This document shows positions 1 to 64,000 of a stretch of DNA of 64,000 bases, piece by piece. Location of the stretch: contig CAYVLY010000001.1 in NCBI GenBank assembly GCA_964452565.1, positions 515,053-579,052 of the forward strand, given 5' to 3'. Every line of letters starts with the position of its first letter. Positions within the stretch are counted from its first letter, which is position 1. This stretch comes from an uncultured Gammaproteobacteria bacterium (lineage in GTDB: Bacteria; Patescibacteriota; Patescibacteriia; UBA9934). The notes below the pieces were generated by a model. The model made no database searches and was not told where the DNA came from. It saw only the letters and a list, made by a program, of their open reading frames with translations. The translations under genes were made by a program, and so were the position numbers.

Positions 1-51
1 AAAAAGGAAGAAAAACCTAAAAAAGAAGTTGTTGGAAAAACAGAGGAGGAG

Positions 52-1704
52 ATGACTCCAGCAGAAAAACTCCAGCGCAAGATGGCAAAGATTGAGGTTG
101 GATCAAAGGAGAAAGAAGCCGAGACTATTGCAAAGGCTCATAATATTCCGTACATCAACCTTGTTGGCTTTGCCATCAGTCCGGATGCGCTTCGCCTGAT
201 CCCAGAGGATAAAGCCAAAGAAATCAAAACACTTGCATTTCTTTACACTGGCCCTGAGCTACGGATTGCAAGTACAGATCCAACCAACGAGGATATCAAG
301 CAACTTGCATTTGGACTTGGTGAACGTTTGAAGACTCGCGCGATTCTATACAAAATCACAGACGATTCCTTTAATCATGCTGTGGAGCTGTACCGAACGC
401 TTCCAAAGATCCGCAAAATAGTTAAAGGAGTTCAGATTAAAGAAGAAGAGCTTTCCGCTTACCAGGAAAAGATGGAAAGCTTTAAGGATATTGATGCCAT
501 TCTAAAAGAAGCGAGTATCACAGATGTATTGGCGATCGTAGTTGCTGCAGCACTTAAGCTTGGATCATCAGACATTCACATTGAGGCAGAAGAAAAAGAC
601 ATTGCTGTTCGATTGCGTGTTGATGGAATCCTGCAAGATGTTGCAAAGATTGATGTAAAACAATGGAAAAAAATCATCAACCGAATTAAGTTGATAGCGG
701 GCTTAAAGCTCAACATTACAGACAAGCCACAAGATGGCCGATTCACAATCTATCAAAAAGACAAAAAGATCGATGTTCGTACCTCTACCCTTCCGACCGC
801 ATGGGGCGAGTCAGTTGTAATGCGTATCTTAAATCCAGACTCGATTCAGTTAGAGTTTGAGCAACTTGGATTCCGCAAAGCAGCGTTTGAGCGCCTAGCT
901 CGCGAGATCGAGAAGCCACATGGAATGGTGATCACTACTGGACCAACTGGATCTGGTAAGACTACAACTCTGTATGCTGTTTTGAAAAGGCTCAATAAGC
1001 CGGGCGTAAAGATCATCACACTTGAAGATCCTGTTGAGTACAAGCTGGAAGGCATCAACCAAAGTCAGATTGATCATTCAAAAGAGTACACATTTGCAAA
1101 AGGACTACGTTCGATTCTTCGACAAGACCCAGACATCGTACTTGTTGGTGAGATCCGTGACCTTGAAACTGCAGAGACTGCGATTCAGGCATCACTCACT
1201 GGTCACTTACTACTCTCTACGATCCATACCAATGACGCTGCAGGTGCTATCCCGCGATTCACTGCAATGGGCGTTAAGCCATTCTTATTGGCACCTTCTT
1301 TGAACGCAATCATGGGTCAACGACTTGTACGACGAGTGTGTGAAAGCTGCAAACAAGATGATACTATCGAGCCTGATGTTCTTACAAAGGTCAAGGAAAT
1401 GCTTGATGCAATTCCTGAAAACTCTGGAGAGCCAAAGCCTGATACTTCAGCTATGAAGTTTTACAAAGGTGCAGGATGTGATAGGTGTAACAAGACAGGG
1501 TACAAAGGACGCGTTGGAATTTATGAGATCCTAATCAAAGACGATGCTGTTGAAAAATTCATTCTAGAGGGCGATGTTTCTGAATACAAGATGCGAGAGG
1601 TTGCAACAGCTCAAGGGATGATCAACATGGCACAGGATGGACTCTTAAAGGCACTTGAAGGACAGACCTCTATCGAAGAAATTCGAAGAGTGACTGGATT
1701 CTAA
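52..1704 (+). CDS. pilB: Type IV pilus / type II secretion assembly ATPase (PilB/GspE family)
   Basis: 550-aa ORF with Walker A GPTGSGKTTT and a GspE-type C-terminal Cys tetrad (CESC...CDRC). The reading frame is open to position 1, so the gene may be 5'-partial. Confidence 0.85.
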   Translation: MTPAEKLQRKMAKIEVGSKEKEAETIAKAHNIPYINLVGFAISPDALRLIPEDKAKEIKTLAFLYTGPELRIASTDPTNEDIKQLAFGLGERLKTRAILYKITDDSFNHAVELYRTLPKIRKIVKGVQIKEEELSAYQEKMESFKDIDAILKEASITDVLAIVVAAALKLGSSDIHIEAEEKDIAVRLRVDGILQDVAKIDVKQWKKIINRIKLIAGLKLNITDKPQDGRFTIYQKDKKIDVRTSTLPTAWGESVVMRILNPDSIQLEFEQLGFRKAAFERLAREIEKPHGMVITTGPTGSGKTTTLYAVLKRLNKPGVKIITLEDPVEYKLEGINQSQIDHSKEYTFAKGLRSILRQDPDIVLVGEIRDLETAETAIQASLTGHLLLSTIHTNDAAGAIPRFTAMGVKPFLLAPSLNAIMGQRLVRRVCESCKQDDTIEPDVLTKVKEMLDAIPENSGEPKPDTSAMKFYKGAGCDRCNKTGYKGRVGIYEILIKDDAVEKFILEGDVSEYKMREVATAQGMINMAQDGLLKALEGQTSIEEIRRVTGF

Positions 1705-1767
1705 CAGAACATAGACCACAGATATAGGCCTGGCGATGCCAGGCCTTTTGAAATCTCGGGCCTGTCA

Positions 1768-1976
1768 CGAGCACGTTCAGGTTCATCCTCGGGCAGGAGA
1801 ACGGAATAGCATTTTGATGTCCAATTTCTCTATAGATACAAATTGGATCTCCAAAATACCCGTTAGTATGTACCGAGGTATACCTGGACGAGCGCAGTAT
1901 GGGCCAGGCAGTTTCTTTTCTCCATTTCTTTGCTGCTTCAAAGAAATGGGTCCAGGGGCTTGGGGCAGGATACCCC
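1768..1976. repeat. Dispersed non-coding repeat, copy A (about 209 bp, about 85% identical to 6635-6843)
   Basis: Alignable by eye to 6635-6843. Contains the hairpin CCATTTCTTTG-ctgctt-CAAAGAAATGG. The small minus-strand ORFs in the two copies are in different frames, so the repeat is non-coding. It is followed by a sigma70-like promoter and a GC-rich island. Confidence 0.7.
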
Positions 1977-2112
1977 GAATAAAACCGCTATTTTTGGCTA
2001 TTTTTCTTACTGCTTGACTTGACAAAGAGCATTTTCTATGCTAGTGTTAGCTGTCCTTTTGCGAACTAAGTCGCGATTTCGGACGGCTGATGCTGACGCT
2101 GGAGAAGCTGAA

Positions 2113-2388
2113 ATGAACCCCACCCCACCCCTAGAGGAGATCGCGGACATGTCCACGGCTACCCCTGATACGAGGAAGTGGGTGATGCTCATCTTCACCT
2201 TCTTCATCGCTGCCATCGCTGGCGTGGTCGGCGGAGCCCTGCTGGTCTGCCTGTTCTGCCTGATGATCAGCGGAAATGTGGACCCCCAGAACACCGCTCA
2301 CACCGACTCCATCTGGACCGGTGCCATCGTATTCGGAATCATGGGTCTGTGGATCCGCGCCGATCTCTTGATGAATCGTGGCCGTTGA
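2113..2388 (+). CDS. GC-rich small membrane protein (hypothetical)
   Basis: ORF 2038-2388 in the track; the likely start is ATG 2113, after the RBS GGAGAA. It has a hydrophobic core (LIFTFFIAAIAGVVGGALLVCLFCL). GC content is much higher than in flanking genes. Confidence 0.4.
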   Translation: MNPTPPLEEIADMSTATPDTRKWVMLIFTFFIAAIAGVVGGALLVCLFCLMISGNVDPQNTAHTDSIWTGAIVFGIMGLWIRADLLMNRGR

Positions 2389-2772
2389 TCAAAAGCCACA
2401 GCATCAAACAACCTTTCGTCTGCCGGTCCCTGACCGGCGGCCATCAATGATCACAACAAGCTTGTGCTCATCGATGACCCCAACCCCCTGGAGCGCTCAA
2501 TGAAAACCCTAAAGAGAGTCGTCTTCTTCCCGGCTGAACTCATCATAGGAGTGTACGTGGCATTCGCGCTCGCGTTCATTCTCCGCAACATGTTCCCGAA
2601 CTTCTTCGGGTGCATGCACAGCGGCGGATCAACCAGCCGTGGTCATCCGCGCCCGTGGTAGTGCGACGCACCTCCCTTCTCCCTCGCGGGGATATCTCAT
2701 CCCCGCGCCCGTCAATATTCATAACTCAGTTGTGACTATCGATGGGCAAACATCTTTCACAGGAGAAATACG

Positions 2773-3159
2773 ATGATCGCTCAACTCGGACAGCTTCTCG
2801 GCTCAGTCCCTGAAGTCCTCATGCAGGGCTTCGCGTGGGTCTTCAGCCTCTGGATGGGATGGGCGATCTGGACCGTGCTCATGTGCGCACCGATCTACTT
2901 GTTGGCCCTTGGGGTCAGCTTGTTCGGCATCAAGAGCAAGTTCATGAGCAAGATCGTCACCACAACGGTCAAGATCAATGCACTTGCAGCCTCGGCCCCA
3001 GTCTCCCTCCCCATCCTCGCCCTCTACCACGGCACCCGTCTGCTGTTCAGCGTGAACTCTGGCAACCAACGCCAGGGGAATCGCAACCAGCGTCGCGGCC
3101 GCCAGCCGCAGCAACGCTATAGCCTGGTCAACATCGACCTCAGGCGAAGGCGGCGGTAG
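2773..3159 (+). CDS. GC-rich membrane protein with Arg/Gln-rich tail (hypothetical)
   Basis: 128-aa ORF after the RBS AGGAGA. Two hydrophobic segments. The antisense ORFs overlapping it are judged spurious. Confidence 0.45.
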   Translation: MIAQLGQLLGSVPEVLMQGFAWVFSLWMGWAIWTVLMCAPIYLLALGVSLFGIKSKFMSKIVTTTVKINALAASAPVSLPILALYHGTRLLFSVNSGNQRQGNRNQRRGRQPQQRYSLVNIDLRRRRR

Positions 3160-3276
3160 CGCTCTTTCACCCTTCTTCCCTGCGATCCACAAGGCTCGCA
3201 GGTCCGCCAAAGTTTAGTACTTGATACTAGCCTTTGGCGGGCAAAACACTAACGGCCATTGGCCAAAGGAGACGCA

Positions 3277-3537
3277 ATGTACAACAGCCTGATCAGAAAC
3301 ATCGAAGAATCGGCAAACAAGTGCGTCGATTTCATCGAGCAGCACATCCTGGCGACCTTCCTGGCCGTCGCCTTCACCTGCGGCTTCATCACACCCCTTG
3401 CCCAGCAGGGCAGCATCACCGAAGCCCTGATCTACGGCTTCGCAACTACGATCGCCCTGCCGATCGCGATGGTGCCGGTCCTGGTGTGGTGCTCGTACAC
3501 CTGGAACGAAAAGCTGGACGGGCCTCGGCCCAACTAG
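3277..3537 (+). CDS. Small membrane protein, leader-associated family member A
   Basis: Inner ATG of ORF 3259-3537. It is preceded by a CCGCCAAAG...CTTTGGCGG hairpin leader like those before the next two genes. Confidence 0.4.
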   Translation: MYNSLIRNIEESANKCVDFIEQHILATFLAVAFTCGFITPLAQQGSITEALIYGFATTIALPIAMVPVLVWCSYTWNEKLDGPRPN

Positions 3538-3618
3538 CAAATCTGCTCCTTCTCACGCCTGGCGCTCGGCCGGGCGTCCGCCAAAGTTTAGCACTCGATG
3601 CTGGCCTTTGGTGGACTT
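3538..3618 (+). repeat. Conserved leader repeat with hairpin (copy 2 of 3)
   Basis: Nearly identical to 3981-4060, with a partial copy at 3207-3262. The stem is CCGCCAAAG / CTTTGGTGG around an approximately 19-nt loop, directly upstream of a paralogous gene. Confidence 0.6.
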
Positions 3619-3641
3619 CAACCTTTTCCCTGGAGAGATCC

Positions 3642-3968
3642 ATGTCCAGCAAGCCCGATCACATCGTAAGCGCAATCCTCCTGATCATCGGCGCAACTAT
3701 CTACACCACAACGCTGTCAACGGCATATGTCGTGCTCATGACCTGGTATATCACGATCACGCCCCTCTTCGTCTTCGCAGCCGGCCTGTTCATGGGCTGC
3801 GTGATCCTGATCATGGCCATCAAAGACCAAGGCAACCTGAGATTCGCGATGGCTCTGCTTACAGCCCTGGGTGTGGCGTTCAACTTTCCGATGACCCTTG
3901 TAGCTCTCGGAACCCAGTTCGGAGAGGACGTGGTCCTCGCTTGTCTGGGGGCTGGCGGTCTGCTGTGA
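3642..3968 (+). CDS. Small membrane protein, paralog B
   Basis: 108 aa. It shares TLSTA..., ALGTQFGEDVVL motifs with 4094-4453. Multi-TM. Confidence 0.45.
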   Translation: MSSKPDHIVSAILLIIGATIYTTTLSTAYVVLMTWYITITPLFVFAAGLFMGCVILIMAIKDQGNLRFAMALLTALGVAFNFPMTLVALGTQFGEDVVLACLGAGGLL

Positions 3969-3980
3969 CCGCTGTGCCGA

Positions 3981-4060
3981 TCCACCTCCTTCTCACGCCT
4001 GGCATTCGGCCGGGCGTCCGCCAAAGTTTAGAACTTGATTCTGGCCTTTGGTGGACGTGA
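3981..4060 (+). repeat. Conserved leader repeat with hairpin (copy 3 of 3)
   Basis: Same sequence family as 3538-3618. Confidence 0.6.
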
Positions 4061-4093
4061 GACAACAATGTGGCCAGAAAGGCCTGAAAGGAC

Positions 4094-4453
4094 ATGCCAA
4101 TGTCCAAAAAATCCCTCTTCCGTCTTCTGGTCTGCGTTCCCTGCCTTATCACAGGCGCAGCGCTGTACGTAGGAACACTTTCCACAGGGGCAATCATGCT
4201 GATGGCCTGCTATGGAGCAGCAATGCCGCTCATCGCCTTTGTGGCAGCACTGCTCGTGGGAACCGTGCTCATCCTCTACGCGCTCCATGACCAGCACGAG
4301 CAGGACATCAAGAAGGTCTTCCTGGTACTGAGCCTGGTGGGAATCGCTCTGATCCTCCCGGTCACACCACTCGCTTTCTATACCCAGATCGGTGAGGACA
4401 CGATCCTCGAACTCTACAAGACCCTGCACTTCAGCTGGCCGCGTGGAGACTGA
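4094..4453 (+). CDS. Small membrane protein, paralog C
   Basis: 119 aa, paralogous to 3642-3968 (GTLSTG..., AFYTQIGEDTIL). It is followed by a hairpin plus T-run terminator at about 4535-4568. Confidence 0.45.
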   Translation: MPMSKKSLFRLLVCVPCLITGAALYVGTLSTGAIMLMACYGAAMPLIAFVAALLVGTVLILYALHDQHEQDIKKVFLVLSLVGIALILPVTPLAFYTQIGEDTILELYKTLHFSWPRGD

Positions 4454-4660
4454 CCTGGAACCCACACTCTACTCGCCCCAACTGGGGCACATCCAGTGCA
4501 CATGATTCAATCATGTTCAATGGATATCAAAACAACCCCAATCTCTCAGGGGGTTGTTTTGTTTTACAGCCGGCCGATAATTACATTATACCGGCTGGGA
4601 TCCCTCGGCATCCGCCTCGGGATGGACATGAGGGAGTAGGTTGTTTTGTTTTAAACTCTT

Positions 4661-4990
4661 TTATTTCTTTTCCAAAATAGCGTAGATCACTGCATTTTGT
4701 TGACCACCACGTGAGGCAACTTTGGAATACTTCACCAAAGGGTGTCTTTGAACAAATGGTTCCGCTGCTCGTAATAAAGCTCCGGTTCCATGTCCACAAA
4801 TAATCCTAACCAACTCTTCTCCTGCCATAAACGCCCGGTCTAACTCAAGATCAATCTCACGCTCAGCATCATGAACATCCATCCCATGCAAATCAACCTC
4901 TGGAATATCTTGCCGCATCTCCGCTATCGAGACCAGCGTTTCGTAATAGGATTCCCGGCCACGCCCAGCCCTTGTATCACGTCTGTTCAT
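4661..4990 (-). CDS. Smr domain protein
   Basis: 109 aa with an Smr-like core (DLHGM...ICGHGTG). Confidence 0.6.
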   Translation of the reverse strand: MNRRDTRAGRGRESYYETLVSIAEMRQDIPEVDLHGMDVHDAEREIDLELDRAFMAGEELVRIICGHGTGALLRAAEPFVQRHPLVKYSKVASRGGQQNAVIYAILEKK

Positions 4991-5412
4991 AATTTCTTAA
5001 TATCAATTTTTCGAGTTTCTGCATCAACATGATCAATCTTAACCACATGAGTTGGTTCGAATGGCGATCTTTCAAAAACATCTGGCCACTCAACACAGAT
5101 CACGGTCTTATCATTCACATAATCCTCAAGTTCTAAAGCTCCCAGCTCTGACGCATCCTTAAATCGATACAAATCAAGGTGTGCGATCTTTTCTACATGA
5201 TCTCCCTGTACTGGATATTCATTCATAATCGTAAAAGTCGGACTTTTGACCCGTGCATTTGACCCAAGTGCCTCTACCATTCCACGTACAAACACAGTCT
5301 TCCCTGCCCCCAAATCTCCAACTATCTCAATAAACTCTCCACCTTGAAGATTTCTCGCAAACTCTGCTGCGATTTCTTTTGTTTGTAATTCTGATGTTGA
5401 TGTGTAGTTCAT
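4987..5412 (-). CDS. tsaE: tRNA threonylcarbamoyladenosine biosynthesis ATPase TsaE (YjeE)
   Basis: 141 aa with P-loop GDLGAGKT. It sits adjacent to tsaD. Confidence 0.8.
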   Translation of the reverse strand: MNYTSTSELQTKEIAAEFARNLQGGEFIEIVGDLGAGKTVFVRGMVEALGSNARVKSPTFTIMNEYPVQGDHVEKIAHLDLYRFKDASELGALELEDYVNDKTVICVEWPDVFERSPFEPTHVVKIDHVDAETRKIDIKKL

Positions 5413-5497
5413 AAATACAGTAGACAGTATACAGTAGACGGTGTGCAGTTCGAGATCCTGAACTGCCTACCGCATTCTGCCTACCGTATACTATTTT

Positions 5498-6565
5498 CTA
5501 AACAATATCCATATTCGAATCCGCGGCTAAGTCCTCAGGTTCGATATAGTTCTTCTCATCCTGAGCGCGGAAGTATCCTGCCGCAGCGATCATTGCTGCA
5601 TTATCAACTGAATAACTAAATGGTGGAACAAAAACTCGTGTAGCTCGACGTTCACCCTCTTTCTGTATCCTCTTTCGAAGCTCAATATTTGCAGCAACTC
5701 CACCGGCCAAGATAAACGACTTTGGTTTGTACTCCTCAATCGCTCGCATGGACTTCTGAGTTAATACATCTACGACCGCCTCCTGGAATGATGCTGCAAT
5801 ATTTCGTCGAAACACCTCATCTTCGATCTTATCCTCATGCTTTCGAAGCGTGTAAAGCACTGAGGTCTTTAATCCTGAAAAACTAAAATCAAAATTATCT
5901 TGATCAACTAGTCCACGTGGGAAATCAAACATATCTGTTTCACCTCCTACAGCAAGACGTGCAATATGTGGTCCGCCCGGATACGGCAACCCCAACATCT
6001 TTGCAACCTTATCAAAAGCTTCACCTGCAGCATCATCCATTGTCTCACCAATACGCTCAAACTCTCCATGACCTTTCATTAAAACCAATTCCGAGTGACC
6101 ACCTGAAACAATTAAACTAAGCGCGGGAAACTTAGGAACCGGTTGCGGCAAGAACGGAAGCAATCGCTTCGCGCGCGGCAACCAACTTGCATAAATGTGA
6201 CCCTCAAGATGACAGATTGGCACAAGAGGCACCCCCCAACTCCAAGCCAAGGTCTTTGCAACCTCAACTCCGATGCGTAGTGCTGGTGCTAAACCAGGCC
6301 CAGATGTGACAGCAATCGCATCGATCCCCTTTCCATCAAAAGGAATCTCACGCTCCAACATCGGGAAAATAGCAGCCAGATGTTCACGCGCTGCCACCTC
6401 GGGTACCACTCCTCCATATTGCTGATGAGTTTGGATCTGCGATAGTACTGTAGAGTTTTCAACCCTAAGCTGACTGCCTCTGCCCCTCACAAGCGCCAGA
6501 GCGGTCTCATCACAACTTGATTCAATTCCAAGAATTCTCATATGTCTGCAGAATACAGTAGGCAA
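5498..6565 (-). CDS. tsaD: tRNA N6-adenosine threonylcarbamoyltransferase TsaD (Kae1/YgjD)
   Basis: Canonical N-terminus MRILGIESSCDETALAL. The likely true start is the complement of 6539-6541. Confidence 0.9.
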   Translation of the reverse strand: MPTVFCRHMRILGIESSCDETALALVRGRGSQLRVENSTVLSQIQTHQQYGGVVPEVAAREHLAAIFPMLEREIPFDGKGIDAIAVTSGPGLAPALRIGVEVAKTLAWSWGVPLVPICHLEGHIYASWLPRAKRLLPFLPQPVPKFPALSLIVSGGHSELVLMKGHGEFERIGETMDDAAGEAFDKVAKMLGLPYPGGPHIARLAVGGETDMFDFPRGLVDQDNFDFSFSGLKTSVLYTLRKHEDKIEDEVFRRNIAASFQEAVVDVLTQKSMRAIEEYKPKSFILAGGVAANIELRKRIQKEGERRATRVFVPPFSYSVDNAAMIAAAGYFRAQDEKNYIEPEDLAADSNMDIV

Positions 6566-6634
6566 TGGTCATTGGCAACATTCTCAAACACACCGAGGTC
6601 CCCAGCCAATCTTCTTCACCTCTAAGCCACACTG

Positions 6635-6843
6635 CGAGCACGTCCAGGTCTATCCTCGGGCAGGAAGACGGAATAGCATTTTGATGTCCAATTTCTCCTT
6701 AGATATAAATTGGATCTCCAAAATGCCCGTCTGTATGCCTGAGGTATACCTGGACAGCGCAGCACTGTGGCTAGCAGTTTCTTTTCCCCATTTCTTTGCT
6801 GCTTCAAAGAAATGGGGCCAGGGGTTGGGGGCAGGATGCCCCC
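6635..6843. repeat. Dispersed non-coding repeat, copy B
   Basis: Second copy of the repeat at 1768-1976, again immediately upstream of a promoter and a GC-rich island. Confidence 0.7.
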
Positions 6844-6855
6844 ACTACTAAGTTA

Positions 6856-6884
6856 TTGACATTTCTACAATAATTCGCTATTGT
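6856..6884 (+). promoter_or_regulatory. Sigma70-like promoter (TTGACA-17-TATTGT)
   Basis: Exact TTGACA, a 17-bp spacer, then TATTGT. Located upstream of GC-rich ORF 6955-8208. Confidence 0.45.
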
Positions 6885-6954
6885 ACCGCCTTCTTGTGTT
6901 GGCGATTGTGTCGACCGATTGAAGATCAAACACTGCAACCAAAGGTAAATCGCA

Positions 6955-8208
6955 GTGAACGAAATGCCCCTTTCCCCCACCACCCTAGCCATCATGGCCA
7001 TGGCTCAGAACCCCGACCTGGCGGTCCTCAGGCTCATCATCCACAGCACCGGCGACTGCCTGCATGTGGACATGCCCGACTTCGGCATCAACAACTGCAC
7101 CGCCATCCCCGACGGAAGCCCCACTAGCTACCGCTGTCAGCTCTGCTGGGACATCAGGACGGGACACCTCGGTACCGACCTGACGGCCGGCACCTACCAG
7201 GTGTCCATGGGCGAGATGAACGGAGTGCAGCTGACCGACGTCGATTTCCGTGACGAACGCGAGCCCCTGGACGACGACGAGCTGACTGCGATCCGCAGCG
7301 CCTTCGCCAAGGCCTTCGGCCCGGTCCGCCGCGAGCTCGTGGAGCAGCTCGGGCTGTGGAACGCGACCCTCGAGGAGCACACGCCCCGCCACCTATGTGA
7401 GCCCATGATGCGCTACCTCGAGTTGCGCATCCAGACCAGCGGCGACAACGTGAGCCACCTGGTCCGCGAGCTCAAGGATGGCACCCTCTGGACCATCGTC
7501 GGCCTCTCCAGCGAGAAGGGCGAACACTGCAAGAGCCAGGCACGACTCCGCGGGAGCGACGAACAGCCCCATCTGCTGGACATTCTCAGGGACCCGAGCT
7601 TGCTCTTCCGCGAGCTCGACCGCTCCATGAGCGACAGATCGCGCCACACCTGGGACATCCCGCGAATCGACTTCGAGTCGCGGATACCAGGCTTCGGTGA
7701 CCTGCTCGAGCGCAACTGCATGCCGCAAATCTTCGAATTCAGCGGCACCTTCGGCAGCGCCTTCGCGAACGCCATGGCCGAGGTCTACCAGCAGTGGGTG
7801 AACCAGCAGATGCCAGGCATGCTGGCCGAGATGCTCCGCGACCGCCGCGAGCAGATCCAGACGGCCGAAAGTGATCTCAAGGCCCACATGACCCCGCCCG
7901 CGCCGGAGCCCGAGGTGGAGGAGCCCGAGATCCAGCCCCCGACCGACGGGCCGCCGTATGACTGCACCGAGCCGCCCGAGAACGACCCCGAGCCCCTGGA
8001 CCCCAGCTTCGACGAGTCGAGCGGCCACAATCCCGAGGACGAAGAGCAGATCGAGCCGCCCACCCCCGTGTCCGAGGATGAACTGCCGGAGGAGCCGGTC
8101 GTGGAGCCCGAGCCCGAGGAGCCGGTAGCCGAGCCGCCCGTGCCCGCCAATGACGAGGCGGACGCCGAGGAGCCCGAGCCCGAGATGGAGGAAGAAGAGG
8201 AGGAGTAG
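6955..8208 (+). CDS. GC-rich hypothetical protein with a long acidic Pro/Glu-rich C-terminal tail
   Basis: 417-aa ORF; the start is GTG 6955 or ATG 6964. The C-terminal 100 aa or so are PEPE/EEEE low complexity. A hairpin terminator follows at about 8250-8313. Confidence 0.4.
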   Translation: MNEMPLSPTTLAIMAMAQNPDLAVLRLIIHSTGDCLHVDMPDFGINNCTAIPDGSPTSYRCQLCWDIRTGHLGTDLTAGTYQVSMGEMNGVQLTDVDFRDEREPLDDDELTAIRSAFAKAFGPVRRELVEQLGLWNATLEEHTPRHLCEPMMRYLELRIQTSGDNVSHLVRELKDGTLWTIVGLSSEKGEHCKSQARLRGSDEQPHLLDILRDPSLLFRELDRSMSDRSRHTWDIPRIDFESRIPGFGDLLERNCMPQIFEFSGTFGSAFANAMAEVYQQWVNQQMPGMLAEMLRDRREQIQTAESDLKAHMTPPAPEPEVEEPEIQPPTDGPPYDCTEPPENDPEPLDPSFDESSGHNPEDEEQIEPPTPVSEDELPEEPVVEPEPEEPVAEPPVPANDEADAEEPEPEMEEEEEE

Positions 8209-8490
8209 CCCTGCAGGGCTGCACCAACCCGCCCAGCTGAGCTGGGCACGTCAGACTGCCGGTGACAGCGACCCACGCCTAGTGCGTGTGCGTCCGCTGT
8301 CACCGGTGTTTTGCATTCTGAAAAAGTGATAAGAGGATGAAAAGGTTATAAAAGTGATGAAAAGTCTATCTTTTCAATAATCACCTTTAATCACTTCTTC
8401 AACCTCTATCATTTTCCAACTAGACAAAACCCAAAAAAAATGGTGAATTATGGGTAGTTACAGAACGTCCCTTTCCACCATGAGGAAACC

Positions 8491-9507
8491 ATGAACTCGA
8501 TCCATGATGCCTTTACTCCCTTGCACAATCCCGATGCGACCCGCGGGCACATCTTTCTCACCGAGGGTAGACCAATATTCCCGGCCACTATCGATCCTCC
8601 AGTGTTCCCATACTGGAGAGGTGTCAAAGACGGTATCTTCGGCCAAGGCACCCGAGCAAAACAATTCAGTGGTGTGATCATCTTCTCCCTTGAGAAATGG
8701 GAAAAGAAGAGCAGCGCTACTGGATTTGAGGTCGAATGTCACTGGCGCCGCCAGGTCTATCCTCGTGATACTGAGATCCTTTACGCACTTGAAACGGACA
8801 CCTTGGACGGCACGATCTGGGAGCAGCTCAAGCGCGCCATTGGCATGCTTAAAAGAGTTCCCCTGGTTCGAGGCTGCGCGATCGTGATCAAGTTCGGTCA
8901 CCGCGGCGACGAACACCCACCCATTATCGAAATCGTGCCTGACTTCCTGTTTGGCTACGATGTAGTCCAGGAAGAAGTAGTCCAGCAGATCCGCAGACAC
9001 CGTGCTCACGAGGCAAAACTCGGGATCCAACTCTGGAGGGGCGTCCAATCCTTATGGGGAGGCGTTGGGCCAGTATGTCCCGCACCTATCACGCAGCTGC
9101 CTGACCTTTGGGAAGACAGTGACGACATCAGGATTGTCAGCGACAGGCTCGAACTCGTGATGGGCCAATTCCTGCGTCGACTCGAGACCCGTAAGAAGAT
9201 AATCGAACTCATGGCAAAAGCACACATCAAGCCCGCACCTGGAGACAGGCACACGGTCGTTGTACTGGGCGACGATGCTGAGCTGAGAATTACCAGGAGG
9301 ATCATACAGCGAGCAGGTGGGGTCACACGACTTGATCCTGAAGCACAGGACGATCCTCTGCCCATTGAGCCGGATAGTGATCGATTCAAGTTCAGGCCTA
9401 CCAGCGGCACTCCAGAGCTACGCCCCCAAAGGAGGCCGCAGATCGGAAGACGTTTAATCCCCTGGGCGCCGCCACCTCCCAGCATAGAGATCGAAGACGA
9501 CGAGTGA
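8491..9507 (+). CDS. GC-rich hypothetical protein
   Basis: 338-aa ORF after the RBS GAGGAAACC. No recognisable motifs. Confidence 0.45.
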   Translation: MNSIHDAFTPLHNPDATRGHIFLTEGRPIFPATIDPPVFPYWRGVKDGIFGQGTRAKQFSGVIIFSLEKWEKKSSATGFEVECHWRRQVYPRDTEILYALETDTLDGTIWEQLKRAIGMLKRVPLVRGCAIVIKFGHRGDEHPPIIEIVPDFLFGYDVVQEEVVQQIRRHRAHEAKLGIQLWRGVQSLWGGVGPVCPAPITQLPDLWEDSDDIRIVSDRLELVMGQFLRRLETRKKIIELMAKAHIKPAPGDRHTVVVLGDDAELRITRRIIQRAGGVTRLDPEAQDDPLPIEPDSDRFKFRPTSGTPELRPQRRPQIGRRLIPWAPPPPSIEIEDDE

Positions 9508-9619
9508 TACCCTCGAGTGCCGCTTGTCCCTACCGCCCCCACCTTCTTGGTGCGGGGTGGTTCTGCTTTTATTGACAAAAACACTTTTTTCACGTATTCT
9601 TCTCTCGCAAACCATAGAA

Positions 9620-9694
9620 GGCCCCATCGTCTAGTGGTTAGGACATCAGGTTTTCATCCTGGAAACGGGGGTTCGATTCCCCCTGGGGTCACCA
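9620..9694 (+). tRNA. tRNA-Glu (anticodon TTC)
   Basis: Cloverleaf: acceptor GGCCCCA/TGGGGTC, anticodon loop TTTTCAT, T-loop TTCGATT, encoded CCA. The 3' end forms attL of the integrated element. Confidence 0.85.
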
Positions 9695-11201
9695 AAGAGG
9701 ACTCATCCATGTGATGTGTCTTTTTTGTTTGTAAGATTGGCGACAAAGCAGGTGTTTCAAATCCTGAATAGGTGTACACGGGTTTTTCTGGGAAAATCAA
9801 ACTCTGCAACTGCTGTTTTTGCGTGAAGTCGGCGTCAACCCATGTCTTTGGGAGTGTTCCAACGAATCCAAAAACGTAATCAACCGCCTCGTCGATATTG
9901 AATGTTTCCAGCCGCACTTTTGCGAGCTTGGTGTGCTGGTCTGCAATGCGATCTTTTACCTCGGCAAACTCCTCCTTGAAATCATCATCCTCGATCAGTT
10001 CTTTTTTCTTCATTCCAATGAGTGCTTTCTTTTCTTCCTCTATACGATCGAGCTCAACGGTCAGACGTTTACGTTCCTGATTGATTGTTTCGTACTGGTC
10101 GTCCCATACGTCCAAAATAACAGCCTTGAACGCCTTGAGAAACTTTTGTTTGGGAGTGATTTGTTCAAGGTAGTTGAAAAACTCTTGCTCGAGAGTATCT
10201 TTTGGAATTGATTTTACTTTTGTTGGGCACTCTTTGAAGTAACAGCGGTAGTACGGATACTTGTCGCCAGACTTGTTCGTTGAGAACGAAGCGGTCATTG
10301 GACGACCACAAAATCCACAAATCACTTGATGGCGCAGCGGAAACGCATCGTTGCCACGCTTTTTGGCGATCGCATCCTCCTTGCTTGAACCTCTGAGAAG
10401 CGTTTGACACATATTGAATGTTTCCATGCTGACAAGCGGTTCATGCAGTCCTTTGTACTCTTTCCCCTTTGAAACCATGCGCCCTGTGTAAAATACGTTT
10501 CTAACGATCTTTGAAATAAGTTGCGGGGAAATCTTGTTTCCTTGCTCAGTACGCAATCCACGATCATTGACGGCAACTCGCACCTCCTCCAGCGTGTAGA
10601 TGCCTTTTGCAAACTCACCAAAGATCCAGCCCATATGCTCGGCTTTTTCACTGTCAGCTGTGACGATCTTTTCTCCTGCCTTGGTTTTGATGTTTCTGTA
10701 ACCGATGGGAGCTTTCCATTGCCAATATCCTTTTTCGAGTTTAGTCAGCATGCAATCACGGGTGCGCTCTCCACGAATCTGGTTATCAAATTGAGCATTG
10801 GCCGCCATTACGTTACCGATGAACTGACCCGCTGGCGTTTCATCAATGGCTTCTGTTACCGATATGAGCCTGATATTGAGTTTGCTCAGGAGTACCAAGA
10901 TCGTACTATAATCGTTCACGTTTCGTGTCAGACGGTCGACTTTGTAGACAATAATGAAGTCGATGGTTTTGTAGTTCTTCTTGCAGTATTCAAGCATAGC
11001 TTGAAGTCCATCTCGATTTGCCGTCTTAGCCGATACGCCATCATCATGAAACACCTTATCGACGTTACCTTGGATTTCTTTCGCCTTCCTGTGGCACGCA
11101 TTATCCTGCTGCTCCAAGCTGATACCCAAAGCAGCCTGTTCCTCTGTCGAAACACGGTAATAGATGAGGCCATTGAGTTGTAGATCTTGAGTTTCGTTCA
11201 T
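9654..11201 (-). CDS. Large serine recombinase (copy 1; C-terminus altered by integration)
   Basis: 515 aa. It has an N-terminal resolvase-type catalytic domain (YYRVSTEEQ), a recombinase domain and a Cys zinc ribbon (CGFCGRPM...YYRCYFKECP). Its 3' end crosses the att core (LVT) and terminates inside the tRNA sequence. Confidence 0.8.
   Translation of the reverse strand: MNETQDLQLNGLIYYRVSTEEQAALGISLEQQDNACHRKAKEIQGNVDKVFHDDGVSAKTANRDGLQAMLEYCKKNYKTIDFIIVYKVDRLTRNVNDYSTILVLLSKLNIRLISVTEAIDETPAGQFIGNVMAANAQFDNQIRGERTRDCMLTKLEKGYWQWKAPIGYRNIKTKAGEKIVTADSEKAEHMGWIFGEFAKGIYTLEEVRVAVNDRGLRTEQGNKISPQLISKIVRNVFYTGRMVSKGKEYKGLHEPLVSMETFNMCQTLLRGSSKEDAIAKKRGNDAFPLRHQVICGFCGRPMTASFSTNKSGDKYPYYRCYFKECPTKVKSIPKDTLEQEFFNYLEQITPKQKFLKAFKAVILDVWDDQYETINQERKRLTVELDRIEEEKKALIGMKKKELIEDDDFKEEFAEVKDRIADQHTKLAKVRLETFNIDEAVDYVFGFVGTLPKTWVDADFTQKQQLQSLIFPEKPVYTYSGFETPALSPILQTKKTHHMDESSLVTPGGIEPPFPG
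9687..9696 (+). other. att core copy 1 (attL: tRNA-Glu 3' end / element left end)
   Basis: GGTCACCAAA. The left flank is tRNA and the right flank is the element. Confidence 0.7.
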
Positions 11202-11515
11202 ATACCAAAAGGAGTGACTCTCCGTTTGAGCTCAACCACCAAACGATGGAAGAAACGGCAGTCACCCCTTTTCATATCACAACGATTGCATTGTGTTGTG
11301 TACGCTTGGAACGTTGAGCTCATACGCATTATGTCATGTTTACAGTTGATTTTCAACGGGTGTTTTTACTCCCATTCGTTCTTTTTTCCATTTCTCAAAG
11401 GCGAGGTTTGCAAATTGATATTGAGCATCTCGAAGCTGACGAATCTCATCATCGCTCATACCTTTTGCGTCTTCGCCAAGCAAACGCTTGTACTTCGAGA
11501 GCGCAATCATAAATC

Positions 11516-12682
11516 TTACGCATCATTTCCTGATGCGACCTTACGTAGCATTGCTTGTAGCTCATCCTCGCTGATGTTGTATCGCACCTCCCCAGACCCC
11601 CTCTGTACAGCCTCAATCTCACGCATCAACTCGATCTGTCGACTTTCGTCGATATGCCCGTAGCCGTAGGAGCCGAATGTAGTTGCTACATTTTCGTGAC
11701 CAAGGTTCTGGCTTATGGCTTTTTTCTGCTCCTCGGTCAGCGGCTTTTTCATGAACTCCTTGACCAAAAGATGACGCAAGGAGTGAGGATGGTAGTACGG
11801 CTCACCTGCTGCCTTGAAGCGTTTTTCAAAAATCTTTCGAGCAGGGCTTGCGCTCGACCAGTAGACAGGCTCAACTTCCCCCGTGCTGTAATAACTGATG
11901 TTTTCTTTTCCGTTTTCCACCTTGGTGGCAGGAAACAATGGGTCATTCTCCTTGAATCCACGTTCATCTTTGAGATATTCAAACCATGACAAGAAGTATG
12001 TTTGTGCTTCTTTGTATTCAAGTGGGAATAAAGCCGTTGCAATCCGCTTTGAGAACTTGGTTTTGACACCAAGGTTTGGGTCTTGGTCAACCACCATGTC
12101 AACGGGGTCAAACGAGCCCAGAGGCAAGCTCACGATTGCTGAAATGCGTGCCCCTGTCAGCAGGGTAAAGCTCAAGAGAGCCTTGTCACGCATGTCGATT
12201 TCGTTTTTTGGTTCAATCGCTTCAATGACCTTTTTTACCTGTTCCATTGTGGGAATCTTGCGTCGTTTGCTTTGAAGCGCTTGACGAGACTCCTTTTTGC
12301 CAAGTGATAAGTACCCAATATCTGTTTCTTGGATGGCCTGCCGATACCCCTCCTGCCTTGAGAGCCAGTCGAAGAAACCACGTAACTTGCGTAGAGTGTG
12401 GTACTGGTAGCTGATACTTACATTTCCACCTCGCTTGCTTTGGCGAGTGGCGAGCCACGTCTTGAACTCAACAGCACGTTTCTTGTTGAACAGATGAAAA
12501 TCCGCTTCATCCGTAAAGTCCTGCCATTGTAGAATGGCTCCTTCATACGTCGTGATGGAGCTCTGCGAAAAGCCCTTGGACTGCTTGAGGTAGTCGAAAT
12601 ACTTTCGCTTCATCAGCTCGTTTTCATAACGCACTTCTTCCTTCGTTTTTGTGGGTTTTGTGTTGTTTGTAGATTGGGACAT
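11516..12682 (-). CDS. Tyrosine recombinase/integrase family protein (copy 1)
   Basis: 388 aa with phage-integrase-like motifs (TGARISA, HPHSLRHLL, LGHENVATTFGSYGY). Confidence 0.7.
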   Translation of the reverse strand: MSQSTNNTKPTKTKEEVRYENELMKRKYFDYLKQSKGFSQSSITTYEGAILQWQDFTDEADFHLFNKKRAVEFKTWLATRQSKRGGNVSISYQYHTLRKLRGFFDWLSRQEGYRQAIQETDIGYLSLGKKESRQALQSKRRKIPTMEQVKKVIEAIEPKNEIDMRDKALLSFTLLTGARISAIVSLPLGSFDPVDMVVDQDPNLGVKTKFSKRIATALFPLEYKEAQTYFLSWFEYLKDERGFKENDPLFPATKVENGKENISYYSTGEVEPVYWSSASPARKIFEKRFKAAGEPYYHPHSLRHLLVKEFMKKPLTEEQKKAISQNLGHENVATTFGSYGYGHIDESRQIELMREIEAVQRGSGEVRYNISEDELQAMLRKVASGNDA

Positions 12683-12687
12683 ATAGC

Positions 12688-13164
12688 TTATGTGTGAGAG
12701 AATCCGTTAGTCCTTTCGGGAGAGGTTTTGAGTAGGCGAGATATTTTGCTGCCGCACGCCTCACACAGACCCGTTCTGCGATACTGTTCGAGGTTGTTTT
12801 TCCCTATCCGCTTGCCCGTTTTTTCTATTCGTTCGGTACCTTCTTTTGGCCTGACACCTTGGCCGCAGGAAAAGCAGAGGAGTTCATCTGGCTTGAGCTT
12901 CTGCTTCCTGTCGTTTCGTCGAGCTTTGAGAAAGTCGTAAAGCACCTGTCCATCAAAGAGCAGAGGCTTCTTGTTGGACATCATGGGTGCAAGCCCTTGC
13001 TTCATCCATCGCTGTACAGTTTTTCGACCAATACCCAACTCGGCGACAATCTCATTGATGTCGTAGCTATGGCGTTTTTTGATCTTGTTGAGCTGGTACC
13101 GCTTCATGACTTTGAAAGTTCTGGAGAGGCTTTCCCATCTCCGTACCTTTATGCAGCCGTTCAA
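12688..13164 (-). CDS. HTH plus zinc-ribbon DNA-binding protein (copy 1)
   Basis: 158 aa with an HTH (INEIVAELGIGRKTVQRWMKQGL) and a CxxC...CxxC motif (CFSCGQG...CEACGSK). Confidence 0.5.
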   Translation of the reverse strand: MNGCIKVRRWESLSRTFKVMKRYQLNKIKKRHSYDINEIVAELGIGRKTVQRWMKQGLAPMMSNKKPLLFDGQVLYDFLKARRNDRKQKLKPDELLCFSCGQGVRPKEGTERIEKTGKRIGKNNLEQYRRTGLCEACGSKISRLLKTSPERTNGFSHT

Positions 13165-13264
13165 GTGGAGTCGCTGTCAAATCTTTGGGGGTGTGAACAA
13201 AACAAACAAAAAATCCCCATGTTTTACGGGGTTTTTGTGTTTGGGTTATCGACGCTTTACCTTT

Positions 13265-13296
13265 GTTCAAGTATCGACTTGAACGACCACTTGAAC
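13265..13296. promoter_or_regulatory. Operator-like palindrome GTTCAAGT-n4-ACTTGAAC plus a third half-site (copy 1)
   Basis: Perfect 8-bp inverted repeat with an additional ACTTGAAC 4 bp downstream. It lies in the 140-bp gap upstream of the HTH/integrase operon. Confidence 0.4.
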
Positions 13297-13303
13297 GAGT
13301 GTT

Positions 13304-14278
13304 CTATGTACAGCAATCGAGACGGGGGTTGAGTCGATAGCGACTACGACCCTTCTTATCAAAAACCGTCTTTGTGCCGTACTCCAATGCTACGTCGTTT
13401 ATCTGTTTTTTGTATGTTGAAATCGTGCGCTTGTTACCGCTTGCAAACTTATCTGCCAAAACACTCAACTCGACCGATGGGTCATCCTTGGTTCGTGCGT
13501 TGAAAAGATACTCAATCATGTAAACGGTCGGCTGATACAGCGATAGTCTCCCTGCAAAGCGTCCTCGCCCAACCTGCTTGAATAGCAGTTCTTTGTCCTT
13601 TCTCGCCAGAACGATGTCTTTGTCCAGCACAATGGAATCTTCGCCATCAATGGCGTAATCCTGCTGGAAATATGTTGCCTCTGCGACAGCATCAATCTCT
13701 ATACCATTTTCATCAATGTCTGCGATAAGTTCCAGTACGGGAACGGCATGGATATGAAGCGAAGCTGCCTTGTTGTTTGGATCGGCAAGAAATAGCAGGG
13801 TTGGACTACTGCGTGCGATGATGCTTGCCAGATATTCTTCACGCAAGTCATTGAGGTTGGCCACAAAAAAGATGGCTCGTGCGGCACCTGTTATTTCCAT
13901 GGCACCCACATTCCAAAACAAACCACTTTGCTTGAGGTGCGCCTCGGTGAGCTCAACGCCCTCTGCGTCAAGAAACAAGGCAAGAAACCGCCGAACATTC
14001 AAACTGTATGCGTGGCGATCTTCTGGCTTGAGGTACTGTCGATCCGTATCTTTCGAGCAGGCTACAAACAGGCGTTCCTCATCTTGTTGTACTGGAAGCA
14101 GGTGCCCGTCATAGCACGACGTGCATAAAGCCTCACTCCTTCGTGCGGTAGTTTGAATCAAGCCGAGTTTGGTCAAAAACTCCGTCACCTCATTTCCAAC
14201 AAGCTCAACCAATACAGAGCGATCCACTTGTGTGCTGGCACCGAAAAGCTGTAGCCCCTGTCGTAGATCGTTTCTCAT
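13304..14278 (-). CDS. Hypothetical protein, element cargo (324 aa, copy 1)
   Basis: Its start overlaps the stop of the upstream 389-aa gene by 4 bp (ATGA). No recognisable motif. Confidence 0.55.
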   Translation of the reverse strand: MRNDLRQGLQLFGASTQVDRSVLVELVGNEVTEFLTKLGLIQTTARRSEALCTSCYDGHLLPVQQDEERLFVACSKDTDRQYLKPEDRHAYSLNVRRFLALFLDAEGVELTEAHLKQSGLFWNVGAMEITGAARAIFFVANLNDLREEYLASIIARSSPTLLFLADPNNKAASLHIHAVPVLELIADIDENGIEIDAVAEATYFQQDYAIDGEDSIVLDKDIVLARKDKELLFKQVGRGRFAGRLSLYQPTVYMIEYLFNARTKDDPSVELSVLADKFASGNKRTISTYKKQINDVALEYGTKTVFDKKGRSRYRLNPRLDCCT

Positions 14279-15444
14279 ACCTCATTCACGGTATCAATAC
14301 CCCACTTGATGAGGAGCTTCCGCACCAACATGTCTTGCTCTCGGCTTTTGAGATTATGCCCTTTGCCATGCGTTACATCGAAGGTCACAGGGCGCCTTTT
14401 TCCGTTGATTTTGAAAACGACTTTGATTTTGGCTTGAAGAATATCAAAGAAATCAAAGTTGATATTGCGATACTGGAGCATTTCTTTCATGCTTTCAACG
14501 CCACCTTTTGCATCTGATCCAATGGTCAAGTACACCTTGCTCCCATTCGGACGAAATCGCAGGCTCATTGCCTTGAGTTGAACTGATTCGACGTTTTCTT
14601 CCTCCGCTATGGTCAGCGGATCAGGGTCGAGTGATTTGAGTACGTCGAGCCTATATGAGCTTGTTTTACAGTCTTCATAACGCAGACTCCACACATCTTC
14701 AATAACGGCACGTTGCAACCCCTCAACCTTTGTTTGTCCGCCCTTGACTTTCACTTCGAGTTTATTTCCGTTCAGCCAGTATTGAATATACGCTCGTAGA
14801 ATAGGACGTCTTGGCGTATCAGGTTTGAGCTTATCATCTGTCTCAAACTTCAAGTCGTTTACAAAGCGGTCTTCTACATAGGCGACCATGCACAAGCGGT
14901 CAGGTTTTTCGATGAGCTTGATTTTGCACCGTGTCTTTCGTCGACCAAATGTGAACATGTTCTGAATAGACTGTTCAAGTGTCGTGACGCCGTTGGTCAA
15001 AGTCGCCACTTCAACATCTGGGATGACAACACTTTTCCAGCTGCAAATGTTATCGAGCGCATGTTCGTCAACCGAAGTATGGAAAATGTCCTCGTGATTG
15101 ATAAAGAACCACAAGGCTCGGGAGTGATGATTGGGGAGTTCGTCGTACACCTTCCAGTCCACGGACTTTTGCAAGCGTTCTGCGGTTTTTTGTAGATACG
15201 CTACGGAAGCCCAGCCAGACATGTCGCTGATGTCATTGAGTGCCGTGAGAACCTCACCATGCTTTTGCTCATCCTGCGTATCGACTACCACCAAAAATCG
15301 GTCAGCACGAGCTTCATCTTCTTCATCGTCGTGTATAATAAAATCCAACTCCAACTTTTTGGCGAACTCACCAAGGAGTGCGGGGTCAAACTTCATCAAT
15401 AACGATGATGGATCAAAACTTCCTGTACCAGCCATATGTTGCAA
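14275..15444 (-). CDS. Hypothetical protein, element cargo (389 aa, copy 1)
   Basis: First gene of the minus-strand cargo operon. No recognisable motif. Confidence 0.55.
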   Translation of the reverse strand: MQHMAGTGSFDPSSLLMKFDPALLGEFAKKLELDFIIHDDEEDEARADRFLVVVDTQDEQKHGEVLTALNDISDMSGWASVAYLQKTAERLQKSVDWKVYDELPNHHSRALWFFINHEDIFHTSVDEHALDNICSWKSVVIPDVEVATLTNGVTTLEQSIQNMFTFGRRKTRCKIKLIEKPDRLCMVAYVEDRFVNDLKFETDDKLKPDTPRRPILRAYIQYWLNGNKLEVKVKGGQTKVEGLQRAVIEDVWSLRYEDCKTSSYRLDVLKSLDPDPLTIAEEENVESVQLKAMSLRFRPNGSKVYLTIGSDAKGGVESMKEMLQYRNINFDFFDILQAKIKVVFKINGKRRPVTFDVTHGKGHNLKSREQDMLVRKLLIKWGIDTVNEV

Positions 15445-15475
15445 AGATTTGTCAACTTATGGTAACTTACCAAAT

Positions 15476-15676
15476 ATGCAAGATCGGTCAACTCCACGAG
15501 AGACAAAAAAGCTCCCAGAGTTGTTGACTCTCAAAGAGGCGGCTGATTTGTTGCATTGTCACCCGAATACGTTGCGTAACTGGGACAACAAGGGCATCCT
15601 TGTTGCCGTGCGTCTGGGGTCACTGGGTGATCGCAGGTACAAAAAGCAAGACATATTGAAACTGATGGAGAAATAA
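15476..15676 (+). CDS. Xis/AlpA-like HTH DNA-binding protein (putative excisionase/regulator, copy 1)
   Basis: 66 aa (MQDRSTPRETKKLPELLTLKEAADLLHCHPNTLRNWDNKGIL...) with a MerR/excisionase-type HTH. Only the C-terminal part of track ORF 15131-15676 is counted, because the rest overlaps the 389-aa gene on the opposite strand. Confidence 0.6.
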   Translation: MQDRSTPRETKKLPELLTLKEAADLLHCHPNTLRNWDNKGILVAVRLGSLGDRRYKKQDILKLMEK

Positions 15677-15686
15677 AAGATGAGGT

Positions 15687-16460
15687 ATGCAGGTCGAACA
15701 AAGTAAGAATCTTGATCAGCAATTTTGTGAACATGGAAACTTCCTATTTTCATGTCCAGAATGTAAAGAAAGAGGTAGGGATATAATTTTGAGAATAGCT
15801 GACAGGAGATCGGTGCCTGATACTGAACAGGTTGAAAAAGTCAGGAATCACATTGAGAAGGTGGTACTGGGCGCTCTTTCAATGTTTGTTTCAAGGTTCG
15901 AGACTTATTGCAGAAAAGGAAACGAACTCGAGATTGTCATAGTTGATGCGACCGATCAAGATTTTGGTTCTGGAGAAGTGAAAGGTACTACTATTGACAT
16001 CCCGTTGTTAGAAGAGGAAAGGATGAGCTTCATTTTGCAAAGAATGGTTGAGAAATCTGATGACATTACGAAAAAACAACTCGAAAACATTGGTATTGCT
16101 ATCACTTGTTCGACGATATTACACGAAGCAATACATAGTTTTTTGGAGTCAAAGCCACACTCGAGTCTTCATGAAAAGATAGAAGCAATGAGTAGTATTC
16201 CTGATCCAGAAGGGATATTTTCCACACTATGCGATGAAGCCATTGCATATTCCATGCAATCCATTTTTTCAGAAACTATAGAGCCCTTTGGAAATACTGC
16301 TCCAAGAGTTGACCAAGATAAGGAAGCTAGTCTGGTCGCTGTAAGAAAAAAACTAGGTATGGCCATCGAAAAAGATATGCGAAAGGTGTTATATGGAAGG
16401 CTGGACACAGAATCATTCTTTGATATTCTTATACAAAAAGCAAAAACACTAACTCAATAA
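15687..16460 (+). CDS. HExxH-motif protein (putative metallopeptidase, ImmA/IrrE-like?) (copy 1)
   Basis: 257 aa with an N-terminal CxxC...CPEC and an internal ILHEAIH (HExxH). Family assignment is uncertain. Confidence 0.4.
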   Translation: MQVEQSKNLDQQFCEHGNFLFSCPECKERGRDIILRIADRRSVPDTEQVEKVRNHIEKVVLGALSMFVSRFETYCRKGNELEIVIVDATDQDFGSGEVKGTTIDIPLLEEERMSFILQRMVEKSDDITKKQLENIGIAITCSTILHEAIHSFLESKPHSSLHEKIEAMSSIPDPEGIFSTLCDEAIAYSMQSIFSETIEPFGNTAPRVDQDKEASLVAVRKKLGMAIEKDMRKVLYGRLDTESFFDILIQKAKTLTQ

Positions 16461-16471
16461 CAACAATATCT

Positions 16472-16960
16472 ATGTCAGAGACACGACGTGGACAAGAGCA
16501 TTCCCCCGATTCAGCAAACGAAATAGTCGAATTGCAACGAGAACAGATGAAACAAAACTTTGATGAAATTGCAGTAAAAGCCTTGTTCCAGTTGAGGAGA
16601 AGTTTGTTAGGGAAAGATTATCGAAACTTGCCCAATTTGAGAGCGCTTCCTGAACCGTTTGAACCAAACGCAGATATATCACATGATACACTCATGAAAA
16701 TATCATCTGATTTTATTACAGAAATGAGGTTGCAAATATCAGCTATCATTGCGGAGGCAACGAGAAGATTATCTTTGTATGATCAAAAGAAACAAGAGTA
16801 TCCAATTGATGCAAACATGGCACTTGAGGAGGTCTTGATTGAAAAAGCTTTTGATTTCTTGCGAGACCAAAAAAGAATAATCAGCAACAACCGCGGTACA
16901 CTTGGTGGATGGATGAAGACAATAGTAGAAAGAGAGAAAAATATAGTTGAGCATGACTAG
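16472..16960 (+). CDS. Hypothetical protein (162 aa, copy 1)
   Basis: ORF at the right end of the element. No motifs. Confidence 0.45.
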   Translation: MSETRRGQEHSPDSANEIVELQREQMKQNFDEIAVKALFQLRRSLLGKDYRNLPNLRALPEPFEPNADISHDTLMKISSDFITEMRLQISAIIAEATRRLSLYDQKKQEYPIDANMALEEVLIEKAFDFLRDQKRIISNNRGTLGGWMKTIVEREKNIVEHD

Positions 16961-18579
16961 TCGAGAGAAAAGGGTTGCATTTTTTGAGATCCAAAAATAT
17001 GCGGCAATGTCTCCGACCATTGCTTGATTTGCTGGATCAGGGTGTTCCAATGCTCAATACAGTAGGTCACCAAAGAGGACTCATCCATGTGATGTGTCTT
17101 TTTTGTTTGTAAGATTGGCGACAAAGCAGGTGTTTCAAATCCTGAATAGGTGTACACGGGTTTTTCTGGGAAAATCAAACTCTGCAACTGCTGTTTTTGC
17201 GTGAAGTCGGCGTCAACCCATGTCTTTGGGAGTGTTCCAACGAATCCAAAAACGTAATCAACCGCCTCGTCGATATTGAATGTTTCCAGCCGCACTTTTG
17301 CGAGCTTGGTGTGCTGGTCTGCAATGCGATCTTTTACCTCGGCAAACTCCTCCTTGAAATCATCATCCTCGATCAGTTCTTTTTTCTTCATTCCAATGAG
17401 TGCTTTCTTTTCTTCCTCTATACGATCGAGCTCAACGGTCAGACGTTTACGTTCCTGATTGATTGTTTCGTACTGGTCGTCCCATACGTCCAAAATAACA
17501 GCCTTGAACGCCTTGAGAAACTTTTGTTTGGGAGTGATTTGTTCAAGGTAGTTGAAAAACTCTTGCTCGAGAGTATCTTTTGGAATTGATTTTACTTTTG
17601 TTGGGCACTCTTTGAAGTAACAGCGGTAGTACGGATACTTGTCGCCAGACTTGTTCGTTGAGAACGAAGCGGTCATTGGACGACCACAAAATCCACAAAT
17701 CACTTGATGGCGCAGCGGAAACGCATCGTTGCCACGCTTTTTGGCGATCGCATCCTCCTTGCTTGAACCTCTGAGAAGCGTTTGACACATATTGAATGTT
17801 TCCATGCTGACAAGCGGTTCATGCAGTCCTTTGTACTCTTTCCCCTTTGAAACCATGCGCCCTGTGTAAAATACGTTTCTAACGATCTTTGAAATAAGTT
17901 GCGGGGAAATCTTGTTTCCTTGCTCAGTACGCAATCCACGATCATTGACGGCAACTCGCACCTCCTCCAGCGTGTAGATGCCTTTTGCAAACTCACCAAA
18001 GATCCAGCCCATATGCTCGGCTTTTTCACTGTCAGCTGTGACGATCTTTTCTCCTGCCTTGGTTTTGATGTTTCTGTAACCGATGGGAGCTTTCCATTGC
18101 CAATATCCTTTTTCGAGTTTAGTCAGCATGCAATCACGGGTGCGCTCTCCACGAATCTGGTTATCAAATTGAGCATTGGCCGCCATTACGTTACCGATGA
18201 ACTGACCCGCTGGCGTTTCATCAATGGCTTCTGTTACCGATATGAGCCTGATATTGAGTTTGCTCAGGAGTACCAAGATCGTACTATAATCGTTCACGTT
18301 TCGTGTCAGACGGTCGACTTTGTAGACAATAATGAAGTCGATGGTTTTGTAGTTCTTCTTGCAGTATTCAAGCATAGCTTGAAGTCCATCTCGATTTGCC
18401 GTCTTAGCCGATACGCCATCATCATGAAACACCTTATCGACGTTACCTTGGATTTCTTTCGCCTTCCTGTGGCACGCATTATCCTGCTGCTCCAAGCTGA
18501 TACCCAAAGCAGCCTGTTCCTCTGTCGAAACACGGTAATAGATGAGGCCATTGAGTTGTAGATCTTGAGTTTCGTTCAT
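16957..18579 (-). CDS. Large serine recombinase (copy 2; full-length attP-type form, 540 aa)
   Basis: Identical to copy 1 down to the att core. It then continues 37 codons into the right end of the preceding element copy (…LVTYCIEHWNTLIQQIKQWSETLPHIFGSQKMQPFSLD). Confidence 0.8.
   Translation of the reverse strand: MNETQDLQLNGLIYYRVSTEEQAALGISLEQQDNACHRKAKEIQGNVDKVFHDDGVSAKTANRDGLQAMLEYCKKNYKTIDFIIVYKVDRLTRNVNDYSTILVLLSKLNIRLISVTEAIDETPAGQFIGNVMAANAQFDNQIRGERTRDCMLTKLEKGYWQWKAPIGYRNIKTKAGEKIVTADSEKAEHMGWIFGEFAKGIYTLEEVRVAVNDRGLRTEQGNKISPQLISKIVRNVFYTGRMVSKGKEYKGLHEPLVSMETFNMCQTLLRGSSKEDAIAKKRGNDAFPLRHQVICGFCGRPMTASFSTNKSGDKYPYYRCYFKECPTKVKSIPKDTLEQEFFNYLEQITPKQKFLKAFKAVILDVWDDQYETINQERKRLTVELDRIEEEKKALIGMKKKELIEDDDFKEEFAEVKDRIADQHTKLAKVRLETFNIDEAVDYVFGFVGTLPKTWVDADFTQKQQLQSLIFPEKPVYTYSGFETPALSPILQTKKTHHMDESSLVTYCIEHWNTLIQQIKQWSETLPHIFGSQKMQPFSLD
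17065..17074 (+). other. att core copy 2 (element-element junction, attP-like)
   Basis: GGTCACCAAA flanked by the element right end (CAATACAGTAGG) and the element left end (GAGGACTCATCC). Confidence 0.7.
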
Positions 18580-18893
18580 ATACCAAAAGGAGTGACTCTC
18601 CGTTTGAGCTCAACCACCAAACGATGGAAGAAACGGCAGTCACCCCTTTTCATATCACAACGATTGCATTGTGTTGTGTACGCTTGGAACGTTGAGCTCA
18701 TACGCATTATGTCATGTTTACAGTTGATTTTCAACGGGTGTTTTTACTCCCATTCGTTCTTTTTTCCATTTCTCAAAGGCGAGGTTTGCAAATTGATATT
18801 GAGCATCTCGAAGCTGACGAATCTCATCATCGCTCATACCTTTTGCGTCTTCGCCAAGCAAACGCTTGTACTTCGAGAGCGCAATCATAAATC

Positions 18894-20060
18894 TTACGCA
18901 TCATTTCCTGATGCGACCTTACGTAGCATTGCTTGTAGCTCATCCTCGCTGATGTTGTATCGCACCTCCCCAGACCCCCTCTGTACAGCCTCAATCTCAC
19001 GCATCAACTCGATCTGTCGACTTTCGTCGATATGCCCGTAGCCGTAGGAGCCGAATGTAGTTGCTACATTTTCGTGACCAAGGTTCTGGCTTATGGCTTT
19101 TTTCTGCTCCTCGGTCAGCGGCTTTTTCATGAACTCCTTGACCAAAAGATGACGCAAGGAGTGAGGATGGTAGTACGGCTCACCTGCTGCCTTGAAGCGT
19201 TTTTCAAAAATCTTTCGAGCAGGGCTTGCGCTCGACCAGTAGACAGGCTCAACTTCCCCCGTGCTGTAATAACTGATGTTTTCTTTTCCGTTTTCCACCT
19301 TGGTGGCAGGAAACAATGGGTCATTCTCCTTGAATCCACGTTCATCTTTGAGATATTCAAACCATGACAAGAAGTATGTTTGTGCTTCTTTGTATTCAAG
19401 TGGGAATAAAGCCGTTGCAATCCGCTTTGAGAACTTGGTTTTGACACCAAGGTTTGGGTCTTGGTCAACCACCATGTCAACGGGGTCAAACGAGCCCAGA
19501 GGCAAGCTCACGATTGCTGAAATGCGTGCCCCTGTCAGCAGGGTAAAGCTCAAGAGAGCCTTGTCACGCATGTCGATTTCGTTTTTTGGTTCAATCGCTT
19601 CAATGACCTTTTTTACCTGTTCCATTGTGGGAATCTTGCGTCGTTTGCTTTGAAGCGCTTGACGAGACTCCTTTTTGCCAAGTGATAAGTACCCAATATC
19701 TGTTTCTTGGATGGCCTGCCGATACCCCTCCTGCCTTGAGAGCCAGTCGAAGAAACCACGTAACTTGCGTAGAGTGTGGTACTGGTAGCTGATACTTACA
19801 TTTCCACCTCGCTTGCTTTGGCGAGTGGCGAGCCACGTCTTGAACTCAACAGCACGTTTCTTGTTGAACAGATGAAAATCCGCTTCATCCGTAAAGTCCT
19901 GCCATTGTAGAATGGCTCCTTCATACGTCGTGATGGAGCTCTGCGAAAAGCCCTTGGACTGCTTGAGGTAGTCGAAATACTTTCGCTTCATCAGCTCGTT
20001 TTCATAACGCACTTCTTCCTTCGTTTTTGTGGGTTTTGTGTTGTTTGTAGATTGGGACAT
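18894..20060 (-). CDS. Tyrosine recombinase/integrase family protein (copy 2)
   Basis: Identical duplicate of 11516-12682. Confidence 0.7.
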   Translation of the reverse strand: MSQSTNNTKPTKTKEEVRYENELMKRKYFDYLKQSKGFSQSSITTYEGAILQWQDFTDEADFHLFNKKRAVEFKTWLATRQSKRGGNVSISYQYHTLRKLRGFFDWLSRQEGYRQAIQETDIGYLSLGKKESRQALQSKRRKIPTMEQVKKVIEAIEPKNEIDMRDKALLSFTLLTGARISAIVSLPLGSFDPVDMVVDQDPNLGVKTKFSKRIATALFPLEYKEAQTYFLSWFEYLKDERGFKENDPLFPATKVENGKENISYYSTGEVEPVYWSSASPARKIFEKRFKAAGEPYYHPHSLRHLLVKEFMKKPLTEEQKKAISQNLGHENVATTFGSYGYGHIDESRQIELMREIEAVQRGSGEVRYNISEDELQAMLRKVASGNDA

Positions 20061-20065
20061 ATAGC

Positions 20066-20542
20066 TTATGTGTGAGAGAATCCGTTAGTCCTTTCGGGAG
20101 AGGTTTTGAGTAGGCGAGATATTTTGCTGCCGCACGCCTCACACAGACCCGTTCTGCGATACTGTTCGAGGTTGTTTTTCCCTATCCGCTTGCCCGTTTT
20201 TTCTATTCGTTCGGTACCTTCTTTTGGCCTGACACCTTGGCCGCAGGAAAAGCAGAGGAGTTCATCTGGCTTGAGCTTCTGCTTCCTGTCGTTTCGTCGA
20301 GCTTTGAGAAAGTCGTAAAGCACCTGTCCATCAAAGAGCAGAGGCTTCTTGTTGGACATCATGGGTGCAAGCCCTTGCTTCATCCATCGCTGTACAGTTT
20401 TTCGACCAATACCCAACTCGGCGACAATCTCATTGATGTCGTAGCTATGGCGTTTTTTGATCTTGTTGAGCTGGTACCGCTTCATGACTTTGAAAGTTCT
20501 GGAGAGGCTTTCCCATCTCCGTACCTTTATGCAGCCGTTCAA
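20066..20542 (-). CDS. HTH plus zinc-ribbon DNA-binding protein (copy 2)
   Basis: Identical duplicate of 12688-13164. Confidence 0.5.
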   Translation of the reverse strand: MNGCIKVRRWESLSRTFKVMKRYQLNKIKKRHSYDINEIVAELGIGRKTVQRWMKQGLAPMMSNKKPLLFDGQVLYDFLKARRNDRKQKLKPDELLCFSCGQGVRPKEGTERIEKTGKRIGKNNLEQYRRTGLCEACGSKISRLLKTSPERTNGFSHT

Positions 20543-20681
20543 GTGGAGTCGCTGTCAAATCTTTGGGGGTGTGAACAAAACAAACAAAAAATCCCCATGT
20601 TTTACGGGGTTTTTGTGTTTGGGTTATCGACGCTTTACCTTTGTTCAAGTATCGACTTGAACGACCACTTGAACGAGTGTT

Positions 20682-21656
20682 CTATGTACAGCAATCGAGA
20701 CGGGGGTTGAGTCGATAGCGACTACGACCCTTCTTATCAAAAACCGTCTTTGTGCCGTACTCCAATGCTACGTCGTTTATCTGTTTTTTGTATGTTGAAA
20801 TCGTGCGCTTGTTACCGCTTGCAAACTTATCTGCCAAAACACTCAACTCGACCGATGGGTCATCCTTGGTTCGTGCGTTGAAAAGATACTCAATCATGTA
20901 AACGGTCGGCTGATACAGCGATAGTCTCCCTGCAAAGCGTCCTCGCCCAACCTGCTTGAATAGCAGTTCTTTGTCCTTTCTCGCCAGAACGATGTCTTTG
21001 TCCAGCACAATGGAATCTTCGCCATCAATGGCGTAATCCTGCTGGAAATATGTTGCCTCTGCGACAGCATCAATCTCTATACCATTTTCATCAATGTCTG
21101 CGATAAGTTCCAGTACGGGAACGGCATGGATATGAAGCGAAGCTGCCTTGTTGTTTGGATCGGCAAGAAATAGCAGGGTTGGACTACTGCGTGCGATGAT
21201 GCTTGCCAGATATTCTTCACGCAAGTCATTGAGGTTGGCCACAAAAAAGATGGCTCGTGCGGCACCTGTTATTTCCATGGCACCCACATTCCAAAACAAA
21301 CCACTTTGCTTGAGGTGCGCCTCGGTGAGCTCAACGCCCTCTGCGTCAAGAAACAAGGCAAGAAACCGCCGAACATTCAAACTGTATGCGTGGCGATCTT
21401 CTGGCTTGAGGTACTGTCGATCCGTATCTTTCGAGCAGGCTACAAACAGGCGTTCCTCATCTTGTTGTACTGGAAGCAGGTGCCCGTCATAGCACGACGT
21501 GCATAAAGCCTCACTCCTTCGTGCGGTAGTTTGAATCAAGCCGAGTTTGGTCAAAAACTCCGTCACCTCATTTCCAACAAGCTCAACCAATACAGAGCGA
21601 TCCACTTGTGTGCTGGCACCGAAAAGCTGTAGCCCCTGTCGTAGATCGTTTCTCAT
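20682..21656 (-). CDS. Hypothetical cargo protein (324 aa, copy 2)
   Basis: Identical duplicate of 13304-14278. Confidence 0.55.
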   Translation of the reverse strand: MRNDLRQGLQLFGASTQVDRSVLVELVGNEVTEFLTKLGLIQTTARRSEALCTSCYDGHLLPVQQDEERLFVACSKDTDRQYLKPEDRHAYSLNVRRFLALFLDAEGVELTEAHLKQSGLFWNVGAMEITGAARAIFFVANLNDLREEYLASIIARSSPTLLFLADPNNKAASLHIHAVPVLELIADIDENGIEIDAVAEATYFQQDYAIDGEDSIVLDKDIVLARKDKELLFKQVGRGRFAGRLSLYQPTVYMIEYLFNARTKDDPSVELSVLADKFASGNKRTISTYKKQINDVALEYGTKTVFDKKGRSRYRLNPRLDCCT

Positions 21657-22822
21657 ACCTCATTCACGGTATCAATACCCCACTTGATGAGGAGCTTCCG
21701 CACCAACATGTCTTGCTCTCGGCTTTTGAGATTATGCCCTTTGCCATGCGTTACATCGAAGGTCACAGGGCGCCTTTTTCCGTTGATTTTGAAAACGACT
21801 TTGATTTTGGCTTGAAGAATATCAAAGAAATCAAAGTTGATATTGCGATACTGGAGCATTTCTTTCATGCTTTCAACGCCACCTTTTGCATCTGATCCAA
21901 TGGTCAAGTACACCTTGCTCCCATTCGGACGAAATCGCAGGCTCATTGCCTTGAGTTGAACTGATTCGACGTTTTCTTCCTCCGCTATGGTCAGCGGATC
22001 AGGGTCGAGTGATTTGAGTACGTCGAGCCTATATGAGCTTGTTTTACAGTCTTCATAACGCAGACTCCACACATCTTCAATAACGGCACGTTGCAACCCC
22101 TCAACCTTTGTTTGTCCGCCCTTGACTTTCACTTCGAGTTTATTTCCGTTCAGCCAGTATTGAATATACGCTCGTAGAATAGGACGTCTTGGCGTATCAG
22201 GTTTGAGCTTATCATCTGTCTCAAACTTCAAGTCGTTTACAAAGCGGTCTTCTACATAGGCGACCATGCACAAGCGGTCAGGTTTTTCGATGAGCTTGAT
22301 TTTGCACCGTGTCTTTCGTCGACCAAATGTGAACATGTTCTGAATAGACTGTTCAAGTGTCGTGACGCCGTTGGTCAAAGTCGCCACTTCAACATCTGGG
22401 ATGACAACACTTTTCCAGCTGCAAATGTTATCGAGCGCATGTTCGTCAACCGAAGTATGGAAAATGTCCTCGTGATTGATAAAGAACCACAAGGCTCGGG
22501 AGTGATGATTGGGGAGTTCGTCGTACACCTTCCAGTCCACGGACTTTTGCAAGCGTTCTGCGGTTTTTTGTAGATACGCTACGGAAGCCCAGCCAGACAT
22601 GTCGCTGATGTCATTGAGTGCCGTGAGAACCTCACCATGCTTTTGCTCATCCTGCGTATCGACTACCACCAAAAATCGGTCAGCACGAGCTTCATCTTCT
22701 TCATCGTCGTGTATAATAAAATCCAACTCCAACTTTTTGGCGAACTCACCAAGGAGTGCGGGGTCAAACTTCATCAATAACGATGATGGATCAAAACTTC
22801 CTGTACCAGCCATATGTTGCAA
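21653..22822 (-). CDS. Hypothetical cargo protein (389 aa, copy 2)
   Basis: Identical duplicate of 14275-15444. Confidence 0.55.
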   Translation of the reverse strand: MQHMAGTGSFDPSSLLMKFDPALLGEFAKKLELDFIIHDDEEDEARADRFLVVVDTQDEQKHGEVLTALNDISDMSGWASVAYLQKTAERLQKSVDWKVYDELPNHHSRALWFFINHEDIFHTSVDEHALDNICSWKSVVIPDVEVATLTNGVTTLEQSIQNMFTFGRRKTRCKIKLIEKPDRLCMVAYVEDRFVNDLKFETDDKLKPDTPRRPILRAYIQYWLNGNKLEVKVKGGQTKVEGLQRAVIEDVWSLRYEDCKTSSYRLDVLKSLDPDPLTIAEEENVESVQLKAMSLRFRPNGSKVYLTIGSDAKGGVESMKEMLQYRNINFDFFDILQAKIKVVFKINGKRRPVTFDVTHGKGHNLKSREQDMLVRKLLIKWGIDTVNEV

Positions 22823-22853
22823 AGATTTGTCAACTTATGGTAACTTACCAAAT

Positions 22854-23054
22854 ATGCAAGATCGGTCAACTCCACGAGAGACAAAAAAGCTCCCAGAGTT
22901 GTTGACTCTCAAAGAGGCGGCTGATTTGTTGCATTGTCACCCGAATACGTTGCGTAACTGGGACAACAAGGGCATCCTTGTTGCCGTGCGTCTGGGGTCA
23001 CTGGGTGATCGCAGGTACAAAAAGCAAGACATATTGAAACTGATGGAGAAATAA
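22854..23054 (+). CDS. Xis/AlpA-like HTH protein (copy 2)
   Basis: Identical duplicate of 15476-15676. Confidence 0.6.
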   Translation: MQDRSTPRETKKLPELLTLKEAADLLHCHPNTLRNWDNKGILVAVRLGSLGDRRYKKQDILKLMEK

Positions 23055-23064
23055 AAGATGAGGT

Positions 23065-23838
23065 ATGCAGGTCGAACAAAGTAAGAATCTTGATCAGCAA
23101 TTTTGTGAACATGGAAACTTCCTATTTTCATGTCCAGAATGTAAAGAAAGAGGTAGGGATATAATTTTGAGAATAGCTGACAGGAGATCGGTGCCTGATA
23201 CTGAACAGGTTGAAAAAGTCAGGAATCACATTGAGAAGGTGGTACTGGGCGCTCTTTCAATGTTTGTTTCAAGGTTCGAGACTTATTGCAGAAAAGGAAA
23301 CGAACTCGAGATTGTCATAGTTGATGCGACCGATCAAGATTTTGGTTCTGGAGAAGTGAAAGGTACTACTATTGACATCCCGTTGTTAGAAGAGGAAAGG
23401 ATGAGCTTCATTTTGCAAAGAATGGTTGAGAAATCTGATGACATTACGAAAAAACAACTCGAAAACATTGGTATTGCTATCACTTGTTCGACGATATTAC
23501 ACGAAGCAATACATAGTTTTTTGGAGTCAAAGCCACACTCGAGTCTTCATGAAAAGATAGAAGCAATGAGTAGTATTCCTGATCCAGAAGGGATATTTTC
23601 CACACTATGCGATGAAGCCATTGCATATTCCATGCAATCCATTTTTTCAGAAACTATAGAGCCCTTTGGAAATACTGCTCCAAGAGTTGACCAAGATAAG
23701 GAAGCTAGTCTGGTCGCTGTAAGAAAAAAACTAGGTATGGCCATCGAAAAAGATATGCGAAAGGTGTTATATGGAAGGCTGGACACAGAATCATTCTTTG
23801 ATATTCTTATACAAAAAGCAAAAACACTAACTCAATAA
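23065..23838 (+). CDS. HExxH-motif protein (copy 2)
   Basis: Identical duplicate of 15687-16460. Confidence 0.4.
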   Translation: MQVEQSKNLDQQFCEHGNFLFSCPECKERGRDIILRIADRRSVPDTEQVEKVRNHIEKVVLGALSMFVSRFETYCRKGNELEIVIVDATDQDFGSGEVKGTTIDIPLLEEERMSFILQRMVEKSDDITKKQLENIGIAITCSTILHEAIHSFLESKPHSSLHEKIEAMSSIPDPEGIFSTLCDEAIAYSMQSIFSETIEPFGNTAPRVDQDKEASLVAVRKKLGMAIEKDMRKVLYGRLDTESFFDILIQKAKTLTQ

Positions 23839-23849
23839 CAACAATATCT

Positions 23850-24338
23850 ATGTCAGAGACACGACGTGGACAAGAGCATTCCCCCGATTCAGCAAACGAA
23901 ATAGTCGAATTGCAACGAGAACAGATGAAACAAAACTTTGATGAAATTGCAGTAAAAGCCTTGTTCCAGTTGAGGAGAAGTTTGTTAGGGAAAGATTATC
24001 GAAACTTGCCCAATTTGAGAGCGCTTCCTGAACCGTTTGAACCAAACGCAGATATATCACATGATACACTCATGAAAATATCATCTGATTTTATTACAGA
24101 AATGAGGTTGCAAATATCAGCTATCATTGCGGAGGCAACGAGAAGATTATCTTTGTATGATCAAAAGAAACAAGAGTATCCAATTGATGCAAACATGGCA
24201 CTTGAGGAGGTCTTGATTGAAAAAGCTTTTGATTTCTTGCGAGACCAAAAAAGAATAATCAGCAACAACCGCGGTACACTTGGTGGATGGATGAAGACAA
24301 TAGTAGAAAGAGAGAAAAATATAGTTGAGCATGACTAG
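23850..24338 (+). CDS. Hypothetical protein (162 aa, copy 2)
   Basis: Identical duplicate of 16472-16960. Confidence 0.45.
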   Translation: MSETRRGQEHSPDSANEIVELQREQMKQNFDEIAVKALFQLRRSLLGKDYRNLPNLRALPEPFEPNADISHDTLMKISSDFITEMRLQISAIIAEATRRLSLYDQKKQEYPIDANMALEEVLIEKAFDFLRDQKRIISNNRGTLGGWMKTIVEREKNIVEHD

Positions 24339-24443
24339 TCGAGAGAAAAGGGTTGCATTTTTTGAGATCCAAAAATATGCGGCAATGTCTCCGACCATTG
24401 CTTGATTTGCTGGATCAGGGTGTTCCAATGCTCAATACAGTAG

Positions 24444-24453
24444 GTCACCAAAA
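24444..24453 (+). other. att core copy 3 (attR: element right end / chromosome)
   Basis: GGTCACCAAA followed by the chromosomal hairpin AGAACACGC-tccc-GCGTGTTCTTTT. Confidence 0.7.
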
Positions 24454-24482
24454 GAACACGCTCCCGCGTGTTCTTTTGATTT
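24454..24482 (+). terminator. Displaced tRNA-Glu terminator hairpin
   Basis: AGAACACGC-tccc-GCGTGTTCT followed by TTTTGATTTTG, immediately after the attR core. Confidence 0.5.
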
Positions 24483-24496
24483 TGCTCTTCATTAAA

Positions 24497-25126
24497 CTAC
24501 TTCTCCTGATTCTGCAACCACTTCACACCAAGATACACAAACGGCGTATCGATCGCGGCAAACGCAATCTTGAAAAGATAATATGGAACAGCAAGTGTAA
24601 TAATAAATCCAAACGTGAACTTATCTGATATCCCGTAGAATGCTATTGTCATAAATAAAAGCGTATCGATCGCTTGCGAAACAAAAGTTGAAAGATTGTT
24701 TCTAAGCCAGAGCATCTTGCCTTTTGTCTTCTTTTTCCAAAACTCAAACGCCCACACATCATGCAACTGTGCCACGGCAAAAGCGATAATGCTGGCAATA
24801 ATCATTCGCAGTGAAGTCCCAAAAATCGTGACATAAGCATCATTAAACTCATAGCGCTCATGCGGGCCAAGAACTACAAATAATGCGGTATAGGCAAAAG
24901 TGATGATTAGTGCGACAAGTCCAATGATTACAAATTGCCGTGCGACTTTTTTTCCAAATACATCTGCAACAATATCTGTGATCAAAAATGTGAGCGGAAC
25001 CATGAATATCCCTACAGATACCGAAACACCAAGTAGAGTTGTGATTTTCCCTCCTAAAAGATTCATGCCGATCAATAATCCAATAAATACCCCTAATAAT
25101 AACTTTAACTTAAAATCTTGTTTCAT
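24497..25126 (-). CDS. YhhQ/DUF165-like membrane protein (putative queuosine-precursor transporter)
   Basis: 209-aa multi-TM protein. The resemblance to the YhhQ family is from memory, not from a search. Confidence 0.5.
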   Translation of the reverse strand: MKQDFKLKLLLGVFIGLLIGMNLLGGKITTLLGVSVSVGIFMVPLTFLITDIVADVFGKKVARQFVIIGLVALIITFAYTALFVVLGPHERYEFNDAYVTIFGTSLRMIIASIIAFAVAQLHDVWAFEFWKKKTKGKMLWLRNNLSTFVSQAIDTLLFMTIAFYGISDKFTFGFIITLAVPYYLFKIAFAAIDTPFVYLGVKWLQNQEK

Positions 25127-25285
25127 ATGTTTTGATTACTTATTAGAGCAACCTATAAAGGTTAGCAGAAAAACGATTTCTAGCATAACACCCGTTAAAA
25201 TCCACTATGTTATAATTAATCCAGAAGAAAGAGCGGAGGGTTCTTTCACCAACAATCAACCATCACCTACGTCTGGAGGTTTGAT

Positions 25286-25802
25286 CTTGTCAAAGGGTAA
25301 GAAGAAACCCAAACCAGCCAATACCTCAGGCTATCGACTAACCGACCACCACATCCAGGCTCGGGTGAGGGGGGGACAACGTAGTGGTAATATAGTACGA
25401 CTTCCGGGACGTTATCACAGTGCCTACCACACACTGTTCGATGTCCTGAATGTAGATGAAGCTCAGGAGTTCATCGACTGGCTTGCAGGTCTCGATTCTA
25501 TACCCACCAAGGCCGAGGTTGCGAATATGCGGGTCGACATCATGCACGGCCGCCTTCGCGCCGTACCAAAACAGCTTGATCTCGATGAAAACGGCAATAT
25601 CCCTGACGTCCTTCCCAGCAACATACGATCTGCCTGGGGAATACTCTTTGCCGGACTCACCGCAGGTGAAGCAAAAGAGCTCCTCGAAGTAATCGTGGTT
25701 CCGGGAAAAAGATGGGGTCAAGCCAGCTTCATCCGCGCCAGACGTGGTGTCCGAGCATCCAGCCATAGGACTACTGCAGGACTGGCCAAAGTATTCGCTT
25801 AG
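25286..25802 (+). CDS. GC-rich hypothetical protein (TTG start after GGAGG)
   Basis: Only the GC-rich 3' part of track ORF 24900-25802 is counted; the 5' part is antisense to the yhhQ-like gene. A terminator identical to the one after 26477 follows. Confidence 0.35.
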
Positions 25803-25818
25803 CTGACCACCCACTCTC

Positions 25819-25858
25819 CGCGCCCGCGGCCTCTCCAGGCTCGCGGGCATCGTGTTTT
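25819..25858 (+). terminator. GC hairpin terminator (GCCCGCGG...CGCGGGC plus T-run), copy 1 of 2
   Basis: The same roughly 30-nt sequence recurs at 26489-26530. Confidence 0.5.
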
Positions 25859-25991
25859 AAAAATCTTAGTCGTATTGATATAAAAAACACAGTTTCATTA
25901 AGTCCACGATCGTGGACTTAATGAAACCATTTGCCACCAAAACGCCTGGCCCTTTGATGAACTCAAATTGGCTTAAACCTAGTACAAGGGG

Positions 25992-26020
25992 TTGACAAAG
26001 GGGCTTTTCTGTGGTAGTTT
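25992..26020 (+). promoter_or_regulatory. Sigma70-like promoter (TTGACA-17-TAGTTT)
   Basis: Upstream of 26061-26477. A GGAGAG RBS follows. Confidence 0.35.
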
Positions 26021-26060
26021 TATTCTCTTCTTCGCCAACCCGACTCCCAAGGAGAGACCA

Positions 26061-26477
26061 ATGAAGAAGAAGTTGGAAAGAGTCGCGATCGCGCTGTTCG
26101 TACTACTCGTGCTCGGCGCCATCGGCCTGAGGGTGTCCTGGGGCCTCAACCCCAAGGCCAAGGCCCTGCGAGCTGAGTTCGGTGCGCCCCTCAAGGACTT
26201 CGAGGGCGGGTGCACCCAGGCCTATCTCGCCGACCGGGAGAGCCTGTACGCTCTCAGCTCAGGCGATAAGTACACAGAGCCGGAAGGCCCGGACGGCGAC
26301 CAGATCATGCTCCAGGCCGTGGCCAAGCGCAACGACATACGCGCCCAGTACGACCTCAACCTCGCCCAGGCCGCATTCTACAGCATCATCTGGGCCACGC
26401 ACAGCACCTGGCTCTGCAACATCGACAGCGGCACAACCGTCACCACCATGTTCGGCAAGCCGCCGGAACAGCAGTAG
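26061..26477 (+). CDS. GC-rich secreted/membrane-anchored hypothetical protein
   Basis: Inner ATG of ORF 25992-26477. It has an N-terminal hydrophobic signal (VAIALFVLLVLGAIG). Confidence 0.45.
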   Translation: MKKKLERVAIALFVLLVLGAIGLRVSWGLNPKAKALRAEFGAPLKDFEGGCTQAYLADRESLYALSSGDKYTEPEGPDGDQIMLQAVAKRNDIRAQYDLNLAQAAFYSIIWATHSTWLCNIDSGTTVTTMFGKPPEQQ

Positions 26478-26488
26478 CGTTCATCCCC

Positions 26489-26530
26489 CTCCGCGCCCGC
26501 GGCCTCTCCAGGCTCGCGGGCGAAGTGCTT
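26489..26530 (+). terminator. GC hairpin terminator, copy 2 of 2
   Basis: Same sequence as 25819-25858. Confidence 0.5.
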
Positions 26531-26551
26531 TCTGAGATATAATCAAAACAT

Positions 26552-26956
26552 ATGAAAGAAGTTTTGATTTTCTTTTTTATCTACGGACTGTTTGGCTGGA
26601 TCTTAGATACTAGCTATCGATCAATTCAAGCCAAGCGATTCAACCAAGGTAGCTTTTTAAACCTTCCCTTTTGCACAAGCTACGGGCTTGGTGGGTTGTT
26701 TTTGATCACGATTAGTGATTGGATAACTGAATTCGATCTCATTACACAGTTCGTTATTCTTGCGATCAGCCTGGCAGCACTCGAGTATGCGCTAGGATTC
26801 ATCTCGCATCTCACTTGGAAGAAGCGCTATTGGGATTATCGAAAAGCAAAATTCAACATCAAGGGCTACACAGACCTAGAGCATGCGATCTATTGGGGAC
26901 TCCTCGGTCTATTTTTTATACACATACTACATCCGTGGGTCTCATCATTTTTCTAA
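26552..26956 (+). CDS. Small multi-TM membrane protein (hypothetical)
   Basis: 134 aa, AT-rich native composition, hydrophobic. Confidence 0.5.
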   Translation: MKEVLIFFFIYGLFGWILDTSYRSIQAKRFNQGSFLNLPFCTSYGLGGLFLITISDWITEFDLITQFVILAISLAALEYALGFISHLTWKKRYWDYRKAKFNIKGYTDLEHAIYWGLLGLFFIHILHPWVSSFF

Positions 26957-27065
26957 AAGCATCACGCCCGGACGAAGAACTCGTCCGAGCGTACGTTGTA
27001 TCAGTGACCTGCGATTCCGCCCACACTGCGGTTGGGCGTTCTCCAGCGAAGTCCCATGACTCCTC

Positions 27066-27899
27066 CTAAAGGAACGGGTGGATGATTGGAAGCGGACGCT
27101 CCCGACATAATTGATACATTCTATCTTTGCGCTCTGCCGGTGTTTCAGATTGCAGTAGGATCGATTCCAGCCGAACTTGCTCCAGGACGCGTCCTTCCAA
27201 GGCGTAAGCTGCTACCTGGCGTATTGCCGCCATGCGAAGACCATCTGTGAACTTGATTTCCCTAAACTGACGAAGGTGTGCCTCAATCTGCCTGATGAGA
27301 AGATGGTGCTGAGCTTGAGACTCTTCGACCCGCTGCTGGAAATCAACTGGTTGCTCGAGCTCTGCTTCTACTTCTGACCAGAGTGTCACTTTCCAACCTT
27401 CAGGCAGATCAGCCTCTTCGCACATACATTGGCAATAGTAGGTGAGTTCTGCCTGATCAACAGTCCAGCCCCAAGTACGGCGAGGTTCTAAATCGGGGAG
27501 GAAAATCTCAACCGACACCTCAGCCCCCACTCTCTGAAGGGCGTCCGATAACTCTTGAGCGCGACGAACTACTTTCCGATCCCGAAAGAAGTAGGTCTTC
27601 TTCAAATCCGGAATCAACTCTTCGCGACCCGTGTAAGTCCCAAGGCATGAAAATCCGATGAATTGAATCTTCTGCCCCTCCATGAGATCAAGCACCTGAA
27701 CAGGATCTACGATATTCATCGGATCGTGCTGTTCAAAGTGCTGAACAACCTGAAAGTACTTGATAGCATCGGGCAACGCCTTACGCCACGCAGATCGAAA
27801 TGCCTTTGCTGGTGTTTGAACAGTGCCATCCTGCAAAATTCGAGCCATACCCCACCTCCTGAATGCGTGGGGTTCTAGAATTAGAACCGCACACACCAA
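27066..27899 (-). CDS. Hypothetical protein (277 aa), paralog of 27914-28783
   Basis: It shares an N-terminal pattern with its neighbour (FIGFSCLGTYTGREEL versus FLTFTCSTINAEKMF), and the sizes are similar. GC is intermediate. Confidence 0.4.
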   Translation of the reverse strand: MVCAVLILEPHAFRRWGMARILQDGTVQTPAKAFRSAWRKALPDAIKYFQVVQHFEQHDPMNIVDPVQVLDLMEGQKIQFIGFSCLGTYTGREELIPDLKKTYFFRDRKVVRRAQELSDALQRVGAEVSVEIFLPDLEPRRTWGWTVDQAELTYYCQCMCEEADLPEGWKVTLWSEVEAELEQPVDFQQRVEESQAQHHLLIRQIEAHLRQFREIKFTDGLRMAAIRQVAAYALEGRVLEQVRLESILLQSETPAERKDRMYQLCRERPLPIIHPFL

Positions 27900-27913
27900 A
27901 AGGCGAACAATTA

Positions 27914-28783
27914 CTACTGATACCCTTCATTATCCACGCCACAAAAATATAAAACTGGAAAGTCCTCAGAATAACGCTCTTGAACTAGAGGTTGATACAT
28001 AGATGTTCGCAAATCGCTCGGCTTCTCGTTTTGTATCAACAAAGCGTTTGGCATAAACATGTAGATCCACAATGCCTGTACAGCATATTCGGAAAACTTA
28101 CGTCTGATCCAATCTTGTAACACCGCATCCTTTGGTCGCTTCAAGCCATCAAAGTACTTACCTGATGTAAACTGAGTTTTTAATTGCCGCAGCTCCCAAT
28201 CAAGATCTGATTTTCTAGTGTAATCTTGAATCTCGTCGAGAACCTCCTCATATTCAGATTCAAAACTCCTATTTTGCGTGCGCTCTATTTCCTTTTCAAA
28301 CTCATACCAACTTACAACCTCACAAACGCATTGAATATCACGCTTTTCGATCCATATCTCTAAAAACTTTCTATACAAATCCCAACGGTTCTGAAACTTT
28401 TTCCAAAGCATTTCCTTTTGTAGCTTCAAATCAGAAAATTGTCTTGTATATATGTAATATGGATCAGTATTTCCGATTAGAATGCGTAGCTTCGTCTTTG
28501 GATATACTTTTCCGATCTCCTGCATAATTGTGGCCACGCGATCGATATCATTCTCTAGATTATTCCCTTTTGGATCTAATGCAACATATTCCCAAGGAGC
28601 TTTACTAAACATCTTTTCTGCATTGATAGTCGAACAAGTGAAAGTGAGAAAGACCAGTTCATCACCTCTCTCAACAATTGATGCAATACGCTTACGCGAA
28701 AACTCATAGGATTCATTTTGAGATCCCTTTACATCGTACTTACAAATAATATTCATGATTCGATCCGTTGCGTTATCGCCCAT
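27914..28783 (-). CDS. Hypothetical protein (289 aa)
   Basis: ORF with native AT-rich composition. It is the first gene of a two-gene minus-strand unit. Confidence 0.45.
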   Translation of the reverse strand: MGDNATDRIMNIICKYDVKGSQNESYEFSRKRIASIVERGDELVFLTFTCSTINAEKMFSKAPWEYVALDPKGNNLENDIDRVATIMQEIGKVYPKTKLRILIGNTDPYYIYTRQFSDLKLQKEMLWKKFQNRWDLYRKFLEIWIEKRDIQCVCEVVSWYEFEKEIERTQNRSFESEYEEVLDEIQDYTRKSDLDWELRQLKTQFTSGKYFDGLKRPKDAVLQDWIRRKFSEYAVQALWIYMFMPNALLIQNEKPSDLRTSMYQPLVQERYSEDFPVLYFCGVDNEGYQ

Positions 28784-28846
28784 ATTTTATAGACTTAAGA
28801 CCCCTCTCTTCCGAGAAGGGGTCTGTTTGCTATTTTAAATCAAATA

Positions 28847-29161
28847 TCAAGCAGGACTCTTCTCAGAAGATGAATCTGCATGATGATGCACTCGGTCCAA
28901 AATTGTTTTGTATCCACTCATACCTTTATTTAGCCATTTTGCAATGCGAGCCACAGTTGTCGAACTCATTCCAGTTGTCTCTTGAACATCAACGTAGGAA
29001 GATCCTTGATGCAACATGCTTGCTGCTTTAAGTCTATTTGCGAACTCGATAATTTCTTGGTCGGTCAAAAGATCTCGAAAGAAATTTTGAGCTTCTTCAA
29101 CGTTTTGAAGCTGTAATATAGCCTCAAACAACTCTTTTGACTCTTTTGTTTTCCAATCCAT
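28847..29161 (-). CDS. TrpR-like YerC/YecD family protein
   Basis: 104 aa with LLTDQEIIEFANRLKAASML..., typical of the YerC family. Confidence 0.6.
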   Translation of the reverse strand: MDWKTKESKELFEAILQLQNVEEAQNFFRDLLTDQEIIEFANRLKAASMLHQGSSYVDVQETTGMSSTTVARIAKWLNKGMSGYKTILDRVHHHADSSSEKSPA

Positions 29162-29257
29162 AACAATACTATACTAACACAATACTTTAGTCAAGTAAAG
29201 TGCCTCAGAAGCAAGAAACCCCGTCACACGGACGGGGTTAGGAGAATGTTGAGCAAA

Positions 29258-29701
29258 CTAGGCGGGTCGCGCCATTGGCAAGCGGATCACATCTACACCA
29301 TTTCGAATGGCTTTAGAAAACGCATCCTCGTCGGTCACAAGCGTGAACCCTAGCGTTCCGGCAATCTCGACATGCAGCTCACACGTCCCGCTACCGATCA
29401 GGACACCTGGAGTATGAATACCCCACCTATGTGCCAGTTTGATCATCAGGCTGAAGTCCTTGCCCAGAGCAGGGTCAGGACAAGCAACAATGAGATCAAA
29501 GGGTTCGCCTGCATCGCGTGCCTCCATCAGCATGTAGAGTGCGTTCATTGACGAGCGCGCAGTTTCACGCCTCTGCCACACTCTATCACTCTCCATCTCA
29601 CCTGGGCGGCACGTCAATCCCCTCCAGGAATGCTGCGCCTTCCATAAGCCAATGAAGAGCACTTTGAGCGTTGTGTTGATCGGGCGACTGGGTTTTTGCA
29701 T
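29258..29701 (-). CDS. Hypothetical protein (147 aa)
   Basis: ORF with intermediate GC. No motif recognised. Confidence 0.35.
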   Translation of the reverse strand: MQKPSRPINTTLKVLFIGLWKAQHSWRGLTCRPGEMESDRVWQRRETARSSMNALYMLMEARDAGEPFDLIVACPDPALGKDFSLMIKLAHRWGIHTPGVLIGSGTCELHVEIAGTLGFTLVTDEDAFSKAIRNGVDVIRLPMARPA

Positions 29702-29884
29702 CTATCACCTCTTTTAATCTAGATTTTTGAAAATGTCATCCTGAACGCAGTGAAGGATCTGTTAAATAGATTCTTCGCTACGCTCAGAATGACAAGCTCG
29801 CCGGCAACCCCCTCCGGACTTCGCTCCTGTCGGAGCTTCGACCGGCAGGCTATCTCCCCCTTCGGAAGGGGGAGGACTGAACTG

Positions 29885-30643
29885 TCAATCCAAGTGCCGC
29901 CACAAATGATCAAAGATCATTTTTTGTGTTTGTGCGATTGATGTGTCGTCAATAATAACTCCGAATAGCCTTTGTTTTTCATCAGCCGACACATACGCAG
30001 TCTTATCACCATAGATAAAGATATATGTTGGGGCGCTCTGCTTTTGCGTAAGCCACTTGCGCTCATCCAAACCAATAGTCTTACCTCCCTCCCCTAAGGC
30101 AATTGCTCGTACATTGATCTTGCGCTGCTTTCGCGTAGCATTGTAACGGGGCCAGGCCTGTGCGATAAGATCACGGATTCCAGAACTTGAATACACTCTG
30201 TAGATTTTTGTTTTTGTTCGCTCAGTTGTACAAAGAACGTCTTGCAGAATCTGCTTAACCCCACGCGGCCCCTCATAATATCGAACTGTTGGACGATATG
30301 ACATGGATCCAAAGATGTTTTGGAGCTCAGGGATCACACGCTCAATCCGCTCGCGAGCCTCACTTAGAGCAAGCTCTTTTCGAGAGGCTAATCGACGCAA
30401 TTGCTGTGGATCCTCGGCTGTAAAGTATCGATGCGACTGAGCGTCGACAAAACTTACCAGCTCTAGATCTATTAGCCTACGAAGTGTGTCATGTACAGTC
30501 GAGCGGCTAATCTTTGAAACCTCTGCCACTTGTCTAAGTGGCGCACTGCCAAGCTTAGCAAGGACAAGGTACACATCAAGATCCTTTTGTGAAAGCCCAA
30601 TTAGAGCTAACTCTGCATTTGTAATAATAGCTTTGTTCTTCAT
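29885..30643 (-). CDS. TrmB-family transcriptional regulator
   Basis: N-terminal HTH (LGLSQKDLDVYLVLAKLGSAPLRQVAEVSKISRSTVHDTLRRL). Confidence 0.6.
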   Translation of the reverse strand: MKNKAIITNAELALIGLSQKDLDVYLVLAKLGSAPLRQVAEVSKISRSTVHDTLRRLIDLELVSFVDAQSHRYFTAEDPQQLRRLASRKELALSEARERIERVIPELQNIFGSMSYRPTVRYYEGPRGVKQILQDVLCTTERTKTKIYRVYSSSGIRDLIAQAWPRYNATRKQRKINVRAIALGEGGKTIGLDERKWLTQKQSAPTYIFIYGDKTAYVSADEKQRLFGVIIDDTSIAQTQKMIFDHLWRHLD

Positions 30644-30733
30644 ATGTTAATCGGCAATGTTGTGAATAGCTTATTCATTGTACCAAAAACAGCCGTTATT
30701 ACTACGGCTGTTTTGTCCGGACTTGTCCGACAA

Positions 30734-31786
30734 TTATTTTGCTGAGCCTAGGATTCCATTCCGATAAAGCTCGATCACCACCATTACCGAAGCCAAAATG
30801 GTGGGTCCAATAATGAATCCAATCGGTCCCAACCACTGCAGCCCTCCAAGAATCGAGATCAAGATTAGTAATTGATTCATCCGAGTCTTTGCTCCAACAA
30901 TAAATGGTGAGATGAGATTATCAACCGTGCTCACTGCCACAACTGACCAGATCAACAGTCCAAGTGCTGCCCATGGCTGACCAACAATTAATAAATAGAT
31001 AATTGCTGGGACTAGAATAACAGCTGTTCCAACCATTGGGACCTGAGAAGCAATAACCACAAGCGACCCCCAAAGTATCGCACCTGGTACTCCAAAGATT
31101 GTCATCCCGATCGTAGCCAGCGTTGCCTGCACTACCGCAACAACTAATGCCCCAAAGACCACAGATCGAACTGTGTTTGAAATTCGTGCAACAATCTTTG
31201 CGTCCAAACTGTCCTTAAACGGACTTATATCAAGTGCCAACTTATAGATCTCTTCCCTATCATGCAAGAAATAGAAAAGCGCAATGAAAAAGATGAACGT
31301 ATTGATAATCAGCTTTGCTGTACTTGATAGAACTGCGCCAACATTCTCAGCTGCCCAGTTTGCAGCAGACTTTCCAAGCTCCACAAAATCAATTGATTGA
31401 ATCTCCTCTTGAATCGGCACAGGAAGAACCTGGAAAATCGCATCTGTTGACTGTTGCAATCCTTCCATCCACCCGTCATCTGCAATCGAAACCTCTACAA
31501 TCTCTGACGCCTGCTGAACCATCAATACTGAAATGCCAAATAAAGGCCCCACAACAATGACAAGCACGCCAAGTAGCATGATAAGTGCTGAGAGCTTTTT
31601 ACTACGAACCAACCTGCGTAACCGCGCTTCGATCGGCCCAAGAATAATCGCAAACACACCGGCGGTAACAAGCACCAACGCAAATGGTGCAATAACCTGC
31701 CAATAGAGATATAGGACGATCACACTCGCGACGATAAAAAACCATCGAATTTGTGATGCTGTAGGTTTTACTTTGGCCATATGCAT
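30734..31786 (-). CDS. AI-2E family transporter (PerM/UPF0118-like permease)
   Basis: 350-aa polytopic membrane protein with the AI-2E-like hydrophobic pattern. Confidence 0.65.
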   Translation of the reverse strand: MHMAKVKPTASQIRWFFIVASVIVLYLYWQVIAPFALVLVTAGVFAIILGPIEARLRRLVRSKKLSALIMLLGVLVIVVGPLFGISVLMVQQASEIVEVSIADDGWMEGLQQSTDAIFQVLPVPIQEEIQSIDFVELGKSAANWAAENVGAVLSSTAKLIINTFIFFIALFYFLHDREEIYKLALDISPFKDSLDAKIVARISNTVRSVVFGALVVAVVQATLATIGMTIFGVPGAILWGSLVVIASQVPMVGTAVILVPAIIYLLIVGQPWAALGLLIWSVVAVSTVDNLISPFIVGAKTRMNQLLILISILGGLQWLGPIGFIIGPTILASVMVVIELYRNGILGSAK

Positions 31787-31910
31787 TGATTATAGCGCAG
31801 AAAGCAGCATGCCGGCCATAGCTACGTAGTAGCGACGGCTGGAACGCAGAACACAGAACCCGGGATAACTTAACTGGGTTCTGAAGTCTGGCGTCTGGGT
31901 TCTGCCGCTC

Positions 31911-31939
31911 TTGACATTTCGCCAACATCTGCGTATTCT
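31911..31939 (+). promoter_or_regulatory. Sigma70-like promoter (TTGACA-17-TATTCT) inside the TIR element
   Basis: Exact -35 and 17-bp spacing. Confidence 0.4.
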
Positions 31940-32021
31940 TTCAGTGTGGAGCCACTCCACACCCTCCCCCTCGATTTCTTCGAGGGATCCCCACCCTCAA
32001 CTCCATCCCCTGGAGGTTCAC

Positions 32022-32417
32022 ATGAGTCCCGCTGATACTTGCCCCACCACCATGCTTGAAGCCGCTCTTGTGAGCTTCATCATGTGCTTTGTCACACGAC
32101 CCCACTGCGTTCGTCTCGACGTCATAGAATGTGATGGCAACAACCTCCTGGTAGATCTGGTAGTTCATCCAGAGGATGTGGGTCGCGTGAAGGGTCGAGG
32201 GCAAGACCGCCTGAGGCTGATCCACAAGATAGCTGGCGAAATCGCTAAACGTCACAGGATGCGCCTGCGCAGCATAGAGATCATCGACGATGATATTGGG
32301 CCTGAACCCGAGGTGTGCTACGCGCAAATCACGCCGACCGTGGCCCAGGAAACGCCCCTGCCCCAAAAACGCGGGCGCGTGCGCCTCGTGCGCCCCGAGC
32401 AACCCGAGGCCGCCTGA
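32022..32417 (+). CDS. GC-rich KH-domain (KhpA-like) RNA-binding protein, second KH paralog
   Basis: 131 aa after the RBS GGAGG. The KH_4-like core is LVDLVVHPEDVGRVKGRGQDRLRLIHKIAGEI (GxxG); compare the native KH gene at 47633-47995. The overlapping minus-strand ORF is judged spurious. Confidence 0.5.
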   Translation: MSPADTCPTTMLEAALVSFIMCFVTRPHCVRLDVIECDGNNLLVDLVVHPEDVGRVKGRGQDRLRLIHKIAGEIAKRHRMRLRSIEIIDDDIGPEPEVCYAQITPTVAQETPLPQKRGRVRLVRPEQPEAA

Positions 32418-32560
32418 CACAACCCATGCTTCAACCCTCGCCCTGCCGGCACTCCGGTGGGGCTTCGTGCATCTTACAGAACACAGACTACAGAACTCAG
32501 TCGAGCCTTTTCCTGCGTTCTGCTTTCTGCGTTCTGCTTTCTGCGCTATAATAAACCCAT

Positions 32561-33253
32561 ATGGAGGCACTTTCTTACTATGCAGTGATGTCACTTATCT
32601 TGGCACTCACCTGGATACTTATTTTTGTTACCAAGGAGAAACTTAGAACAGAGATGCTTTTGATCAGCATCTTCTCAATCTTCTTGCTGCCAATCTGGAT
32701 TGCAACCCAGGCAGTCGGCCAAGGAGCAGTGCAAGAGCTCTTCTCGTCACTCTCTTTCCTTGACTTAATCTTCCTGTTCTCAGTATCTGGAATAGCAGCA
32801 ACAATTTTCCATGTCTTTTTTGGAAAGCACTACGAAAACATGCCAAAGCCAAAGCGCAAAAAAGACCGTGACATAATTGCGCATATTTGGATCTTGGCAA
32901 TCTTCTTTGGACTGCTCCTATTTGTTTGGACAACTATACTACTTGCAGTTGTCTTCGGGCTCTCAACTCCAGTGGCCCTACTGATCGCCGCGATCATACT
33001 CACTGTTTATATTACAAGTCACAGACATGATCTACTAGGAGACGCTATTTGGAGTGCAATCTTTACAGCATTTATCGTATTTGTCGCATCAACTCTTGGA
33101 TCAGCATTCACTCAAACGACTCCGGCAATTCCCTTTATTCAAACAGGTGAGCTGATTCAAGGAGTTTCTGTTGATCTTATTTATTGGGCATTGGCACTTG
33201 GACTTGTACTTGGTCCGCTTTATGAATTTATCCGACGAAAGTTGTTAAAGTAA
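32561..33253 (+). CDS. Polytopic membrane protein (hypothetical)
   Basis: 230 aa with about 6 hydrophobic segments. Confidence 0.45.
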   Translation: MEALSYYAVMSLILALTWILIFVTKEKLRTEMLLISIFSIFLLPIWIATQAVGQGAVQELFSSLSFLDLIFLFSVSGIAATIFHVFFGKHYENMPKPKRKKDRDIIAHIWILAIFFGLLLFVWTTILLAVVFGLSTPVALLIAAIILTVYITSHRHDLLGDAIWSAIFTAFIVFVASTLGSAFTQTTPAIPFIQTGELIQGVSVDLIYWALALGLVLGPLYEFIRRKLLK

Positions 33254-33254
33254 T

Positions 33255-33614
33255 ATGGAAGACCAGCTCTGGGAATCACAAGAGGGCCAGCTTGCAGTTG
33301 ACGTTATTGAAACGCCAACAGAGATTATAATTCGCTCAGCTATTGCAGGAGTAAAACCAGAGGACATCGATATACACGTTACAAACGATCTGGTGACCAT
33401 CAGAGGTGAACGAGAACGACGCACTGAACGGCACGATGCAACAACGCACTTTGAGGAATGCTTTTGGGGAAGTTTTTCTCGATCAATTGTACTTCCAGCA
33501 CATGTTCGACCAAATGAAGCAAACGCTCAAATGAAAAATGGGGTGCTTACATTGACCATTCCAAAAGCGCATGGTGAAATGCACGTACCAATCCGGGAGG
33601 ATCTATCCGATTGA
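33255..33614 (+). CDS. Hsp20/alpha-crystallin family small heat-shock protein
   Basis: 119 aa with the typical ACD pattern (LAVDVIETPTEIIIRSAIAGVKPEDIDIHV...GVLTLTIPK). Confidence 0.8.
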   Translation: MEDQLWESQEGQLAVDVIETPTEIIIRSAIAGVKPEDIDIHVTNDLVTIRGERERRTERHDATTHFEECFWGSFSRSIVLPAHVRPNEANAQMKNGVLTLTIPKAHGEMHVPIREDLSD

Positions 33615-33624
33615 AAAAACTTTT

Positions 33625-35589
33625 ATGGCCAACTTCATACAATCGGGCATACAAAGTGTCCGTAATTACAAAAAACCGATCTTAATAACGACCGGTGTTG
33701 TTTTATTTATAGCCATTGTGATCACTGGAAGTTCGTTTGCTTATGCCAAAGCTTATGAGGGTAGAATCCTACCAAATGTATTTATAGGAGTCGTTGATGT
33801 TGGAGAACTTACTCAAGCTGATGCAACTGAAGTACTTCAACAGCATATTGATGACATGCTCAATCAAGGAGTTGACGTTAAGGTAAATGGAAGTAATGGG
33901 CACCTCGATCTAAGATCCTTGATTATCGAAGAGCCGGATCTTGCGCATGATGTTATTTATTACAACACCGCTGATGCTATCGAATCTGCAATGACAGTAG
34001 GTAGAACAGAATCGTTCTGGTCTGACTTCATAGCGCCTGTTAGATTGCTTTTTGGTCCTGAGACATTATTACAGCAAGTGGTAGTCGATGAGGATGACAT
34101 TCGCGAACAACTTCAAGAACAATTTGGTGAACTTGAGGAAGGATCAAAGCCAGCAGATTATGCCATTGATCTTAACGATGAAGATGTGCCTGTACGATTC
34201 TTGCCAGGTCAAGATGGTATTGAAATAGATTATGATGCTGCAGTAGCTGATCTTTGGGACGATGCGAATGACCTTGACCTTAGTACACTTGAAATTGATC
34301 TACGTGATATTACATACGAGATGACCGCAGAAGATGCGCTTTCGATTTCTGACGAAGTAGTCGCTGCTGTAGAAGCTACCCCCTATTACCTCACCTACAC
34401 ATCTGAAACTCTGCGTGAGTACTGGTGGACAATTGATGACGACGATGTTTCCGATTGGATCGAACCGGCTTATTCCGAGGAAGATGGCGTTGTTCTCACC
34501 TTTGCAGGAGATTCGTATGAGGAATTTGTTGAAGCCGTCGCAAATGATGTGAATATTGATCCAGTTAATGCGCGTTTTGTGATGGAGAATGGATTAGTTA
34601 CTGAGTTTGCGGGAAGCCAAGATGGAATCGAATTTGACTCAGAGACTACAATGCAGGAGCTTCTCGAATCATTAGGCGACGAGGATATTATTATTAATAT
34701 CACTGTTGCTAGCACGCCACCAGAGGTATCAACAAATGATGTAAATGACTTTGGAATCTCTGAAGTAATTGGAGTTGGAACGTCCGACTTTTCTGGCTCA
34801 CCATCAAATCGTATTTCAAATATTCAACATGGAGCTTCAAAACTCAACGGACTCTTAATTGCGCCTGGTGAAACAGTATCTCTCATAGAACAACTCGGAC
34901 CGTTTACAGTTGCTGACGGATACTTGGCCGAGCTTGTGATAAAAGGCGATGAGATCATACCAGAAGTTGGTGGTGGGCTTTGCCAGATTGGAACAACAAC
35001 ATTCCGTGCTGTGATGAACGCCGGACTTGAGGTTACAGAGCGTAGCAATCATTCTCTTGTTGTCTCATACTATAACGATCCTTCAAATGGAAATCCTGGA
35101 ACAGACGCAACCATCTATGATCCGTACCCAGATTTCAAATTCACCAACGATTATGAAAACTACATTCTCCTACAAACCGAGGTTGATGTTGCTAACCGCG
35201 ATGTAATCTTTACCTTCTGGGGAACAAATGATGGACGTGACGGATATTACTCAGCCCCGGTCATTCTCTCATGGACTGGATACGGAGAAACTCAATATAC
35301 TGAAACTCTTGACCTTGAACCTGGTGTCGAATCGTGCCAATCTCCACACCCAGGAGCCACAGCACAGTTCACATACTATGTTGATTATGCAGATCGAACA
35401 CAGTTTAGCGAAACCTACACCTCAGTTTACCGATCCCTGCCAATGATCTGCCTGGTCGGAGTCGAGGAGCTCACTCCAGAGTGTGAAGAGGGTGAGGAAT
35501 GTGAATCCTCAGACGAATCAGATGAATCCAGCATAGAAGATGAAGATACCGAATCTGAACTAGAGGAGGAAGCCTCTGGGGAAGAATAA
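33625..35589 (+). CDS. VanW-domain protein (N-terminal TM anchor, acidic C-terminal tail)
   Basis: VanW-like motif GGGLCQIGTTTFRAVMNAGL. The likely start is ATG 33625, after the hsp20 stop. Confidence 0.6.
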   Translation: MANFIQSGIQSVRNYKKPILITTGVVLFIAIVITGSSFAYAKAYEGRILPNVFIGVVDVGELTQADATEVLQQHIDDMLNQGVDVKVNGSNGHLDLRSLIIEEPDLAHDVIYYNTADAIESAMTVGRTESFWSDFIAPVRLLFGPETLLQQVVVDEDDIREQLQEQFGELEEGSKPADYAIDLNDEDVPVRFLPGQDGIEIDYDAAVADLWDDANDLDLSTLEIDLRDITYEMTAEDALSISDEVVAAVEATPYYLTYTSETLREYWWTIDDDDVSDWIEPAYSEEDGVVLTFAGDSYEEFVEAVANDVNIDPVNARFVMENGLVTEFAGSQDGIEFDSETTMQELLESLGDEDIIINITVASTPPEVSTNDVNDFGISEVIGVGTSDFSGSPSNRISNIQHGASKLNGLLIAPGETVSLIEQLGPFTVADGYLAELVIKGDEIIPEVGGGLCQIGTTTFRAVMNAGLEVTERSNHSLVVSYYNDPSNGNPGTDATIYDPYPDFKFTNDYENYILLQTEVDVANRDVIFTFWGTNDGRDGYYSAPVILSWTGYGETQYTETLDLEPGVESCQSPHPGATAQFTYYVDYADRTQFSETYTSVYRSLPMICLVGVEELTPECEEGEECESSDESDESSIEDEDTESELEEEASGEE

Positions 35590-35646
35590 TTATGATAAAG
35601 AAAGATTGATTTGCTATAATGGAATCAATCTTTTTTATTTTATTCT

Positions 35647-36666
35647 ATGGCTTACTTGATCACTTTTGTACTACTCTGCTTCTCAGCACTCTTTTCCGGG
35701 CTAACACTTGGACTCATGGGGCTTGATGCCCACGAATTAAAGCGCAAGGTAGACCTAAAAGATAAATACGCAAAGAAGATCTATCCAATCCGCAAGCGTG
35801 GGAATCTACTTCTAACAACACTGCTTTTGGGAAACGTTGCAGTAAATGCAGCACTGGCGATCTTTCTAGGATCAATTGCTGCAGGATTTGTTGCTGGAAT
35901 CATATCAACAGCACTGATCTTTGTATTTGGAGAGATTGTTCCGCAGGCTGTTATCTCTCGCTACGCCATGGCATTTGGCGCAAAGACCGCATGGATCGTT
36001 CGTATACTTATTATCATCCTTCTGCCGCTTACCTACCCAATCGCATGGATCCTAGATAAAGCTTTGGGTGATGAAATGCCAAGTATTTACTCGCGTGGCG
36101 AGCTTCTAAAAGTTATCGAAGAACATGGTAGCTCAACACAAAGCGATCTAGATACTGATGAAGAACGCATCACGCGTGGTGCTCTTACATTCTCAGATAA
36201 AACCGCAGCAGATGTTATGACACCTAACACAGTAGCTAAAATACTTGATACAAAAACAAAACTAACACTACCCCTTATCAAGAAGCTCAGGGACTCGGGC
36301 TTCTCACGATTTCCTGTATATCACAAAAAGCAGGATAACATTGTTGGAATCCTGTATCTACATGACCTTGTTGGTATAGACATAAAGGGTAAGTTAGTAG
36401 AAAGGTTCATGCAAAAACCAATAATAGAGGTTTTAACCAATACCCCGCTTGATGATGTCTTGAATACCTTCATTAAGAAACACAGACACTTATTTATTGT
36501 CAGAGATGAGTTTGGAGGCTTTGAAGGTGTTATATCCGTAGAGGACATCCTGGAGGAAATAATTGGAACAGAAATCATCGATGAGTTTGATAAGGTTGCA
36601 GACCTACGAGCAAAGGCAAGAAAAAAAGCTTCTAATAAGAAATCAACAAAACGCAAGAAGAAATGA
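35647..36666 (+). CDS. CNNM/CorC-family transporter (DUF21 TM domain plus CBS pair)
   Basis: N-terminal DUF21-like TM region and C-terminal CBS-like segments. It has a basic tail. Confidence 0.7.
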   Translation: MAYLITFVLLCFSALFSGLTLGLMGLDAHELKRKVDLKDKYAKKIYPIRKRGNLLLTTLLLGNVAVNAALAIFLGSIAAGFVAGIISTALIFVFGEIVPQAVISRYAMAFGAKTAWIVRILIIILLPLTYPIAWILDKALGDEMPSIYSRGELLKVIEEHGSSTQSDLDTDEERITRGALTFSDKTAADVMTPNTVAKILDTKTKLTLPLIKKLRDSGFSRFPVYHKKQDNIVGILYLHDLVGIDIKGKLVERFMQKPIIEVLTNTPLDDVLNTFIKKHRHLFIVRDEFGGFEGVISVEDILEEIIGTEIIDEFDKVADLRAKARKKASNKKSTKRKKK

Positions 36667-37013
36667 CGGTCGCGAATAGCCATATTCCACAATCCGTCAT
36701 CCCGAGCGACCGAGCGTTTATGCGACCTGCCTGCCGGCAGGCAGGGGAGCCGAGGGATACCAAAAGCACTCCAAATGGGGTGCTTTTAAAAAACAAAAAC
36801 CCCCTTTAAGCTGCAGCCAAGAAGATATATATCCTGTATGGGATCAGCCGGAGCCAAAGTCATACAGGTCATATACCCCCATGCTTGTCGTGGCTGCAGG
36901 TCAAAAGGGGTGTCACCATGACGAAGTATAATAACACGCATTTCTCCCCATGTCAACCCTTTCGCCCACCTGTAAAAAGTACCTGAAAATAGCCCAAAAA
37001 TTGGCTAAGGCCC

Positions 37014-37042
37014 TTGACTAAAGGGCTTTTCAATGATATATT
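37014..37042 (+). promoter_or_regulatory. Sigma70-like promoter (TTGACT-17-TATATT)
   Basis: It shares TTGAC(A/T)AAAGGGCTTTTC with the promoter at 25992. Confidence 0.4.
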
Positions 37043-37080
37043 TCTAGGCCCCTTCAACCCCCAACCCGCACGGAGTTCCC

Positions 37081-37791
37081 ATGCGACATTTAATCTTTCT
37101 TCTAGCTCTCACCACTGCTCCCGCGCTCGCCGCCGACCCCACCTGCCCGGATGGACAGAGGGTCACGACCTTCATGGAGCTGAACCGATACGAGGACATC
37201 CACAGCACCCCTTCCCACTGGAGCGTGACCATCCGCTACGGCAACATGCGCTCCGGCTCCGGAATGCCAGAGTGGGAGCTCGATGCCATCCGTCAGAGCC
37301 TCGGACTGCACAACATCAGCGATCTGATCGGCGTGCCCTTCTGCATGGAAGGCTACGCCTGGAAGCTGGCCCTCAACGAGAAGGCAGTGGAGTCCCTGGC
37401 CGAGCAGAGCGGTACTTCCTACATGACGCCCACCAGCGACAAGTTCCTCGACATGATCACCGACGGCCTGGTCAGCGGCCAGCGGGTCGAGCTCCGGGAA
37501 ATCACCGAGATCGACCAGCTCAACCTCGCTGCCCAACTCTTCACCGGCGGCTTCGCCCAGCGCTACCTGCGCCCTGAGGTCTTCGAACGCCTCAAGGAGC
37601 AGGTCAAGACCAAGAGCGCGGGTCGTCTGACGGTCCAGAAGGCCAGCCGCGAGGAATTCGCGTTCACCAGCTCCTGCCTGTGCGGGACCGCGTACCTCAA
37701 GCTCGTCAACATCTCCACCAGAGAGACCCACCAGCTCTTCTCCATCAGCGAGCTGCTGTCGATCGTCTCGCTGGACCCCGGCCGCAAGTAG
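37081..37791 (+). CDS. GC-rich secreted hypothetical protein (signal peptide LALTTAPALAADP)
   Basis: 236 aa after the RBS ACGGAG. GC-hairpin terminators follow at 37812-37895. Confidence 0.45.
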   Translation: MRHLIFLLALTTAPALAADPTCPDGQRVTTFMELNRYEDIHSTPSHWSVTIRYGNMRSGSGMPEWELDAIRQSLGLHNISDLIGVPFCMEGYAWKLALNEKAVESLAEQSGTSYMTPTSDKFLDMITDGLVSGQRVELREITEIDQLNLAAQLFTGGFAQRYLRPEVFERLKEQVKTKSAGRLTVQKASREEFAFTSSCLCGTAYLKLVNISTRETHQLFSISELLSIVSLDPGRK

Positions 37792-37896
37792 CCGGCGCTC
37801 ACCCTCACCCCCACCCCCGAAGGCCCCTACGGTCTCGCGGTCGTGGGGGTTCTTCTTTTCTGAATAACAAAACAGCCCCGAAGGGCTGCTTTTCTC

Positions 37897-38508
37897 TTAT
37901 TTGATTATCTTATCAACCAATCCGTACGCAAGAGATTCCTTTGCTGTTAGGAACTTATCGCGTTCAGTATCATCTGCAACCTTCTTTAATGGCTGGCCGG
38001 CATGCTTTGAAATGATCTTATTGAGAGAATCCTTTACAGCCAGAATGCGCTCAGCGTGAATCTTGATATCTGTTGCCTGCCCTTGGACCCCACCAAGCAC
38101 CTGGTGAATCATAACTTCTGAGTTTGGAAGAACAAATCGCTTACCCTTCTCTCCTGCAGTTAATAGCACCGCTCCCATTGATGCCGCCATTCCAACACAG
38201 ATGGTTGAAACACTTGGCTTGATGTATTGCATGGTGTCATAGATCGCCAACCCGGCAGTAACTGATCCACCCGGAGAATTAATGTATAGCTTGATATCCC
38301 GCTCCTGATCCTGGCTTTCCAAAAATAGCAACTGAGCAATCACAGCATTTGCTACTGTGTCATCAATAGCACTTCCAAGAAAGATGATGCGATCTTTCAG
38401 AAGTCTTGAGTAAATATCATATGCCCGCTCACCATGATGTGTTTTCTCAACAACGGTTGGAATCAACACCTGCGAACGAATCTCTGGAGTAATGTTTTCT
38501 TTATTCAT
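37897..38508 (-). CDS. clpP: ATP-dependent Clp protease proteolytic subunit
   Basis: ClpP motifs ([19 protein letters not shown], active-site region [11 protein letters not shown]). The track ORF extends to a TTG at 38544, but ATG at the complement of 38506-38508 is the likely start. Confidence 0.9.
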
Positions 38509-38515
38509 ATATTTG

Positions 38516-38544
38516 ATTATATCAGGGTGATCAGAGGTGATCAA
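38516..38544 (-). promoter_or_regulatory. clpP promoter (TTGATC-17-TATAAT) overlapped by an 8-bp direct repeat
   Basis: On the minus strand the sequence reads TTGATCACCTCTGATCACCCTGATATAAT. The plus-strand repeat is GGTGATCA at 38526-38533 and 38536-38543. Confidence 0.45.
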
Positions 38545-38582
38545 AGGTTGTTAGAAGTAATTATCACCTTTTCCACCTTTTA

Positions 38583-39566
38583 TTACTTCTTATCACTTTT
38601 TCCCATCACGAACCACTGCCCGTCTTTTTCTTCCAGTCGGGCGTCTGCAATCTGAAACCCAGCTGCGCGTATGTGCCCGCCGCCGCCATACTTCCCTGCC
38701 AACTCTGCAACATTTACAGTATGTGACCGAAGACTTCCCTTCACAGATCCATCATCGCGTTCGTAATAAACAAGCGCAGTGTCCGCCCCATCAACCATCG
38801 CATTCAAAAAGTTGATCAACCCCTGAAGATCCTCAGCTTCGGCACCCAAATCTTTCATATCCTTTAGCGTGATCGCTGTTGCGATCGCATCAAACTCATC
38901 ATTGTGATGCAGACGCTCAAACGCAAGCCCCCAAAGTTTCAAAGCTGGAACTGACTTGTTCATCATAGTTTCACGTACAATCTCTTGAAGTCGTGCACCG
39001 TATCGAGAAAGCTCATGCGCCGCATCCAAACATGCAGCATCTGTGTTTGTTGTAGAAAATATATTTGTATCTGTACAAATCCCCGTGAGAATACACTGTG
39101 CGGCAGCTTTACTCATTGGATAGTTCATTGCCTTTACAAATCGCCATACAACACCAGAGGCAGATGCAGAGTGATCTTCGACCAGATTGATTGTTCCATA
39201 TCTAGGATTGGTGACATGATGATCAACAACGATCAATGGTGAACGCTTTGGCAGTTTTGGAAGCAGGTCTTTAATATACTCACCATCAGCGCAATCAAAA
39301 ATCATCACCAAGTCAATCGAATCATCCTCAAAAACTTCATCGCTATATTGAATCTGCCCAATGCCTGGCATAAAAGAAAACGTTGCTGGAATCTCGCGTG
39401 GAGAATACACAACAACGTCCTTATTCATTGCTTTTAAAATATGATACATCCCAAGAGTCGCGCCAACAGTATCACCGTCAATCCGCTCATCTGTAAGTAG
39501 CAAAATACGACCCGCCCGCTGTACCTCCGCATCAATCCTCTTGTACGTCATCTGGATCATAAGCAC
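38583..39566 (-). CDS. nrnA: DHH/DHHA1 phosphoesterase (NrnA-like nanoRNase/pAp phosphatase)
   Basis: DHH motif (IVVDHHV) and DHHA1 motif (GGGHIRAAG). Confidence 0.7.
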   Translation of the reverse strand: MLMIQMTYKRIDAEVQRAGRILLLTDERIDGDTVGATLGMYHILKAMNKDVVVYSPREIPATFSFMPGIGQIQYSDEVFEDDSIDLVMIFDCADGEYIKDLLPKLPKRSPLIVVDHHVTNPRYGTINLVEDHSASASGVVWRFVKAMNYPMSKAAAQCILTGICTDTNIFSTTNTDAACLDAAHELSRYGARLQEIVRETMMNKSVPALKLWGLAFERLHHNDEFDAIATAITLKDMKDLGAEAEDLQGLINFLNAMVDGADTALVYYERDDGSVKGSLRSHTVNVAELAGKYGGGGHIRAAGFQIADARLEEKDGQWFVMGKSDKK

Positions 39567-39601
39567 AGCAGCTTAACTCTTAGTATGGTTTACGTCAAGT
39601 A

Positions 39602-40042
39602 TTACAGCAAAATCGACAGAAGAACGGTGATAGACATCAAAACGGTTGTGATAGCAGAGGCAACACACCAGGGGCACCATTTCTTCAATATAAACGCCAT
39701 AATGTACACAAAACGGGTCGACATGATTAGAGCTACTATTAGCCCAATTAAAAAAATCAGATGCAACAATTCAAGTGGCTCATCTGATGCGATTGAAGGC
39801 CCGCCAACTAGCACCCCTAATAATGTAATGCTATGAACACCAAACGTAAAACCATAAAACGCCAACCCAAGCACATCATTATGGACCCCAAATGTCTTAT
39901 TATACTTGCTCTCTAGTACTCCATTGCATTTACCTGGACCAGTGCAGACTGGCTTTTGATTCTTACGACGCCTTGCGATCAAATACGTTGTTTCCCCGAT
40001 CCCTGCAAGGGCCAAGAGAATCATAATAATAAAGTATGTCAT
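39602..40042 (-). CDS. VKOR-family (vitamin K epoxide reductase-like) membrane thiol oxidoreductase
   Basis: 146 aa, 4 TM, a loop Cys pair (CTGPGKC) and a CPWC active-site motif. Confidence 0.5.
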   Translation of the reverse strand: MTYFIIMILLALAGIGETTYLIARRRKNQKPVCTGPGKCNGVLESKYNKTFGVHNDVLGLAFYGFTFGVHSITLLGVLVGGPSIASDEPLELLHLIFLIGLIVALIMSTRFVYIMAFILKKWCPWCVASAITTVLMSITVLLSILL

Positions 40043-40105
40043 ATAGATTTATTATACACGCTTTCTCTTTGATCCGCCTGTCCTGTTTGATACAATAGAG
40101 CCGTT

Positions 40106-42442
40106 ATGCACCTACAACGATTAGAACTTCAAGGCTTTAAGACATTTGCTAAAAAGACAACGCTGGACTTCTCTGCGCCAAAGAAAAACAAACACGCACT
40201 TACTGTGATTGTTGGACCAAATGGATCGGGAAAATCCAACATAGCTGATGCAATACGATGGTGCCTAGGAGAGCAATCAATGAAAATGCTTCGCGGAAAA
40301 AAAAGTGAAGACATTATTTTTTCTGGTTCAAAAGGCAAATCGCGTTCTGGAATGGCTGAGGTCACGATGACAATTAACAACTCAGACAAAGCAATGCCAG
40401 TTGATTATGAAGAGGTTGTAATTACCCGCCGGCTATATCGCGATGGACAGTCAGATTATCTACTTAACGGAAAACCAGTTCGACTTGCTGATATTCAACT
40501 ACTTCTAGCGCAGGCAGGCATTGGTCAACGGACCTACTCAGTTGTTGGACAAGGGATGATTGATCATGTGCTCACCGCCTCACCTGAAGAGCGAAAAGTG
40601 TTTTTTGATGATGCAACTGGTGTTCGCGGACTTCAGATCAAGCGACATCAAGCCATGCTTAAGCTACAAAAAGCTAGTGACAACTTATCGGAGGTTGAAA
40701 TGCTTTTGGCTGAAATCTCTCCTAGACTTCGATCATTGAAACGCCAGGTAAAGCGACTTGAGAAACGCGAGGTCGTTGAAGTAGAGCTTTGCGAGGTTCA
40801 AAACACTTACTTTGGAGGTCTTTGGTCGCAACTACAAGGTGAGCTTAATGGTGTAAGTAAAAAACTAGATGGTGTTGAGGATCAGATCAAACATAAACAA
40901 AAAGAACTAGATAATGGTGACAAGCAGCTCCTTGAACTTGAAAAGCAGTCATCAAAGGAAGACAAATCAGAACTCCGCGCCAAAGCACATGAAGCATACA
41001 AAAAAGCTCAGGTTGAGCTGAACAAGGCACGCCAAGAACAGTTTGATGCTGAACGAACACTTGAGCTCGCCAAGGTCAAAGCGCAATCAACCTGGTCTCC
41101 CCTGCCACTCTCCAATATCCTTAACGAGCTTGAGTCTATAACTAGCGATCAAGAGCAGGCGCTGAAAGACCTTAAAGGTGTGGAGAATATAGACGCACTC
41201 ACAAAGATAACTGATGCAATCGAGGGTATCTTTACGCGTGCAAAACAACTTCGGAAACGCCTAACAAAGCCAAATCCTGACGACTTTAAGCCAGACAAGG
41301 CAACGCTAAGATCAATCGATGACGCAAAGAATAAGATCAAAGCAGCTGAGAAAAAACTCAAAGATGCTGAGCAAGAGATGGATCAGGCCAACAAAAAGGA
41401 TGGGACTGATAAGACTGAAATCTTTACATTCCAACGAAAGTTAAGGGGGATTCAATCAGAGCTTCATACGATCGAAACTCAATCAAATCAACTTAACATC
41501 GATCGAGTACGGATCGAAACCCGAGTCGAGGGACTTGAACGCGAGATGCGTGAAGAAATCCCAGGGCGAATCGAGGAAATCAAGAACGCTCCCCTTTCAT
41601 CCATCCCGAGCGAGCGGAGCAAGTCGAGGGATCTCTCGAAGCTTGAAAGTCTTCGGTCCAGAATGCTCAGTCTCAAGCATAAGCTCGAACTAATTGGAGG
41701 AATCGATGAAGAGACTGTTACTGAGTTTGAAGAAACAAAAGAACGTCACGACTTTCTTGATGGTCAAGTCCAAGACATCCGCGAGGCAATACGTAAATCT
41801 GAAAAGGTTATTGATGAGCTCGACACAAACATCCGCACACAATCTGAAAAGGTCTTCAAGGAAATCAACAAGGAATTTCAAAAGTACTTTAAGATTCTCT
41901 TCGGTGGTGGAAGTTGCGGACTAATCAAGATGAAGCAGGAAGATGTAAAGAAAGAAACCAAGGTGAGTTTAGATCGTGCCATGGAAGCACTTGCACAAGA
42001 ACAGATCGAAGAAGAGGAGGAGGATGAAAACTCAGTGAGTGCAATCATGAAGCGTGTTAAAAAACGCAGAGATCATGTTGCCGGTATCGAAATCCAAGCA
42101 ACACCTCCAGGCAAACGACTCAAGGCTTTGAATCTTCTTTCTGGTGGTGAGCGTGCACTCACATCAATCGCTTTGCTTTCAGCAATAATGGCTACTAACC
42201 CTTCCCCATTTGTGGTACTTGATGAGGTTGATGCAGCGCTTGATGAGGCAAACACAGTACGATTCGCAAATATTCTTGATGAACTTCAGAAGCTCACTCA
42301 GTTCATTGTAGTGACTCACAACCGCGCTACTATGGAACACGCAGATCTACTGTATGGAGTAAGCATGGGAGACGATGGGGTTTCGAATCTATTATCGGTA
42401 CAACTATCAGATGTGAAAGAAAACGGAACAACACGAAGGTAA
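40106..42442 (+). CDS. smc: SMC-family ATPase, short form (778 aa)
   Basis: N-terminal Walker A (GPNGSGKSNIADAIRWCLGEQS), a long coiled coil, and C-terminal LSGGERALTSIALL plus Walker B VLDEVDAALD. It is about 400 aa shorter than a canonical SMC. Confidence 0.7.
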   Translation: MHLQRLELQGFKTFAKKTTLDFSAPKKNKHALTVIVGPNGSGKSNIADAIRWCLGEQSMKMLRGKKSEDIIFSGSKGKSRSGMAEVTMTINNSDKAMPVDYEEVVITRRLYRDGQSDYLLNGKPVRLADIQLLLAQAGIGQRTYSVVGQGMIDHVLTASPEERKVFFDDATGVRGLQIKRHQAMLKLQKASDNLSEVEMLLAEISPRLRSLKRQVKRLEKREVVEVELCEVQNTYFGGLWSQLQGELNGVSKKLDGVEDQIKHKQKELDNGDKQLLELEKQSSKEDKSELRAKAHEAYKKAQVELNKARQEQFDAERTLELAKVKAQSTWSPLPLSNILNELESITSDQEQALKDLKGVENIDALTKITDAIEGIFTRAKQLRKRLTKPNPDDFKPDKATLRSIDDAKNKIKAAEKKLKDAEQEMDQANKKDGTDKTEIFTFQRKLRGIQSELHTIETQSNQLNIDRVRIETRVEGLEREMREEIPGRIEEIKNAPLSSIPSERSKSRDLSKLESLRSRMLSLKHKLELIGGIDEETVTEFEETKERHDFLDGQVQDIREAIRKSEKVIDELDTNIRTQSEKVFKEINKEFQKYFKILFGGGSCGLIKMKQEDVKKETKVSLDRAMEALAQEQIEEEEEDENSVSAIMKRVKKRRDHVAGIEIQATPPGKRLKALNLLSGGERALTSIALLSAIMATNPSPFVVLDEVDAALDEANTVRFANILDELQKLTQFIVVTHNRATMEHADLLYGVSMGDDGVSNLLSVQLSDVKENGTTRR

Positions 42443-42483
42443 ACAAAAACACCCTTGATAACCTCGTGGGTGTTTTTTAATTT

Positions 42484-43476
42484 CTATTTCTTTTGTGCCT
42501 TTGCCCGAACTATCAGAACTATCGCACTTACTAAGACTATTAATGCCAAGAGCGATAACCAAATGCTATCAAGTACGATGAATAAGCTGATCATGATAAC
42601 CCACACAAGTGCAGCCACAACTCCGACAGCAAGATAGACTATTCCTTGCAGTCCTCGATTTAGCCCGCCTCCAAAGAATGGAATAGCTCTGAGCACTCCA
42701 GCGATTGGAGCAGCAAATTGAGAAGCTGCAATGACAAATCCTAGAACCATGAATATCAAAGAGCCAAACCTGAGACCCCACTTCGCTGCGCTATCTTGCT
42801 CTCCAAGCAATCGCTCAGTCTCATCATAACCATGAGGTGAAACTATGAAGTAACGATCACCACCCGACTTAACAACTCCGTCGTGAGCCAACCCAACAAT
42901 CAAAAGCGAATCCGAAATCTGTGCAAAGCTATATTCATATCGAATATCACCAACTGCGTCGGGATACTCCTTACTAAGATCTGACAAATCCATCGGATCT
43001 TCATAATAACGTATTGTTGCTGATTGCTCATCAACAAAAAGTGTGTCCTCGGATAGTTTAATTGTATACGCTCCGACAGTTACATCTGCAGCGCTAACTT
43101 GCTCAGACTGCTTTTCCCAAGATGTTCTTGCAACTTGATAACACGGCTCGCATCCATGTTCATCGCACTGATCATCGATCTGCTCAAGAACCCTCATGTT
43201 CTCATCGTATTGATTTAGATCCCCGCAAACAACTTCCTGAGCTTCAACAAACTCATACACTTCTTCCTGAACATAGATACATTGCACTTCACTATCTGGA
43301 CAATCAACAAGACCCCCATACTCAACCGAGCCATAAAAAGAAACATAACCATCTTGCTCTATGGTGGCATCAACTTCTTCTGCAGCACGGAAATCCTCAA
43401 CCCTATGCTGTAATTGCGAAAACCACGCAGTCATTACAGACAGAAAAATGATGAAGCAGCCAAGTAATATACGCAT
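42484..43476 (-). CDS. Hypothetical membrane protein (N-terminal signal/TM, C-terminal TM bundle)
   Basis: 330-aa ORF with hydrophobic termini. Confidence 0.4.
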   Translation of the reverse strand: MRILLGCFIIFLSVMTAWFSQLQHRVEDFRAAEEVDATIEQDGYVSFYGSVEYGGLVDCPDSEVQCIYVQEEVYEFVEAQEVVCGDLNQYDENMRVLEQIDDQCDEHGCEPCYQVARTSWEKQSEQVSAADVTVGAYTIKLSEDTLFVDEQSATIRYYEDPMDLSDLSKEYPDAVGDIRYEYSFAQISDSLLIVGLAHDGVVKSGGDRYFIVSPHGYDETERLLGEQDSAAKWGLRFGSLIFMVLGFVIAASQFAAPIAGVLRAIPFFGGGLNRGLQGIVYLAVGVVAALVWVIMISLFIVLDSIWLSLLALIVLVSAIVLIVRAKAQKK

Positions 43477-43497
43477 ACTAATCTAGAAAAATATAAA

Positions 43498-44154
43498 TTA
43501 AAACGTAAATGTAGAAACAATGTCAGTAGAGGTTTGATACGAAGGATCAAAGGTGATGCGACATGTATGAATATCGTCGCTTACATAATAAGTTCCAGAA
43601 TGAAACGATACTGCTTCTGATCCATTTAGGGAGAAATATTCACCATCCAGACCTTCATAATCAATATAATGTCTGACCTCTCCGTGCTCGCTCAATGGAG
43701 CCTGCGTACCGCAGTAAATTCCCACTGACTCAACTCCTGGATCCAATTGGTGTGGTGTGAAGTCAAAAAATACGTCAGACAAATTATTTATAACAACATA
43801 CGCTGGTGGTGGCGGACAGCATGCATCAGGTGGCATGAACCAGGATGCGGGATATGCAACAGTGTATCCATAAGTTGGATTTACATATGAGGTCCACAAG
43901 CCTGACCCATCAGCCTCTGAGACTTCTGGTTCAGAATCTACAGGCTCTTCATCCATGGTCTCGGCATCGTCAACTTCATCGTCCAATACCGAGGGATCGG
44001 ATTCTTCGTCTTGCTCTGCTTCTTGCAATACCAACACATCCTCTTCTTGGACGTCATCAGATAGCACAACCCTATAAGTAACATACGATGCAACTCCTGC
44101 TGCCAATACAGCAGCAGCTAACACTGGAATCAATAATTTTATAGGCATAAGCAT
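43498..44154 (-). CDS. Hypothetical membrane-anchored protein with an acidic linker
   Basis: 218 aa. It has an N-terminal TM followed by a D/E-rich stretch. Confidence 0.4.
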   Translation of the reverse strand: MLMPIKLLIPVLAAAVLAAGVASYVTYRVVLSDDVQEEDVLVLQEAEQDEESDPSVLDDEVDDAETMDEEPVDSEPEVSEADGSGLWTSYVNPTYGYTVAYPASWFMPPDACCPPPPAYVVINNLSDVFFDFTPHQLDPGVESVGIYCGTQAPLSEHGEVRHYIDYEGLDGEYFSLNGSEAVSFHSGTYYVSDDIHTCRITFDPSYQTSTDIVSTFTF

Positions 44155-44340
44155 GGATTTATTGGATTAAGTATATCATGCAAAAAGCTATTTGCCACCA
44201 CAGGGCTTGACCCGCCTTCGCTAAGCTACGGCGGGCAGGCAAACTGCCAGATGCCGGGACAGGGGTTGACAAACATTAATCAAAAAGCTAACATATGCGC
44301 GTAATAAACATTTTCAACAACTTAAACATCTTAAACAACT

Positions 44341-44886
44341 ATGTTAACTATTCGTCTTTCACGAACTGGAAAGAAGAAACAACCACAATATCGTATTGTT
44401 CTTCAAGAAAGTCACCGCGATCCATGGTCTCCTGCAAAAGAAATCTTAGGTCGCTACAACCCACGCGCAGAAAAAGATAACATCATCCTTGATGAAGAGC
44501 GGATTAAGCACTGGCTATCAGTTGGAGCAAAGCCATCTGCAACCGTGCATAACATACTTGTAAATGCTGGGATTATTAAGGCAGATAAACAAGGTGTTGT
44601 GACTATCAGCAAGAAGCGTACTGCTAAGATGGAGGGTAAGAAAGCAGAAAAAGCTGAAAAAGAAATAGAGGCTAAAGAAGCTGCAAAGGCAGCAAAGGAG
44701 GCCGAGAAAGCAAAGGCCACTGAAGAGAAGGAGGAAAAAGAAACTCCTGAAAAGAAGAAAGAAGGGGAGGCTCCCGCTGAAAATCCTGAGCCTGTCGAAG
44801 GGCAAGAAGAATCAAAAGAAGAAGTACAAGCCGAAGCTGAAGAAAAGCCAGCTGAAGAGGACAAGAAAGAAGAAGCTGCAGAGTAA
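44341..44886 (+). CDS. rpsP: 30S ribosomal protein S16 with a Lys/Glu-rich C-terminal extension
   Basis: MLTIRLSRTGKKKQPQYRIV... It is preceded by TTGACA-17-TAACAT and followed by a hairpin terminator at 44900-44925. Confidence 0.85.
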   Translation: MLTIRLSRTGKKKQPQYRIVLQESHRDPWSPAKEILGRYNPRAEKDNIILDEERIKHWLSVGAKPSATVHNILVNAGIIKADKQGVVTISKKRTAKMEGKKAEKAEKEIEAKEAAKAAKEAEKAKATEEKEEKETPEKKKEGEAPAENPEPVEGQEESKEEVQAEAEEKPAEEDKKEEAAE

Positions 44887-44926
44887 TCATCTTATCAATA
44901 AAACCGCCGCAAAGGCGGCTTTATGG

Positions 44927-45018
44927 TTGACAAAAACCAAAATCAGGAGTATATTCCATAGTTGCCGGATCGGGGACTCGCCCCTTTCTAGCGCCTTCAC
45001 CTTACGAAAGTAGGTGAT
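44927..45018 (+). repeat. Duplicated promoter/leader (copy 1; TTGACAAAAACCAAAATCAGGAGTATATT ... AGGTGA-ATG)
   Basis: About 90% identical to 45872-45962. It includes a TTGACA-17-TATATT promoter. Confidence 0.6.
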
Positions 45019-45807
45019 ATGTCGCCCCGAAATACTGTCAAAATCCCCTTGAGCTGGCTAGTTGCTGCCATCCTTGTGGTCATCGTAGCCCTGGTAACTC
45101 CTACTGCATCCCTGACCCTCTCCGACCTGGTAGAGGACCTTCAATCAATGCAGCAAGGCACCACTGCACATGAACTCGCTCAGCGAGACGCTCGGTTGAT
45201 TGAATGGGAGAAGCAAAAGCAAGAACGACAAAAAGCGTTTCAGCAACTTCGTAAGGAGCAGGATGCAGCATACCGAAAGATGCGTGCAGACCCCTATCAC
45301 GCCGCAGTGCCTGTTGCTCTGCTGAAAGAGCCCGAGGACCTGATTGGCTCAATGACCCCATGGTTAAATGAGCCGTGTGCACACGAATCCAACTGTGTTG
45401 AAATGCGATTTCACGAGAAACTCCGCATCCACAATCGTGAGGCATACTTCGGAGCGATCCACTTGGAGAAAACCAATCCTGTGGATGGAGCTACCAGCCT
45501 CGACAAGGGCGAGACGCTCACAGTCTATGCCTGCGGAATCGAAATTCCGCTCTATGACACAGTGGCTGAAAAGGCCATCGAGGCTCAAACCAACCACGCG
45601 CGAATGGAGCTCGTACGAAGCCAGCTGGACAAAACCTGGTACGTCGTGAAGGTCGAGGCATACAACGGGAGTATGTGGGGCACCACCCATACATACGACT
45701 GCAACGATACAACCTATGTGTGCTCATACACTTTGGACACTTGGCCTGGGCGCTATTCGCCCCCGGCCACCGAAAACCTGGCAGGACTCATTCTCCGTGG
45801 AGGATAG
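45019..45807 (+). CDS. GC-rich secreted hypothetical protein
   Basis: 262 aa with an N-terminal TM/signal. It is followed by the palindromic terminator ACCGGACC-cacgt-GGTCCGGT plus T-run. Confidence 0.45.
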   Translation: MSPRNTVKIPLSWLVAAILVVIVALVTPTASLTLSDLVEDLQSMQQGTTAHELAQRDARLIEWEKQKQERQKAFQQLRKEQDAAYRKMRADPYHAAVPVALLKEPEDLIGSMTPWLNEPCAHESNCVEMRFHEKLRIHNREAYFGAIHLEKTNPVDGATSLDKGETLTVYACGIEIPLYDTVAEKAIEAQTNHARMELVRSQLDKTWYVVKVEAYNGSMWGTTHTYDCNDTTYVCSYTLDTWPGRYSPPATENLAGLILRGG

Positions 45808-45871
45808 TCAGACGGAAGCCAGGACGCGCGACCGGACCCACGTGGTCCGGTTCTTCTTTTTGGGTAATTCA

Positions 45872-45962
45872 TTGACAAAAACCAAAATCAGGAGTATATT
45901 CCATAGTTGCCGGATTGGGGATCAGCCCTCTCTAGCACCTTCACCTTACGAAAGTAGGTGAG
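45872..45962 (+). repeat. Duplicated promoter/leader (copy 2)
   Basis: Same as 44927-45018. Confidence 0.6.
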
Positions 45963-46724
45963 ATGCCGCTCTTCAAACAGGCTCTTGATCTAATTCATTC
46001 CGCATACTGGTGGGCCAGATTCAGCTATTGGATCTTGTTGGTTCCCGCCGCAATATTCGTAGGCGCAATCGTGCTGGCGCCAGTACTTGGAGCCTTATGT
46101 GCCCACTGGAACTGCCACGACTACACCCCCCTCTCAATGCTCGACTCAATGCTCGACAGCGCCAAGACGCCCAAGTCAACACGGCAGCTGAACAATGGGC
46201 AGACTGTCACGCAATGTCAACGCAACTTCGACGGAACCATTGGGGTCGCAGACATACCCCCCGACTTGGAGGCCAAGATCAAGGAAGTCCAAAATCGCCT
46301 GTTTGATCAAGCAGGCGTCAGGGCAGATGTCTTTCTCCACAACGGCATGGAGGCATTCTACACTGAAGCATTCAATCGCATCGAGATGGAAGACGCGCCT
46401 CCGTATACATGCTACAACGTCCAGCTGCTGGTCATGCGCGACAACATCAACCTCCCTGTGTTCGACGAGCAAAGCTGCGACAAGTGCCTGACGCTTGACA
46501 ACGTCTCCCTGACGGTGATCTTGGTACAAGAAACCGGGGGTGGAAACTGGCAAATCGTCTATGCGCATGCAATCGACAACCAAGACAGAATGTTGGTGTT
46601 TGAGTGGGATATGGAAACATCAACGTACATCTTCGACAACCCCTACGATGACGGCCATTTCGACGATGCCCTCTTGGACATCCCTGTCATCAACCTGGCA
46701 AATGCCGCCCTGTGGGGCAGCTAG
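45963..46724 (+). CDS. GC-rich membrane-anchored hypothetical protein
   Basis: 253 aa with an N-terminal TM. It is followed by a GGACCGGGCCCATGTGGTCCGG terminator, a variant of the one after 45807. Confidence 0.45.
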   Translation: MPLFKQALDLIHSAYWWARFSYWILLVPAAIFVGAIVLAPVLGALCAHWNCHDYTPLSMLDSMLDSAKTPKSTRQLNNGQTVTQCQRNFDGTIGVADIPPDLEAKIKEVQNRLFDQAGVRADVFLHNGMEAFYTEAFNRIEMEDAPPYTCYNVQLLVMRDNINLPVFDEQSCDKCLTLDNVSLTVILVQETGGGNWQIVYAHAIDNQDRMLVFEWDMETSTYIFDNPYDDGHFDDALLDIPVINLANAALWGS

Positions 46725-46875
46725 ACGGACGCCAGGACCTTCGACCGGGCCCATGTGGTCCGGTTCCTTTGTTCTTAAAAACCGCCCCAACCCCTTCTCC
46801 TTCCTGAACGAAGTGAGGGATCTTCTTGAGAAGACCTCTCGCTACGCTCGAGGTGGTGCTGAGTGTAGACGGTTT

Positions 46876-47631
46876 TTATTTATTCTTTTCCGATCGCTTC
46901 TTGGATTGCTCCTCGCGCCACTTGGCGATCTTTGCATGGTCACCTGAAAGCAATATCTTTGGGACTTTCAACTCTTTTGATCCAAGTCCTTCTTTAAACT
47001 TATAGATCTCTGGCTTTGTATACTGCGGATACTCAAGGACTCCAGTTTGATTATAAGATTCCGATTCCAACGAAGACTCTTCCCCAAGCACACCTGGCAC
47101 ATTCCGAGCAATCGCATCAGTCATAATCAAAGCCGGCAATTCACCACCAGTTAAAACATACTCTCCAACAGAGAATACTTCATCAGCAATAGCTTCTTCG
47201 ACTCTGTGATCGATGCCTTCGTAACGCCCACAAATAAAAATCAGTTGATCGAACTTGGCCAAACGCTTTGCGTCACTCTGTGTAAACATCTTCCCATTTG
47301 CCGCAGTGAGAATCACGCGCGTCTTCTTCTTTCCGATCTTATTTCGAACCTTGCGCACTGCAGAATCAATCGGTTGCACAGTCATAAGCATTCCTGGTCC
47401 CCCACCGTATGGCGTATCATCAACCTTCTTGTGCTTATCTTTTGAGAACTTCCGCAGATCGTGTGCTTTGATCTTTATCAACTTCTTCTTTTGCGCACGC
47501 CCCAAGATCGACGCCTTTACATACGGCTGGATTACATCTGGAAAGAGAGTAAGGATATCGAATTTCATAATATCCTCATTGTAGCATGTCGGGAAAACAA
47601 AAACAGACCCGCGGGTCTGTTTTTGATTCAC
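46876..47631 (-). CDS. trmD: tRNA (guanine37-N1)-methyltransferase
   Basis: MKFDILTLFPDV..., a TrmD-like fold. The likely true start is near the complement of 47565. It abuts the KH gene. Confidence 0.85.
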   Translation of the reverse strand: MNQKQTRGSVFVFPTCYNEDIMKFDILTLFPDVIQPYVKASILGRAQKKKLIKIKAHDLRKFSKDKHKKVDDTPYGGGPGMLMTVQPIDSAVRKVRNKIGKKKTRVILTAANGKMFTQSDAKRLAKFDQLIFICGRYEGIDHRVEEAIADEVFSVGEYVLTGGELPALIMTDAIARNVPGVLGEESSLESESYNQTGVLEYPQYTKPEIYKFKEGLGSKELKVPKILLSGDHAKIAKWREEQSKKRSEKNK

Positions 47632-47632
47632 T

Positions 47633-47995
47633 TTACAGTGAGAGGTTATCTACAACTGAAGTATCTGTATCCTCTTCCTCAGATGCCGCTGGTGTCTCAG
47701 CCTCTGCAGCTGCTGCCTTTTGCTCAAGGTGCTGCTGTCGTGAACCTTCTGGTTCGTAGATCTTTAGGTTAACTCGTGCATTCTCACGTGCTCCAATCTT
47801 TTTGAGCAATGTGCGGATTGCACGCGCTGTCTGACCTTGTCGGCCAACCACATACCCCATATCCTCTGGGTTTATGTGAAGTGTGATAAGCACTCCTCGC
47901 TCATCAACAGTGCGCTCTGTTCGAACGTCATCTGGATTGTTAACGATCGCCTTCACAATGAATTCTGTAAATTCCTGATCAAACTCCTTAGCCAT
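47633..47995 (-). CDS. KH-domain RNA-binding protein (KhpA-like), native copy
   Basis: KH_4 motif (LITLHINPEDMGYVVGRQGQTARAIRTLL). The track ORF is extended at its N-terminus; the likely start is MAKEF. Confidence 0.7.
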   Translation of the reverse strand: MAKEFDQEFTEFIVKAIVNNPDDVRTERTVDERGVLITLHINPEDMGYVVGRQGQTARAIRTLLKKIGARENARVNLKIYEPEGSRQQHLEQKAAAAEAETPAASEEEDTDTSVVDNLSL

Positions 47996-48363
47996 ATTAG
48001 CTTTTCGGTCAATTATTAATCGTGCGATAGATAAACTATTGCCTAAAAATAATAGCAAATAACAAGCTCCTGAGTCAATCTTATAGTCACAATCCGGTGT
48101 AGAAATCAAAGGCTTGAATATCGCCTCAAACCTGCCAAGATCGGCCACTTTTTGTCCACTTTCTGTCCTCACAAAAATCCTTGACACATTTTAGGAGGTT
48201 TAGTACAATGCCCGCGCTACCTGAGAGTAGCAAAGAACCTTCACAATTGTGCGATTACAACGTCTTCGAAGCTCTTAGTAGTTTCGAATTCTAGATTTCT
48301 TCGGAAATCTAAATATTCCAAATAAATTCAAATCAGCAGAGATCTTGTCAAATCAAGAAACTT

Positions 48364-49856
<1,493 letters not shown>

Positions 49857-50011
49857 AGGGATAGAAAGAGTCGATTGTTGTGCGTCTTAGACAAACAACA
49901 AGCTTACATAGTAAGCAAAACCTTGGAATGACGTTGTAATCGCACAGATGTGAAGACAACAATAAAAACACCCTCACACCTACAATAGGTGTGAGGGTGT
50001 TTTGTTTTATG

Positions 50012-50494
50012 CTATTCTGATAAATCTGATGCAGCTTCTGCTCGAACTGCATCCATTGTTTCCGGCGTGACCCAAGTCGATACTTCAAGTGCATTGCACG
50101 CCATCTGCGCATACATTGCCTCTTCTGCCGTATATGACACTCCGCCATAACCATATATCCATGCAACGCTCTCGCTCACAGTGTTTGGTGTGGCCATGCA
50201 TCCACCATACTCAGAGTATGGGCATGTAAGGTTTGAAAACTCATAGCCTGGAGCCGAGCAGCTCAGTTCCATCTGCTCCTGCGTCCAAAAAGAACCAACG
50301 AAATCAACACAGTTGCTACCGATCGAAATCATATTGCAACTTCCTTTGATCAGATTGTCACCATTGATCTCTTCGATGAGCTCATAAACATCTTCCTCAT
50401 AATCTACATCTTCGACTTCCCCATCAGGCCCTTGGCAGGCGCCGCCAAACAATACAAGTGTTGGGATCAAAAACAAAAGCGATAAATATTTCAT
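50012..50494 (-). CDS. Cys-rich lipoprotein (hypothetical)
   Basis: Signal peptide with a lipobox-like LFGGAC and multiple Cys residues. Confidence 0.45.
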   Translation of the reverse strand: MKYLSLLFLIPTLVLFGGACQGPDGEVEDVDYEEDVYELIEEINGDNLIKGSCNMISIGSNCVDFVGSFWTQEQMELSCSAPGYEFSNLTCPYSEYGGCMATPNTVSESVAWIYGYGGVSYTAEEAMYAQMACNALEVSTWVTPETMDAVRAEAASDLSE

Positions 50495-50561
50495 ATAACT
50501 CTATGATAACAAAAAACCGCCGGTCTGTGACTGGTGGCTTTTTGGTAGAAGCAAGATAACC

Positions 50562-50825
50562 CTATTCGATTGAAATTACCTGGAGCCCCTTTTCCTCAAT
50601 ATCCTCTTTTGGCCAAAAAAGGTCGTTGATATCGAACTTGCCGACATATGTCACTTTCTTTGAGCAGCTCCTACCTGTATATTCTTTCGTTGTAGGATCC
50701 CACTCTTCAAGGATCAAAACATCACCCTCGTTTACATCAAAATCATTAAGCCGCAATTCATATTTTTTCTTTCCAGAGATAATGGCCTCAAAGTATTCTG
50801 GCCAGATTTTTTTCTTTATTTCCAT
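50562..50825 (-). CDS. ASCH/DUF3850-like small protein
   Basis: The pattern WPEYFEAIISGKKKYELRLNDFDVNEGDVLIL recalls PUA-like ASCH/DUF3850. The track ORF is extended to 50846. Confidence 0.4.
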   Translation of the reverse strand: MEIKKKIWPEYFEAIISGKKKYELRLNDFDVNEGDVLILEEWDPTTKEYTGRSCSKKVTYVGKFDINDLFWPKEDIEEKGLQVISIE

Positions 50826-50863
50826 ATATACTTTATTAAACACCATCTAACAGAAAACTCATG

Positions 50864-52975
50864 TTAGCTTATATCAAGGTACTCAAGAACAGACATCTTA
50901 TACTTAGCCTTGAATGCTTTATCCATCTTTTCTACAGGATCTGCACCCAGGAAAGAGATGAGATCAAGCAATGCCTTTTTGCGGTCGCTTAGATCTGCAA
51001 TGTCTCTCAGGCCTTCAATCTCAGTCTCAATCTCAAAGTACTTCATTTTATCGTCAAGTGGCAACTGCCAAAACAAGAGAAAACCTCTTTCCGGAAAATC
51101 GACATCAATTATGTTAAAACAATGCAACATTACAGCCTTTTCCAAGTCCATCATCATCTGATCGATCTCTGATCTCACATTAACTAATTCATCAGGGTCC
51201 ATGGGGCCGGTACCGATCTCAAAGTACATCTTTATCTTTGGCTCTGTGCCAGATGGCCTAATAGTCACCCTCAAACTCATAGCCAAACCTTTGGGTTTGA
51301 GATGAAAAATTAGCATGTCTTTTGATCGCCTATCAGTCTCAGAAACAATCGGCTTTCTCAGCTGACAATCCTCAAGCTCATCAATCTCGAACTCACCAAA
51401 ACTATTTGGATGATCGCTGCGCAGCGCTGCCTGAATCTTATGTATCTTCTCATGACCCATGGCACCAAGCATGCGAACCTCAGTCAAGTAATTCTTAAAG
51501 TAACCATACTTAACATAGATATCATCAAGATAATCTATTAAACCTTTTCCCTCCTTTTTCTGCTCAGCAAGCAACTCTGAAAGCCAAATCGCTGGCGTAA
51601 CAGCATCTTTATCACGTGAATAATCCCCCGCTAAATAGCCATTACTCTCCTCGCAACTAAACAAAACTCCACCTATCTTCCCTTCTCTCTCCAGTTTATT
51701 CATCTCGTCGGCGATGTACTTATAGCCAACCAACAAATCGCCAATTATCCCAATGTTATTTTGCTCACAAATCTCTTTAACTAATCCTGTTGTGACTGAA
51801 GTTTTTATTATTACTTCATTTCCTTTGAATTCATGCTTACGCTTTTGTACAACATACTCAGATAAGATAGTTGCTATTTGATGACCATCCAAAAAAATCC
51901 AATCATCATTCTGTTTCACCATGGCGCCAAACCTATCAGCATCTGGATCACTATTCAAAATTATGTCAGCGTCTTCTTCTTTTGCGAATTTTAGTGTGGT
52001 ATTAAAAGACTCAATTACCTCAGGATTTGGAATGTTAAATGTAATGTTTTCAAATGCCCCACTTGGATTACTGGTTTTCGGATCCTCTCTTATATCAAAA
52101 CCCTCCTGCTTCATTACCCTATAAACCGATGTTACTCCACAGCCATGGAGAGGTGTATATACGATATTGACGTCCCTTTCATCAGACAATGAAACGCTCG
52201 CTGCGGCATTAATATATGCATCATCAATATCCTTACCAAGGATCGAAATTAACCCTTGTGCCAATGCATCATTGTATGGCATCTCAAGAATTTCTCTTAC
52301 ATTGTCTGTAACCTCGTTAACCAATTCCTCATCATCCGGTGGAATCAATTGGCCACCAAATTCATCATAGATCTTTTTACCGTTGTGATCTGGTGGATTG
52401 TGTGATGCTGAAATATTAGCGCCAGCAACAGCCCCCAACTGCCTAATCGCAAATGACATCTCTGGGGTTGTTCTAATATCTTCATAAGTATAAACCTTGA
52501 TCCCATTGGCTGCGTAAACTTTAGCTGCAGCCATAGCAAGGCCCTTACTTGAAAGGTCATTCACTGGACTGGTAATATCGTCACTCAAGTACTTACTGCC
52601 CGGAAACTGCCTAACGTCAAACACCAAAACAATGCCCCTTTCCTTGGCTTGGTCGCCATACTTTTTTAATAAATACTGAGAATGACCTTGAGCTGATGCT
52701 TTGACGCTCCATTTATTGATTCTATTTGGGCCAATACCTACTTCTCCACGCCTTCCACCTGTTCCAAATGGCATAACTTGATAAAAAGAATCCAATATAT
52801 AATTCCAACTTTTGTTAGAAACTAGATGTTTGATCTGTGGAAGATAGTCCTTATATTCATCATTAGTCACCCAATCTTCCAAAAAAACCAAAGCGCTTTC
52901 TTTGTATTTCTCACCAACTTTTAGATCAGAAAAGCCTTCTCTTACTTCATTAATCAATGATTGCATAATTGTCAT
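50864..52975 (-). CDS. pgm: Alpha-D-phosphohexomutase family enzyme (phosphoglucomutase/phosphomannomutase) with a C-terminal extension
   Basis: Active-site signature SASHNPPDHNG and a GTGGRRG loop. 703 aa. Confidence 0.8.
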   Translation of the reverse strand: MTIMQSLINEVREGFSDLKVGEKYKESALVFLEDWVTNDEYKDYLPQIKHLVSNKSWNYILDSFYQVMPFGTGGRRGEVGIGPNRINKWSVKASAQGHSQYLLKKYGDQAKERGIVLVFDVRQFPGSKYLSDDITSPVNDLSSKGLAMAAAKVYAANGIKVYTYEDIRTTPEMSFAIRQLGAVAGANISASHNPPDHNGKKIYDEFGGQLIPPDDEELVNEVTDNVREILEMPYNDALAQGLISILGKDIDDAYINAAASVSLSDERDVNIVYTPLHGCGVTSVYRVMKQEGFDIREDPKTSNPSGAFENITFNIPNPEVIESFNTTLKFAKEEDADIILNSDPDADRFGAMVKQNDDWIFLDGHQIATILSEYVVQKRKHEFKGNEVIIKTSVTTGLVKEICEQNNIGIIGDLLVGYKYIADEMNKLEREGKIGGVLFSCEESNGYLAGDYSRDKDAVTPAIWLSELLAEQKKEGKGLIDYLDDIYVKYGYFKNYLTEVRMLGAMGHEKIHKIQAALRSDHPNSFGEFEIDELEDCQLRKPIVSETDRRSKDMLIFHLKPKGLAMSLRVTIRPSGTEPKIKMYFEIGTGPMDPDELVNVRSEIDQMMMDLEKAVMLHCFNIIDVDFPERGFLLFWQLPLDDKMKYFEIETEIEGLRDIADLSDRKKALLDLISFLGADPVEKMDKAFKAKYKMSVLEYLDIS

Positions 52976-53131
52976 TTAGATAATCAAAACCGGGCGTTGC
53001 TATAGAATTTTACCAAATTAACAAGGAACAACCAAGGTAGCCTGTACCAAGATGAACTCAACAAAAAACCGCCAAGCTGAGCTTGATGGCTTTTCGTAGT
53101 CCGCCATAGCTCCGTTAGGAGCGACGGTGGA

Positions 53132-53208
53132 TGGTGGGTGTGGGAGGACTCGAACCTCCGACCTCAGTCTTATCAGGACTGCGCTCTAACCACCTGAGCT
53201 ACACACCC
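53132..53208 (-). tRNA. tRNA-Ile (anticodon GAT)
   Basis: The reverse complement folds as GGGTGTG-TA-GCTCAGGTGGTTAGAGC...CTGATAA...GGTTCGAGTCC...CACACCC-A-CCA. Confidence 0.8.
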
Positions 53209-53317
53209 GCATTAATTATCAAAAGCGCGATAATCATACGTAAATTTTGCTGTTTAGTCAAGGGGAATAAAGCCCTTGCCAGATGGGTATTTTTCTGGTA
53301 TATTTCTGACGCAGAAT

Positions 53318-53394
53318 CGGGGATTAGCTCAGTAGGCTAGAGCGCTTGGTTTGGGACCAAGAGGTCGTGAGTTCGAGTCTCGCATCCCCGACCA
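53318..53394 (+). tRNA. tRNA-Pro (anticodon TGG)
   Basis: Acceptor CGGGGAT/ATCCCCG, anticodon loop TTTGGGA, CCA end. Confidence 0.75.
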
Positions 53395-53421
53395 GCAAAA
53401 AATAATATAGAATAAAGATGA

Positions 53422-53496
53422 CGCCGGAGTAGCTCAGTGGTAGAGCGAGGGCCTGAAGAGCCCTGCGTCGGGGGTTCAATTCCCTCCTCCGGCACC
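53422..53496 (+). tRNA. tRNA-Phe (anticodon GAA)
   Basis: GCCGGAGTAGCTCAGTGGTAGAGC...CTGAAGA...GGTTCAATTCC...CTCCGGCACCA. Confidence 0.85.
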
Positions 53497-53610
53497 AGAA
53501 GAATACGATTTAGTTGAATCGTGTTTTTCTTTTTGCCTTAGCGAATTATCTGAGCCAGATTTTACCTTATTCTAATGTCAGAAATGCCTTCTTATTTTGA
53601 ACCTGGGACC

Positions 53611-53639
53611 TTGACATGGACCAATTTTTTTGATACATT
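53611..53639 (+). promoter_or_regulatory. Sigma70-like promoter (TTGACA-17-TACATT)
   Basis: Upstream of GC-rich ORF 53691-54410. The RBS is GGAGGA. Confidence 0.4.
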
Positions 53640-53690
53640 CTTGCGTTGCGCAGCAATACGCTGTGGTAAACGATCCACCCTGGAGGACTC

Positions 53691-54410
53691 ATGTACCGAA
53701 ACGAAGCGGGCACCCTGCCCTTCCTGACAACGCACCTGGGGAATATCGCGCGGAGCCGTGAACTCGGCTTGCGCTTCCTGACCGCAGGTGACCAGCAGCA
53801 GCACGGCATGAACGGTGTGAGCCAGATCAGCATGCTTGTCGATCGCCTGCGCATCGCCCGCTGGATGATCCTGATCTTCCTCTTCGAGGAGGCACAGCAC
53901 ACGGGACACGAACAGGAGGCGACGGAGCACCCGTGGACGACGATCGGGCCGCTCAATCCGTCAGCCATGCCCATGGCAGAGCTGGCGACCCTGTTCGAGG
54001 GGTCCGATCTCGCCGGGGTGCTGTCGCAGATCTCGGACGACCTGAAGGACGTGACCTGGGACCAAGGCAACGAAGACAGTCGGAGCCTCCTGATCATGCT
54101 CAGCATCCAGCTCCGCCAGTGCGCCGACCACCTCGCGCGCATCGTGCACTTGTGCAACGTCAGCTACGGGATCCCCGCCGACCATTCCGCCATGTTCGAG
54201 TGCATCGACCGTATCGCGCCTAAGGACATGACGGCGCTCATGAGCGGCATGGGAGGCATGATGGGACCCGGCGCGTTCAACATGTCGTGGAAGGACGCCA
54301 GAACGCATGTTCGCACCTTCGCCGAGCGACTGCTCGATATCGCTATCGAGATCATCGCCCCCGAGGCGATCAACCGAGGCTACGAGCAGAGCAACGCCGC
54401 AGCGTCCTAA
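53691..54410 (+). CDS. GC-rich hypothetical protein (239 aa)
   Basis: Followed by the terminator CGCCCACCG...CGGTGGGCGGTTTCG. The antisense ORFs overlapping it are judged spurious. Confidence 0.45.
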   Translation: MYRNEAGTLPFLTTHLGNIARSRELGLRFLTAGDQQQHGMNGVSQISMLVDRLRIARWMILIFLFEEAQHTGHEQEATEHPWTTIGPLNPSAMPMAELATLFEGSDLAGVLSQISDDLKDVTWDQGNEDSRSLLIMLSIQLRQCADHLARIVHLCNVSYGIPADHSAMFECIDRIAPKDMTALMSGMGGMMGPGAFNMSWKDARTHVRTFAERLLDIAIEIIAPEAINRGYEQSNAAAS

Positions 54411-54646
54411 GCTAGAAGCCTGAACAACCTCGCCGCCCACCGCGAGCCGCCCCTGCGGTCTCACCTCGGTGGGCGGTTTCGTATTTAATAAGCAAAATAC
54501 ATTCTCACCTGCTCCATTAGACCCGGCCAAAAAAACCCCACCATCTCCTCAGAACTTACTGCCCACGAAATGACAAAAGGTGCTTTCTTTACCCCACTCT
54601 TTACAAAACACCTAATATTTGTTACTATTTTTTCGCAATCAAAGGC

Positions 54647-54721
54647 CGCGGGTATTGTATAACGGCTATTACGTCAGCCTTCCAAGCTGAATATGCGGGT
54701 TCGATTCCCGCTACCCGCTCC
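54647..54721 (+). tRNA. tRNA-Gly (anticodon TCC)
   Basis: Acceptor GCGGGTA/TACCCGC, anticodon loop CTTCCAA, T-arm GCGGGTTCGATTCCCGC, CCA end. Followed by hairpin terminator 54722-54755. Confidence 0.75.
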
Positions 54722-54851
54722 AGAAAGACCTCGACCTTCATGGTCGGGGTTTTTCTGCTGTGTGTGGGATGAGAACCCGCAGTGGGGTTCGATAACACGA
54801 CGAGGCGAGCGAAGCAGAAATGCTAGCATTTCTATTTCCGAGCCGAGGAGT

Positions 54852-54889
54852 AGGTATATAGCGCAGCCATATCCCCGCTACCCGCTCCA
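54852..54889 (+). pseudogene. Degenerate tRNA-Gly fragment (D-arm-like plus identical 3' 17 nt TCCCGCTACCCGCTCCA)
   Basis: 17/17 identity to the tRNA-Gly 3' end. Followed by its own hairpin terminator at 54893-54925. Confidence 0.45.
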
Positions 54890-54960
54890 TGAAAAAGGGT
54901 CACCGAAAGGTGGCTTTTTTCATGGACTGCAGAATATCGAACCCGCAGTAAGGGTTCGAT

Positions 54961-55015
54961 AATTCCCGCCTGCCCTGCAGTGAACCAAAGGTTCTACTGT
55001 CAGGGCCACCCGCTC
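54961..55015 (+). pseudogene. Second degenerate tRNA-Gly-like 3' fragment (T-arm-like GGTTCGATAATTCCCGCC ... CACCCGCTCCA)
   Basis: Partial similarity to the tRNA-Gly T-arm and acceptor 3' strand. Followed by hairpin ACACCTC-gaaa-GAGGTGT plus T-run at 55023-55047. Confidence 0.35.
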
Positions 55016-55085
55016 CAAGAATACACCTCGAAAGAGGTGTGTTTTTGTTATTGCCTAAAACGAAAATCCGATCTACACTTAAACC

Positions 55086-56081
55086 ATGAAAACGCTCGTC
55101 AAATACTGCAATCGATATCTACCGCTTTATGCAATACAGTATTGGTACAGGGGTGGAACTTTTGAAACTAGGAAACTTCTTGGAGTGCCGTTCACTCCAC
55201 TTTTTCATTATCAAAGTGGAAAGGCGGTAACGGTCTATTTTGAAAAAGAAGAGATGAAAACAGCTGAAGAGGGGTTTATAAAATATTATCTACAAAACCC
55301 AAAACAATTTGAAAAGGACATTAAAGAATATCGAACGCTTTATGAGGAGGCGATGATTGCTGCGGACAAAAAAGATATTGCTACACTTTTCGGAAACGTG
55401 GTAAAAATGTGGCCAACGCTCAATGCCATAATGTCCTTAGGTGAAATGAAAGCTGCTGATCGTCTTGCTAAAAACCTAAAGGATGTAGCTATCCAGGCAC
55501 GTAACGAGACAGACCAGTTCATGTACAATATTGGCAATAAAATTTGGGATTCGATTGGCTCATTCGCCGATGATGATGCAAAAAGCATGCTTACTATAGA
55601 GGAGATAATAGACGAAAAGTGCCCATCACCAGAAGATATTTATAAACGAAAACAAGAATTCATTTATACAAACGATGGATTAATTACAGGTATCAGCTTT
55701 GCTGATTTTCTCAAGGAAAGTGATTTCACATTGGAAGGAGAACAAACAGCTGATGATATCAGCGAGTTTTCTGGTGATGTTGCTTATGCTGGTAAGGCAA
55801 CCGAAAGAGTTCGCTTGGTTTTGGAATATAAAGACATGTATGAATTCGAGGAGGGCGAGGTACTTGTAAGCTCAATGACAGTACCTGATTTTCTTCCAGT
55901 TATGAAAAAAGCCTCAGCCTTTATAACTGACGAGGGTGGGGTCACATGTCACGCAGCAGTTATCGCACGCGAGATGAAAAAACCATGCATCATCGGAACC
56001 AAAGTCGCAACACAAATTCTAAAAAATGGAGACGAGGTCGAAGTAGATGCAAACAGTGGAATTATAAAAATCATCAATTAA
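55086..56081 (+). CDS. Protein with a C-terminal PEP-utilising-enzyme mobile (phosphohistidine) domain
   Basis: The C-terminus (VLVSSMTVPDFLPVMKKASAFITDEGGVTCHAAVIAREMKKPCIIGT) matches the PpsA/PPDK/rifampin-phosphotransferase mobile-domain pattern. The N-terminal 230 aa are unassigned. Confidence 0.5.
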   Translation: MKTLVKYCNRYLPLYAIQYWYRGGTFETRKLLGVPFTPLFHYQSGKAVTVYFEKEEMKTAEEGFIKYYLQNPKQFEKDIKEYRTLYEEAMIAADKKDIATLFGNVVKMWPTLNAIMSLGEMKAADRLAKNLKDVAIQARNETDQFMYNIGNKIWDSIGSFADDDAKSMLTIEEIIDEKCPSPEDIYKRKQEFIYTNDGLITGISFADFLKESDFTLEGEQTADDISEFSGDVAYAGKATERVRLVLEYKDMYEFEEGEVLVSSMTVPDFLPVMKKASAFITDEGGVTCHAAVIAREMKKPCIIGTKVATQILKNGDEVEVDANSGIIKIIN

Positions 56082-56182
56082 AATAGAACGATACTAATTC
56101 AGAACACACCCCACGAGGGTGTTTTTGTCTCCCAAAAGCAAAAGCACCCTACCGGAGTAGGGCGCGCGGGTGTGTTTGGATG

Positions 56183-56704
56183 TTAGGCCGCGAAGATACC
56201 AGCGACCCATCCGCCAAGAATGAGGAATCTGAGTTTCTGTCCTTGGTATTCGACGATGTGCTCAATTCTTTCAGCCTGAGCGATTGACGAATGCATCATC
56301 TGCTCAACGATCTGCATGAAAGATGATGGCTTGTCGCGAACCATAACATAGCATTCTGCATCGGGATCATCCTCATCTTCACAGAGAAGAGCTTGAGGCT
56401 TCCACTCCCTATCATACTGATAGCGATCAATGCATAGTCCATACATCAAACGCCGCTCCAGTGCATCTGACAGACGATTGAAGGCTGTCACAGGATCCAA
56501 GACGCTGCCGGAAGTATTACGGTCCATAACCCACCGAGCCACTGCCGTCACCACCTCGTCGTCATCACAAGCATCAAGCAGGAATCCGTGATCTACTTGC
56601 ACCCAAACATCCGCCTTTTGCTTGGGCCGTGATGGAATATGCGTTACTCGCGGATCTTCCATGCTTTGCCCTGCATTGAATAACGCACTCATTATTTCAA
56701 ACAT
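56183..56704 (-). CDS. Hypothetical protein (173 aa, C-terminal hydrophobic segment)
   Basis: Track ORF 56183-56845. The likely start is MFEIM after the RBS GGAGGG. Confidence 0.4.
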   Translation of the reverse strand: MFEIMSALFNAGQSMEDPRVTHIPSRPKQKADVWVQVDHGFLLDACDDDEVVTAVARWVMDRNTSGSVLDPVTAFNRLSDALERRLMYGLCIDRYQYDREWKPQALLCEDEDDPDAECYVMVRDKPSSFMQIVEQMMHSSIAQAERIEHIVEYQGQKLRFLILGGWVAGIFAA

Positions 56705-56875
56705 ACTCCCTCCTCTCAAAAGTACATGCCGAAATCCATTTTCGACCAACGTAAGGTAGCAAGAAAAAGCCTCTATGTCAATGAAACAAACCCTAAAAAC
56801 ACGCATCCTTAATAAAAACAAATCTTTCCCCAACCTCAGCCACACATGCCCCCTTCCCTGCTATAATAAATTTGT

Positions 56876-59800
56876 ATGAGAACCAAAGGCAACGAAATCA
56901 ATTTCCCAAAAATAATTGAGCACGTATCTGATGCAGTTTTTGTAAAAGATAGATCTCGGAAGTACATCTTTGTTAATACTGCCGCAGCAAAGATGATCGG
57001 GAAGCCAAAATCAAAAATTATAGGCAAAACCGCTGAGCAAGTTTTTAGTAAGGCTGATGCAGAGAAAATTCGTAAAGTTGACAATGCAAACTTTCAAGGG
57101 AAAAAAGTTGACGTAGTGGAACAGCTTACTAAGAATGGCATCGAGCACTATTTGCACACAGTACAAAACCCGATAAAGGATCGAAATGGAAACATTGTTG
57201 GGATCTCGGGGACTGTGCGTGATGTCACAGAGGAAAGCAAGCAGAAAGAAGAACTGATGGAGGTTAAGGAAAATCTAAGTACCATTACCGATAATCTAAA
57301 AGATGCTATTTTTGCAAAGGATGCTAATCGTAAATACACCTTTGTCAATCCTGCAGCAGCAAAGATGATGGGACTGTCTGTAAGTAAAATTATTGGAAAA
57401 ACTCCTGAACAGATATTCTCAAAAAAAAATGCTCAAAAAATCCGTAAAGTTGATAATAAAAACTTTAGAGGTAAAAAGGTCGATCAAGTTGAAAATCTGA
57501 CAATTAATGGCAGGATCTTTTATCTCCACACTGTTCAAATTCCTATCAAAGGAAAAAATGGAAAAGTAATTGGAATTTCTGGAGTTGTTCGCGATGTAAC
57601 TGATAGCCATGAGAGGCAAAAGCAACTTGAGGATGCAAAAAAAACAGCAGAACGCCTCCTAGATATTGCGGGTGTTATGATCATTGCCCTTGACCCACAA
57701 GGAAAGGTGTCAATGATAAATGAGAGGGGCTGCGAGATTCTAGGCTACAAGCGTGATGAAATTATTGGCAAAGACTGGTTTTATCACTTTTTGCCAAAAG
57801 GGCACATCAAGGAGGTAAAGGGTGTATTTAATAAAATCATCGAGGGTGACCTGAAGCTAACTAAATTCTACGAGAATCCTATTCTACGCAAAGATGGCTC
57901 TCAGAGAATGATCGCTTGGCATAACTCATATGTTGAAGATGAAGATGGAAATATTACAGGTATTTTAAGTTCTGGTGAAGATATTACCGAACGCAAAAAA
58001 GGCGAAGAGGAGTTGAAAGAGAGTGAGCATTTATTAAGTCGGGCGCAGGAGATCACTCATTTGGGTCACTGGAGGCTTGATGCAAAAACCTTAAAGGTAA
58101 CTGGTTCTGATGAACTTTTTAAAATTTTTGGATTTCCTCGTGATCGATCAACGCTGGATGACTTTGCAAAAGTCGTTCACCCAGATGATCGCGAATATGA
58201 CCTTGGAATGATACAGAGGGGTTTAAAAGAGGGAAAACCATGGGACATAGAGCACAGACTGCTGCTAAAAAATGGGACCATAAAACATGTTCATGCTATT
58301 GGTGAGGTAGTTAAAGACAAAAAAGGGAAAGTTGACTATCTCATAGGTACTGTTCAAGATATTACAGAGAAGAAACAAGCCGAACAAACACTTAAAAAAA
58401 GCAAGGAGATCATCGATGTTACAAATCACAGCGTTATTACAACAGACCTCAAAGGAATAATAACTTCCGCAAACAATGGCGCATGTAAGATTTTTGGATA
58501 TTCACCTGATGAACTTATTGGACACCCTGTTTCGCGAATATATCCAGAATCAAGCATAAAAGAACTCAAACATACAATTGGAACACTTAAACAAGGAAAA
58601 TCAATTCTAAACATAAAAGGCCGTGCACAGAGGAAAAACAAAGAAACTATAACAATGCTTGCTTCATTTCACCCTCTAAAAGATGAGCGAGGCAATGTCA
58701 CCGAGCTACTTGGTATATCGCGTGACATATCAAAAGAGGAGGAAGTACAAATGGAGATAAAAAATTTGCAAGAGTATCTGGACCTCCAGGTACAACGCAT
58801 GCCGCTTGGCCTAATTGTGTGGGATGCTGACTTTAAGGTTAAATCTTGGAACCCAATGGCAGAAAAGATCTTTGGGTTCAAAGAGAAAGAAGCGCTCGGA
58901 AAGCACCCCTACGATCTAATAGTCCCAAAAAGCGCACAGAAACATGTTGACAAAATCTGGGGCAGATTATTGGAAGGTGATAAAACAGCTCATAGTGAAA
59001 ATTCAAACTTCACTAAGAATGGAAAGAATATCTTCTGTGCCTGGTCTAATACACCATTAAAGGATGGTAAAAAGGTTGTTGGCGTTCTCTCAATGGTTCA
59101 GGACATTACAGCCAGGAAGCAGGCCCAAGAAGAACTCGTCACCAACGAAGAACGTTATCGAACAGTATTCGAATCTGTAAAAGACATGATAATTGTGGAA
59201 GATGCAAAAACCGGTGAAATTATTGATGTTAATAAAGCTACTGTAGATCAAACCGGATACTCAAAAGAAGAGTTAATGAAAATGGGTGTTGCTGGATTCT
59301 CACCAAAAGGACCAAAGTTCTCACAAAAGAAAATAATAGAAAAGATAAAAAAAGCAGCACAAGGAAAACCACAAACATTTGAATGGGGGTTTGTTCACAA
59401 AAATGGCAAATTGCATCACACAATAGTACACCTTAGCCGCACACAATTCGGAGGCGACTATAGACTTGTTGCTGTGGCAAGTGATGTCACCAAACAAAGA
59501 AAGTTTGAAGAGCAGCTCAGGAGCAATGAAGAGCAATTCAGAACAATCTTTAACTTCTCACCGGCATCTACCGTTCTCTGGGATCTAAGCGGAAAGATTA
59601 TTAGATGTAATGAGATGTTTGTTAGGTTACATAAAGCCAAAGGAGGAAAGGACGCCCAGGTTGGTAGGAACATTGCTGAGTTTGTTTCAAAAGATCAGCA
59701 TAAGTTCTTGGCAGATAGAATTGGTCAAGTTATAAAGACTGGTAAAAACTCTGGAATAATAAACTTCACCATGATGCGTGATGATGGATCGACTTTTAAG

Positions 59801-61888
59801 GCAGAGGCAGAAGCAGCTCCAATAAAAAATGACGCTGGCGAACTAATGGCGATTGTTGGGCGGGCAAAAGACGTAACTAAGGAGCTTGAAGCAAAACAAT
59901 TGCTTGAGGATACTAAAGAACGGTTCGAGGATATTGCTAATAGCTCTGGTGACTGGATTTGGGAAGTTAATGCGCAAGGTCAATACACCTATGCATCTGG
60001 AAAGGTAAAGCAAATCCTTGGCTACTCACCGAAAGAACTTCTAGGAAAGACCCCATTCGATTATATGCCAGAAGAAGAGGCTGCCAAGATCGGTAAGGCA
60101 TTTGGGGTAATAGCTAAAGGCAAAAAACCTATTATTGATTTGGAAAACTGGAATGTAACAAAATCAGGAAAACGTGTATGTCTACTAACAAATGGGGTGC
60201 CGCTATTAGAGGATGGAAAATTAATTGGATATCGTGGAGTTGATAAAGACATCACCCAAAGCAAGGTTGCAGAGCAAAAAGCTGAGGATGAAGTCAAAAA
60301 CTATGAGCTGCTCTCAAAAATAGGCATCGCACTTAATGCATCTGAATCATTTGAAGAAACCATAAGCGGCATCCTAGAACAACTTAGTGAATCATTTATG
60401 TTGGATGGAATTATCGGCTTCACGCTGGACGATAAGACTGATATAGCACGAGCTTCATTCTCCTGGCAGAGAAAAAAAGATTACTGCCTTAAAGATGGAA
60501 AGATCGACCTAGGCTCGACGCCTTCATTTGTAAAAATGCTCAAGGAAAAGGGTGTGGTTTTGGCAGATGACATCAAAAAACTGCCAAACGATCTTTACAT
60601 ATTCCTAAAGTCGAAAAAAATAAAATCTATTCTATCACTTCCAATTAAACCATTCCGAGCTACCAATGGATTTATATGCTTCCATTCGATTGAAAGAAGC
60701 AGGCACTGGCATCCAGAAGAGGTGCGTGTGCTAAAGATTATCGCTAACATGCTTTCTCAGGCACTTGAGAGACGGATGATTCGTGAAGAGACTGAGGCAG
60801 AGCGAGAAAAGCTACATAAGACACTCTATAACATCGGAGATGCTGTGATTGCCGTTGATAGAGACCTTAAGGTCACTCAATTCAACAAAGTCGCTGCAGA
60901 TATCACTGGTATCAAGCCTGAACAAATCCTCGGAAAACGCTATGACACAAAAATCAGGTTTGTCCATGCAGATAATGACAAAAAGGTGGACCAATTCATT
61001 TTAGATGTATTTGCAACTGGCGAACGGCAGATTATGCATGACAAGACTGTGCTTATCGATGCACAAGGAAAGAAAAAACCAATTGCCGACAGTGCAGCAC
61101 CATTAAAAGACGCACGAGGAAATATTATTGGATGTGTTGTAGTATTCCGTGACATCACACTTGAGCAAGAGATTGATAAAATGAAAACTGAGTTTGTGTC
61201 AGTAGCATCCCATCAGCTCCGCACTCCACTTGGAGGTATAAAATGGTTTACTGAACTGCTACAAAATGAATCGCTGGGCAAGCTTACTACAAAACAAAAA
61301 GATGCAGTTAGCAACATTGCGCTAAGCAATGAGCGCATGATAACCCTTGTCAAAGACCTTTTGAATGTATCACGCATGGAAGAAGGCCAAGAGCTAATCA
61401 TAAAACGCAAGCAAATAAATATCTGTAAAATTATTGAGTCTGTCATTAAAGAAGATTCTATTCTTGCAAAAAGTCGACACGTCACAGTAGAGCCCACTGA
61501 AGAATGTAAGGGTAAAAAACGCATAATACTAAGTGTGGATCCAAAACGTATTGAGCAGGTCATTCATAACATCCTAAATAATGCGATCAAATACTCAAAA
61601 CGTAATGGAAAGGTGACGGTTGGTATAAAACAAACTCCGAAAGAAGCAACATTCATCATCAAGGATTATGGAGTTGGGATTCCAAAACGCCAGCAAGCTA
61701 GAGTGTTTGAGAAATTCTTCCGCGCAGACAATATTCTCACTATGCAGACTGATGGTACTGGCCTTGGGCTTTATATATGTAAAGTGATAATTGAGGCGCA
61801 TGGCGGAAAAATATGGTTTGAATCTGAAGTAGGCAAAGGGACCACAGTGTACTTTACGATTCCAAAGAAGACGCCTCGAAAACAATAA
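56876..61888 (+). CDS. Cytoplasmic multi-PAS/GAF sensor histidine kinase (1670 aa)
   Basis: More than 10 PAS-like repeats. The first two are near-identical (KDRSRKYIFVNTAAAKMIGKPKSKIIGKT... and KDANRKYTFVNPAAAKMMGLSVSKIIGKT...). HisKA H-box SHQLRTPL. HATPase_c motifs (NAIKYS, DYGVGIP, GTGLGLYI). No adjacent response regulator. A TATAAT lies immediately upstream. Confidence 0.8.
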   Translation: MRTKGNEINFPKIIEHVSDAVFVKDRSRKYIFVNTAAAKMIGKPKSKIIGKTAEQVFSKADAEKIRKVDNANFQGKKVDVVEQLTKNGIEHYLHTVQNPIKDRNGNIVGISGTVRDVTEESKQKEELMEVKENLSTITDNLKDAIFAKDANRKYTFVNPAAAKMMGLSVSKIIGKTPEQIFSKKNAQKIRKVDNKNFRGKKVDQVENLTINGRIFYLHTVQIPIKGKNGKVIGISGVVRDVTDSHERQKQLEDAKKTAERLLDIAGVMIIALDPQGKVSMINERGCEILGYKRDEIIGKDWFYHFLPKGHIKEVKGVFNKIIEGDLKLTKFYENPILRKDGSQRMIAWHNSYVEDEDGNITGILSSGEDITERKKGEEELKESEHLLSRAQEITHLGHWRLDAKTLKVTGSDELFKIFGFPRDRSTLDDFAKVVHPDDREYDLGMIQRGLKEGKPWDIEHRLLLKNGTIKHVHAIGEVVKDKKGKVDYLIGTVQDITEKKQAEQTLKKSKEIIDVTNHSVITTDLKGIITSANNGACKIFGYSPDELIGHPVSRIYPESSIKELKHTIGTLKQGKSILNIKGRAQRKNKETITMLASFHPLKDERGNVTELLGISRDISKEEEVQMEIKNLQEYLDLQVQRMPLGLIVWDADFKVKSWNPMAEKIFGFKEKEALGKHPYDLIVPKSAQKHVDKIWGRLLEGDKTAHSENSNFTKNGKNIFCAWSNTPLKDGKKVVGVLSMVQDITARKQAQEELVTNEERYRTVFESVKDMIIVEDAKTGEIIDVNKATVDQTGYSKEELMKMGVAGFSPKGPKFSQKKIIEKIKKAAQGKPQTFEWGFVHKNGKLHHTIVHLSRTQFGGDYRLVAVASDVTKQRKFEEQLRSNEEQFRTIFNFSPASTVLWDLSGKIIRCNEMFVRLHKAKGGKDAQVGRNIAEFVSKDQHKFLADRIGQVIKTGKNSGIINFTMMRDDGSTFKAEAEAAPIKNDAGELMAIVGRAKDVTKELEAKQLLEDTKERFEDIANSSGDWIWEVNAQGQYTYASGKVKQILGYSPKELLGKTPFDYMPEEEAAKIGKAFGVIAKGKKPIIDLENWNVTKSGKRVCLLTNGVPLLEDGKLIGYRGVDKDITQSKVAEQKAEDEVKNYELLSKIGIALNASESFEETISGILEQLSESFMLDGIIGFTLDDKTDIARASFSWQRKKDYCLKDGKIDLGSTPSFVKMLKEKGVVLADDIKKLPNDLYIFLKSKKIKSILSLPIKPFRATNGFICFHSIERSRHWHPEEVRVLKIIANMLSQALERRMIREETEAEREKLHKTLYNIGDAVIAVDRDLKVTQFNKVAADITGIKPEQILGKRYDTKIRFVHADNDKKVDQFILDVFATGERQIMHDKTVLIDAQGKKKPIADSAAPLKDARGNIIGCVVVFRDITLEQEIDKMKTEFVSVASHQLRTPLGGIKWFTELLQNESLGKLTTKQKDAVSNIALSNERMITLVKDLLNVSRMEEGQELIIKRKQINICKIIESVIKEDSILAKSRHVTVEPTEECKGKKRIILSVDPKRIEQVIHNILNNAIKYSKRNGKVTVGIKQTPKEATFIIKDYGVGIPKRQQARVFEKFFRADNILTMQTDGTGLGLYICKVIIEAHGGKIWFESEVGKGTTVYFTIPKKTPRKQ

Positions 61889-61931
61889 TACAAAAACACC
61901 CTCGAGCTCGACTCAAGGGTGTTTTTTATTT

Positions 61932-63758
61932 TTATTGAATAACGCCTCCCCACTCAACCACTGTGAATCCTTCACGGTCAAATGTTTCAATCTTCATGGG
62001 ATTTGATGCAATCGGCTCATTAAGCTCTGTAAAGTCCATTAATATTCTGAATATCGAATCTGGCTCAACCGAGAGCTTCATTGGTGCGATCGCGTCCATA
62101 ACCTGCGTGCCATGGAATCCGATCTTGTAATACGGTGCCTCCTGCATTCGCGGATACCAGAACTCCATAAAGTCAAAGATCTCTTGGTTGTTCAGTCCAT
62201 ACTTTCCAAGTGTCTTTATTAAGAACCGCTCAACTTCAGCCTGCTCTACAACCCAGTAGTACTTTGGCGCAGAGTACACACCTCCGCGACCCTCCCAGAA
62301 CAAGTAAGTATATTCTTTGCCATCTTTGAGGTTTGTAAGCGTTCCGTCAGTCTGTGCAATAACCGACCATCCATCATCATACACTGGCTCAGTGTATGTG
62401 AATCCGCCTTGCGGCTCGATCATCACATCAATCTGCATTTCTTCTTCTGGATATAGATAGATTACTGGCTTTCCACACTCAGCAGCTGGAACAATCTCAT
62501 TATTCTCAAACTCAATCCATCGTCCCAAAGAGTCTTGATAATAAAAGTATGGGTTCATTGCTATAAACTCCTCAAATGACCCTTCGTCATTTCGTAGAAG
62601 CCATTGTGTGTACTCATCCACATAGTACTCCATGGAATATTCAATTGGCTCGTAAATGTCATAAACCACCCCATGTGCTTCGACTGATCCAGTTGCTTCT
62701 AAAGAGCCAATCTCATCTAAATCAGCAATATTGGTTGGTGACATGTAGCCGCACCTATATGACTCGGCTTTAGAGTAAGCATATTCATTTTCTATTCCAT
62801 CATCCCATGCAACTGGAACAACTTGATTATACCCATCCACATTATCCCAAAATGGAACTTTTATATCGTATACAATAACCCTGCTATCCGCGCTGGTATA
62901 GAAGAACAGGTTATCAAACACAGACAACGCCGAATCGCTCGTTTGTTCAATTAGGTTCCCATCGTGGTCTGACAACCGATACAATACTTTGCCATCCAGA
63001 TACCCCTCGATGCTAAATTCTCTGACATCGATCTCATTAGGATAACCTGTATAACTTCCAATTCCGAGCAATACATACTCATTGCCATCCGAATCAACAA
63101 TATCGCCATACTCAAACTCCTCAATAACTGAATCTGTATCAAAATTCATCTCCCGAGCCAGGACCGAAATTACTGACTCCCCTGTATTTGATGAACTTGA
63201 TGAATCGTACCTTTCTAGCACTGAATCAAACTCTGTCTCAGAAGAAAATCCACCCAGAATTGTTAGATACCCATCCAGCAAGACCGATTTCTGTGTCTCA
63301 TTGTCTGGAACTAGGATATAAAAAGTGTCATATGCATAACCCATGCCAGCAATCTTTGCGATCTGCATGGTAAGTTTATATCCTTCATATATTCCGGATT
63401 GGATCTCACCAATCTCATATGCGATAACCTCCTCTACATCATCCTCATCATATGGTTCTCGATCTTCGTCAAGAAATGCCATAGCTAATGCTGAATTTGG
63501 CTCAATCTCAGAGTGTGTTGAAAGCCAAGAAATGTCGAGTATTTCCGAATTCTCAAGCACAGTTGGCTCAACTTCCTCGACCTCCACTTCCTCCTCTTCC
63601 TCGTCAATATCTTCAACATCTTCGACATCATCATCAACAAAAACTACATCACTATCTGATTGATTAGAGAGCCAATAGCCGGCCCCAAAAGCGACAATGG
63701 CTAGTCCAACTGCCGCTGCAATTAGGATCACCCAGATCCCTGTAAAACCTTTTTTCAT
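61932..63758 (-). CDS. Secreted/membrane-anchored hypothetical protein with an acidic N-terminal region (608 aa)
   Basis: N-terminal TM (GIWVILIAAAVGLAIVAFGAGYWL) then a D/E-rich stretch. Confidence 0.45.
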   Translation of the reverse strand: MKKGFTGIWVILIAAAVGLAIVAFGAGYWLSNQSDSDVVFVDDDVEDVEDIDEEEEEVEVEEVEPTVLENSEILDISWLSTHSEIEPNSALAMAFLDEDREPYDEDDVEEVIAYEIGEIQSGIYEGYKLTMQIAKIAGMGYAYDTFYILVPDNETQKSVLLDGYLTILGGFSSETEFDSVLERYDSSSSSNTGESVISVLAREMNFDTDSVIEEFEYGDIVDSDGNEYVLLGIGSYTGYPNEIDVREFSIEGYLDGKVLYRLSDHDGNLIEQTSDSALSVFDNLFFYTSADSRVIVYDIKVPFWDNVDGYNQVVPVAWDDGIENEYAYSKAESYRCGYMSPTNIADLDEIGSLEATGSVEAHGVVYDIYEPIEYSMEYYVDEYTQWLLRNDEGSFEEFIAMNPYFYYQDSLGRWIEFENNEIVPAAECGKPVIYLYPEEEMQIDVMIEPQGGFTYTEPVYDDGWSVIAQTDGTLTNLKDGKEYTYLFWEGRGGVYSAPKYYWVVEQAEVERFLIKTLGKYGLNNQEIFDFMEFWYPRMQEAPYYKIGFHGTQVMDAIAPMKLSVEPDSIFRILMDFTELNEPIASNPMKIETFDREGFTVVEWGGVIQ

Positions 63759-63769
63759 AATTAATCGGG

Positions 63770-63952
63770 TTACTTTATATATGATGTTGTTATAACACCG
63801 TTTTGTATTTGTGTCACGAGCTCTTCTGACGATACTTCTGCAAGATCAGCAAACAGGTCAACGGCCTCAACGTCTGTCATTGGTACTGGCTGGCTTCCCT
63901 GTGTCCAAACTGGCATCAAGTGAATCTCAATCTCGTCAGAATCGATAATCAC
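63770..63952 (-). CDS. Small hypothetical ORF (GTG start)
   Basis: 60-aa ORF upstream of and co-directional with 61932-63758. Weak support. Confidence 0.2.
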   Translation of the reverse strand: MIIDSDEIEIHLMPVWTQGSQPVPMTDVEAVDLFADLAEVSSEELVTQIQNGVITTSYIK

Positions 63953-64000
63953 ACCTGCTGTTAGTGCCGGAAAGGTAACTGGATCAACCTGATCGAATAT

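Follow-up and report, generated by a model that had tools for sequence, protein, structure and literature searches.

Genomic islands and horizontal gene transfer have been reported to be common in Patescibacteria (PMC12455944), which counts in favour of recent acquisition as the origin of the segments described here. The window, that is, the whole stretch of 64,000 nucleotides (about 64 kb) that was analysed, comes from the AT-rich, tiny genome of a Candidatus Uhrbacteria (CPR) organism, and it was compared with 10-22 kb pieces of Uhrbacteria relatives (L numbers below, except for those of the Logan contigs). Using a 200-nt sliding window, seven sharply delimited GC-rich segments with a GC content of 0.53-0.59 were found in a backbone of 0.38-0.47, at 2051-4550 (0.571), 6901-9650 (0.591), 25351-26600 (0.553), 31801-32550 (0.573), 36701-37950 (0.575), 45001-46900 (0.531) and 53301-54900 (0.554). 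The GC3 of the island ORFs was 0.59-0.89 (GC2 ~0.43) against 0.30-0.47 for housekeeping genes, with third-position C at 0.43 versus 0.16 and third-position T at 0.12 versus 0.32 in islands and backbone, respectively. The edges were sharp (within ~60 nt), falling at the predicted transcription start on one side and at the terminator on the other, and no GC3 spill-over was found in the flanking genes. The GC windows, GC3 and codon usage thus bore out the GC-rich islands in an AT-rich backbone proposed in the initial annotation; of the extents given there, the GC-rich cores stood, but the first ~220 nt of islands 1 and 2 were a repeat that is not GC-rich, and part of the island 5 signal (36786-36922) was a conserved small RNA. 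AT-rich lineage-specific genes lacking a Shine-Dalgarno (SD) sequence were also present (42484-43476 and 43498-44154), indicating that membership of the GC-rich class does not simply mean accessory. We lean towards reading the islands as the SD-dependent, GC-rich compartment of a genome with two expression regimes.

The exact motif TTGACA-N17-TAnnnT occurred 12 times in the window, against 0.69 expected, and its island sites included 2019, 6856, 25992, 31911, 44927, 45872 and 53611, so that a near-consensus promoter with a 17-bp spacer in each island, as had been claimed, was found with one deviation of a single base (TTGACT at 37014). Five of the 12 exact promoters preceded native or non-island units, namely tRNA-Glu (9572), S16 (44266), 16S (48181) and, on the minus strand, a small RNA (36956) and a mildly GC-enriched gene (56781). 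The promoter type is therefore that of the host, as seen at tRNA-Glu, S16 and 16S, and the island 5 promoter is conserved in L007 (6635-6665), where it precedes a different cargo, ~230 nt long and non-coding; the island promoters are native, not parts of foreign cassettes. Essentially every island gene had GGAG, GAGG or AGGTGA 5-9 nt upstream of its start, whereas hardly any backbone gene had such an SD sequence (Fisher p ~1e-3, Mann-Whitney p 2e-5), and every cassette ended in a hairpin at its 3' side, in agreement with the strong ribosome-binding sites and terminators described previously. Many core genes showed a TATAAT-N8-ATG arrangement; because they often start 8 nt after TATAAT, a conclusion drawn from promoter spacing only, they are probably leaderless. 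The 3' end of the 16S rRNA (49838-49854, plus strand) carried an intact anti-SD sequence (GATCACCTCCTTTCT), which makes SD-dependent initiation possible in this host. There are thus two expression regimes, an SD-less AT-rich core and leadered, SD-led, C3-rich, fast-evolving island genes. A few AT-rich genes of relatives also carry an SD sequence (L042 at 2567).

All the islands lie on the plus strand. Island 1 (2019-4561, promoter 2019-2047) contained six small SD-led genes (2113-2388, 2500-2661, 2773-3159, 3277-3537, 3642-3968 and 4094-4453) of GC3 0.70-0.84, most of them with TM segments, as well as 71-nt hairpin repeats between genes (3172, 3546 and 3986) and two terminators (4475-4488 and 4528-4561). 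In island 2 (6856-9561, promoter 6856-6884, terminators 8258-8308 and 9532-9561), gene 2a (6955-8208) encoded an orphan of 417 aa with an acidic Pro/Glu tail and a GC3 of 0.89, and gene 2b (8491-9507, GC3 0.60) a 338-aa product belonging to a genuine protein family that has invariant residues and a core fold of high confidence. Island 3 comprised two units: 3a (25275-25848), with a GGAGG at 25275-25279, a TTG-start gene (25287-25802, 171 aa, GC3 0.51) whose product had no Pfam or PHROG match, and a terminator hairpin at 25822-25848; and 3b (25992-26522), with a promoter at 25992-26020, a 138-aa gene (26061-26477, GC3 0.88) with an N-terminal TM or signal segment, and a terminator (26494-26522) near-identical to that of 3a. 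The two terminators, said to be identical, were indeed near-duplicates (25816/26489), but matched at 91% over 43 nt. Island 4 (31911-32463, promoter 31911-31939) had a C-rich, structured 76-nt leader, a gene for a divergent KhpA-like KH protein (32022-32417, 131 aa, GC3 0.65), whose profile had KhpA 7xqc as its top PDB match (E 3.9e-4), and a hairpin at 32440-32463. Island 5 (37014-37851, promoter 37014-37042, terminator 37807-37851) also had a C-rich leader, followed by a 236-aa orphan gene (37081-37791, GC3 0.86) with a signal peptide; the public annotation calls an antisense ORF there instead.

Island 6 (44927-46765) consisted of two paralogous units, the first with promoter 44927-44955, a 262-aa gene (45019-45807, GC3 0.59) and terminator 45830-45852, and the second with promoter 45872-45900, a 253-aa gene (45963-46724, GC3 0.69) and terminator 46743-46765. 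Their leaders were duplicated, as reported (93% and 85% identical), and in both a hairpin was predicted that could sequester the AGGTGA SD sequence. Island 7 (53611-54477, promoter 53611-53639, terminator 54432-54477), between tRNA-Phe and tRNA-Gly, held a 239-aa orphan gene (53691-54410, GC3 0.85). At least three further units of the same plan and milder GC were found on the minus strand: an SD-led (GGAGG) gene at 27066-27848 (GC3 0.51), missing from the earlier list, whose L067 homologue (4007-4780) also has GGAGG; an SD-led unit at 29217-29715 with a 147-aa gene (29258-29701, GC 0.55, GC3 0.59) and a terminator at 29217-29239; and a unit at 56150-56781 with a TTGACA-17 promoter (56781-56753), the SD sequence GAGAGGAGGG, a gene at 56183-56705 (GC3 ~0.49) and a hairpin terminator. 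The products had been described as mostly small secreted or multi-TM proteins, but several are soluble (417, 338 and 239 aa). Nor did the cargos form a dispersed family: two pairs of local paralogues (3642/4094 and 45019/45963) apart, they are mutually unrelated.

The structured repeat of ~210 nt that precedes islands 1 (1768-1981) and 2 (6635-6847), both copies on the plus strand, was confirmed at ~90% identity; the copy ahead of island 1 had a backbone-like GC and lay outside the GC-rich cargo. A third copy was found in L008 (4680-4880), compensatory changes occurred at 14-16 base pairs, and no Rfam match was obtained. The inverted repeat around island 4 (31777-31812 and 32529-32564, 86% complementary), taken previously for TIRs, was rejected as such, since each arm comprises the promoter and the start of a native flanking gene, the left arm those of the leftward 30734-31780 and the right arm those of the rightward 32561-33253; the two genes are divergent, and their TATAAT-N8-ATG promoters look alike.

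In the relatives, islands 1, 2b and 4 had same-position homologues in 3-7 other Uhrbacteria genomes (L007, L012/L046, L042, L044, L048, L065 and L067), with GC3 of 0.47-0.90 against a backbone of 0.26-0.45 (~0.6 in one high-GC genome). An orthologue of the island 4 gene was found in L007 (1374-1769), where the promoter and leader are also the same, and another in L012/L046 (3612-4016, GC3 0.80); homologues of 2773-3159 and 2113-2388 sit after PilB in L042 and L046, L065 has a GC-rich small-ORF array in the slot of island 1, and island 1c and 2b homologues with elevated GC3 occurred in L042, L044, L046, L048, L065 and L067. A 530-aa gene upstream of S16 was GC-rich in both L007 (GC3 0.89) and L012 (0.86), at 35% identity. 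The 338-aa family comprised only 11 clusters among 1.84 billion representative proteins, and all the members whose context was checked were from Uhrbacteria and adjoined TsaD. Presence also varied between close relatives: the island 5 cargo is missing from L007, the closest relative, and in L007 and L012 the S16-TrmD interval lacks island 6, while these two genomes hold GC-rich genes without counterpart in the window, and slots that are empty in the window can hold GC-rich SD-led genes in relatives. Island proteins were 28-53% identical where their neighbours were 81-90%, and the identity ranking disagreed with that of the backbone, a discordance that could reflect unequal evolutionary rates instead of allele replacement. 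Synonymous (fourfold) backbone sites were saturated between genomes, with a strong/weak (G+C versus A+T) memory of at most 0.1, so that the homologues, still GC-rich, are long-term residents of the lineage whose GC-richness is maintained, not simply un-ameliorated.

An assembly chimera or an engineered construct, which the initial annotation had left open, and likewise contamination by a high-GC organism, have practically no probability left; all that speaks for them is the contrast in composition and expression signals of a textbook kind. Independent Logan assemblies of two runs matched the window at 99.97-100% (1929-6654, 6797-9652, 32516-44956, 36676-44956 and 53338-64000) and crossed island-backbone junctions; at 100% identity, island 1 was covered (1929-6654) by L068 from the second run, island 5 by L002 and L003, and island 7 by L069, which excludes a chimera. 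Searches for plasmid or vector similarity gave no match, and the homologous GC-rich genes at the same positions in MAGs of unrelated studies (NCBI, ENA and JGI) mean that these units are not errors of assembly and were not newly imported; the artefact reading is already refuted for islands 1, 2, 4, 5 and 7. Recent, independent transfer from at least one high-GC, SD-using donor, whose composition the islands would still show, seems unlikely, although it has more in its favour: codon usage typical of high-GC bacteria, the orphan status of the three cargos of highest GC3 (2a and those of islands 5 and 7), the absence of the island 5 cargo from L007, the tRNA genes adjoining islands 2 and 7, a GC3 spread of 0.49-0.89, as if the units differed in age, and genes of a typically transferable kind (an OPT transporter and an ACP, for example) in the GC-rich class of relatives. 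However, islands 1, 2b and 4 and the 530-aa gene of L007 and L012 are syntenic past synonymous saturation with GC3 of 0.6-0.89, whereas an unmaintained foreign gene would be expected at ~0.5 or less by now (observed in the islands, 0.60-0.89). No high-GC donor was found, the exhaustive search with the 338-aa family giving no homologue outside Uhrbacteria; the promoters are native, that of island 5 being ancestral, and the islands carry no integrase or att repeats. Horizontal acquisition in place of native status was thus only half right: the units are foreign-looking, self-contained, SD-using and of high-GC codon usage, but they are syntenic long-term residents.

Selection within the lineage on the transcripts of one regulon, possibly for mRNA stability, structure, or Rho/RNase escape or use, coupled to SD-dependent translation, might make and keep the C3-richness with no need of foreign ancestry. 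It would account for the coincidence of the compositional unit with the transcription unit, leader and terminator included, for the C>G bias that tracks the sense strand in both orientations (L065), for a dichotomy kept in a high-GC Uhrbacterium with islands higher still, for conserved, structured leaders and for persistence past saturation. Against it, S16, ClpP and HSP20, classically highly expressed, are AT-rich, the minus-strand SD units show only mild GC enrichment, and we know of no selective force giving a GC3 shift of 0.3-0.5; we regard it as a little less probable still than recent transfer. A further candidate, GC-biased gene conversion in hot spots of recombination, appears improbable; in it, loci under diversifying selection would be exchanged often by natural transformation, with GC-richness as a by-product. 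The SNPs that separate L046 from the near-identical strain L048 are patchy, which indicates recombination, and the island proteins are fast-evolving and discordant in identity with the backbone, but the edges are sharp within 60 nt with no spill into flanking genes, the shift is asymmetric, mostly C3 versus T3, and SNP density is about equal in islands (1.5%) and backbone (1.2%). The effect of bacterial gene conversion described by Lassalle et al. in 2015 is also reportedly far smaller than the island shift.

The islands are real, sharp-edged, un-ameliorated, syntenic and homologous across genomes, and differ from the backbone in SD use. In the two-regime reading that we favour, each would be an autonomous transcription unit occupying a slot flanked by conserved core genes and driven by a host-type near-consensus sigma-70 promoter. 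A leader of 30-75 nt, in many cases structured or C-rich and possibly able, in island 6, to sequester the ribosome-binding site, would pair through GGAG(G) or AGGTGA with the 16S rRNA tail, in which CCUCC is intact; after it would come fast-evolving lineage-specific genes, one or a few per unit (small membrane or secreted, KhpA-like, or soluble proteins of unknown fold), and an intrinsic terminator. The codon usage of the cargos, like that of a high-GC, C3-rich organism, points to foreign ancestry; that neither a donor nor a GC-rich reservoir was found counts against the two-regime reading. The slots and several cargos are nevertheless old, and since those that are shared are still GC-rich, the transcription unit as a whole is the level at which the GC state is maintained. 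As the putative maintaining force, turnover of entire units in the flexible gene pool of Uhrbacteria, combined with selection on transcripts, ranks above diffuse GC-biased gene conversion. Cargos would also come and go, or be exchanged for others, while the promoters ahead of them stay conserved, and the islands may have a role at the cell surface or in host interaction.

The seven GC-rich segments claimed by the initial annotation were confirmed as plus-strand units led by Shine-Dalgarno (SD) sequences (islands 1 to 7: 2019-4561, 6856-9561, 25275-26522, 31911-32463, 37014-37851, 44927-46765 and 53611-54477), with a GC content of 0.53-0.59 versus 0.38-0.47 in the AT-rich native genes around them (the backbone). 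The composition claim also stood when codon usage and GC3 were determined, as had been proposed: GC3 was 0.59-0.89 in the islands versus 0.30-0.47 in the backbone, and the plus-strand island ORFs, with a GC2 of about 0.43, carried the signature of true coding sequence in a GC-rich regime. C made up 43% of third codon positions in the islands versus 16% in the backbone and T 12% versus 32%, the share of ATC among Ile codons was 0.82 versus 0.36 and that of CCC among Pro codons 0.43 versus 0.06, and the stop codons were TGA or TAG in the islands and TAA in the backbone, a departure from the host in base composition and codon usage of the kind that marks classical genomic islands. The island edges were sharp within about 60 nt and matched the predicted transcription start and terminator; the hairpin said to close every unit was found in all of them, and GC3 did not rise in the nearest 40 codons of the flanking genes (0.39 vs 0.42 elsewhere in the gene). 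Three further units of the same plan and milder GC lie on the minus strand (27066-27848, 29258-29701 and 56183-56705); together with minus-strand units in L065, a locus from a relative, they undercut the strand bias of the seven listed islands, all of them plus-strand. A C-rich leader was likewise discarded as a shared feature, being found only in islands 3b (gene 26061-26477), 4 and 5.

The backbone genes of the window encode PilB, Smr, TsaE, TsaD, HSP20, VanW, CNNM, ClpP, a DHH protein, VKOR, SMC, S16, TrmD and a 16S rRNA without adjacent 23S. When the GTDB representative genomes, which do not include the window's own genome, were scanned with SMC, the nearest relatives by this protein were Candidatus Uhrbacteria MAGs (86% identity for L007, 75% for L012 and 61-64% for several others). 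The genome itself is held at 99.97-100% identity in the Logan assemblies of SRR8146440 and SRR8146441, whose contigs cover 6797-9652 (L001), 32516-44956 (L002), 36676-44956 (L003), 1929-6654 (L068) and 53338-64000 (L069) of the window. A chimeric or engineered origin, which had been left open, was contradicted by these five contigs, which matched at 99.97-100% across the junctions; assembled independently, they run across the edges of islands 1, 5 and 7 into the backbone, and syntenic counterparts of the islands exist in MAGs of unrelated studies. No vector parts were found, and no plasmid matched the islands. A tblastx comparison of the islands with loci was set aside because compositional matches to a contig of 70% GC flooded it.

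Some backbone genes have features of their own. The 16S rRNA gene (48363-49854) is solitary: neither a 23S nor a 5S gene comes after it, so the rRNA genes are unlinked. The next feature is a minus-strand protein gene, and tRNA-Ile(GAT) is encoded at a distance of 3.3 kb on the strand opposite to the 16S gene. S16 (44341-44886) has 181 aa, but its domain match is limited to residues 8-66, leaving about 110 aa at the C-terminal end as an extension without assignment; only about 100 residues could be aligned with relatives. A histidine kinase of 1,670 aa (56876-61888) combines around ten PAS domains with GAF, HisKA and HATPase domains, a sensory apparatus of a size not usual in a reduced genome of the CPR; the repeats at 56930 and 57302 within its gene are PAS units.

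Islands and core genes differed in their initiation signals. The near-consensus promoter attributed to each island is real (TTGACA-N17-TAnnnT, 12 sites vs 0.69 expected) but not island-specific, as it also precedes tRNA-Glu (9572), S16 (44266) and 16S (48181) and, on the minus strand, a conserved small RNA (36956) and a gene with mild GC enrichment (56781). The strong ribosome-binding sites were borne out: GGAG, GAGG or AGGTGA was found 5-9 nt before the start of essentially every island gene, in leaders of 30-75 nt. Core genes had no SD, including the operon-internal ones and S16 with its 40-nt leader, and SD presence followed GC3 (Fisher p ~1e-3; Mann-Whitney p 2e-5). TATAAT-N8-ATG occurred 5 times vs 0.29 expected, each time at a native gene start (26538-26554, 31778-31794 (-), 32547-32563, 40040-40056 (-) and 56862-56878), and looser -10 boxes preceded the start codon of four more core genes. 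With a -10 box 6-9 nt before the start and no SD, and with many starts 8 nt past a TATAAT box implying leaderless mRNAs, core genes appear to be leaderless, as judged from promoter spacing. A common CCCTGGAG motif at the SD (4 vs 1.45 expected, all at island starts) was too weak to be used. In islands 6a and 6b (45019-45807 and 45963-46724), CACCTTAC of the leaders is predicted to pair with the AGGTGA SD, which suggests translational control.

Mycobacterium and Deinococcus combine leaderless and SD-led initiation (GeneMarkS-2 'group C'), and as in these bacteria, genes a few nt past a -10 box coexist here with SD-led genes. In those organisms composition does not separate the two modes, in contrast to the present genome, where SD use follows GC3 and fast-evolving accessory cargo and where operon-internal core genes also lack an SD. 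The 16S rRNA keeps GATCACCTCCTTTCT (anti-SD, CCUCC), which has been lost in about half of Parcubacteria (PMC9297842). Literature searches found no account of an SD-led GC-rich gene class in CPR.

That the islands are cassettes rather than native genes did not hold for islands 1, 2b (8491-9507, 338 aa) and 4, which have syntenic homologues in 3-7 other genomes; the search for homologous islands at syntenic positions in related genomes thus succeeded, and those found were GC-enriched. The island 4 gene lies in L007 between an AI-2E-type permease and the homologue of the gene at 32561, behind the same promoter and a leader hairpin with a compensatory change relative to the window, and it occupies the same slot (interval between conserved core genes) in L012 and L046 with a GC3 of 0.80. 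Homologues of the island 1 genes 2773-3159 (1c) and 2113-2388 come after PilB in L042 and L046 (GC3 0.69-0.80), and in L065 this slot holds a GC-rich array of small ORFs with GC3 up to 0.90. The 2b family comprises only 11 clusters in 1.84 billion representative proteins; its members whose context was fetched (L042, L043, L044, L046-48, L065, L066 and L067) are all divergent from TsaD, with GC3 of 0.47-0.72 versus 0.26-0.45 in neighbouring genes, and in the contexts examined the family is confined to contigs syntenic with Uhrbacteria. Even in L065, with a backbone GC3 of about 0.6, the slot genes are higher (0.71-0.93) and carry GGAGG. More distant CPR loci had no such GC-rich ORFs.

Other cargos, the genes carried by the islands, differ between close relatives. 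Absence from relatives, as expected of a recent gain, was not seen for islands 1, 2b and 4; it was seen for the island 5 cargo and island 6 against L007 and L012, island 6 being missing from their S16-TrmD interval. Directly upstream of S16 both L007 and L012 have a 530-aa gene, missing from the window, with GC3 of 0.89 (L007) and 0.86 (L012) and a mutual identity of just 35%; L007 has further GC-rich SD-led genes without window counterpart at 9206-9820 and 17364-18938. The island 5 promoter and its upstream sequence are 85% conserved in L007, but from the -10 box on L007 carries a structured non-coding cargo of about 230 nt with its own terminator (6668-6895 of that locus; folding z-score -3.0), for which no Rfam family was found at permissive thresholds. 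The conserved promoter with a different cargo indicates that the promoter is ancestral and the cargo was swapped. The islands are genuine and partly ancient residents of Uhrbacteria on native promoters, not chimeric or engineered.

The products, described as mostly secreted or multi-TM, fit this description in island 1, whose six small proteins mostly have 1-4 TM segments; N-terminal signal or TM segments were also found in islands 3b, 5, 6a and 6b, and several other products are soluble instead. A role of the cargo at the cell envelope or host interface may be suggested from these features. No cargo except that of island 4 could be assigned by Pfam, PHROG or solved structures, and the lone hit of the island proteins in Pfam, PHROGs and plasmid tblastn, a coiled-coil 'spanin' match, was given no weight. 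The three-sequence profile of island 4 best matched KhpA (7xqc, E 3.9e-4); the window protein has no Pfam hit and a degenerate GxxG motif (GRVKGRGQD), and its L012 orthologue reached 19 bits with KH_KhpA-B, below the 32.1 cut-off. Public annotation places antisense ORFs in islands 5 and 7 (L002 4587-5216 (-) and L069 624-1127 (-), that is 37102-37731 (-) and 53961-54464 (-) of the window), while the GC3 frame, SD and promoter all favour the plus strand; standard gene callers trained on the AT-rich backbone pick the antisense strand in these islands. The true island 5 and 7 proteins, and probably those of relatives, are consequently absent from protein databases, so that the negative protein searches for these two islands are weak evidence.

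According to the amelioration model reportedly proposed by Lawrence and Ochman in 1997, acquired genes drift towards the composition of their host. For backbone genes, we estimated how much strong/weak (G+C vs A+T) memory the fourfold sites have retained where the residue is conserved (pairs of the window's genome with L007, L012, L042 and L046, and L007 with L012), and found 0.02-0.10. This corresponds to a per-lineage decay factor of at most about 0.3, so that a gene at GC3 = 1.0 before the split would now be expected at no more than about 0.5. Orthologous island genes have a GC3 of 0.60-0.89, above the value expected without maintenance; either their GC-rich state was kept or the cargos were re-introduced after the split. 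Re-entry into the same slot needs donors with the same flanks, which points to other Uhrbacteria that themselves keep these genes GC-rich, and lineage-internal maintenance is implied in both cases. Protein identity was 28-53% for the islands versus 81-90% for adjoining core proteins, and the two rankings conflict: the identity of 1c is 0.70 for L042 with L046 and 0.49 for the window with L042, yet the latter is the closest pair by PilB, TsaD and TsaE. Unequal evolutionary rates could be an alternative cause of this discordance.

Horizontally acquired cassettes, as initially proposed, agree with the foreign-style composition and the self-contained units, but not with the partly ancient residence and the native promoters; nor do the cargos form one sequence family, as a single dispersed family would. 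No homologues beyond the self-hit were found for the cargos 37081-37791, 6955-8208 (2a, 417 aa) and 53691-54410 in the search for a donor, and 2a and 2b had no matches in IMG/VR, so that no donor outside the recipient clade was identified. The TIRs proposed at 31777/32529, and likewise those at 25113/26531, turned out to be similar promoter-plus-start regions (-10 box and start codon) of divergent native flanking genes; no transposase was found, and the reading as a transposon or MITE was rejected. Genomic islands as a kind are already known in Patescibacteria, for which they have been reported generically (PMC12455944). Like classical ones, the present islands have atypical composition and codons, sharp edges, often ORFan accessory cargo, a presence that varies among relatives and, for some units, a position beside tRNA genes. 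In contrast to them, they span 0.6-2.7 kb with one or few genes and host-type promoters, lack an integrase and att repeats, are GC-richer rather than AT-richer than the host, and several have syntenic homologues in other species and remain unameliorated although synonymous divergence is saturated. Signatures of mobility were not seen: no recombinase lies within any island, islands 2 and 7 simply adjoin tRNA genes, and the 7.4-kb integrative element nearby is a separate entity. Enterobacterial O-antigen and capsule loci, which are large AT-rich operons of known biosynthetic function between conserved flanking genes, share with the islands the fixed slot, highly divergent alleles, long-retained atypical composition and trees discordant with the flanks; they differ in that here there are many small independent slots, GC-rich cargo without assigned function and an initiation mode unlike that of the core genes.

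Island 1 resembles integron arrays and CALINs in its co-oriented small ORFan genes between conserved structured repeats of about 71 nt. Unlike integron cassettes, its units have their own promoters and SDs, and the other islands are dispersed single units. The repeats (3172-3242, 3546-3616 and 3986-4056; two 93% identical, the third ~65%) are double hairpins (GTCCGCCAAAG...CTTTGGTGGAC) in which inspection revealed no R'' RYYYAAC or R' GTTRRRY, and the integron reading was rejected. No IntI was found in the 64 kb, where the sole recombinases are the large serine recombinase and the phage-type integrase of the tRNA-Glu element. A second intercistronic element of island 1 (~2425-2470 and 2700-2745; GGCC.TCAAT...TTGTG..ATCGATG) also occurs between the small ORFs of L042. 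These intercistronic elements might serve in processing or recombination or as internal promoters.

Several neighbouring elements are distinct from the islands. The repeats reported initially are present, but the roughly 220 nt counted as the front of islands 1 and 2 belong to a structured element in its own right, with backbone-like GC. Its copies (1768-1981 and 6635-6847) are ~90% identical and vary in a central patch; a third copy (4680-4880 of L008, from another Uhrbacteria MAG) has diverged but keeps the fold by 14-16 compensatory pairs. A 43-nt segment (GCAGTTTCTTTTC.CCATTTCTTTGCTGCTTCAAAGAAATGGG) is 98% conserved, and each of the three copies is followed by a TTGAC-type promoter with an SD-led gene. 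As it is present only in the window (twice) and L008, this 209-nt repeat was rejected as a general island companion; permissive Rfam searches gave no family for it or for the GC-rich stretch at 29.2-29.9 kb. A 7,378-bp element in two tandem copies without mismatches (9687-24452) sits at the 3' end of tRNA-Glu (9620-9694), with the core GGTCACCAAA at 3/3 junctions; besides hypothetical proteins, both copies encode a large serine recombinase (9654-11201) and a phage-type tyrosine integrase (11516-12682). The contig L001 ends at the edge of the element; either it integrated twice in tandem or the assembly duplicated it. Left of island 5, a small RNA (36786-36922 (-)), a long hairpin of ~125 nt with its own consensus promoter (36956-36928) and a U-tail, adds to the GC signal. 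It has 80-89% identity in L004, L006, L007, L009, L011, L012, L013 and L067, is weaker in L016, and shows 17 covarying pairs and an invariant core CUGCAGCCACGACAAGCAUGGGGGUAUAU...AUAUAUCUUCUUGGCUGCAG. With no Rfam family at E < 0.1, it is a candidate new CPR RNA.

As to what keeps the GC high, diffuse GC-biased gene conversion fits poorly with flanks that show no spill-over, with edges that track the transcription unit and with an asymmetric shift, C3 against T3. It also fits poorly with the SNP density between L046 and L048, which is not raised in the islands and is similar to that of the backbone; hypermutation of the islands was rejected on the same data. These two are near-identical strains (97.5-99.2% identity) from the same aquifer-type samples, and their SNPs lie in clustered patches in backbone and islands alike, the pattern expected of within-population homologous recombination. 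Translational selection likewise fits poorly, as S16, ClpP and HSP20 are AT-rich and both AAG and GAG are favoured in the islands. Weak constraint was discarded as the cause because AT-rich orphan genes without SD exist too (42484-43476 and 43498-44154). This leaves turnover of whole units in a flexible GC-rich gene pool and selection at the transcript level, acting alone or together.

A possible, although doubtful, reading of these results is that the Uhrbacteria clade keeps an insulated second compartment, made up of small SD-dependent units, dozens in number and rich in GC and C3, behind native promoters, whose composition is actively maintained. Such a compartment would carry fast-evolving surface or host-interaction genes, and its composition might be upheld by transcript-level selection or by continual whole-unit turnover from a dedicated GC-rich reservoir. 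The island composition would then be a standing exception to amelioration, tied to the switch between leaderless and SD-led translation, and no passive relic of transfer. To our knowledge, neither GC-richness lasting beyond amelioration, nor its coupling to SD-led and leaderless initiation, nor the slot architecture has been described. In practical terms, real island proteins are missing from public protein databases as a result of the antisense calls. If the two-regime architecture holds genome-wide, it would be a clean natural case of atypical composition outlasting amelioration time, and would challenge GC deviation as a clock of gene transfer. It would also link composition to initiation mode, with a non-SD or leaderless core and SD-led flexible genes, in a CPR lineage whose relatives are losing the anti-SD, and would single out a small, easily spotted group of genes as candidates for host interaction in organisms still beyond cultivation.

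Follow-up and report, generated by a model that had tools for sequence, protein, structure and literature searches.

The analysed window, a 64-kb stretch of DNA given on one strand, carries a tRNA-Glu gene followed, in the deposited genome, by two exact head-to-tail copies of an integrative element. The features of the locus are listed below with coordinates counted from the first base of the window; element genes are given for copy 1 unless stated otherwise.

9620-9694, plus strand: tRNA-Glu(UUC), intact, CCA encoded, the integration target (ARAGORN; Rfam RF00005, 65.2 bits)
9654-11201, minus strand: large serine recombinase (LSR), integrated (attL) isoform, 515 aa; catalytic domain PF00239 (4e-32), recombinase domain PF07508 (2e-11) and zinc ribbon PF13408 (1e-8), in this order
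9687-9696, plus strand: core copy 1 (GGTCACCAAA), attL, tRNA/element junction
9693-9727, plus strand: terminator-like hairpin and U-run from the element, directly behind the tRNA CCA (dG -14.9 kcal/mol, z -3.2)
9697-17074, no strand: element copy 1, 7,378 bp, reckoned as ending with core copy 2; defined by identity to 17075-24452 and by the single-copy form in SRR8146440
11340-11510, minus strand: 56-aa ORF between tyrosine recombinase and LSR, its position kept in relatives L001, L002, L146 and L147
11516-12682, minus strand (copy 2: 18894-20060): Xer-like tyrosine recombinase, 388 aa (PF00589, PF02899; NCBIfam XerA/C/D-like, below cut-offs)
12688-13107, minus strand: HTH_17 DNA-binding protein (PF12728) with a Cys-rich C-terminal segment, 139 aa from its ATG (ORF open to 13164)
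13304-14278, minus strand: 324-aa backbone protein without family match, conserved in L007, L146 and L149
14275-15435, minus strand: 386-aa backbone protein (phrog_37634, function unknown)
15476-15676, plus strand: 66-aa MerR/excisionase-type HTH protein (PF12728, PF13411; TIGR01764 'excise', below cut-off)
15687-16460, plus strand: 257-aa cargo protein with an HEAIH (HExxH) motif, without family match
16472-16960, plus strand: 162-aa cargo protein without family match
16957-17064, minus strand: far-end segment of the element that codes for the LSR tail (YCIEHWNTLIQQIKQWSETLPHIFGSQKMQPFSLD); it continues the LSR frame only where an attP junction joins them
16957-18579, minus strand: LSR, junction (attP-type) isoform, 540 aa; its frame starts in copy 2, passes through core 2 and finishes in the last part of copy 1
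17065-17074, plus strand: core copy 2, element/element junction, attP sequence
17075-24452, no strand: element copy 2, same sequence as copy 1
24443-24452, plus strand: core copy 3, attR, element/chromosome junction
24449-24478, plus strand: displaced native tRNA-Glu terminator hairpin after the third core, B' arm of attB (dG -19.8 kcal/mol, z -7.6)
24497-25126, minus strand: queuosine-precursor transporter (Vut_1), chromosomal flank (TIGR00697, 1.9e-50)

The two copies match over all 7,378 bp with 0 mismatches, and the maximal exact repeat, which comprises element and core, extends over 7,388 bp (9687-17074 and 17065-24452). A chance origin of such a repeat is impossible. The 10-bp core takes in the final four bases of the tRNA-Glu acceptor stem, the discriminator base and CCA, plus AA, and occurs exactly three times in the whole window, counting either strand; core length is about 4-13 bp among relatives. 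The position of the 2-bp crossover is not readable from the sequence. The boundaries are independently backed by a Logan contig of run SRR8146440, which equals window positions 9665-25845 minus exactly one copy at 100% identity, and by a relative of 10,566 bp (L146) that is likewise bracketed by this 10-bp core and shares both the tRNA-Glu site and the flank including Vut_1. An earlier note on this DNA had described the exact tandem repeat, site-specific integration at the tRNA-Glu 3' end, the displacement of the native tRNA terminator and the presence of two recombinases from different families, all of which are borne out, the last by Pfam; its layout of attL-element-attP-element-attR holds for the sequence as written. 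It also counted three cores correctly but placed the third at 24444-24453, which is off by one.

The host is a Patescibacteria (Uhrbacteria-like) bacterium with a tiny genome. Its TsaD is 82-91% identical to proteins from Patescibacteria / Ca. Uhrbacteria and the source contig measures 709.5 kb, in line with the reduced-genome host suggested before. The tRNA-Glu 3' end represents the B arm of attB and attL. Upon insertion the tRNA obtains a new terminator from the element, and this hairpin, which has a second copy at 17071-17105, is antisense to LSR codons ~492-503. All 52 related attL junctions examined have such a replacement terminator, with a median z of -4.5. The final element-encoded codons of the LSR double, on the opposite strand, as the replacement tRNA terminator.

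Homologues of the HTH_17 protein occur in L007 and L008, and it is called with 139 aa in L147 and L148. The 66-aa HTH protein is a candidate directionality factor or regulator. In all, two small HTH_17/MerR-type proteins of the element are candidates for the recombination directionality factor. The 386-aa backbone protein shows a weak fold resemblance to RdgC and CENP-N. The 257-aa cargo protein is absent from the relatives, whose cargo at that end consists of a DGR, a Dam methyltransferase and a PDDEXK protein. The 162-aa cargo ORF is convergent with the 540-aa LSR frame and overlaps it by 4 nt at its end. Among the eight proteins, Pfam, PHROGs, NCBIfam and PADLOC revealed no relaxase, T4SS, Rep or capsid gene. 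With transfer, replication and virion genes all missing from these search results, the earlier description of the element as self-mobilisable is unsupported beyond integration and excision. A prophage or inovirus-like element (no capsid or morphogenesis gene, no rolling-circle Rep) and an IME or ICE (no relaxase/oriT or type IV secretion family in the eight proteins) were considered and rejected. A Rep protein (PF23343) is carried by distant relatives (L086-L089), and IMG/VR contributes a single contig with a family member (L090).

The earlier note left the acting recombinase unnamed. The LSR has the catalytic motif YYRVSTEEQ, whose serine S18 does not vary in alignments of 20 and of 46 homologues. 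Its AlphaFold2 model (pLDDT 83.3) has long helices at residues 352-399 and 405-428, consistent with a coiled coil inserted in the zinc-ribbon domain, and was matched by Foldseek to the full-length integrases of SPbeta, Bxb1 and phiC31. Of 66 Patescibacteria loci, about 55 have an LSR ORF that stops 34-40 nt or more inside an antisense tRNA, which is mostly tRNA-Glu and in one subclade tRNA-Ala. As it is the LSR gene that runs across att family-wide, while the tyrosine recombinase is restricted to a small subclade (L007/L008/L146/L147/L149), the sequence comparison points to the LSR as the integrase.

That the tyrosine recombinase instead acts as the tRNA integrase, as in classical tRNA-targeting islands, with the serine recombinase serving another purpose, is very improbable. 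According to the part of the Islander paper drawn on here (PMC4383910), integration at tRNA genes is usually catalysed by tyrosine integrases; in addition, the gene lies near the tRNA-proximal end, and HTH_17/excisionase-like genes are present on the element. However, the gene is missing from most family members at the same kind of site, the enzyme resembles Xer proteins, having a SAM-like domain at its N-terminus and no domain for arm binding, it is the LSR gene and not the tyrosine recombinase gene that abuts and crosses att in the ~55 loci, and cores are as short as 4-7 bp. Assignment to the classical tRNA genomic islands was likewise rejected: insertion at the 3' end and a direct repeat fit, although the repeat has only 10 bp, but the catalyst does not appear to be a tyrosine recombinase. 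With the LSR as the probable integrase, the Xer-like enzyme would be accessory and may resolve multimers of the circular form.

The attP site is part of the LSR gene and lies within its 3' end. Because a helix encoded at the far end of the element is joined to the LSR only across the attP junction, a single insertion leads to an LSR of 515 aa, while a circle or an element-element junction leads to one of 540 aa with this conserved C-terminal helix. The two forms are identical through T505. In the 515-aa form, residues 1-505 originate from the element, and for residues 506-515 (PGGIEPPFPG) the frame runs antisense through the tRNA's T-arm and anticodon stem. It ends in the anticodon loop, at a TGA that is complementary to anticodon nucleotides 35-36 and to nucleotide 37. 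Tails of the G[IFV]EP type are present in 104 of the best 120 LSR homologues. Both forms are carried on the 709,517-bp NCBI contig, and the 540-aa form was found solely in the NCBI assembly. An integrase ORF that crosses the junction is absent from the earlier note. Taken together, the element was probably inserted by its own LSR at the 3' end of tRNA-Glu(UUC), with attP within the LSR gene and two LSR isoforms as the consequence.

The tail encoded at the far end has the motif WN..I..EIK.W and is predicted to be helical at residues 507-528; an unlinked copy of the segment is found at attR (24335-24442). About 35 matches to a tail HMM were obtained at E < 1e-4, all on the LSR strand, and each lies directly after flank terminator and core, with the frame open through the core. 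Variability by codon position is coding-like (0.285 / 0.153 / 0.347). Nearly half of the valid representative matches (36 of 79) extend past the crossover with WN..[ILV]..[ED][IL]..W, down to ~30% identity.

It is nevertheless conceivable, though in our view rather unlikely, that the ORF across att is a by-product of genome compaction without regulatory meaning and that the tail segment is kept as a DNA site (attP P arm, promoter or operator). Tail DNA in the IIGEIEKW subgroup varies very little (codon positions 0.159 / 0.116 / 0.225) and is near-invariant even at third positions, and so conservation may partly reflect a DNA site and not the peptide. The first five tail codons (TAC TGT ATT GAG AAT) are also conserved as DNA and lie inside a normal attP half-site. 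On the other hand, the motif survives at ~30% protein identity with different codons, the frame through the core is maintained at more than 20 independent far ends, the conserved W...W block is situated 30-66 nt from the core and thus beyond a typical 25-bp half-site, and the segment is predicted to form a helix.

If the tail acts as a peptide, its exchange would, as we infer from these sequences, change the activity or directionality of the LSR. With attP inside the integrase's own gene, DNA topology would select the isoform of the enzyme: circles and tandem junctions would express the full-length integrase with the WN..I..EIK.W helix, and in a single insertion the helix would be swapped for ten antisense-tRNA residues with a stop in the anticodon loop. 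We put forward this switch only tentatively and consider it doubtful at present. Should the helix govern synapsis or directionality, this would give a serine integrase a built-in switch between integration and excision, and a tandem would be the sole chromosomal state that expresses the integration-type enzyme. The serine integrases that have attP inside their own gene in this way form a clade that is widespread in Patescibacteria.

Since the copies are 100% identical, the sequence alone cannot distinguish a real tandem from a loop traversed by the assembler. The earlier note had held that reads supporting only one copy would indicate an assembly concatemer, and the two runs differ in this respect. 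In the Logan assembly of SRR8146440, a single copy is assembled straight through attL and attR, with no junction branch. In that of the sister run SRR8146441, the element forms a contig of its own, 7,388 bp long and delimited precisely by a core at either end, and the graph (k=31) branches at both cores. There, the attR contig overlaps the element contig by k-1 = 30 nt, which implies that a second successor, the attP junction, exists. Thus, of the two junctions that had been proposed for a search, attP is represented by a branch in SRR8146441, and no branch for an empty attB was seen in either assembly; no attP junction was found in JGI metagenomes. The branch in SRR8146441 fits a tandem and one inserted copy plus circles equally well, as contigs cannot link the copies.

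It is quite possible, at somewhat below even chances, that the tandem exists at the assembly level only: with one integrated copy and free, possibly replicating circles, the assembler or curator would have traversed the graph loop once and written two copies. The identity of the copies, the single copy in SRR8146440, the graph of SRR8146441, whose unitig bounded by cores is the same as under a tandem, a circular relative (L008, with a terminal repeat) and many attP-form fragments in metagenomes are consistent with this, and a twofold element depth would probably lead a coverage-guided repeat resolver to a tandem. Against it, neither run has an empty attB branch, although non-replicative excision would give attB at the same depth as attP, and no replication gene was identified on the element. 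Furthermore, tandems do occur in this element family: the relatives L086-L089 comprise two diverged elements, 84-96% identical, on 11 contigs, and these are true tandems that cannot be artefacts. Multiple far-end remnants were found in L033, L035, L051 and L063. We consider it an even question whether a real tandem is present in at least part of the population. According to the portion of PMC3783163 used here, the canonical repertoire of serine integrases is limited to attP x attB and, when a directionality factor is present, attL x attR, so that a second integration targeting attL or attR would fall outside it. A real doubling might have originated from integration of an unresolved dimeric circle, from inter-sister attL x attR exchange, or from a second integration beside the first copy.

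The LSR shares its domain order (catalytic, recombinase, zinc ribbon with coiled coil) and short cores with the integrases of SPbeta, Bxb1, phiC31 and A118/LI. Foldseek E-values to 9dxd, 9iu2 and 9rah range from 1e-20 to 1e-15, with only 15-18% identity to phage-type integrases. In SPbeta, Bxb1, phiC31 and A118/LI, attP is located outside the int ORF. Their targets are protein-coding genes or intergenic sites, in contrast to the tRNA 3' end used here.

An attP inside the integrase coding sequence has been described for IntP/IntX of phage Mx8 (PMC6070905, a review citing Tojo 1996 and Magrini 1999, from which excerpts are used here). According to these excerpts, integration provides the gene with a new 3' end, the prophage integrase differs in its C-terminus, and the C-terminal change altered integrase specificity. 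Both systems have attP within the int ORF and a different C-terminus once integrated (here 515 versus 540 aa, family-wide). As Mx8 Int is described there as a tyrosine recombinase and the enzyme here is an LSR, the likeness is one of logic only; unlike in that account, the replacement tail here comes from an antisense tRNA and is common to a clade of hundreds of proteins. In the integration-dependent immunity of mycobacteriophages, attP also lies within a gene whose product is shortened or changed at its C-terminus on integration, and sometimes a few residues are added from the 3' end sequence of a bacterial tRNA (PMC8092301). The gene altered there is that of the repressor, whose degradation tag is lost, and integration is carried out by a tyrosine recombinase; here the altered gene is that of the LSR itself.

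Tandem arrays of integrative elements at tRNA genes have a core at every head-to-tail junction and are explained by a second integration into the regenerated core (PMC7192596). These arrays usually consist of different elements with tyrosine integrases. Here the units are identical, and recombination of attP with attL or attR would be non-canonical for a serine recombinase such as the LSR.

The ssrA islands of Dehalococcoides, which have the CcrB-like serine integrase DsiB, are similar in several respects (PMC3146451, in the sections drawn on here). An LSR of ~540 aa is encoded on the reverse strand immediately beside attL, where a small-RNA gene has its 3' end. The far boundary is marked by a short direct repeat copying the 3' end of the target, tandem arrays of islands occur downstream of the target, and conjugation genes are absent. 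They differ in having ssrA as target, a 20-bp repeat and a crossover in the T-loop, and the partner of DsiB is the small serine recombinase DsiA where the element here has a tyrosine recombinase. Those sections do not describe an integrase ORF crossing att, and the paper reports that no strain has duplicate islands. With no second serine recombinase and with tRNA-Glu as target, the element was not assigned to the Dehalococcoides ssrA module.

The exact tandem reported in the earlier note was recovered in full, as the two copies of the 7,378 bp element agree with 0 mismatches, and the longest exact repeat (7,388 bp) represents the element plus one core. The core, GGTCACCAAA, occurs three times as had been stated and its first two positions were right, while the third had been given one base off. 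It spans the last four bases of the tRNA acceptor stem, the discriminator base, the CCA and two more A's. The native tRNA terminator hairpin, said to sit just after the third core, is found there (dG -19.8 kcal/mol, z -7.6), and the two recombinases of different families are both encoded, namely a large serine recombinase (LSR) and a Xer-like tyrosine recombinase.

Features of the tandem and its attachment sites in the window
9620-9694, forward strand: tRNA-Glu(UUC) gene, CCA encoded
9687-9696: core, first copy, tRNA/element junction (attL)
9697-17074: element, first copy
11201 to 9654, reverse strand: LSR ORF, exits the element at the core and terminates within the tRNA gene on the opposite strand
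17065-17074: core, second copy, element/element junction
17075-24452: element, second copy
24443-24452: core, third copy, element/chromosome junction (attR)
attP junction (element-element or circle junction): CAATACAGTAGGTCACCAAAGAGGACTCATCC
Empty attB (uninterrupted site): contains …CTGGGGTCACCAAAAGAACACGC…

On the JGI contig L146, a 10,566 bp relative lies between two copies of the identical 10 bp core, at the same tRNA-Glu and with the same flank (terminator, Vut_1 transporter, AI-2E transporter). The observation of the earlier note is confirmed and its interpretation is supported in part.

Sequence comparison identifies the LSR as the predicted integrase, because its ORF crosses into the tRNA throughout the family, the tyrosine recombinase is present in few relatives, and the cores are short. 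The LSR has the domains PF00239, PF07508 and PF13408, and its serine S18 is invariant in the aligned homologues. About 690 homologues were found at E < 1e-20, and those with names are all from Patescibacteria. G[IFV]EP-type C-terminal peptides, which correspond to a tRNA T-arm translated in antisense, occur in 104 of the 120 best homologues. When species-representative genomes from GTDB were scanned, a set which does not include the window's own genome, the ORF was found to end inside an antisense tRNA at about 55 of 66 loci from Patescibacteria; the tRNA is in most cases tRNA-Glu (UUC or CUC), and tRNA-Ala in one subclade. The cores are short in relatives too (about 4-13 bp). A tyrosine recombinase accompanies the LSR only in the related loci L007, L008, L146, L147 and L149. 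It was rejected as the integrase on comparative grounds, since it is the LSR that straddles the site while the tyrosine recombinase is restricted to these few relatives. It is part of the backbone of one subclade and would resolve multimers of the circular form.

The attP crossover lies inside LSR codons 502-505, so that a single insertion and a circle or tandem encode different enzymes. The 515 aa form at attL and the 540 aa form across the element-element junction are identical over residues 1-505. The tail that follows is PGGIEPPFPG at attL, with a TGA stop codon read in antisense from nucleotides 35-36 of the anticodon together with nucleotide 37; across the junction the tail is YCIEHWNTLIQQIKQWSETLPHIFGSQKMQPFSLD. 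The full-length LSR made from the circle would perform the attP x attB integration, and the integrated isoform, possibly together with an HTH protein, would have a changed activity.

Several lines of evidence show that the family has conserved the junction-type tail. An HMM made from ten junction-type tails detected about 35 segments in related loci at E < 1e-4, every one on the LSR strand, and the first match on the opposite strand appeared only at E > 0.5. Each of them is located directly past the core and the hairpin of the flank terminator; its frame continues that of the LSR through the core, and the motif is restored when the LSR 3′ end is joined to the far ends. In the YCIE subgroup, the variability of the three codon positions is coding-like (0.285 / 0.153 / 0.347), and exchanges among L/I/V, D/E and K/R use different codons. 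The IIGEIEKW subgroup has nearly invariant DNA (0.159 / 0.116 / 0.225), and there the tail segment may have a role at the DNA level. The last 110 LSR residues were searched against 1.84 billion representatives. The motif WN-x-[ILV][ILV]-x-[ED][IL]-x-x-W, with an alignment extending beyond the crossover, was found in 36 of the 79 valid matches, down to about 30% identity, and about 18 of the 79 end within one or two residues of the crossover; two further matches (P0272, P0297) were discarded as low-complexity repeat proteins. In the AlphaFold2 model (pLDDT 83.3), the tail is predicted to form a helix (residues 507-528) after a disordered linker, and a match to the SPbeta, Bxb1 and phiC31 integrases was obtained with the full model. 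Finally, L008:1-11164 (JBAZKU010000004.1), which is binned into a Paceibacterota MAG, is probably a circular relative of about 11.0 kb, since it has a terminal direct repeat of 135 nt (98% identical), and it encodes a helix-form LSR, a tyrosine recombinase and an HTH protein.

A distant LSR (35% identity) is found at L150:10001-11587 (ERZ25072999), on a 1.36 Mb contig with a type I-E CRISPR-Cas system, in a genome that seems not to belong to the Patescibacteria. It has a C-terminal WN..LI.ELKEW helix and no tRNA at its 3′ end; the helix is either native or the product of an attP-type junction.

At attL, the 35 nt which follow the tRNA CCA fold into a hairpin with a U-run (dG -14.9, z -3.2); the same bases, read on the other strand, make up the final LSR codons that the element encodes. 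A T-run is present at all 52 unique related attL junctions, with z < -2 at 49 of them (median dG -16.4, median z -4.5). From this conservation, the element is predicted to supply its own terminator to the tRNA whose native one it displaces. With a tRNA terminator written over the last codons of the LSR, a single piece of DNA clearly serves two functions.

Apart from the NCBI assembly, exact-protein look-ups found the genome of the window in two public runs only, and no papers naming these runs (SRR8146440 and SRR8146441) were found. A single-copy allele exists, because window positions 9665-25845 minus exactly one copy are reproduced at 100% identity by Logan contig L001 (8,803 bp, from SRR8146440). 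In SRR8146441 the element forms a contig of 7,388 bp (L002) with the core exactly at both ends, and the attR contig (L005) begins 30 nt (k-1) ahead of the end of the core. These ends mean that, in a k=31 graph, the last k-mer of the element has two successors, the flank and another sequence, and by symmetry that the first has two predecessors. The attP junction is the sole sequence which fits the branches at both cores, so that reads across it exist in this run and it is not an invention of the assembler. The extra branch expected from an empty attB was seen in neither L005 nor L001. Such a graph looks alike for a tandem and for one integrated copy accompanied by circles. The 540 aa LSR form is found only in the NCBI assembly, on a contig of 709,517 bp which also holds the 515 aa form. 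We give a real tandem about an even chance; that a single integrated copy coexists with circles is a serious possibility, falling somewhat short of even. A search of JGI metagenomes for the attP junction gave 0 matches. The search for the empty attB, with the 21-mer from the earlier note, gave one match, which is due to chance since it lies in an unrelated coding region and lacks tRNA-Glu.

A real tandem could have arisen by three routes. A dimeric circle, left unresolved by the tyrosine recombinase, could have integrated; sister chromosomes could have exchanged attL x attR, which would leave one tandem and one empty site; or there could have been a second integration, into attL or attR. Second integrations of the attP x attL or attP x attR type are not catalysed by canonical serine integrases, according to PMC3783163. 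It is well established that integrative elements form tandem arrays (PMC7192596). By itself the exact doubling is ordinary or possibly an outcome of assembly, and of modest interest.

Tandems do occur in this family of LSR elements. On 11 contigs of four assemblies (L086-L089), a pair of related elements measuring about 5.2 kb and 6.8 kb lies head to tail beside a tRNA; the two have diverged, their shared blocks being 84-96% identical. In L087:4640-16760 (GCA_035402825.1, DAONDZ010000001.1), and likewise in L086, L088 and L089, the tRNA was typed as Arg(tct) by ARAGORN. The two diverged elements carry a rolling-circle Rep (PF23343) and an LSR each, and the outer one also carries a diversity-generating retroelement (DGR; RVT_1 plus bAvd). 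A third LSR 3′-end remnant is located farther out in L087 (about 4610-4650). The region upstream of the LSR in L033, L035, L051 and L063 contains two or three consecutive far-end tail-coding segments. A hairpin and a short core precede every segment, and this arrangement suggests element arrays or decayed remnants behind one tRNA.

Backbone common to L007, L146, L147 and L149, in order
66 aa MerR/excisionase-type HTH protein
386 aa protein
324 aa protein
139 aa HTH protein
tyrosine recombinase
56 aa ORF
LSR

For L007, the closest relative with full synteny, the far end was not found within 10 kb. The 386 aa and 324 aa proteins have no sequence match in Pfam, NCBIfam or PDB, and the model of the former gave only a weak match to an RdgC/CENP-N-like fold. 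The cargo at the far end is variable. The element of the window has a 257 aa HExxH protein and a 162 aa protein, and relatives have a DGR (reverse transcriptase plus bAvd), a Dam methyltransferase and a PDDEXK protein. The close relatives L146:2016-12591, L147 and L149 (Ca. Uhrbacteria CG10, PCYM01000009.1) combine the same backbone with different cargo, comprising a DGR, a Dam-type methyltransferase and a PDDEXK_11 protein. The 257 aa protein (15687-16460) has no family match; it combines a CxxC...CxxC pattern in its N-terminal part with an HEAIH motif, and its gene adjoins a small HTH gene. It may be a zinc metallopeptidase, in a pairing that recalls the ImmR/ImmA type. A defence-island cargo was rejected, as PADLOC returned HTH matches to mad1 and nothing else. 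A viral origin was rejected as well, since the family is nearly absent from IMG/VR, where the LSR profile retrieved one true relative and the tyrosine recombinase and the 386 aa protein none. Searches with Pfam, PHROGs, NCBIfam and PADLOC revealed on the element no gene for relaxase, secretion, Rep or capsid functions. For these reasons we do not retain the term "self-mobilisable" used previously and call it simply an integrative element.

Many TPA MAG records (e.g. L007, L013, L021, L026) which are titled 'uncultured Gammaproteobacteria bacterium' carry a Patescibacteria-type LSR at tRNA-Glu and resemble Patescibacteria contigs; these titles are probably wrong. Elsewhere in the window, a lone 16S rRNA gene (48363-49854) has no 23S or 5S gene nearby, and the nearest tRNA genes are at 53132-54722. 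A 417 aa ORF without family match (6955-8208) has a strongly acidic Pro/Glu-rich C-terminal tail, which accounts for a patch of 66% G+C (7001-8000) in a window of 46% G+C. Two stretches of a 778 aa protein (40106-42442) match the SMC family (TIGR02168, 9.5e-186), and the best match covers the N-terminal ~380 residues only; the usual SMC protein is far longer (about 1,180 aa).

The one-way control of serine integrases is an active structural question, and these enzymes are valuable for genome engineering. A family in which integration rewrites the C-terminus of the enzyme itself would give a new and directly testable principle of control, and also a set of compact tRNA-targeting integrases. Few mobile elements are known from the tiny genomes of Patescibacteria. 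Gene flow at tRNA-Glu and tRNA-Ala in these organisms appears to have a major route in this family, whose cargo includes DGRs, methyltransferases and rolling-circle replicons.

We found no description of a serine integrase with an ORF spanning attP, of one targeting tRNA-Glu, or of this Patescibacteria family in the literature, our coverage of which is incomplete. The closest architecture is that of the Dehalococcoides ssrA islands (PMC3146451), which have a CcrB-like serine integrase of about 540 aa on the reverse strand at attL and likewise occur in tandem behind their target. The closest logic is found in Mx8 IntP/IntX, in which integration at an attP inside int alters the 3′ end of the gene (PMC6070905), and also in integration-dependent immunity (PMC8092301); unlike the LSR described here, both systems use tyrosine recombinases. 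The combination of an att-spanning serine integrase, a conserved swappable tail and an overprinted terminator is a new variation on such known systems and worth testing.

Follow-up and report, generated by a model that had tools for sequence, protein, structure and literature searches.

How does a recombinase gene that runs through its own element's attachment site fare when that element integrates, and does the change at its 3' end matter to the enzyme? This question is raised by a locus in a 64,000-nucleotide stretch of DNA, referred to here as the window, which carries a large serine recombinase (LSR) gene beside a tRNA gene. Period-identity analysis of the window revealed a tandem repeat with a period of 7,378 bp, in which positions 9687 to 17074 are identical to positions 17065 to 24452 with 0 mismatches. 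It consists of two identical 7,378-bp element copies in tandem at the 3' end of tRNA-Glu(UUC) (Table 1). The 10-bp core GGTCACCAAA is present three times, and the duplicated sequence amounts to these 10 bp only. ARAGORN analysis placed core copy 1 within the 3' end of the tRNA gene (anticodon ttc), and the core holds the last 8 nt of the tRNA (GGTCACCA). The original tRNA trailer, which contains a terminator hairpin (AGAACACGCTCCCGCGTGTTCTTTT), now lies 14.8 kb away from tRNA-Glu, and the att-site comparison detected T-run and hairpin flanks of a similar kind at attR of other loci.

Table 1. Features of the tandem element and its attachment sites, in window coordinates.
Feature	Position	Strand	Basis
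tRNA-Glu(UUC), integration target	9620..9694	+	ARAGORN, Rfam tRNA, sequence
LSR gene, integrated (attL) form, 515 aa, tail PGGIEPPFPG	9654..11201	-	ORF, sequence, Pfam
B' arm motif TCGAAC, T-loop antisense, 11-16 nt past core edge	9671..9676	-	comparison, 24 loci and window
Core copy 1, attL, GGTCACCAAA	9687..9696	.	period-7378 identity, sequence
Tyrosine recombinase, 388 aa, accessory gene	11516..12682	-	Pfam PF00589
HTH_17 protein, excisionase-type helix-turn-helix, 158 aa	12688..13164	-	PF12728, phrog_66
Two ORFs, 324 aa and 389 aa, no function assigned, conserved with L001	13304..15444	-	
Two ORFs, 257 aa and 162 aa, without family match	15687..16960	+	
LSR gene, attP form, 540 aa, full length with C-terminal helix	16957..18579	-	ORF, Pfam, AF2, Foldseek
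Tail-coding segment, 35 codons and stop, far end of element	16957..17064	-	sequence, HMM, frame analysis, AF2
P' arm motif TGGAAC, codons W510-N511, 16-21 nt past core edge	17044..17049	-	att-site comparison
Core copy 2, tandem junction, attP-equivalent	17065..17074	.	identity analysis, sequence
Element copy 2, identical, 7,378-bp	17075..24442	-	identity analysis
Orphan tail-coding segment at attR, identical to 16957-17064, no LSR body attached	24335..24442	-	
Core copy 3, attR	24443..24452	.	identity analysis, sequence
Original tRNA-Glu trailer with terminator hairpin, attB B arm	24453..24480	+	sequence

The LSR gene crosses the core, which codes for (S)-L-V-T in its reading frame. Translation of both copies showed that the two proteins are the same as far as ...DESSLVT and then differ, the 540-aa form ending in YCIEHWNTLIQQIKQWSETLPHIFGSQKMQPFSLD and the 515-aa form in PGGIEPPFPG, each followed by a stop codon. 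This bears out the sequence-only reading, which had described an ORF passing through a core that encodes L-V-T and giving products of 515 aa and 540 aa; its count of 11 codons for the tRNA-derived tail was right with the stop included, whereas the attP tail has 36 codons and not 37. The 10 codons of the shorter tail are the antisense of the acceptor and T arms of the tRNA, and its stop codon, TGA, is read in antisense from nt 37-35 of the anticodon loop. The longer tail is encoded by a segment that adjoins the LSR body only at attP or at a tandem junction. These results support the conclusion that the att core lies within the recombinase gene and that the C terminus is exchanged on integration.

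The same layout was found in related loci. Of 80 genome loci, 58 had an LSR gene whose 3' end overlapped a tRNA gene, and so did 26 of the 36 metagenome loci. This agrees with the swap of the C terminus claimed earlier for the window, and chance read-through was rejected on account of this recurrence. The tRNAs overlapped were Glu, His, Ala, Lys, Arg, Asn, Leu, Ser, Val and Pro. The layout is shared by about a hundred related elements, most of them in Patescibacteria, and the att-in-gene position is kept in LSRs down to about 30% identity, across ten tRNA types. Among the best 120 homologues, 103 carried tRNA-antisense C-terminal tails (for example, ...PRGIEPLLPG) and 6 carried the helix tail described below; a tRNA-encoded tail had 10 aa where the target was Glu and about 20 aa where it was Ala or Lys. 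A full-length LSR gene was present on a circular 10.8-kb contig, and another was present at locus L167 in a tandem array whose copies have diverged (84-90% identity). Mobile elements of Patescibacteria are poorly known. Related elements often carry rolling-circle Rep genes together with restriction-modification or toxin-antitoxin cargo; the 78 ORFs of 18 related elements included 4 RepSA and 7 REP_ORF2-G2P initiators, and all 7 of the latter were directly upstream of the LSR gene.

The protein is a large serine recombinase, with catalytic, recombinase and zinc-ribbon domains and the LSR fold. Pfam identified Resolvase (PF00239) at residues 13-159 (E=4e-32), Recombinase (PF07508) at 185-270 and Zn_ribbon_recom (PF13408) at 289-345, and the AlphaFold2 (AF2) model placed the coiled-coil helices at 352-399 and 405-428. 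The best Foldseek matches of this model were the SPbeta, Bxb1, phiC31 and A118 integrases (E 2e-20 to 1e-9). In an alignment of 76 sequences, R16, S18, R63, R90 and R93 were invariant, as were the zinc-ribbon cysteines C295, C298 and C325, with C320 nearly so. T483 and S487 were also invariant and V504 nearly invariant, indicating that conservation reaches the core; the earlier concern that the true stop or domain boundary might lie upstream of the core is thereby answered. In the AF2 model, the core codons sit in a helix at 502-509, followed by the tail helix at 511-529 (pLDDT 76-83). The 515-aa form retains the catalytic, recombinase, zinc-ribbon and coiled-coil domains according to Pfam and the AF2 model; it loses 35 of 540 residues, and no catalytic or DNA-binding domain is split.

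The tail of the 540-aa protein is a conserved amphipathic helix (WNxLIxQIKxW). In about 25 integrated elements, an orphan stretch at the far end, in frame with the core, encodes the same helix (WNxLIxEIKxW). The motif, whose conservation the sequence-only reading had left to be checked, recurs in independent full-length homologues and in the circular contig as well as in these orphans. A tail HMM was built from 7 independent proteins and applied with a threshold of at least 10 bits. It gave 15 matches upstream of the LSR gene on the LSR strand, against 0, 1 and 0 in three strand/side control sets, and the matches lay at distances of 3.5-11 kb from the LSR end and shared the frame of the short core repeat. 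No tail segment was detectable within 10 kb in the closest relatives, L001 and L161, which may be decayed or longer elements. Over tail codons 8-20, the LSR frame had a mean pairwise BLOSUM62 score of +0.52 and 2 stops, whereas the other frames scored -1.15 and -1.23 with 24 and 19 stops. Second codon positions in the tail were conserved and first and third positions varied; the codons AAT TGG AAC were conserved at all three positions. The conservation is frame-specific, and therefore selection acts on the protein. Distant relatives, such as those in Mucilaginibacter and P0118, have the helix intact with no adjoining tRNA; the helix is therefore older than the switch and may serve a general structural purpose.

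The attachment sites were compared across 24 loci and the window. The TGGAAC motif of the P' arm is located exactly 5 bp further out than the TCGAAC motif of the B' arm, which is contributed by the tRNA, and the codons TGG AAC are a copy of the tRNA T-loop motif, which an LSR attP arm would be expected to contain at this shifted place. We propose TCGAAC as the putative zinc-ribbon binding motif in attB. In a cryo-EM preprint on phiC31, the zinc-ribbon motif of attP is 5 bp more distant from the centre than that of attB; the offset found here matches this register shift, which points to the LSR, and not the tyrosine recombinase, as the integrase. The P and B arms had no clear mirrored motif in the 24 loci and the window. 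Blocks of attL/attR identity were 4-15 nt long across related loci and 4-7 nt in many, and the crossover dinucleotide was narrowed only to 3 nt. The tail DNA is dual, its first part being the attP P' arm and its second part being conserved only as protein. The other option in the sequence-only reading, an att site that merely sits within the 3' end of int, is thus partly true as well, since TGG AAC, in the first part of the tail, is also constrained as attP-arm DNA.

We lean towards a joint explanation, somewhat probable in our judgement, in which the LSR integrates the 7.4-kb element via an attP in its own gene and the two isoforms differ in activity. What the analysis shows is that the LSR is the element's own integrase, with attP inside its gene, 35 codons before the stop. 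The strands are exchanged around tRNA nt 71-73, at the upper end of the acceptor stem, and this point of exchange gives the gene two alleles, set by DNA topology. On the excised circle or at the tandem junction it encodes the 540-aa protein ending in the amphipathic helix, and next to the chromosomal tRNA it encodes the 515-aa protein, with the helix swapped for ten Pro/Gly-rich residues of tRNA antisense. The P' arm imitates the tRNA T-loop motif, 5 bp outward. We infer that the isoforms differ in activity, for which the protein-level conservation of the lost part gives indirect support, and that the enzyme is thereby subject to feedback from the state of the DNA. In our view, efficient attP x attB integration is most likely the task of the full-length form; the truncated form, made from the prophage, may be attenuated or altered in coiled-coil control, which would either help the integrated state to persist or shift the enzyme towards attL x attR. 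A role of the swap in telling integrative from excisive states would fit the data. A further-reaching version, which we consider distinctly unlikely, makes the helix a built-in directionality determinant and the universally conserved tRNA T-arm the B' half-site of the clade. The full-length enzyme, made only from excised DNA, would then perform attP x attB only, and the truncated enzyme, made only from integrated DNA and with relaxed coiled-coil autoinhibition, would perform attL x attR without a separate recombination directionality factor (RDF). The T-arm as B' half-site would explain the spread over at least ten tRNA types.

Two alternatives question the premises of the joint explanation. 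Zero mismatches over 7,378 bp are what is expected if an assembler circles a graph cycle twice, and the tandem duplication, and hence the 540-aa ORF, might then exist in no cell. This is extremely improbable, since the graph cycle itself needs reads across the attP junction, the full-length form is found independently in the circular contig and in the tandem of diverged copies, and in-frame orphan tails are present at attR in about 25 loci. If circular and integrated forms exist side by side, the assembler could have joined them into the 100%-identical tandem, and the junction sequence would be real even so. The tyrosine recombinase might instead be the tRNA-site integrase, with the LSR only resolving multimers or inverting DNA and its overlap with the core being coincidental. 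Its gene adjoins that of the excisionase-like HTH_17 protein, the 10-bp identity could be an overlap region for such an enzyme, and classical tRNA-targeting enzymes are tyrosine integrases (PMC4383910). This account is barely credible, however, since tblastn found the enzyme only in the four closest loci (L001, L164, L161 and L162) and Phage_integrase accounted for 1 of 78 ORFs in 18 other delimited elements, whereas the overlap of LSR and tRNA is family-wide. Moreover, the 4-7 nt identity blocks of many loci are shorter than a tyrosine-recombinase overlap region, and the 5-bp offset between P' and B' motifs is typical of LSRs. An Islander-type tyrosine-integrase island, which would carry a displaced tRNA fragment of some size, was likewise rejected, with 10 bp duplicated here, 4-15 nt in relatives, and mostly no tyrosine recombinase.

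The other alternatives accept the LSR as the integrase and concern what the swap does. It could be a neutral by-product of an att site that falls by chance within the gene's 3' end, with isoforms that behave alike, a helix that is generally structural or dispensable, and directionality provided by a separate factor, such as the HTH_17 protein or some RDF. Consistent with this, the truncated form keeps every canonical LSR domain, the attP DNA motif TGGAAC accounts for part of the tail conservation, and the tRNA-encoded tails vary by target and look like accidents of tRNA sequence. We nevertheless regard neutrality as rather unlikely: past the expected attP footprint the helix is conserved frame-specifically at the protein level, this conservation persists in orphan segments that are translated only after excision, and the att-in-gene position is kept at about 30% identity and across ten tRNA types. 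Conversely, the helix might be essential and the 515-aa form inactive, so that excision would need full-length protein from elsewhere, either a tandem-junction copy or a co-resident circle. The conserved helix, the tandem arrays with a full-length copy in two independent genomes (the window and L167) and the precedent of the SSV-type integrases, as far as the cited account goes (PMC7253208), favour such self-inactivation. It is quite improbable given the small loss, with no catalytic or DNA-binding domain split, and the 103 of the best 120 homologues that are intact ORFs in the truncated state, which suggests that truncated genes are maintained. Assignment to the SSV-type self-splitting class was rejected, as the catalytic, recombinase and zinc-ribbon/coiled-coil domains stay in the 515-aa form.

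Serine integrases are prized in genome engineering for their unidirectionality; to run them backwards, a separate and hard-to-find factor is usually required. A large natural clade in which the enzyme's own C terminus is rewritten on integration offers a direct test bed for directionality or activity encoded in a rearranged gene. An LSR clade that targets tRNA genes and has a conserved detachable helix seems not to have been described so far, and it runs counter to the textbook split in which tyrosine integrases use tRNA genes and serine integrases use protein-coding genes. Its elements, found in Patescibacteria, make up a class of small, plasmid-like integrative elements that has so far escaped notice, in which one stretch of DNA is a T-loop-mimicking recombination arm and a coding sequence at once. 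If the T-arm is the B' half-site, these integrases would have natural targets in every genome, and if the directionality reading is true, DNA topology would tell the recombinase which reaction to run.

The enzyme resembles the phiC31, Bxb1, A118/LI and SPbeta integrases in domain order, fold and short att sites. For one arm, the putative zinc-ribbon motif has the spacing of canonical LSRs, 5 bp farther out in attP than in attB, and the other arm had no clear mirrored motif. To our knowledge, canonical LSRs have attP sites outside the int ORF and insert into protein-coding genes or intergenic sites. Canonical LSRs also depend on a separate RDF, and none was identified here. Similar to the pSAM2-type actinomycete integrative elements (AICEs), small elements are found at tRNA 3' ends with, in the relatives, a rolling-circle replication initiator. 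AICEs have tyrosine integrases and a conjugation function, whereas the integrase here is an LSR and no Rep was detectable in the window's own element. A 2015 database paper stated that serine integrases were not known to target tRNA genes (PMC4383910).

An attP within the integrase gene and a C terminus changed by integration are shared with Mx8 IntP/IntX, in which attP lies in the int coding sequence. On integration the Mx8 gene acquires a new 3' end, and the C terminus becomes shorter and different; reportedly, the prophage form has lower or altered activity (PMC6070905, PMC4701971). Mx8 Int, however, is a tyrosine recombinase in which about 112 residues are replaced by 13, whereas here an LSR loses 35 residues, which form a single helix outside all catalytic and DNA-binding domains. 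In the SSV-type 'suicidal' integrases of archaeal viruses and plasmids, the site is in the integrase ORF and tRNA integration alters the gene (PMC7253208, PMC4383910); as these sources outline them, they are tyrosine recombinases whose gene is split into two inactive parts, whereas here the functional domains stay together. By description, serine integrases with an att site in their own gene are also found in streptococcal rumA ICEs, which have a single serine integrase and direct repeats in the target gene and the integrase gene (Ambroset et al. 2016, PMC4701971). Their 3' parts are exchanged, giving a C terminus of new length and sequence, for which a functional difference has been proposed (PMC4701971). 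Those hosts are large conjugative elements of Firmicutes, unlike the present small element, and their target is a protein-coding gene that is disrupted, whereas here the target is a tRNA gene that is left intact. The description of the rumA ICEs contains neither a conserved detachable helix nor mimicry of the target by an attP arm, and both are present here.

The two large serine recombinase (LSR) ORFs, each of which crosses a copy of the att core, encode products that are identical through T505 and then end in either PGGIEPPFPG* (515 aa) or YCIEHWNTLIQQIKQWSETLPHIFGSQKMQPFSLD* (540 aa). The short tail is read from the antisense strand of the tRNA, across its acceptor stem and T arm, and the TGA stop of the 515-aa form is the complement of anticodon-loop positions 37-35. 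Both ORFs and their tail sequences bear out the sequence-only reading, in which the recombinase ORF reads across the att core and has its C-terminus swapped; the long tail exists as described there, with a length of 36 codons, not the 37 counted earlier. The Pfam domains Resolvase, Recombinase and Zn_ribbon_recom occur in the order typical of LSRs, and R16 and S18 of the catalytic domain and the zinc-ribbon cysteines were invariant among 76 homologues. The AlphaFold2 model (mean pLDDT 88) contained long coiled-coil helices at residues 352-399 and 405-428, and its top structural matches were the SPbeta, Bxb1, phiC31 and A118 integrases. In this model the core codons fall within a predicted helix (502-509), and the tail forms a further predicted helix (511-529, pLDDT 76-83) followed by disordered residues 532-540. 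V504 was nearly invariant, and T483 and S487 were invariant. Conservation and the predicted helix thus extend to the core, and no domain boundary upstream of it, which would make the tail non-functional read-through, was found.

We examined the arrangement of the element by self-comparison at an offset of 7,378 bp, which showed that 9687..17074 and 17065..24452 are the same with 0 mismatches. The region therefore consists of a 7,378-bp element present twice, head to tail, with one additional 10-bp core. The first core shares the last 8 nt of tRNA-Glu(UUC), and directly after the third core lies AGAACACGCTCCCGCGTGTTCTTTT, a terminator-like hairpin that we read, from its sequence and position, as the probable original trailer of tRNA-Glu. 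The zero-difference copies could be a true and presumably very recent tandem, such as an integrated dimer produced by rolling-circle replication or homologous recombination. Alternatively, they could be an assembly artefact, with the assembler going twice round a cycle made by co-existing circular and integrated forms. Under either account, the junction sequence must be present in the sample.

Tandem arrays do occur naturally, as shown by a 468-kb metagenome contig (L167) on which two related elements of 5.2-5.4 kb (84-90% identity) lie in tandem beside tRNA-Arg. The upstream LSR of this array, P0095, is joined to the far end of the second, downstream element and carries the complete helix tail. 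Such an array sits oddly with an LSR system, as no intact attB remains after integration. The excised form was also seen directly: the 10,823-bp contig of the full-length homologue P0015 overlaps by 30 bp at its ends, a sign of circularity, and carries no tRNA. The circle also carries an N6_N4 methyltransferase, a ResIII helicase and a DUF5655 gene, which look like restriction or defence cargo.

Coordinates of features in the window and at related loci
Sequence	Feature	Position	Strand	Remark
Window	LSR ORF, 515 aa	9654-11201	minus	crosses first core
Window	LSR ORF, 540 aa	16957-18579	minus	crosses second core
Window	Core GGTCACCAAA	9687-9696, 17065-17074, 24443-24452		
Window	tRNA-Glu(UUC)	9620-9694		
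Window	Tyrosine recombinase, 388 aa	11516-12682		first copy of element
Window	HTH_17 protein, excisionase-type	12688-13164		first copy of element
Window	Tyrosine recombinase + HTH_17 module	11516-13164, 18894-20542		both element copies
Window	Repeat pairs	1768-1981, 6635-6847		
Window	71-nt repeats	3172-4056		
Window	Glu-Pro repeat ORF	6955-8208		
Window	Promoter-like sequence and leader	44927-45025, 45872-45969		
Window	16S rRNA gene	48363-49854		complete
Window	tRNA-Ile gene	53132-53208		
L019	~260-aa ORF	8560-9411		
L027	~260-aa ORF	8995-9792		
L030	~260-aa ORF	5008-5796		
L037	~260-aa ORF	9023-9790		
L040	~260-aa ORF	9023-9796		
L168	~260-aa ORF	632-1423		
L172	~260-aa ORF	5271-6068		
L161	129-bp repeats	11505-11805 (and 12093-12134)		
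L167	Two related elements	3400-11500		
L241	Contig of P0015	1-10823		
L243	Distant LSR	10001-11587		

Other features of the window were recorded as well. The 71-nt repeat is present in three copies with a spacing of 374 and 440 bp, each with a hairpin-like GTCCGCCAAAG...CTTTGGTGGAC, and two more repeat pairs ~4.87 kb apart (89-91% identity) suggest a duplicated segment. The acidic Glu-Pro repeats are encoded in a stretch of 66% G+C, against ~45% for the window. A duplicated promoter-like sequence (TTGACA...TATATT) with its leader precedes two adjacent ORFs of comparable length (262 and 253 aa). The tRNA-Ile gene lies 3.3 kb from the 16S rRNA gene on the opposite strand, and no 23S rRNA gene was called within the window.

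A protein search for LSR homologues retrieved 690 sequences at E <= 1e-20, and all those with a named source were labelled Patescibacteria. The majority (103) of the best 120 of these 690 homologues had ends of the tRNA T-arm antisense type (e.g. ...LVxPRGIEPLLPG), six had a tail like that of copy 2, and 11 had truncated or otherwise deviating ends. A tRNA gene on the opposite strand overlapped the LSR 3' end at 58 of 80 related genome loci (Glu 29, His 9, Ala 8, Arg 4, Lys 3, Asn 2, Leu 1, Ser 1 and Val 1) and likewise at 26 of 36 metagenome loci. The overlap extends to relatives of just 28-35% identity and was also found in MAGs labelled Saccharibacteria, Elusimicrobia, Acidobacteriota and Verrucomicrobia. 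IMG/VR viral contigs contained no close relatives (best 28-30% identity); therefore, the elements are not typical prophages. Two loci, L005 and L031, were considered as attP forms on the basis of a tblastn match to residue 529 and were rejected, as the six-frame view showed ordinary tRNA-tailed ORFs with a spurious extension. Some distant relatives of 28-34% identity (L055, L059, L061, L063, L068 from Mucilaginibacter, and L243) retain an intact C-terminal helix, e.g. ...KEYWEQVVDELKELK, and have no adjoining tRNA. The LSR island of L243 has its own tyrosine integrase and a ParE toxin, and a CRISPR-Cas locus is adjacent to it.

If integration cuts the gene, the tail codons are expected at the far end of each integrated element, with the same orientation and reading frame as a copy of the core there. 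When far ends were sought as exact repeats with a seed of at least 9 nt, only the longer cores were recovered, at four loci (L027, L040, L046 and L049). Most cores fall below this seed, and therefore a tail-peptide HMM, built from seven tails of the window and database proteins only, was used instead, together with a check of frame and core. In 603 kb upstream of LSR genes, the HMM gave 15 matches of at least 10 bits on the LSR strand and none on the opposite strand; downstream, there was one forward match, the intact tail of L043's own gene, and no reverse match. The upstream matches lay 3.5-11 kb from the LSR end and were preceded, in the correct frame, by a few nucleotides matching the LSR/tRNA junction, as in FVTQVVRNWNRIIKEIAEWKHF (L030), LVDPMIENWNSLVQEIGRWKVV (L008) and LVHYCIENLNPIIYDIKKWFEY (L002). 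On the conservation of the tail, a point raised from the sequence alone, we found that the helix-type tail recurs in other proteins and in orphan segments. These results showed that the full-length LSR allele is on excised or junction DNA and the truncated allele in the chromosome, and that the part lost is a conserved helix.

The closest genome (L001) and metagenome (L161) relatives yielded no tail segment in the 10 kb upstream. The L161 element looks decayed: its tyrosine recombinase is truncated, and behind its 82%-identical LSR come three exact 129-bp repeats, each starting with the antisense of a tRNA-Glu 3' half. ARAGORN called no intact tRNA across its LSR 3' end, and the repeats may be a decayed site or a scar left by several rounds of recombination.

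An alignment of attL and attR from 24 loci and the window gave identity blocks of 4-15 nt, with only three positions common to all, the T-G-A of TTGGTGACC. These are the antisense of tRNA nt 73-71, which places strand exchange at the top of the acceptor stem, where the tRNA stays intact. On the tRNA side, TCGAAC (T-loop antisense) lies 11-16 nt beyond the core edge, and on the element side TGGAAC lies 16-21 nt beyond it, an offset of exactly 5 bp in all loci compared. In phiC31, the zinc-ribbon domain sits 5 bp further outward at attP than at attB, which defines serine-integrase site geometry (10.1101/2025.05.02.651858). The match to this geometry suggests that the W-N codons also serve as the P' arm, with a sequence that imitates the T loop of the tRNA. 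The P and B arms of the same 24 loci and the window showed no convincing mirrored motif; an AGTTCC/AATTCC stretch in the P arm was rejected because its distance from the crossover does not fit.

The swap of C-termini could be a neutral by-product of the site's position, an explanation that is to be weighed against the pattern of variation in the tail. In 22 aligned tails, the second codon position of the hydrophobic/charged helix columns 9, 10, 12 and 13 had an entropy of 0.27, 0.44, 0.70 and 0.00 bits, and the first and third positions were free (1.5-1.9 bits). Tail codons 8-20 gave a mean pairwise BLOSUM62 score of +0.52 with two stops in the LSR frame; the other two frames scored -1.15 and -1.23 and contained 24 and 19 stops, and the host flank scored about -1.2 in every frame. 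Such frame specificity is the mark of a helix that is translated and under selection. All three codon positions were conserved in tail codons 5-7 (AAT TGG AAC); tail conservation acts at both the protein and the DNA level. Another explanation is self-inactivation as in SSV, in which integration would leave the enzyme inactive; the 515-aa form retains every canonical LSR domain.

The tyrosine recombinase was a further candidate for the integrase, and it is encoded, with the HTH_17 protein, in both element copies. Its homologues were found only at the four closest loci (L001, L164, L161 and L162), and those of the HTH_17 protein at two (L001 and L164). Among the 78 ORFs of 18 delimited related elements there was a single tyrosine recombinase, and identity blocks of 4-7 nt fall below the length of the tyrosine-recombinase overlap region. 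Therefore, the LSR is the integrase common to the family; the tyrosine recombinase/HTH_17 module might serve to resolve dimers or act at another att site. The same 78 ORFs included rolling-circle initiators (seven matches to REP_ORF2-G2P and four to RepSA), and the cargo comprised restriction-modification, toxin-antitoxin and AAA_13 genes. One conserved family of seven ~260-aa ORFs, immediately upstream of the LSR and in its orientation, very likely accounts for the seven REP_ORF2-G2P matches; no counterpart was detected in the window's own element. The related elements are small, integrative and plasmid-like.

We infer that the two isoforms are not equally active, through which the topology of the DNA would feed back on the enzyme. 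We favor a model in which the full-length form would support efficient integration and the prophage form would be attenuated or altered in its coiled-coil control. The outcome could be more stable, lysogeny-like carriage or an enzyme that favors excision. In the phiC31 integrase structure, the extreme C-terminus is located where the zinc-ribbon domain binds the RDF (10.1101/2025.05.02.651858), which by analogy makes a regulatory role for a C-terminal element of the LSR plausible.

According to a 2015 database paper (PMC4383910), serine integrases are not known to target tRNA genes, and a 2022 systematic LSR survey does not mention tRNA. Our literature search found no description of a large LSR clade targeting tRNA genes, of a conserved detachable helix, or of the dual use of tail codons as a T-loop-mimicking attP arm. 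An att site within the integrase gene is a feature that the present LSR shares with Mx8 IntP/IntX (PMC6070905), with SSV-type integrases, as described in PMC4383910 and PMC7253208, and with the serine integrases of streptococcal ICEs inserted in rumA, where the 3' parts of rumA and int are swapped (PMC4701971). The principle is therefore not new. For the rumA-ICE enzymes, a functional difference between the int forms was proposed and left untested in that study (PMC4701971).
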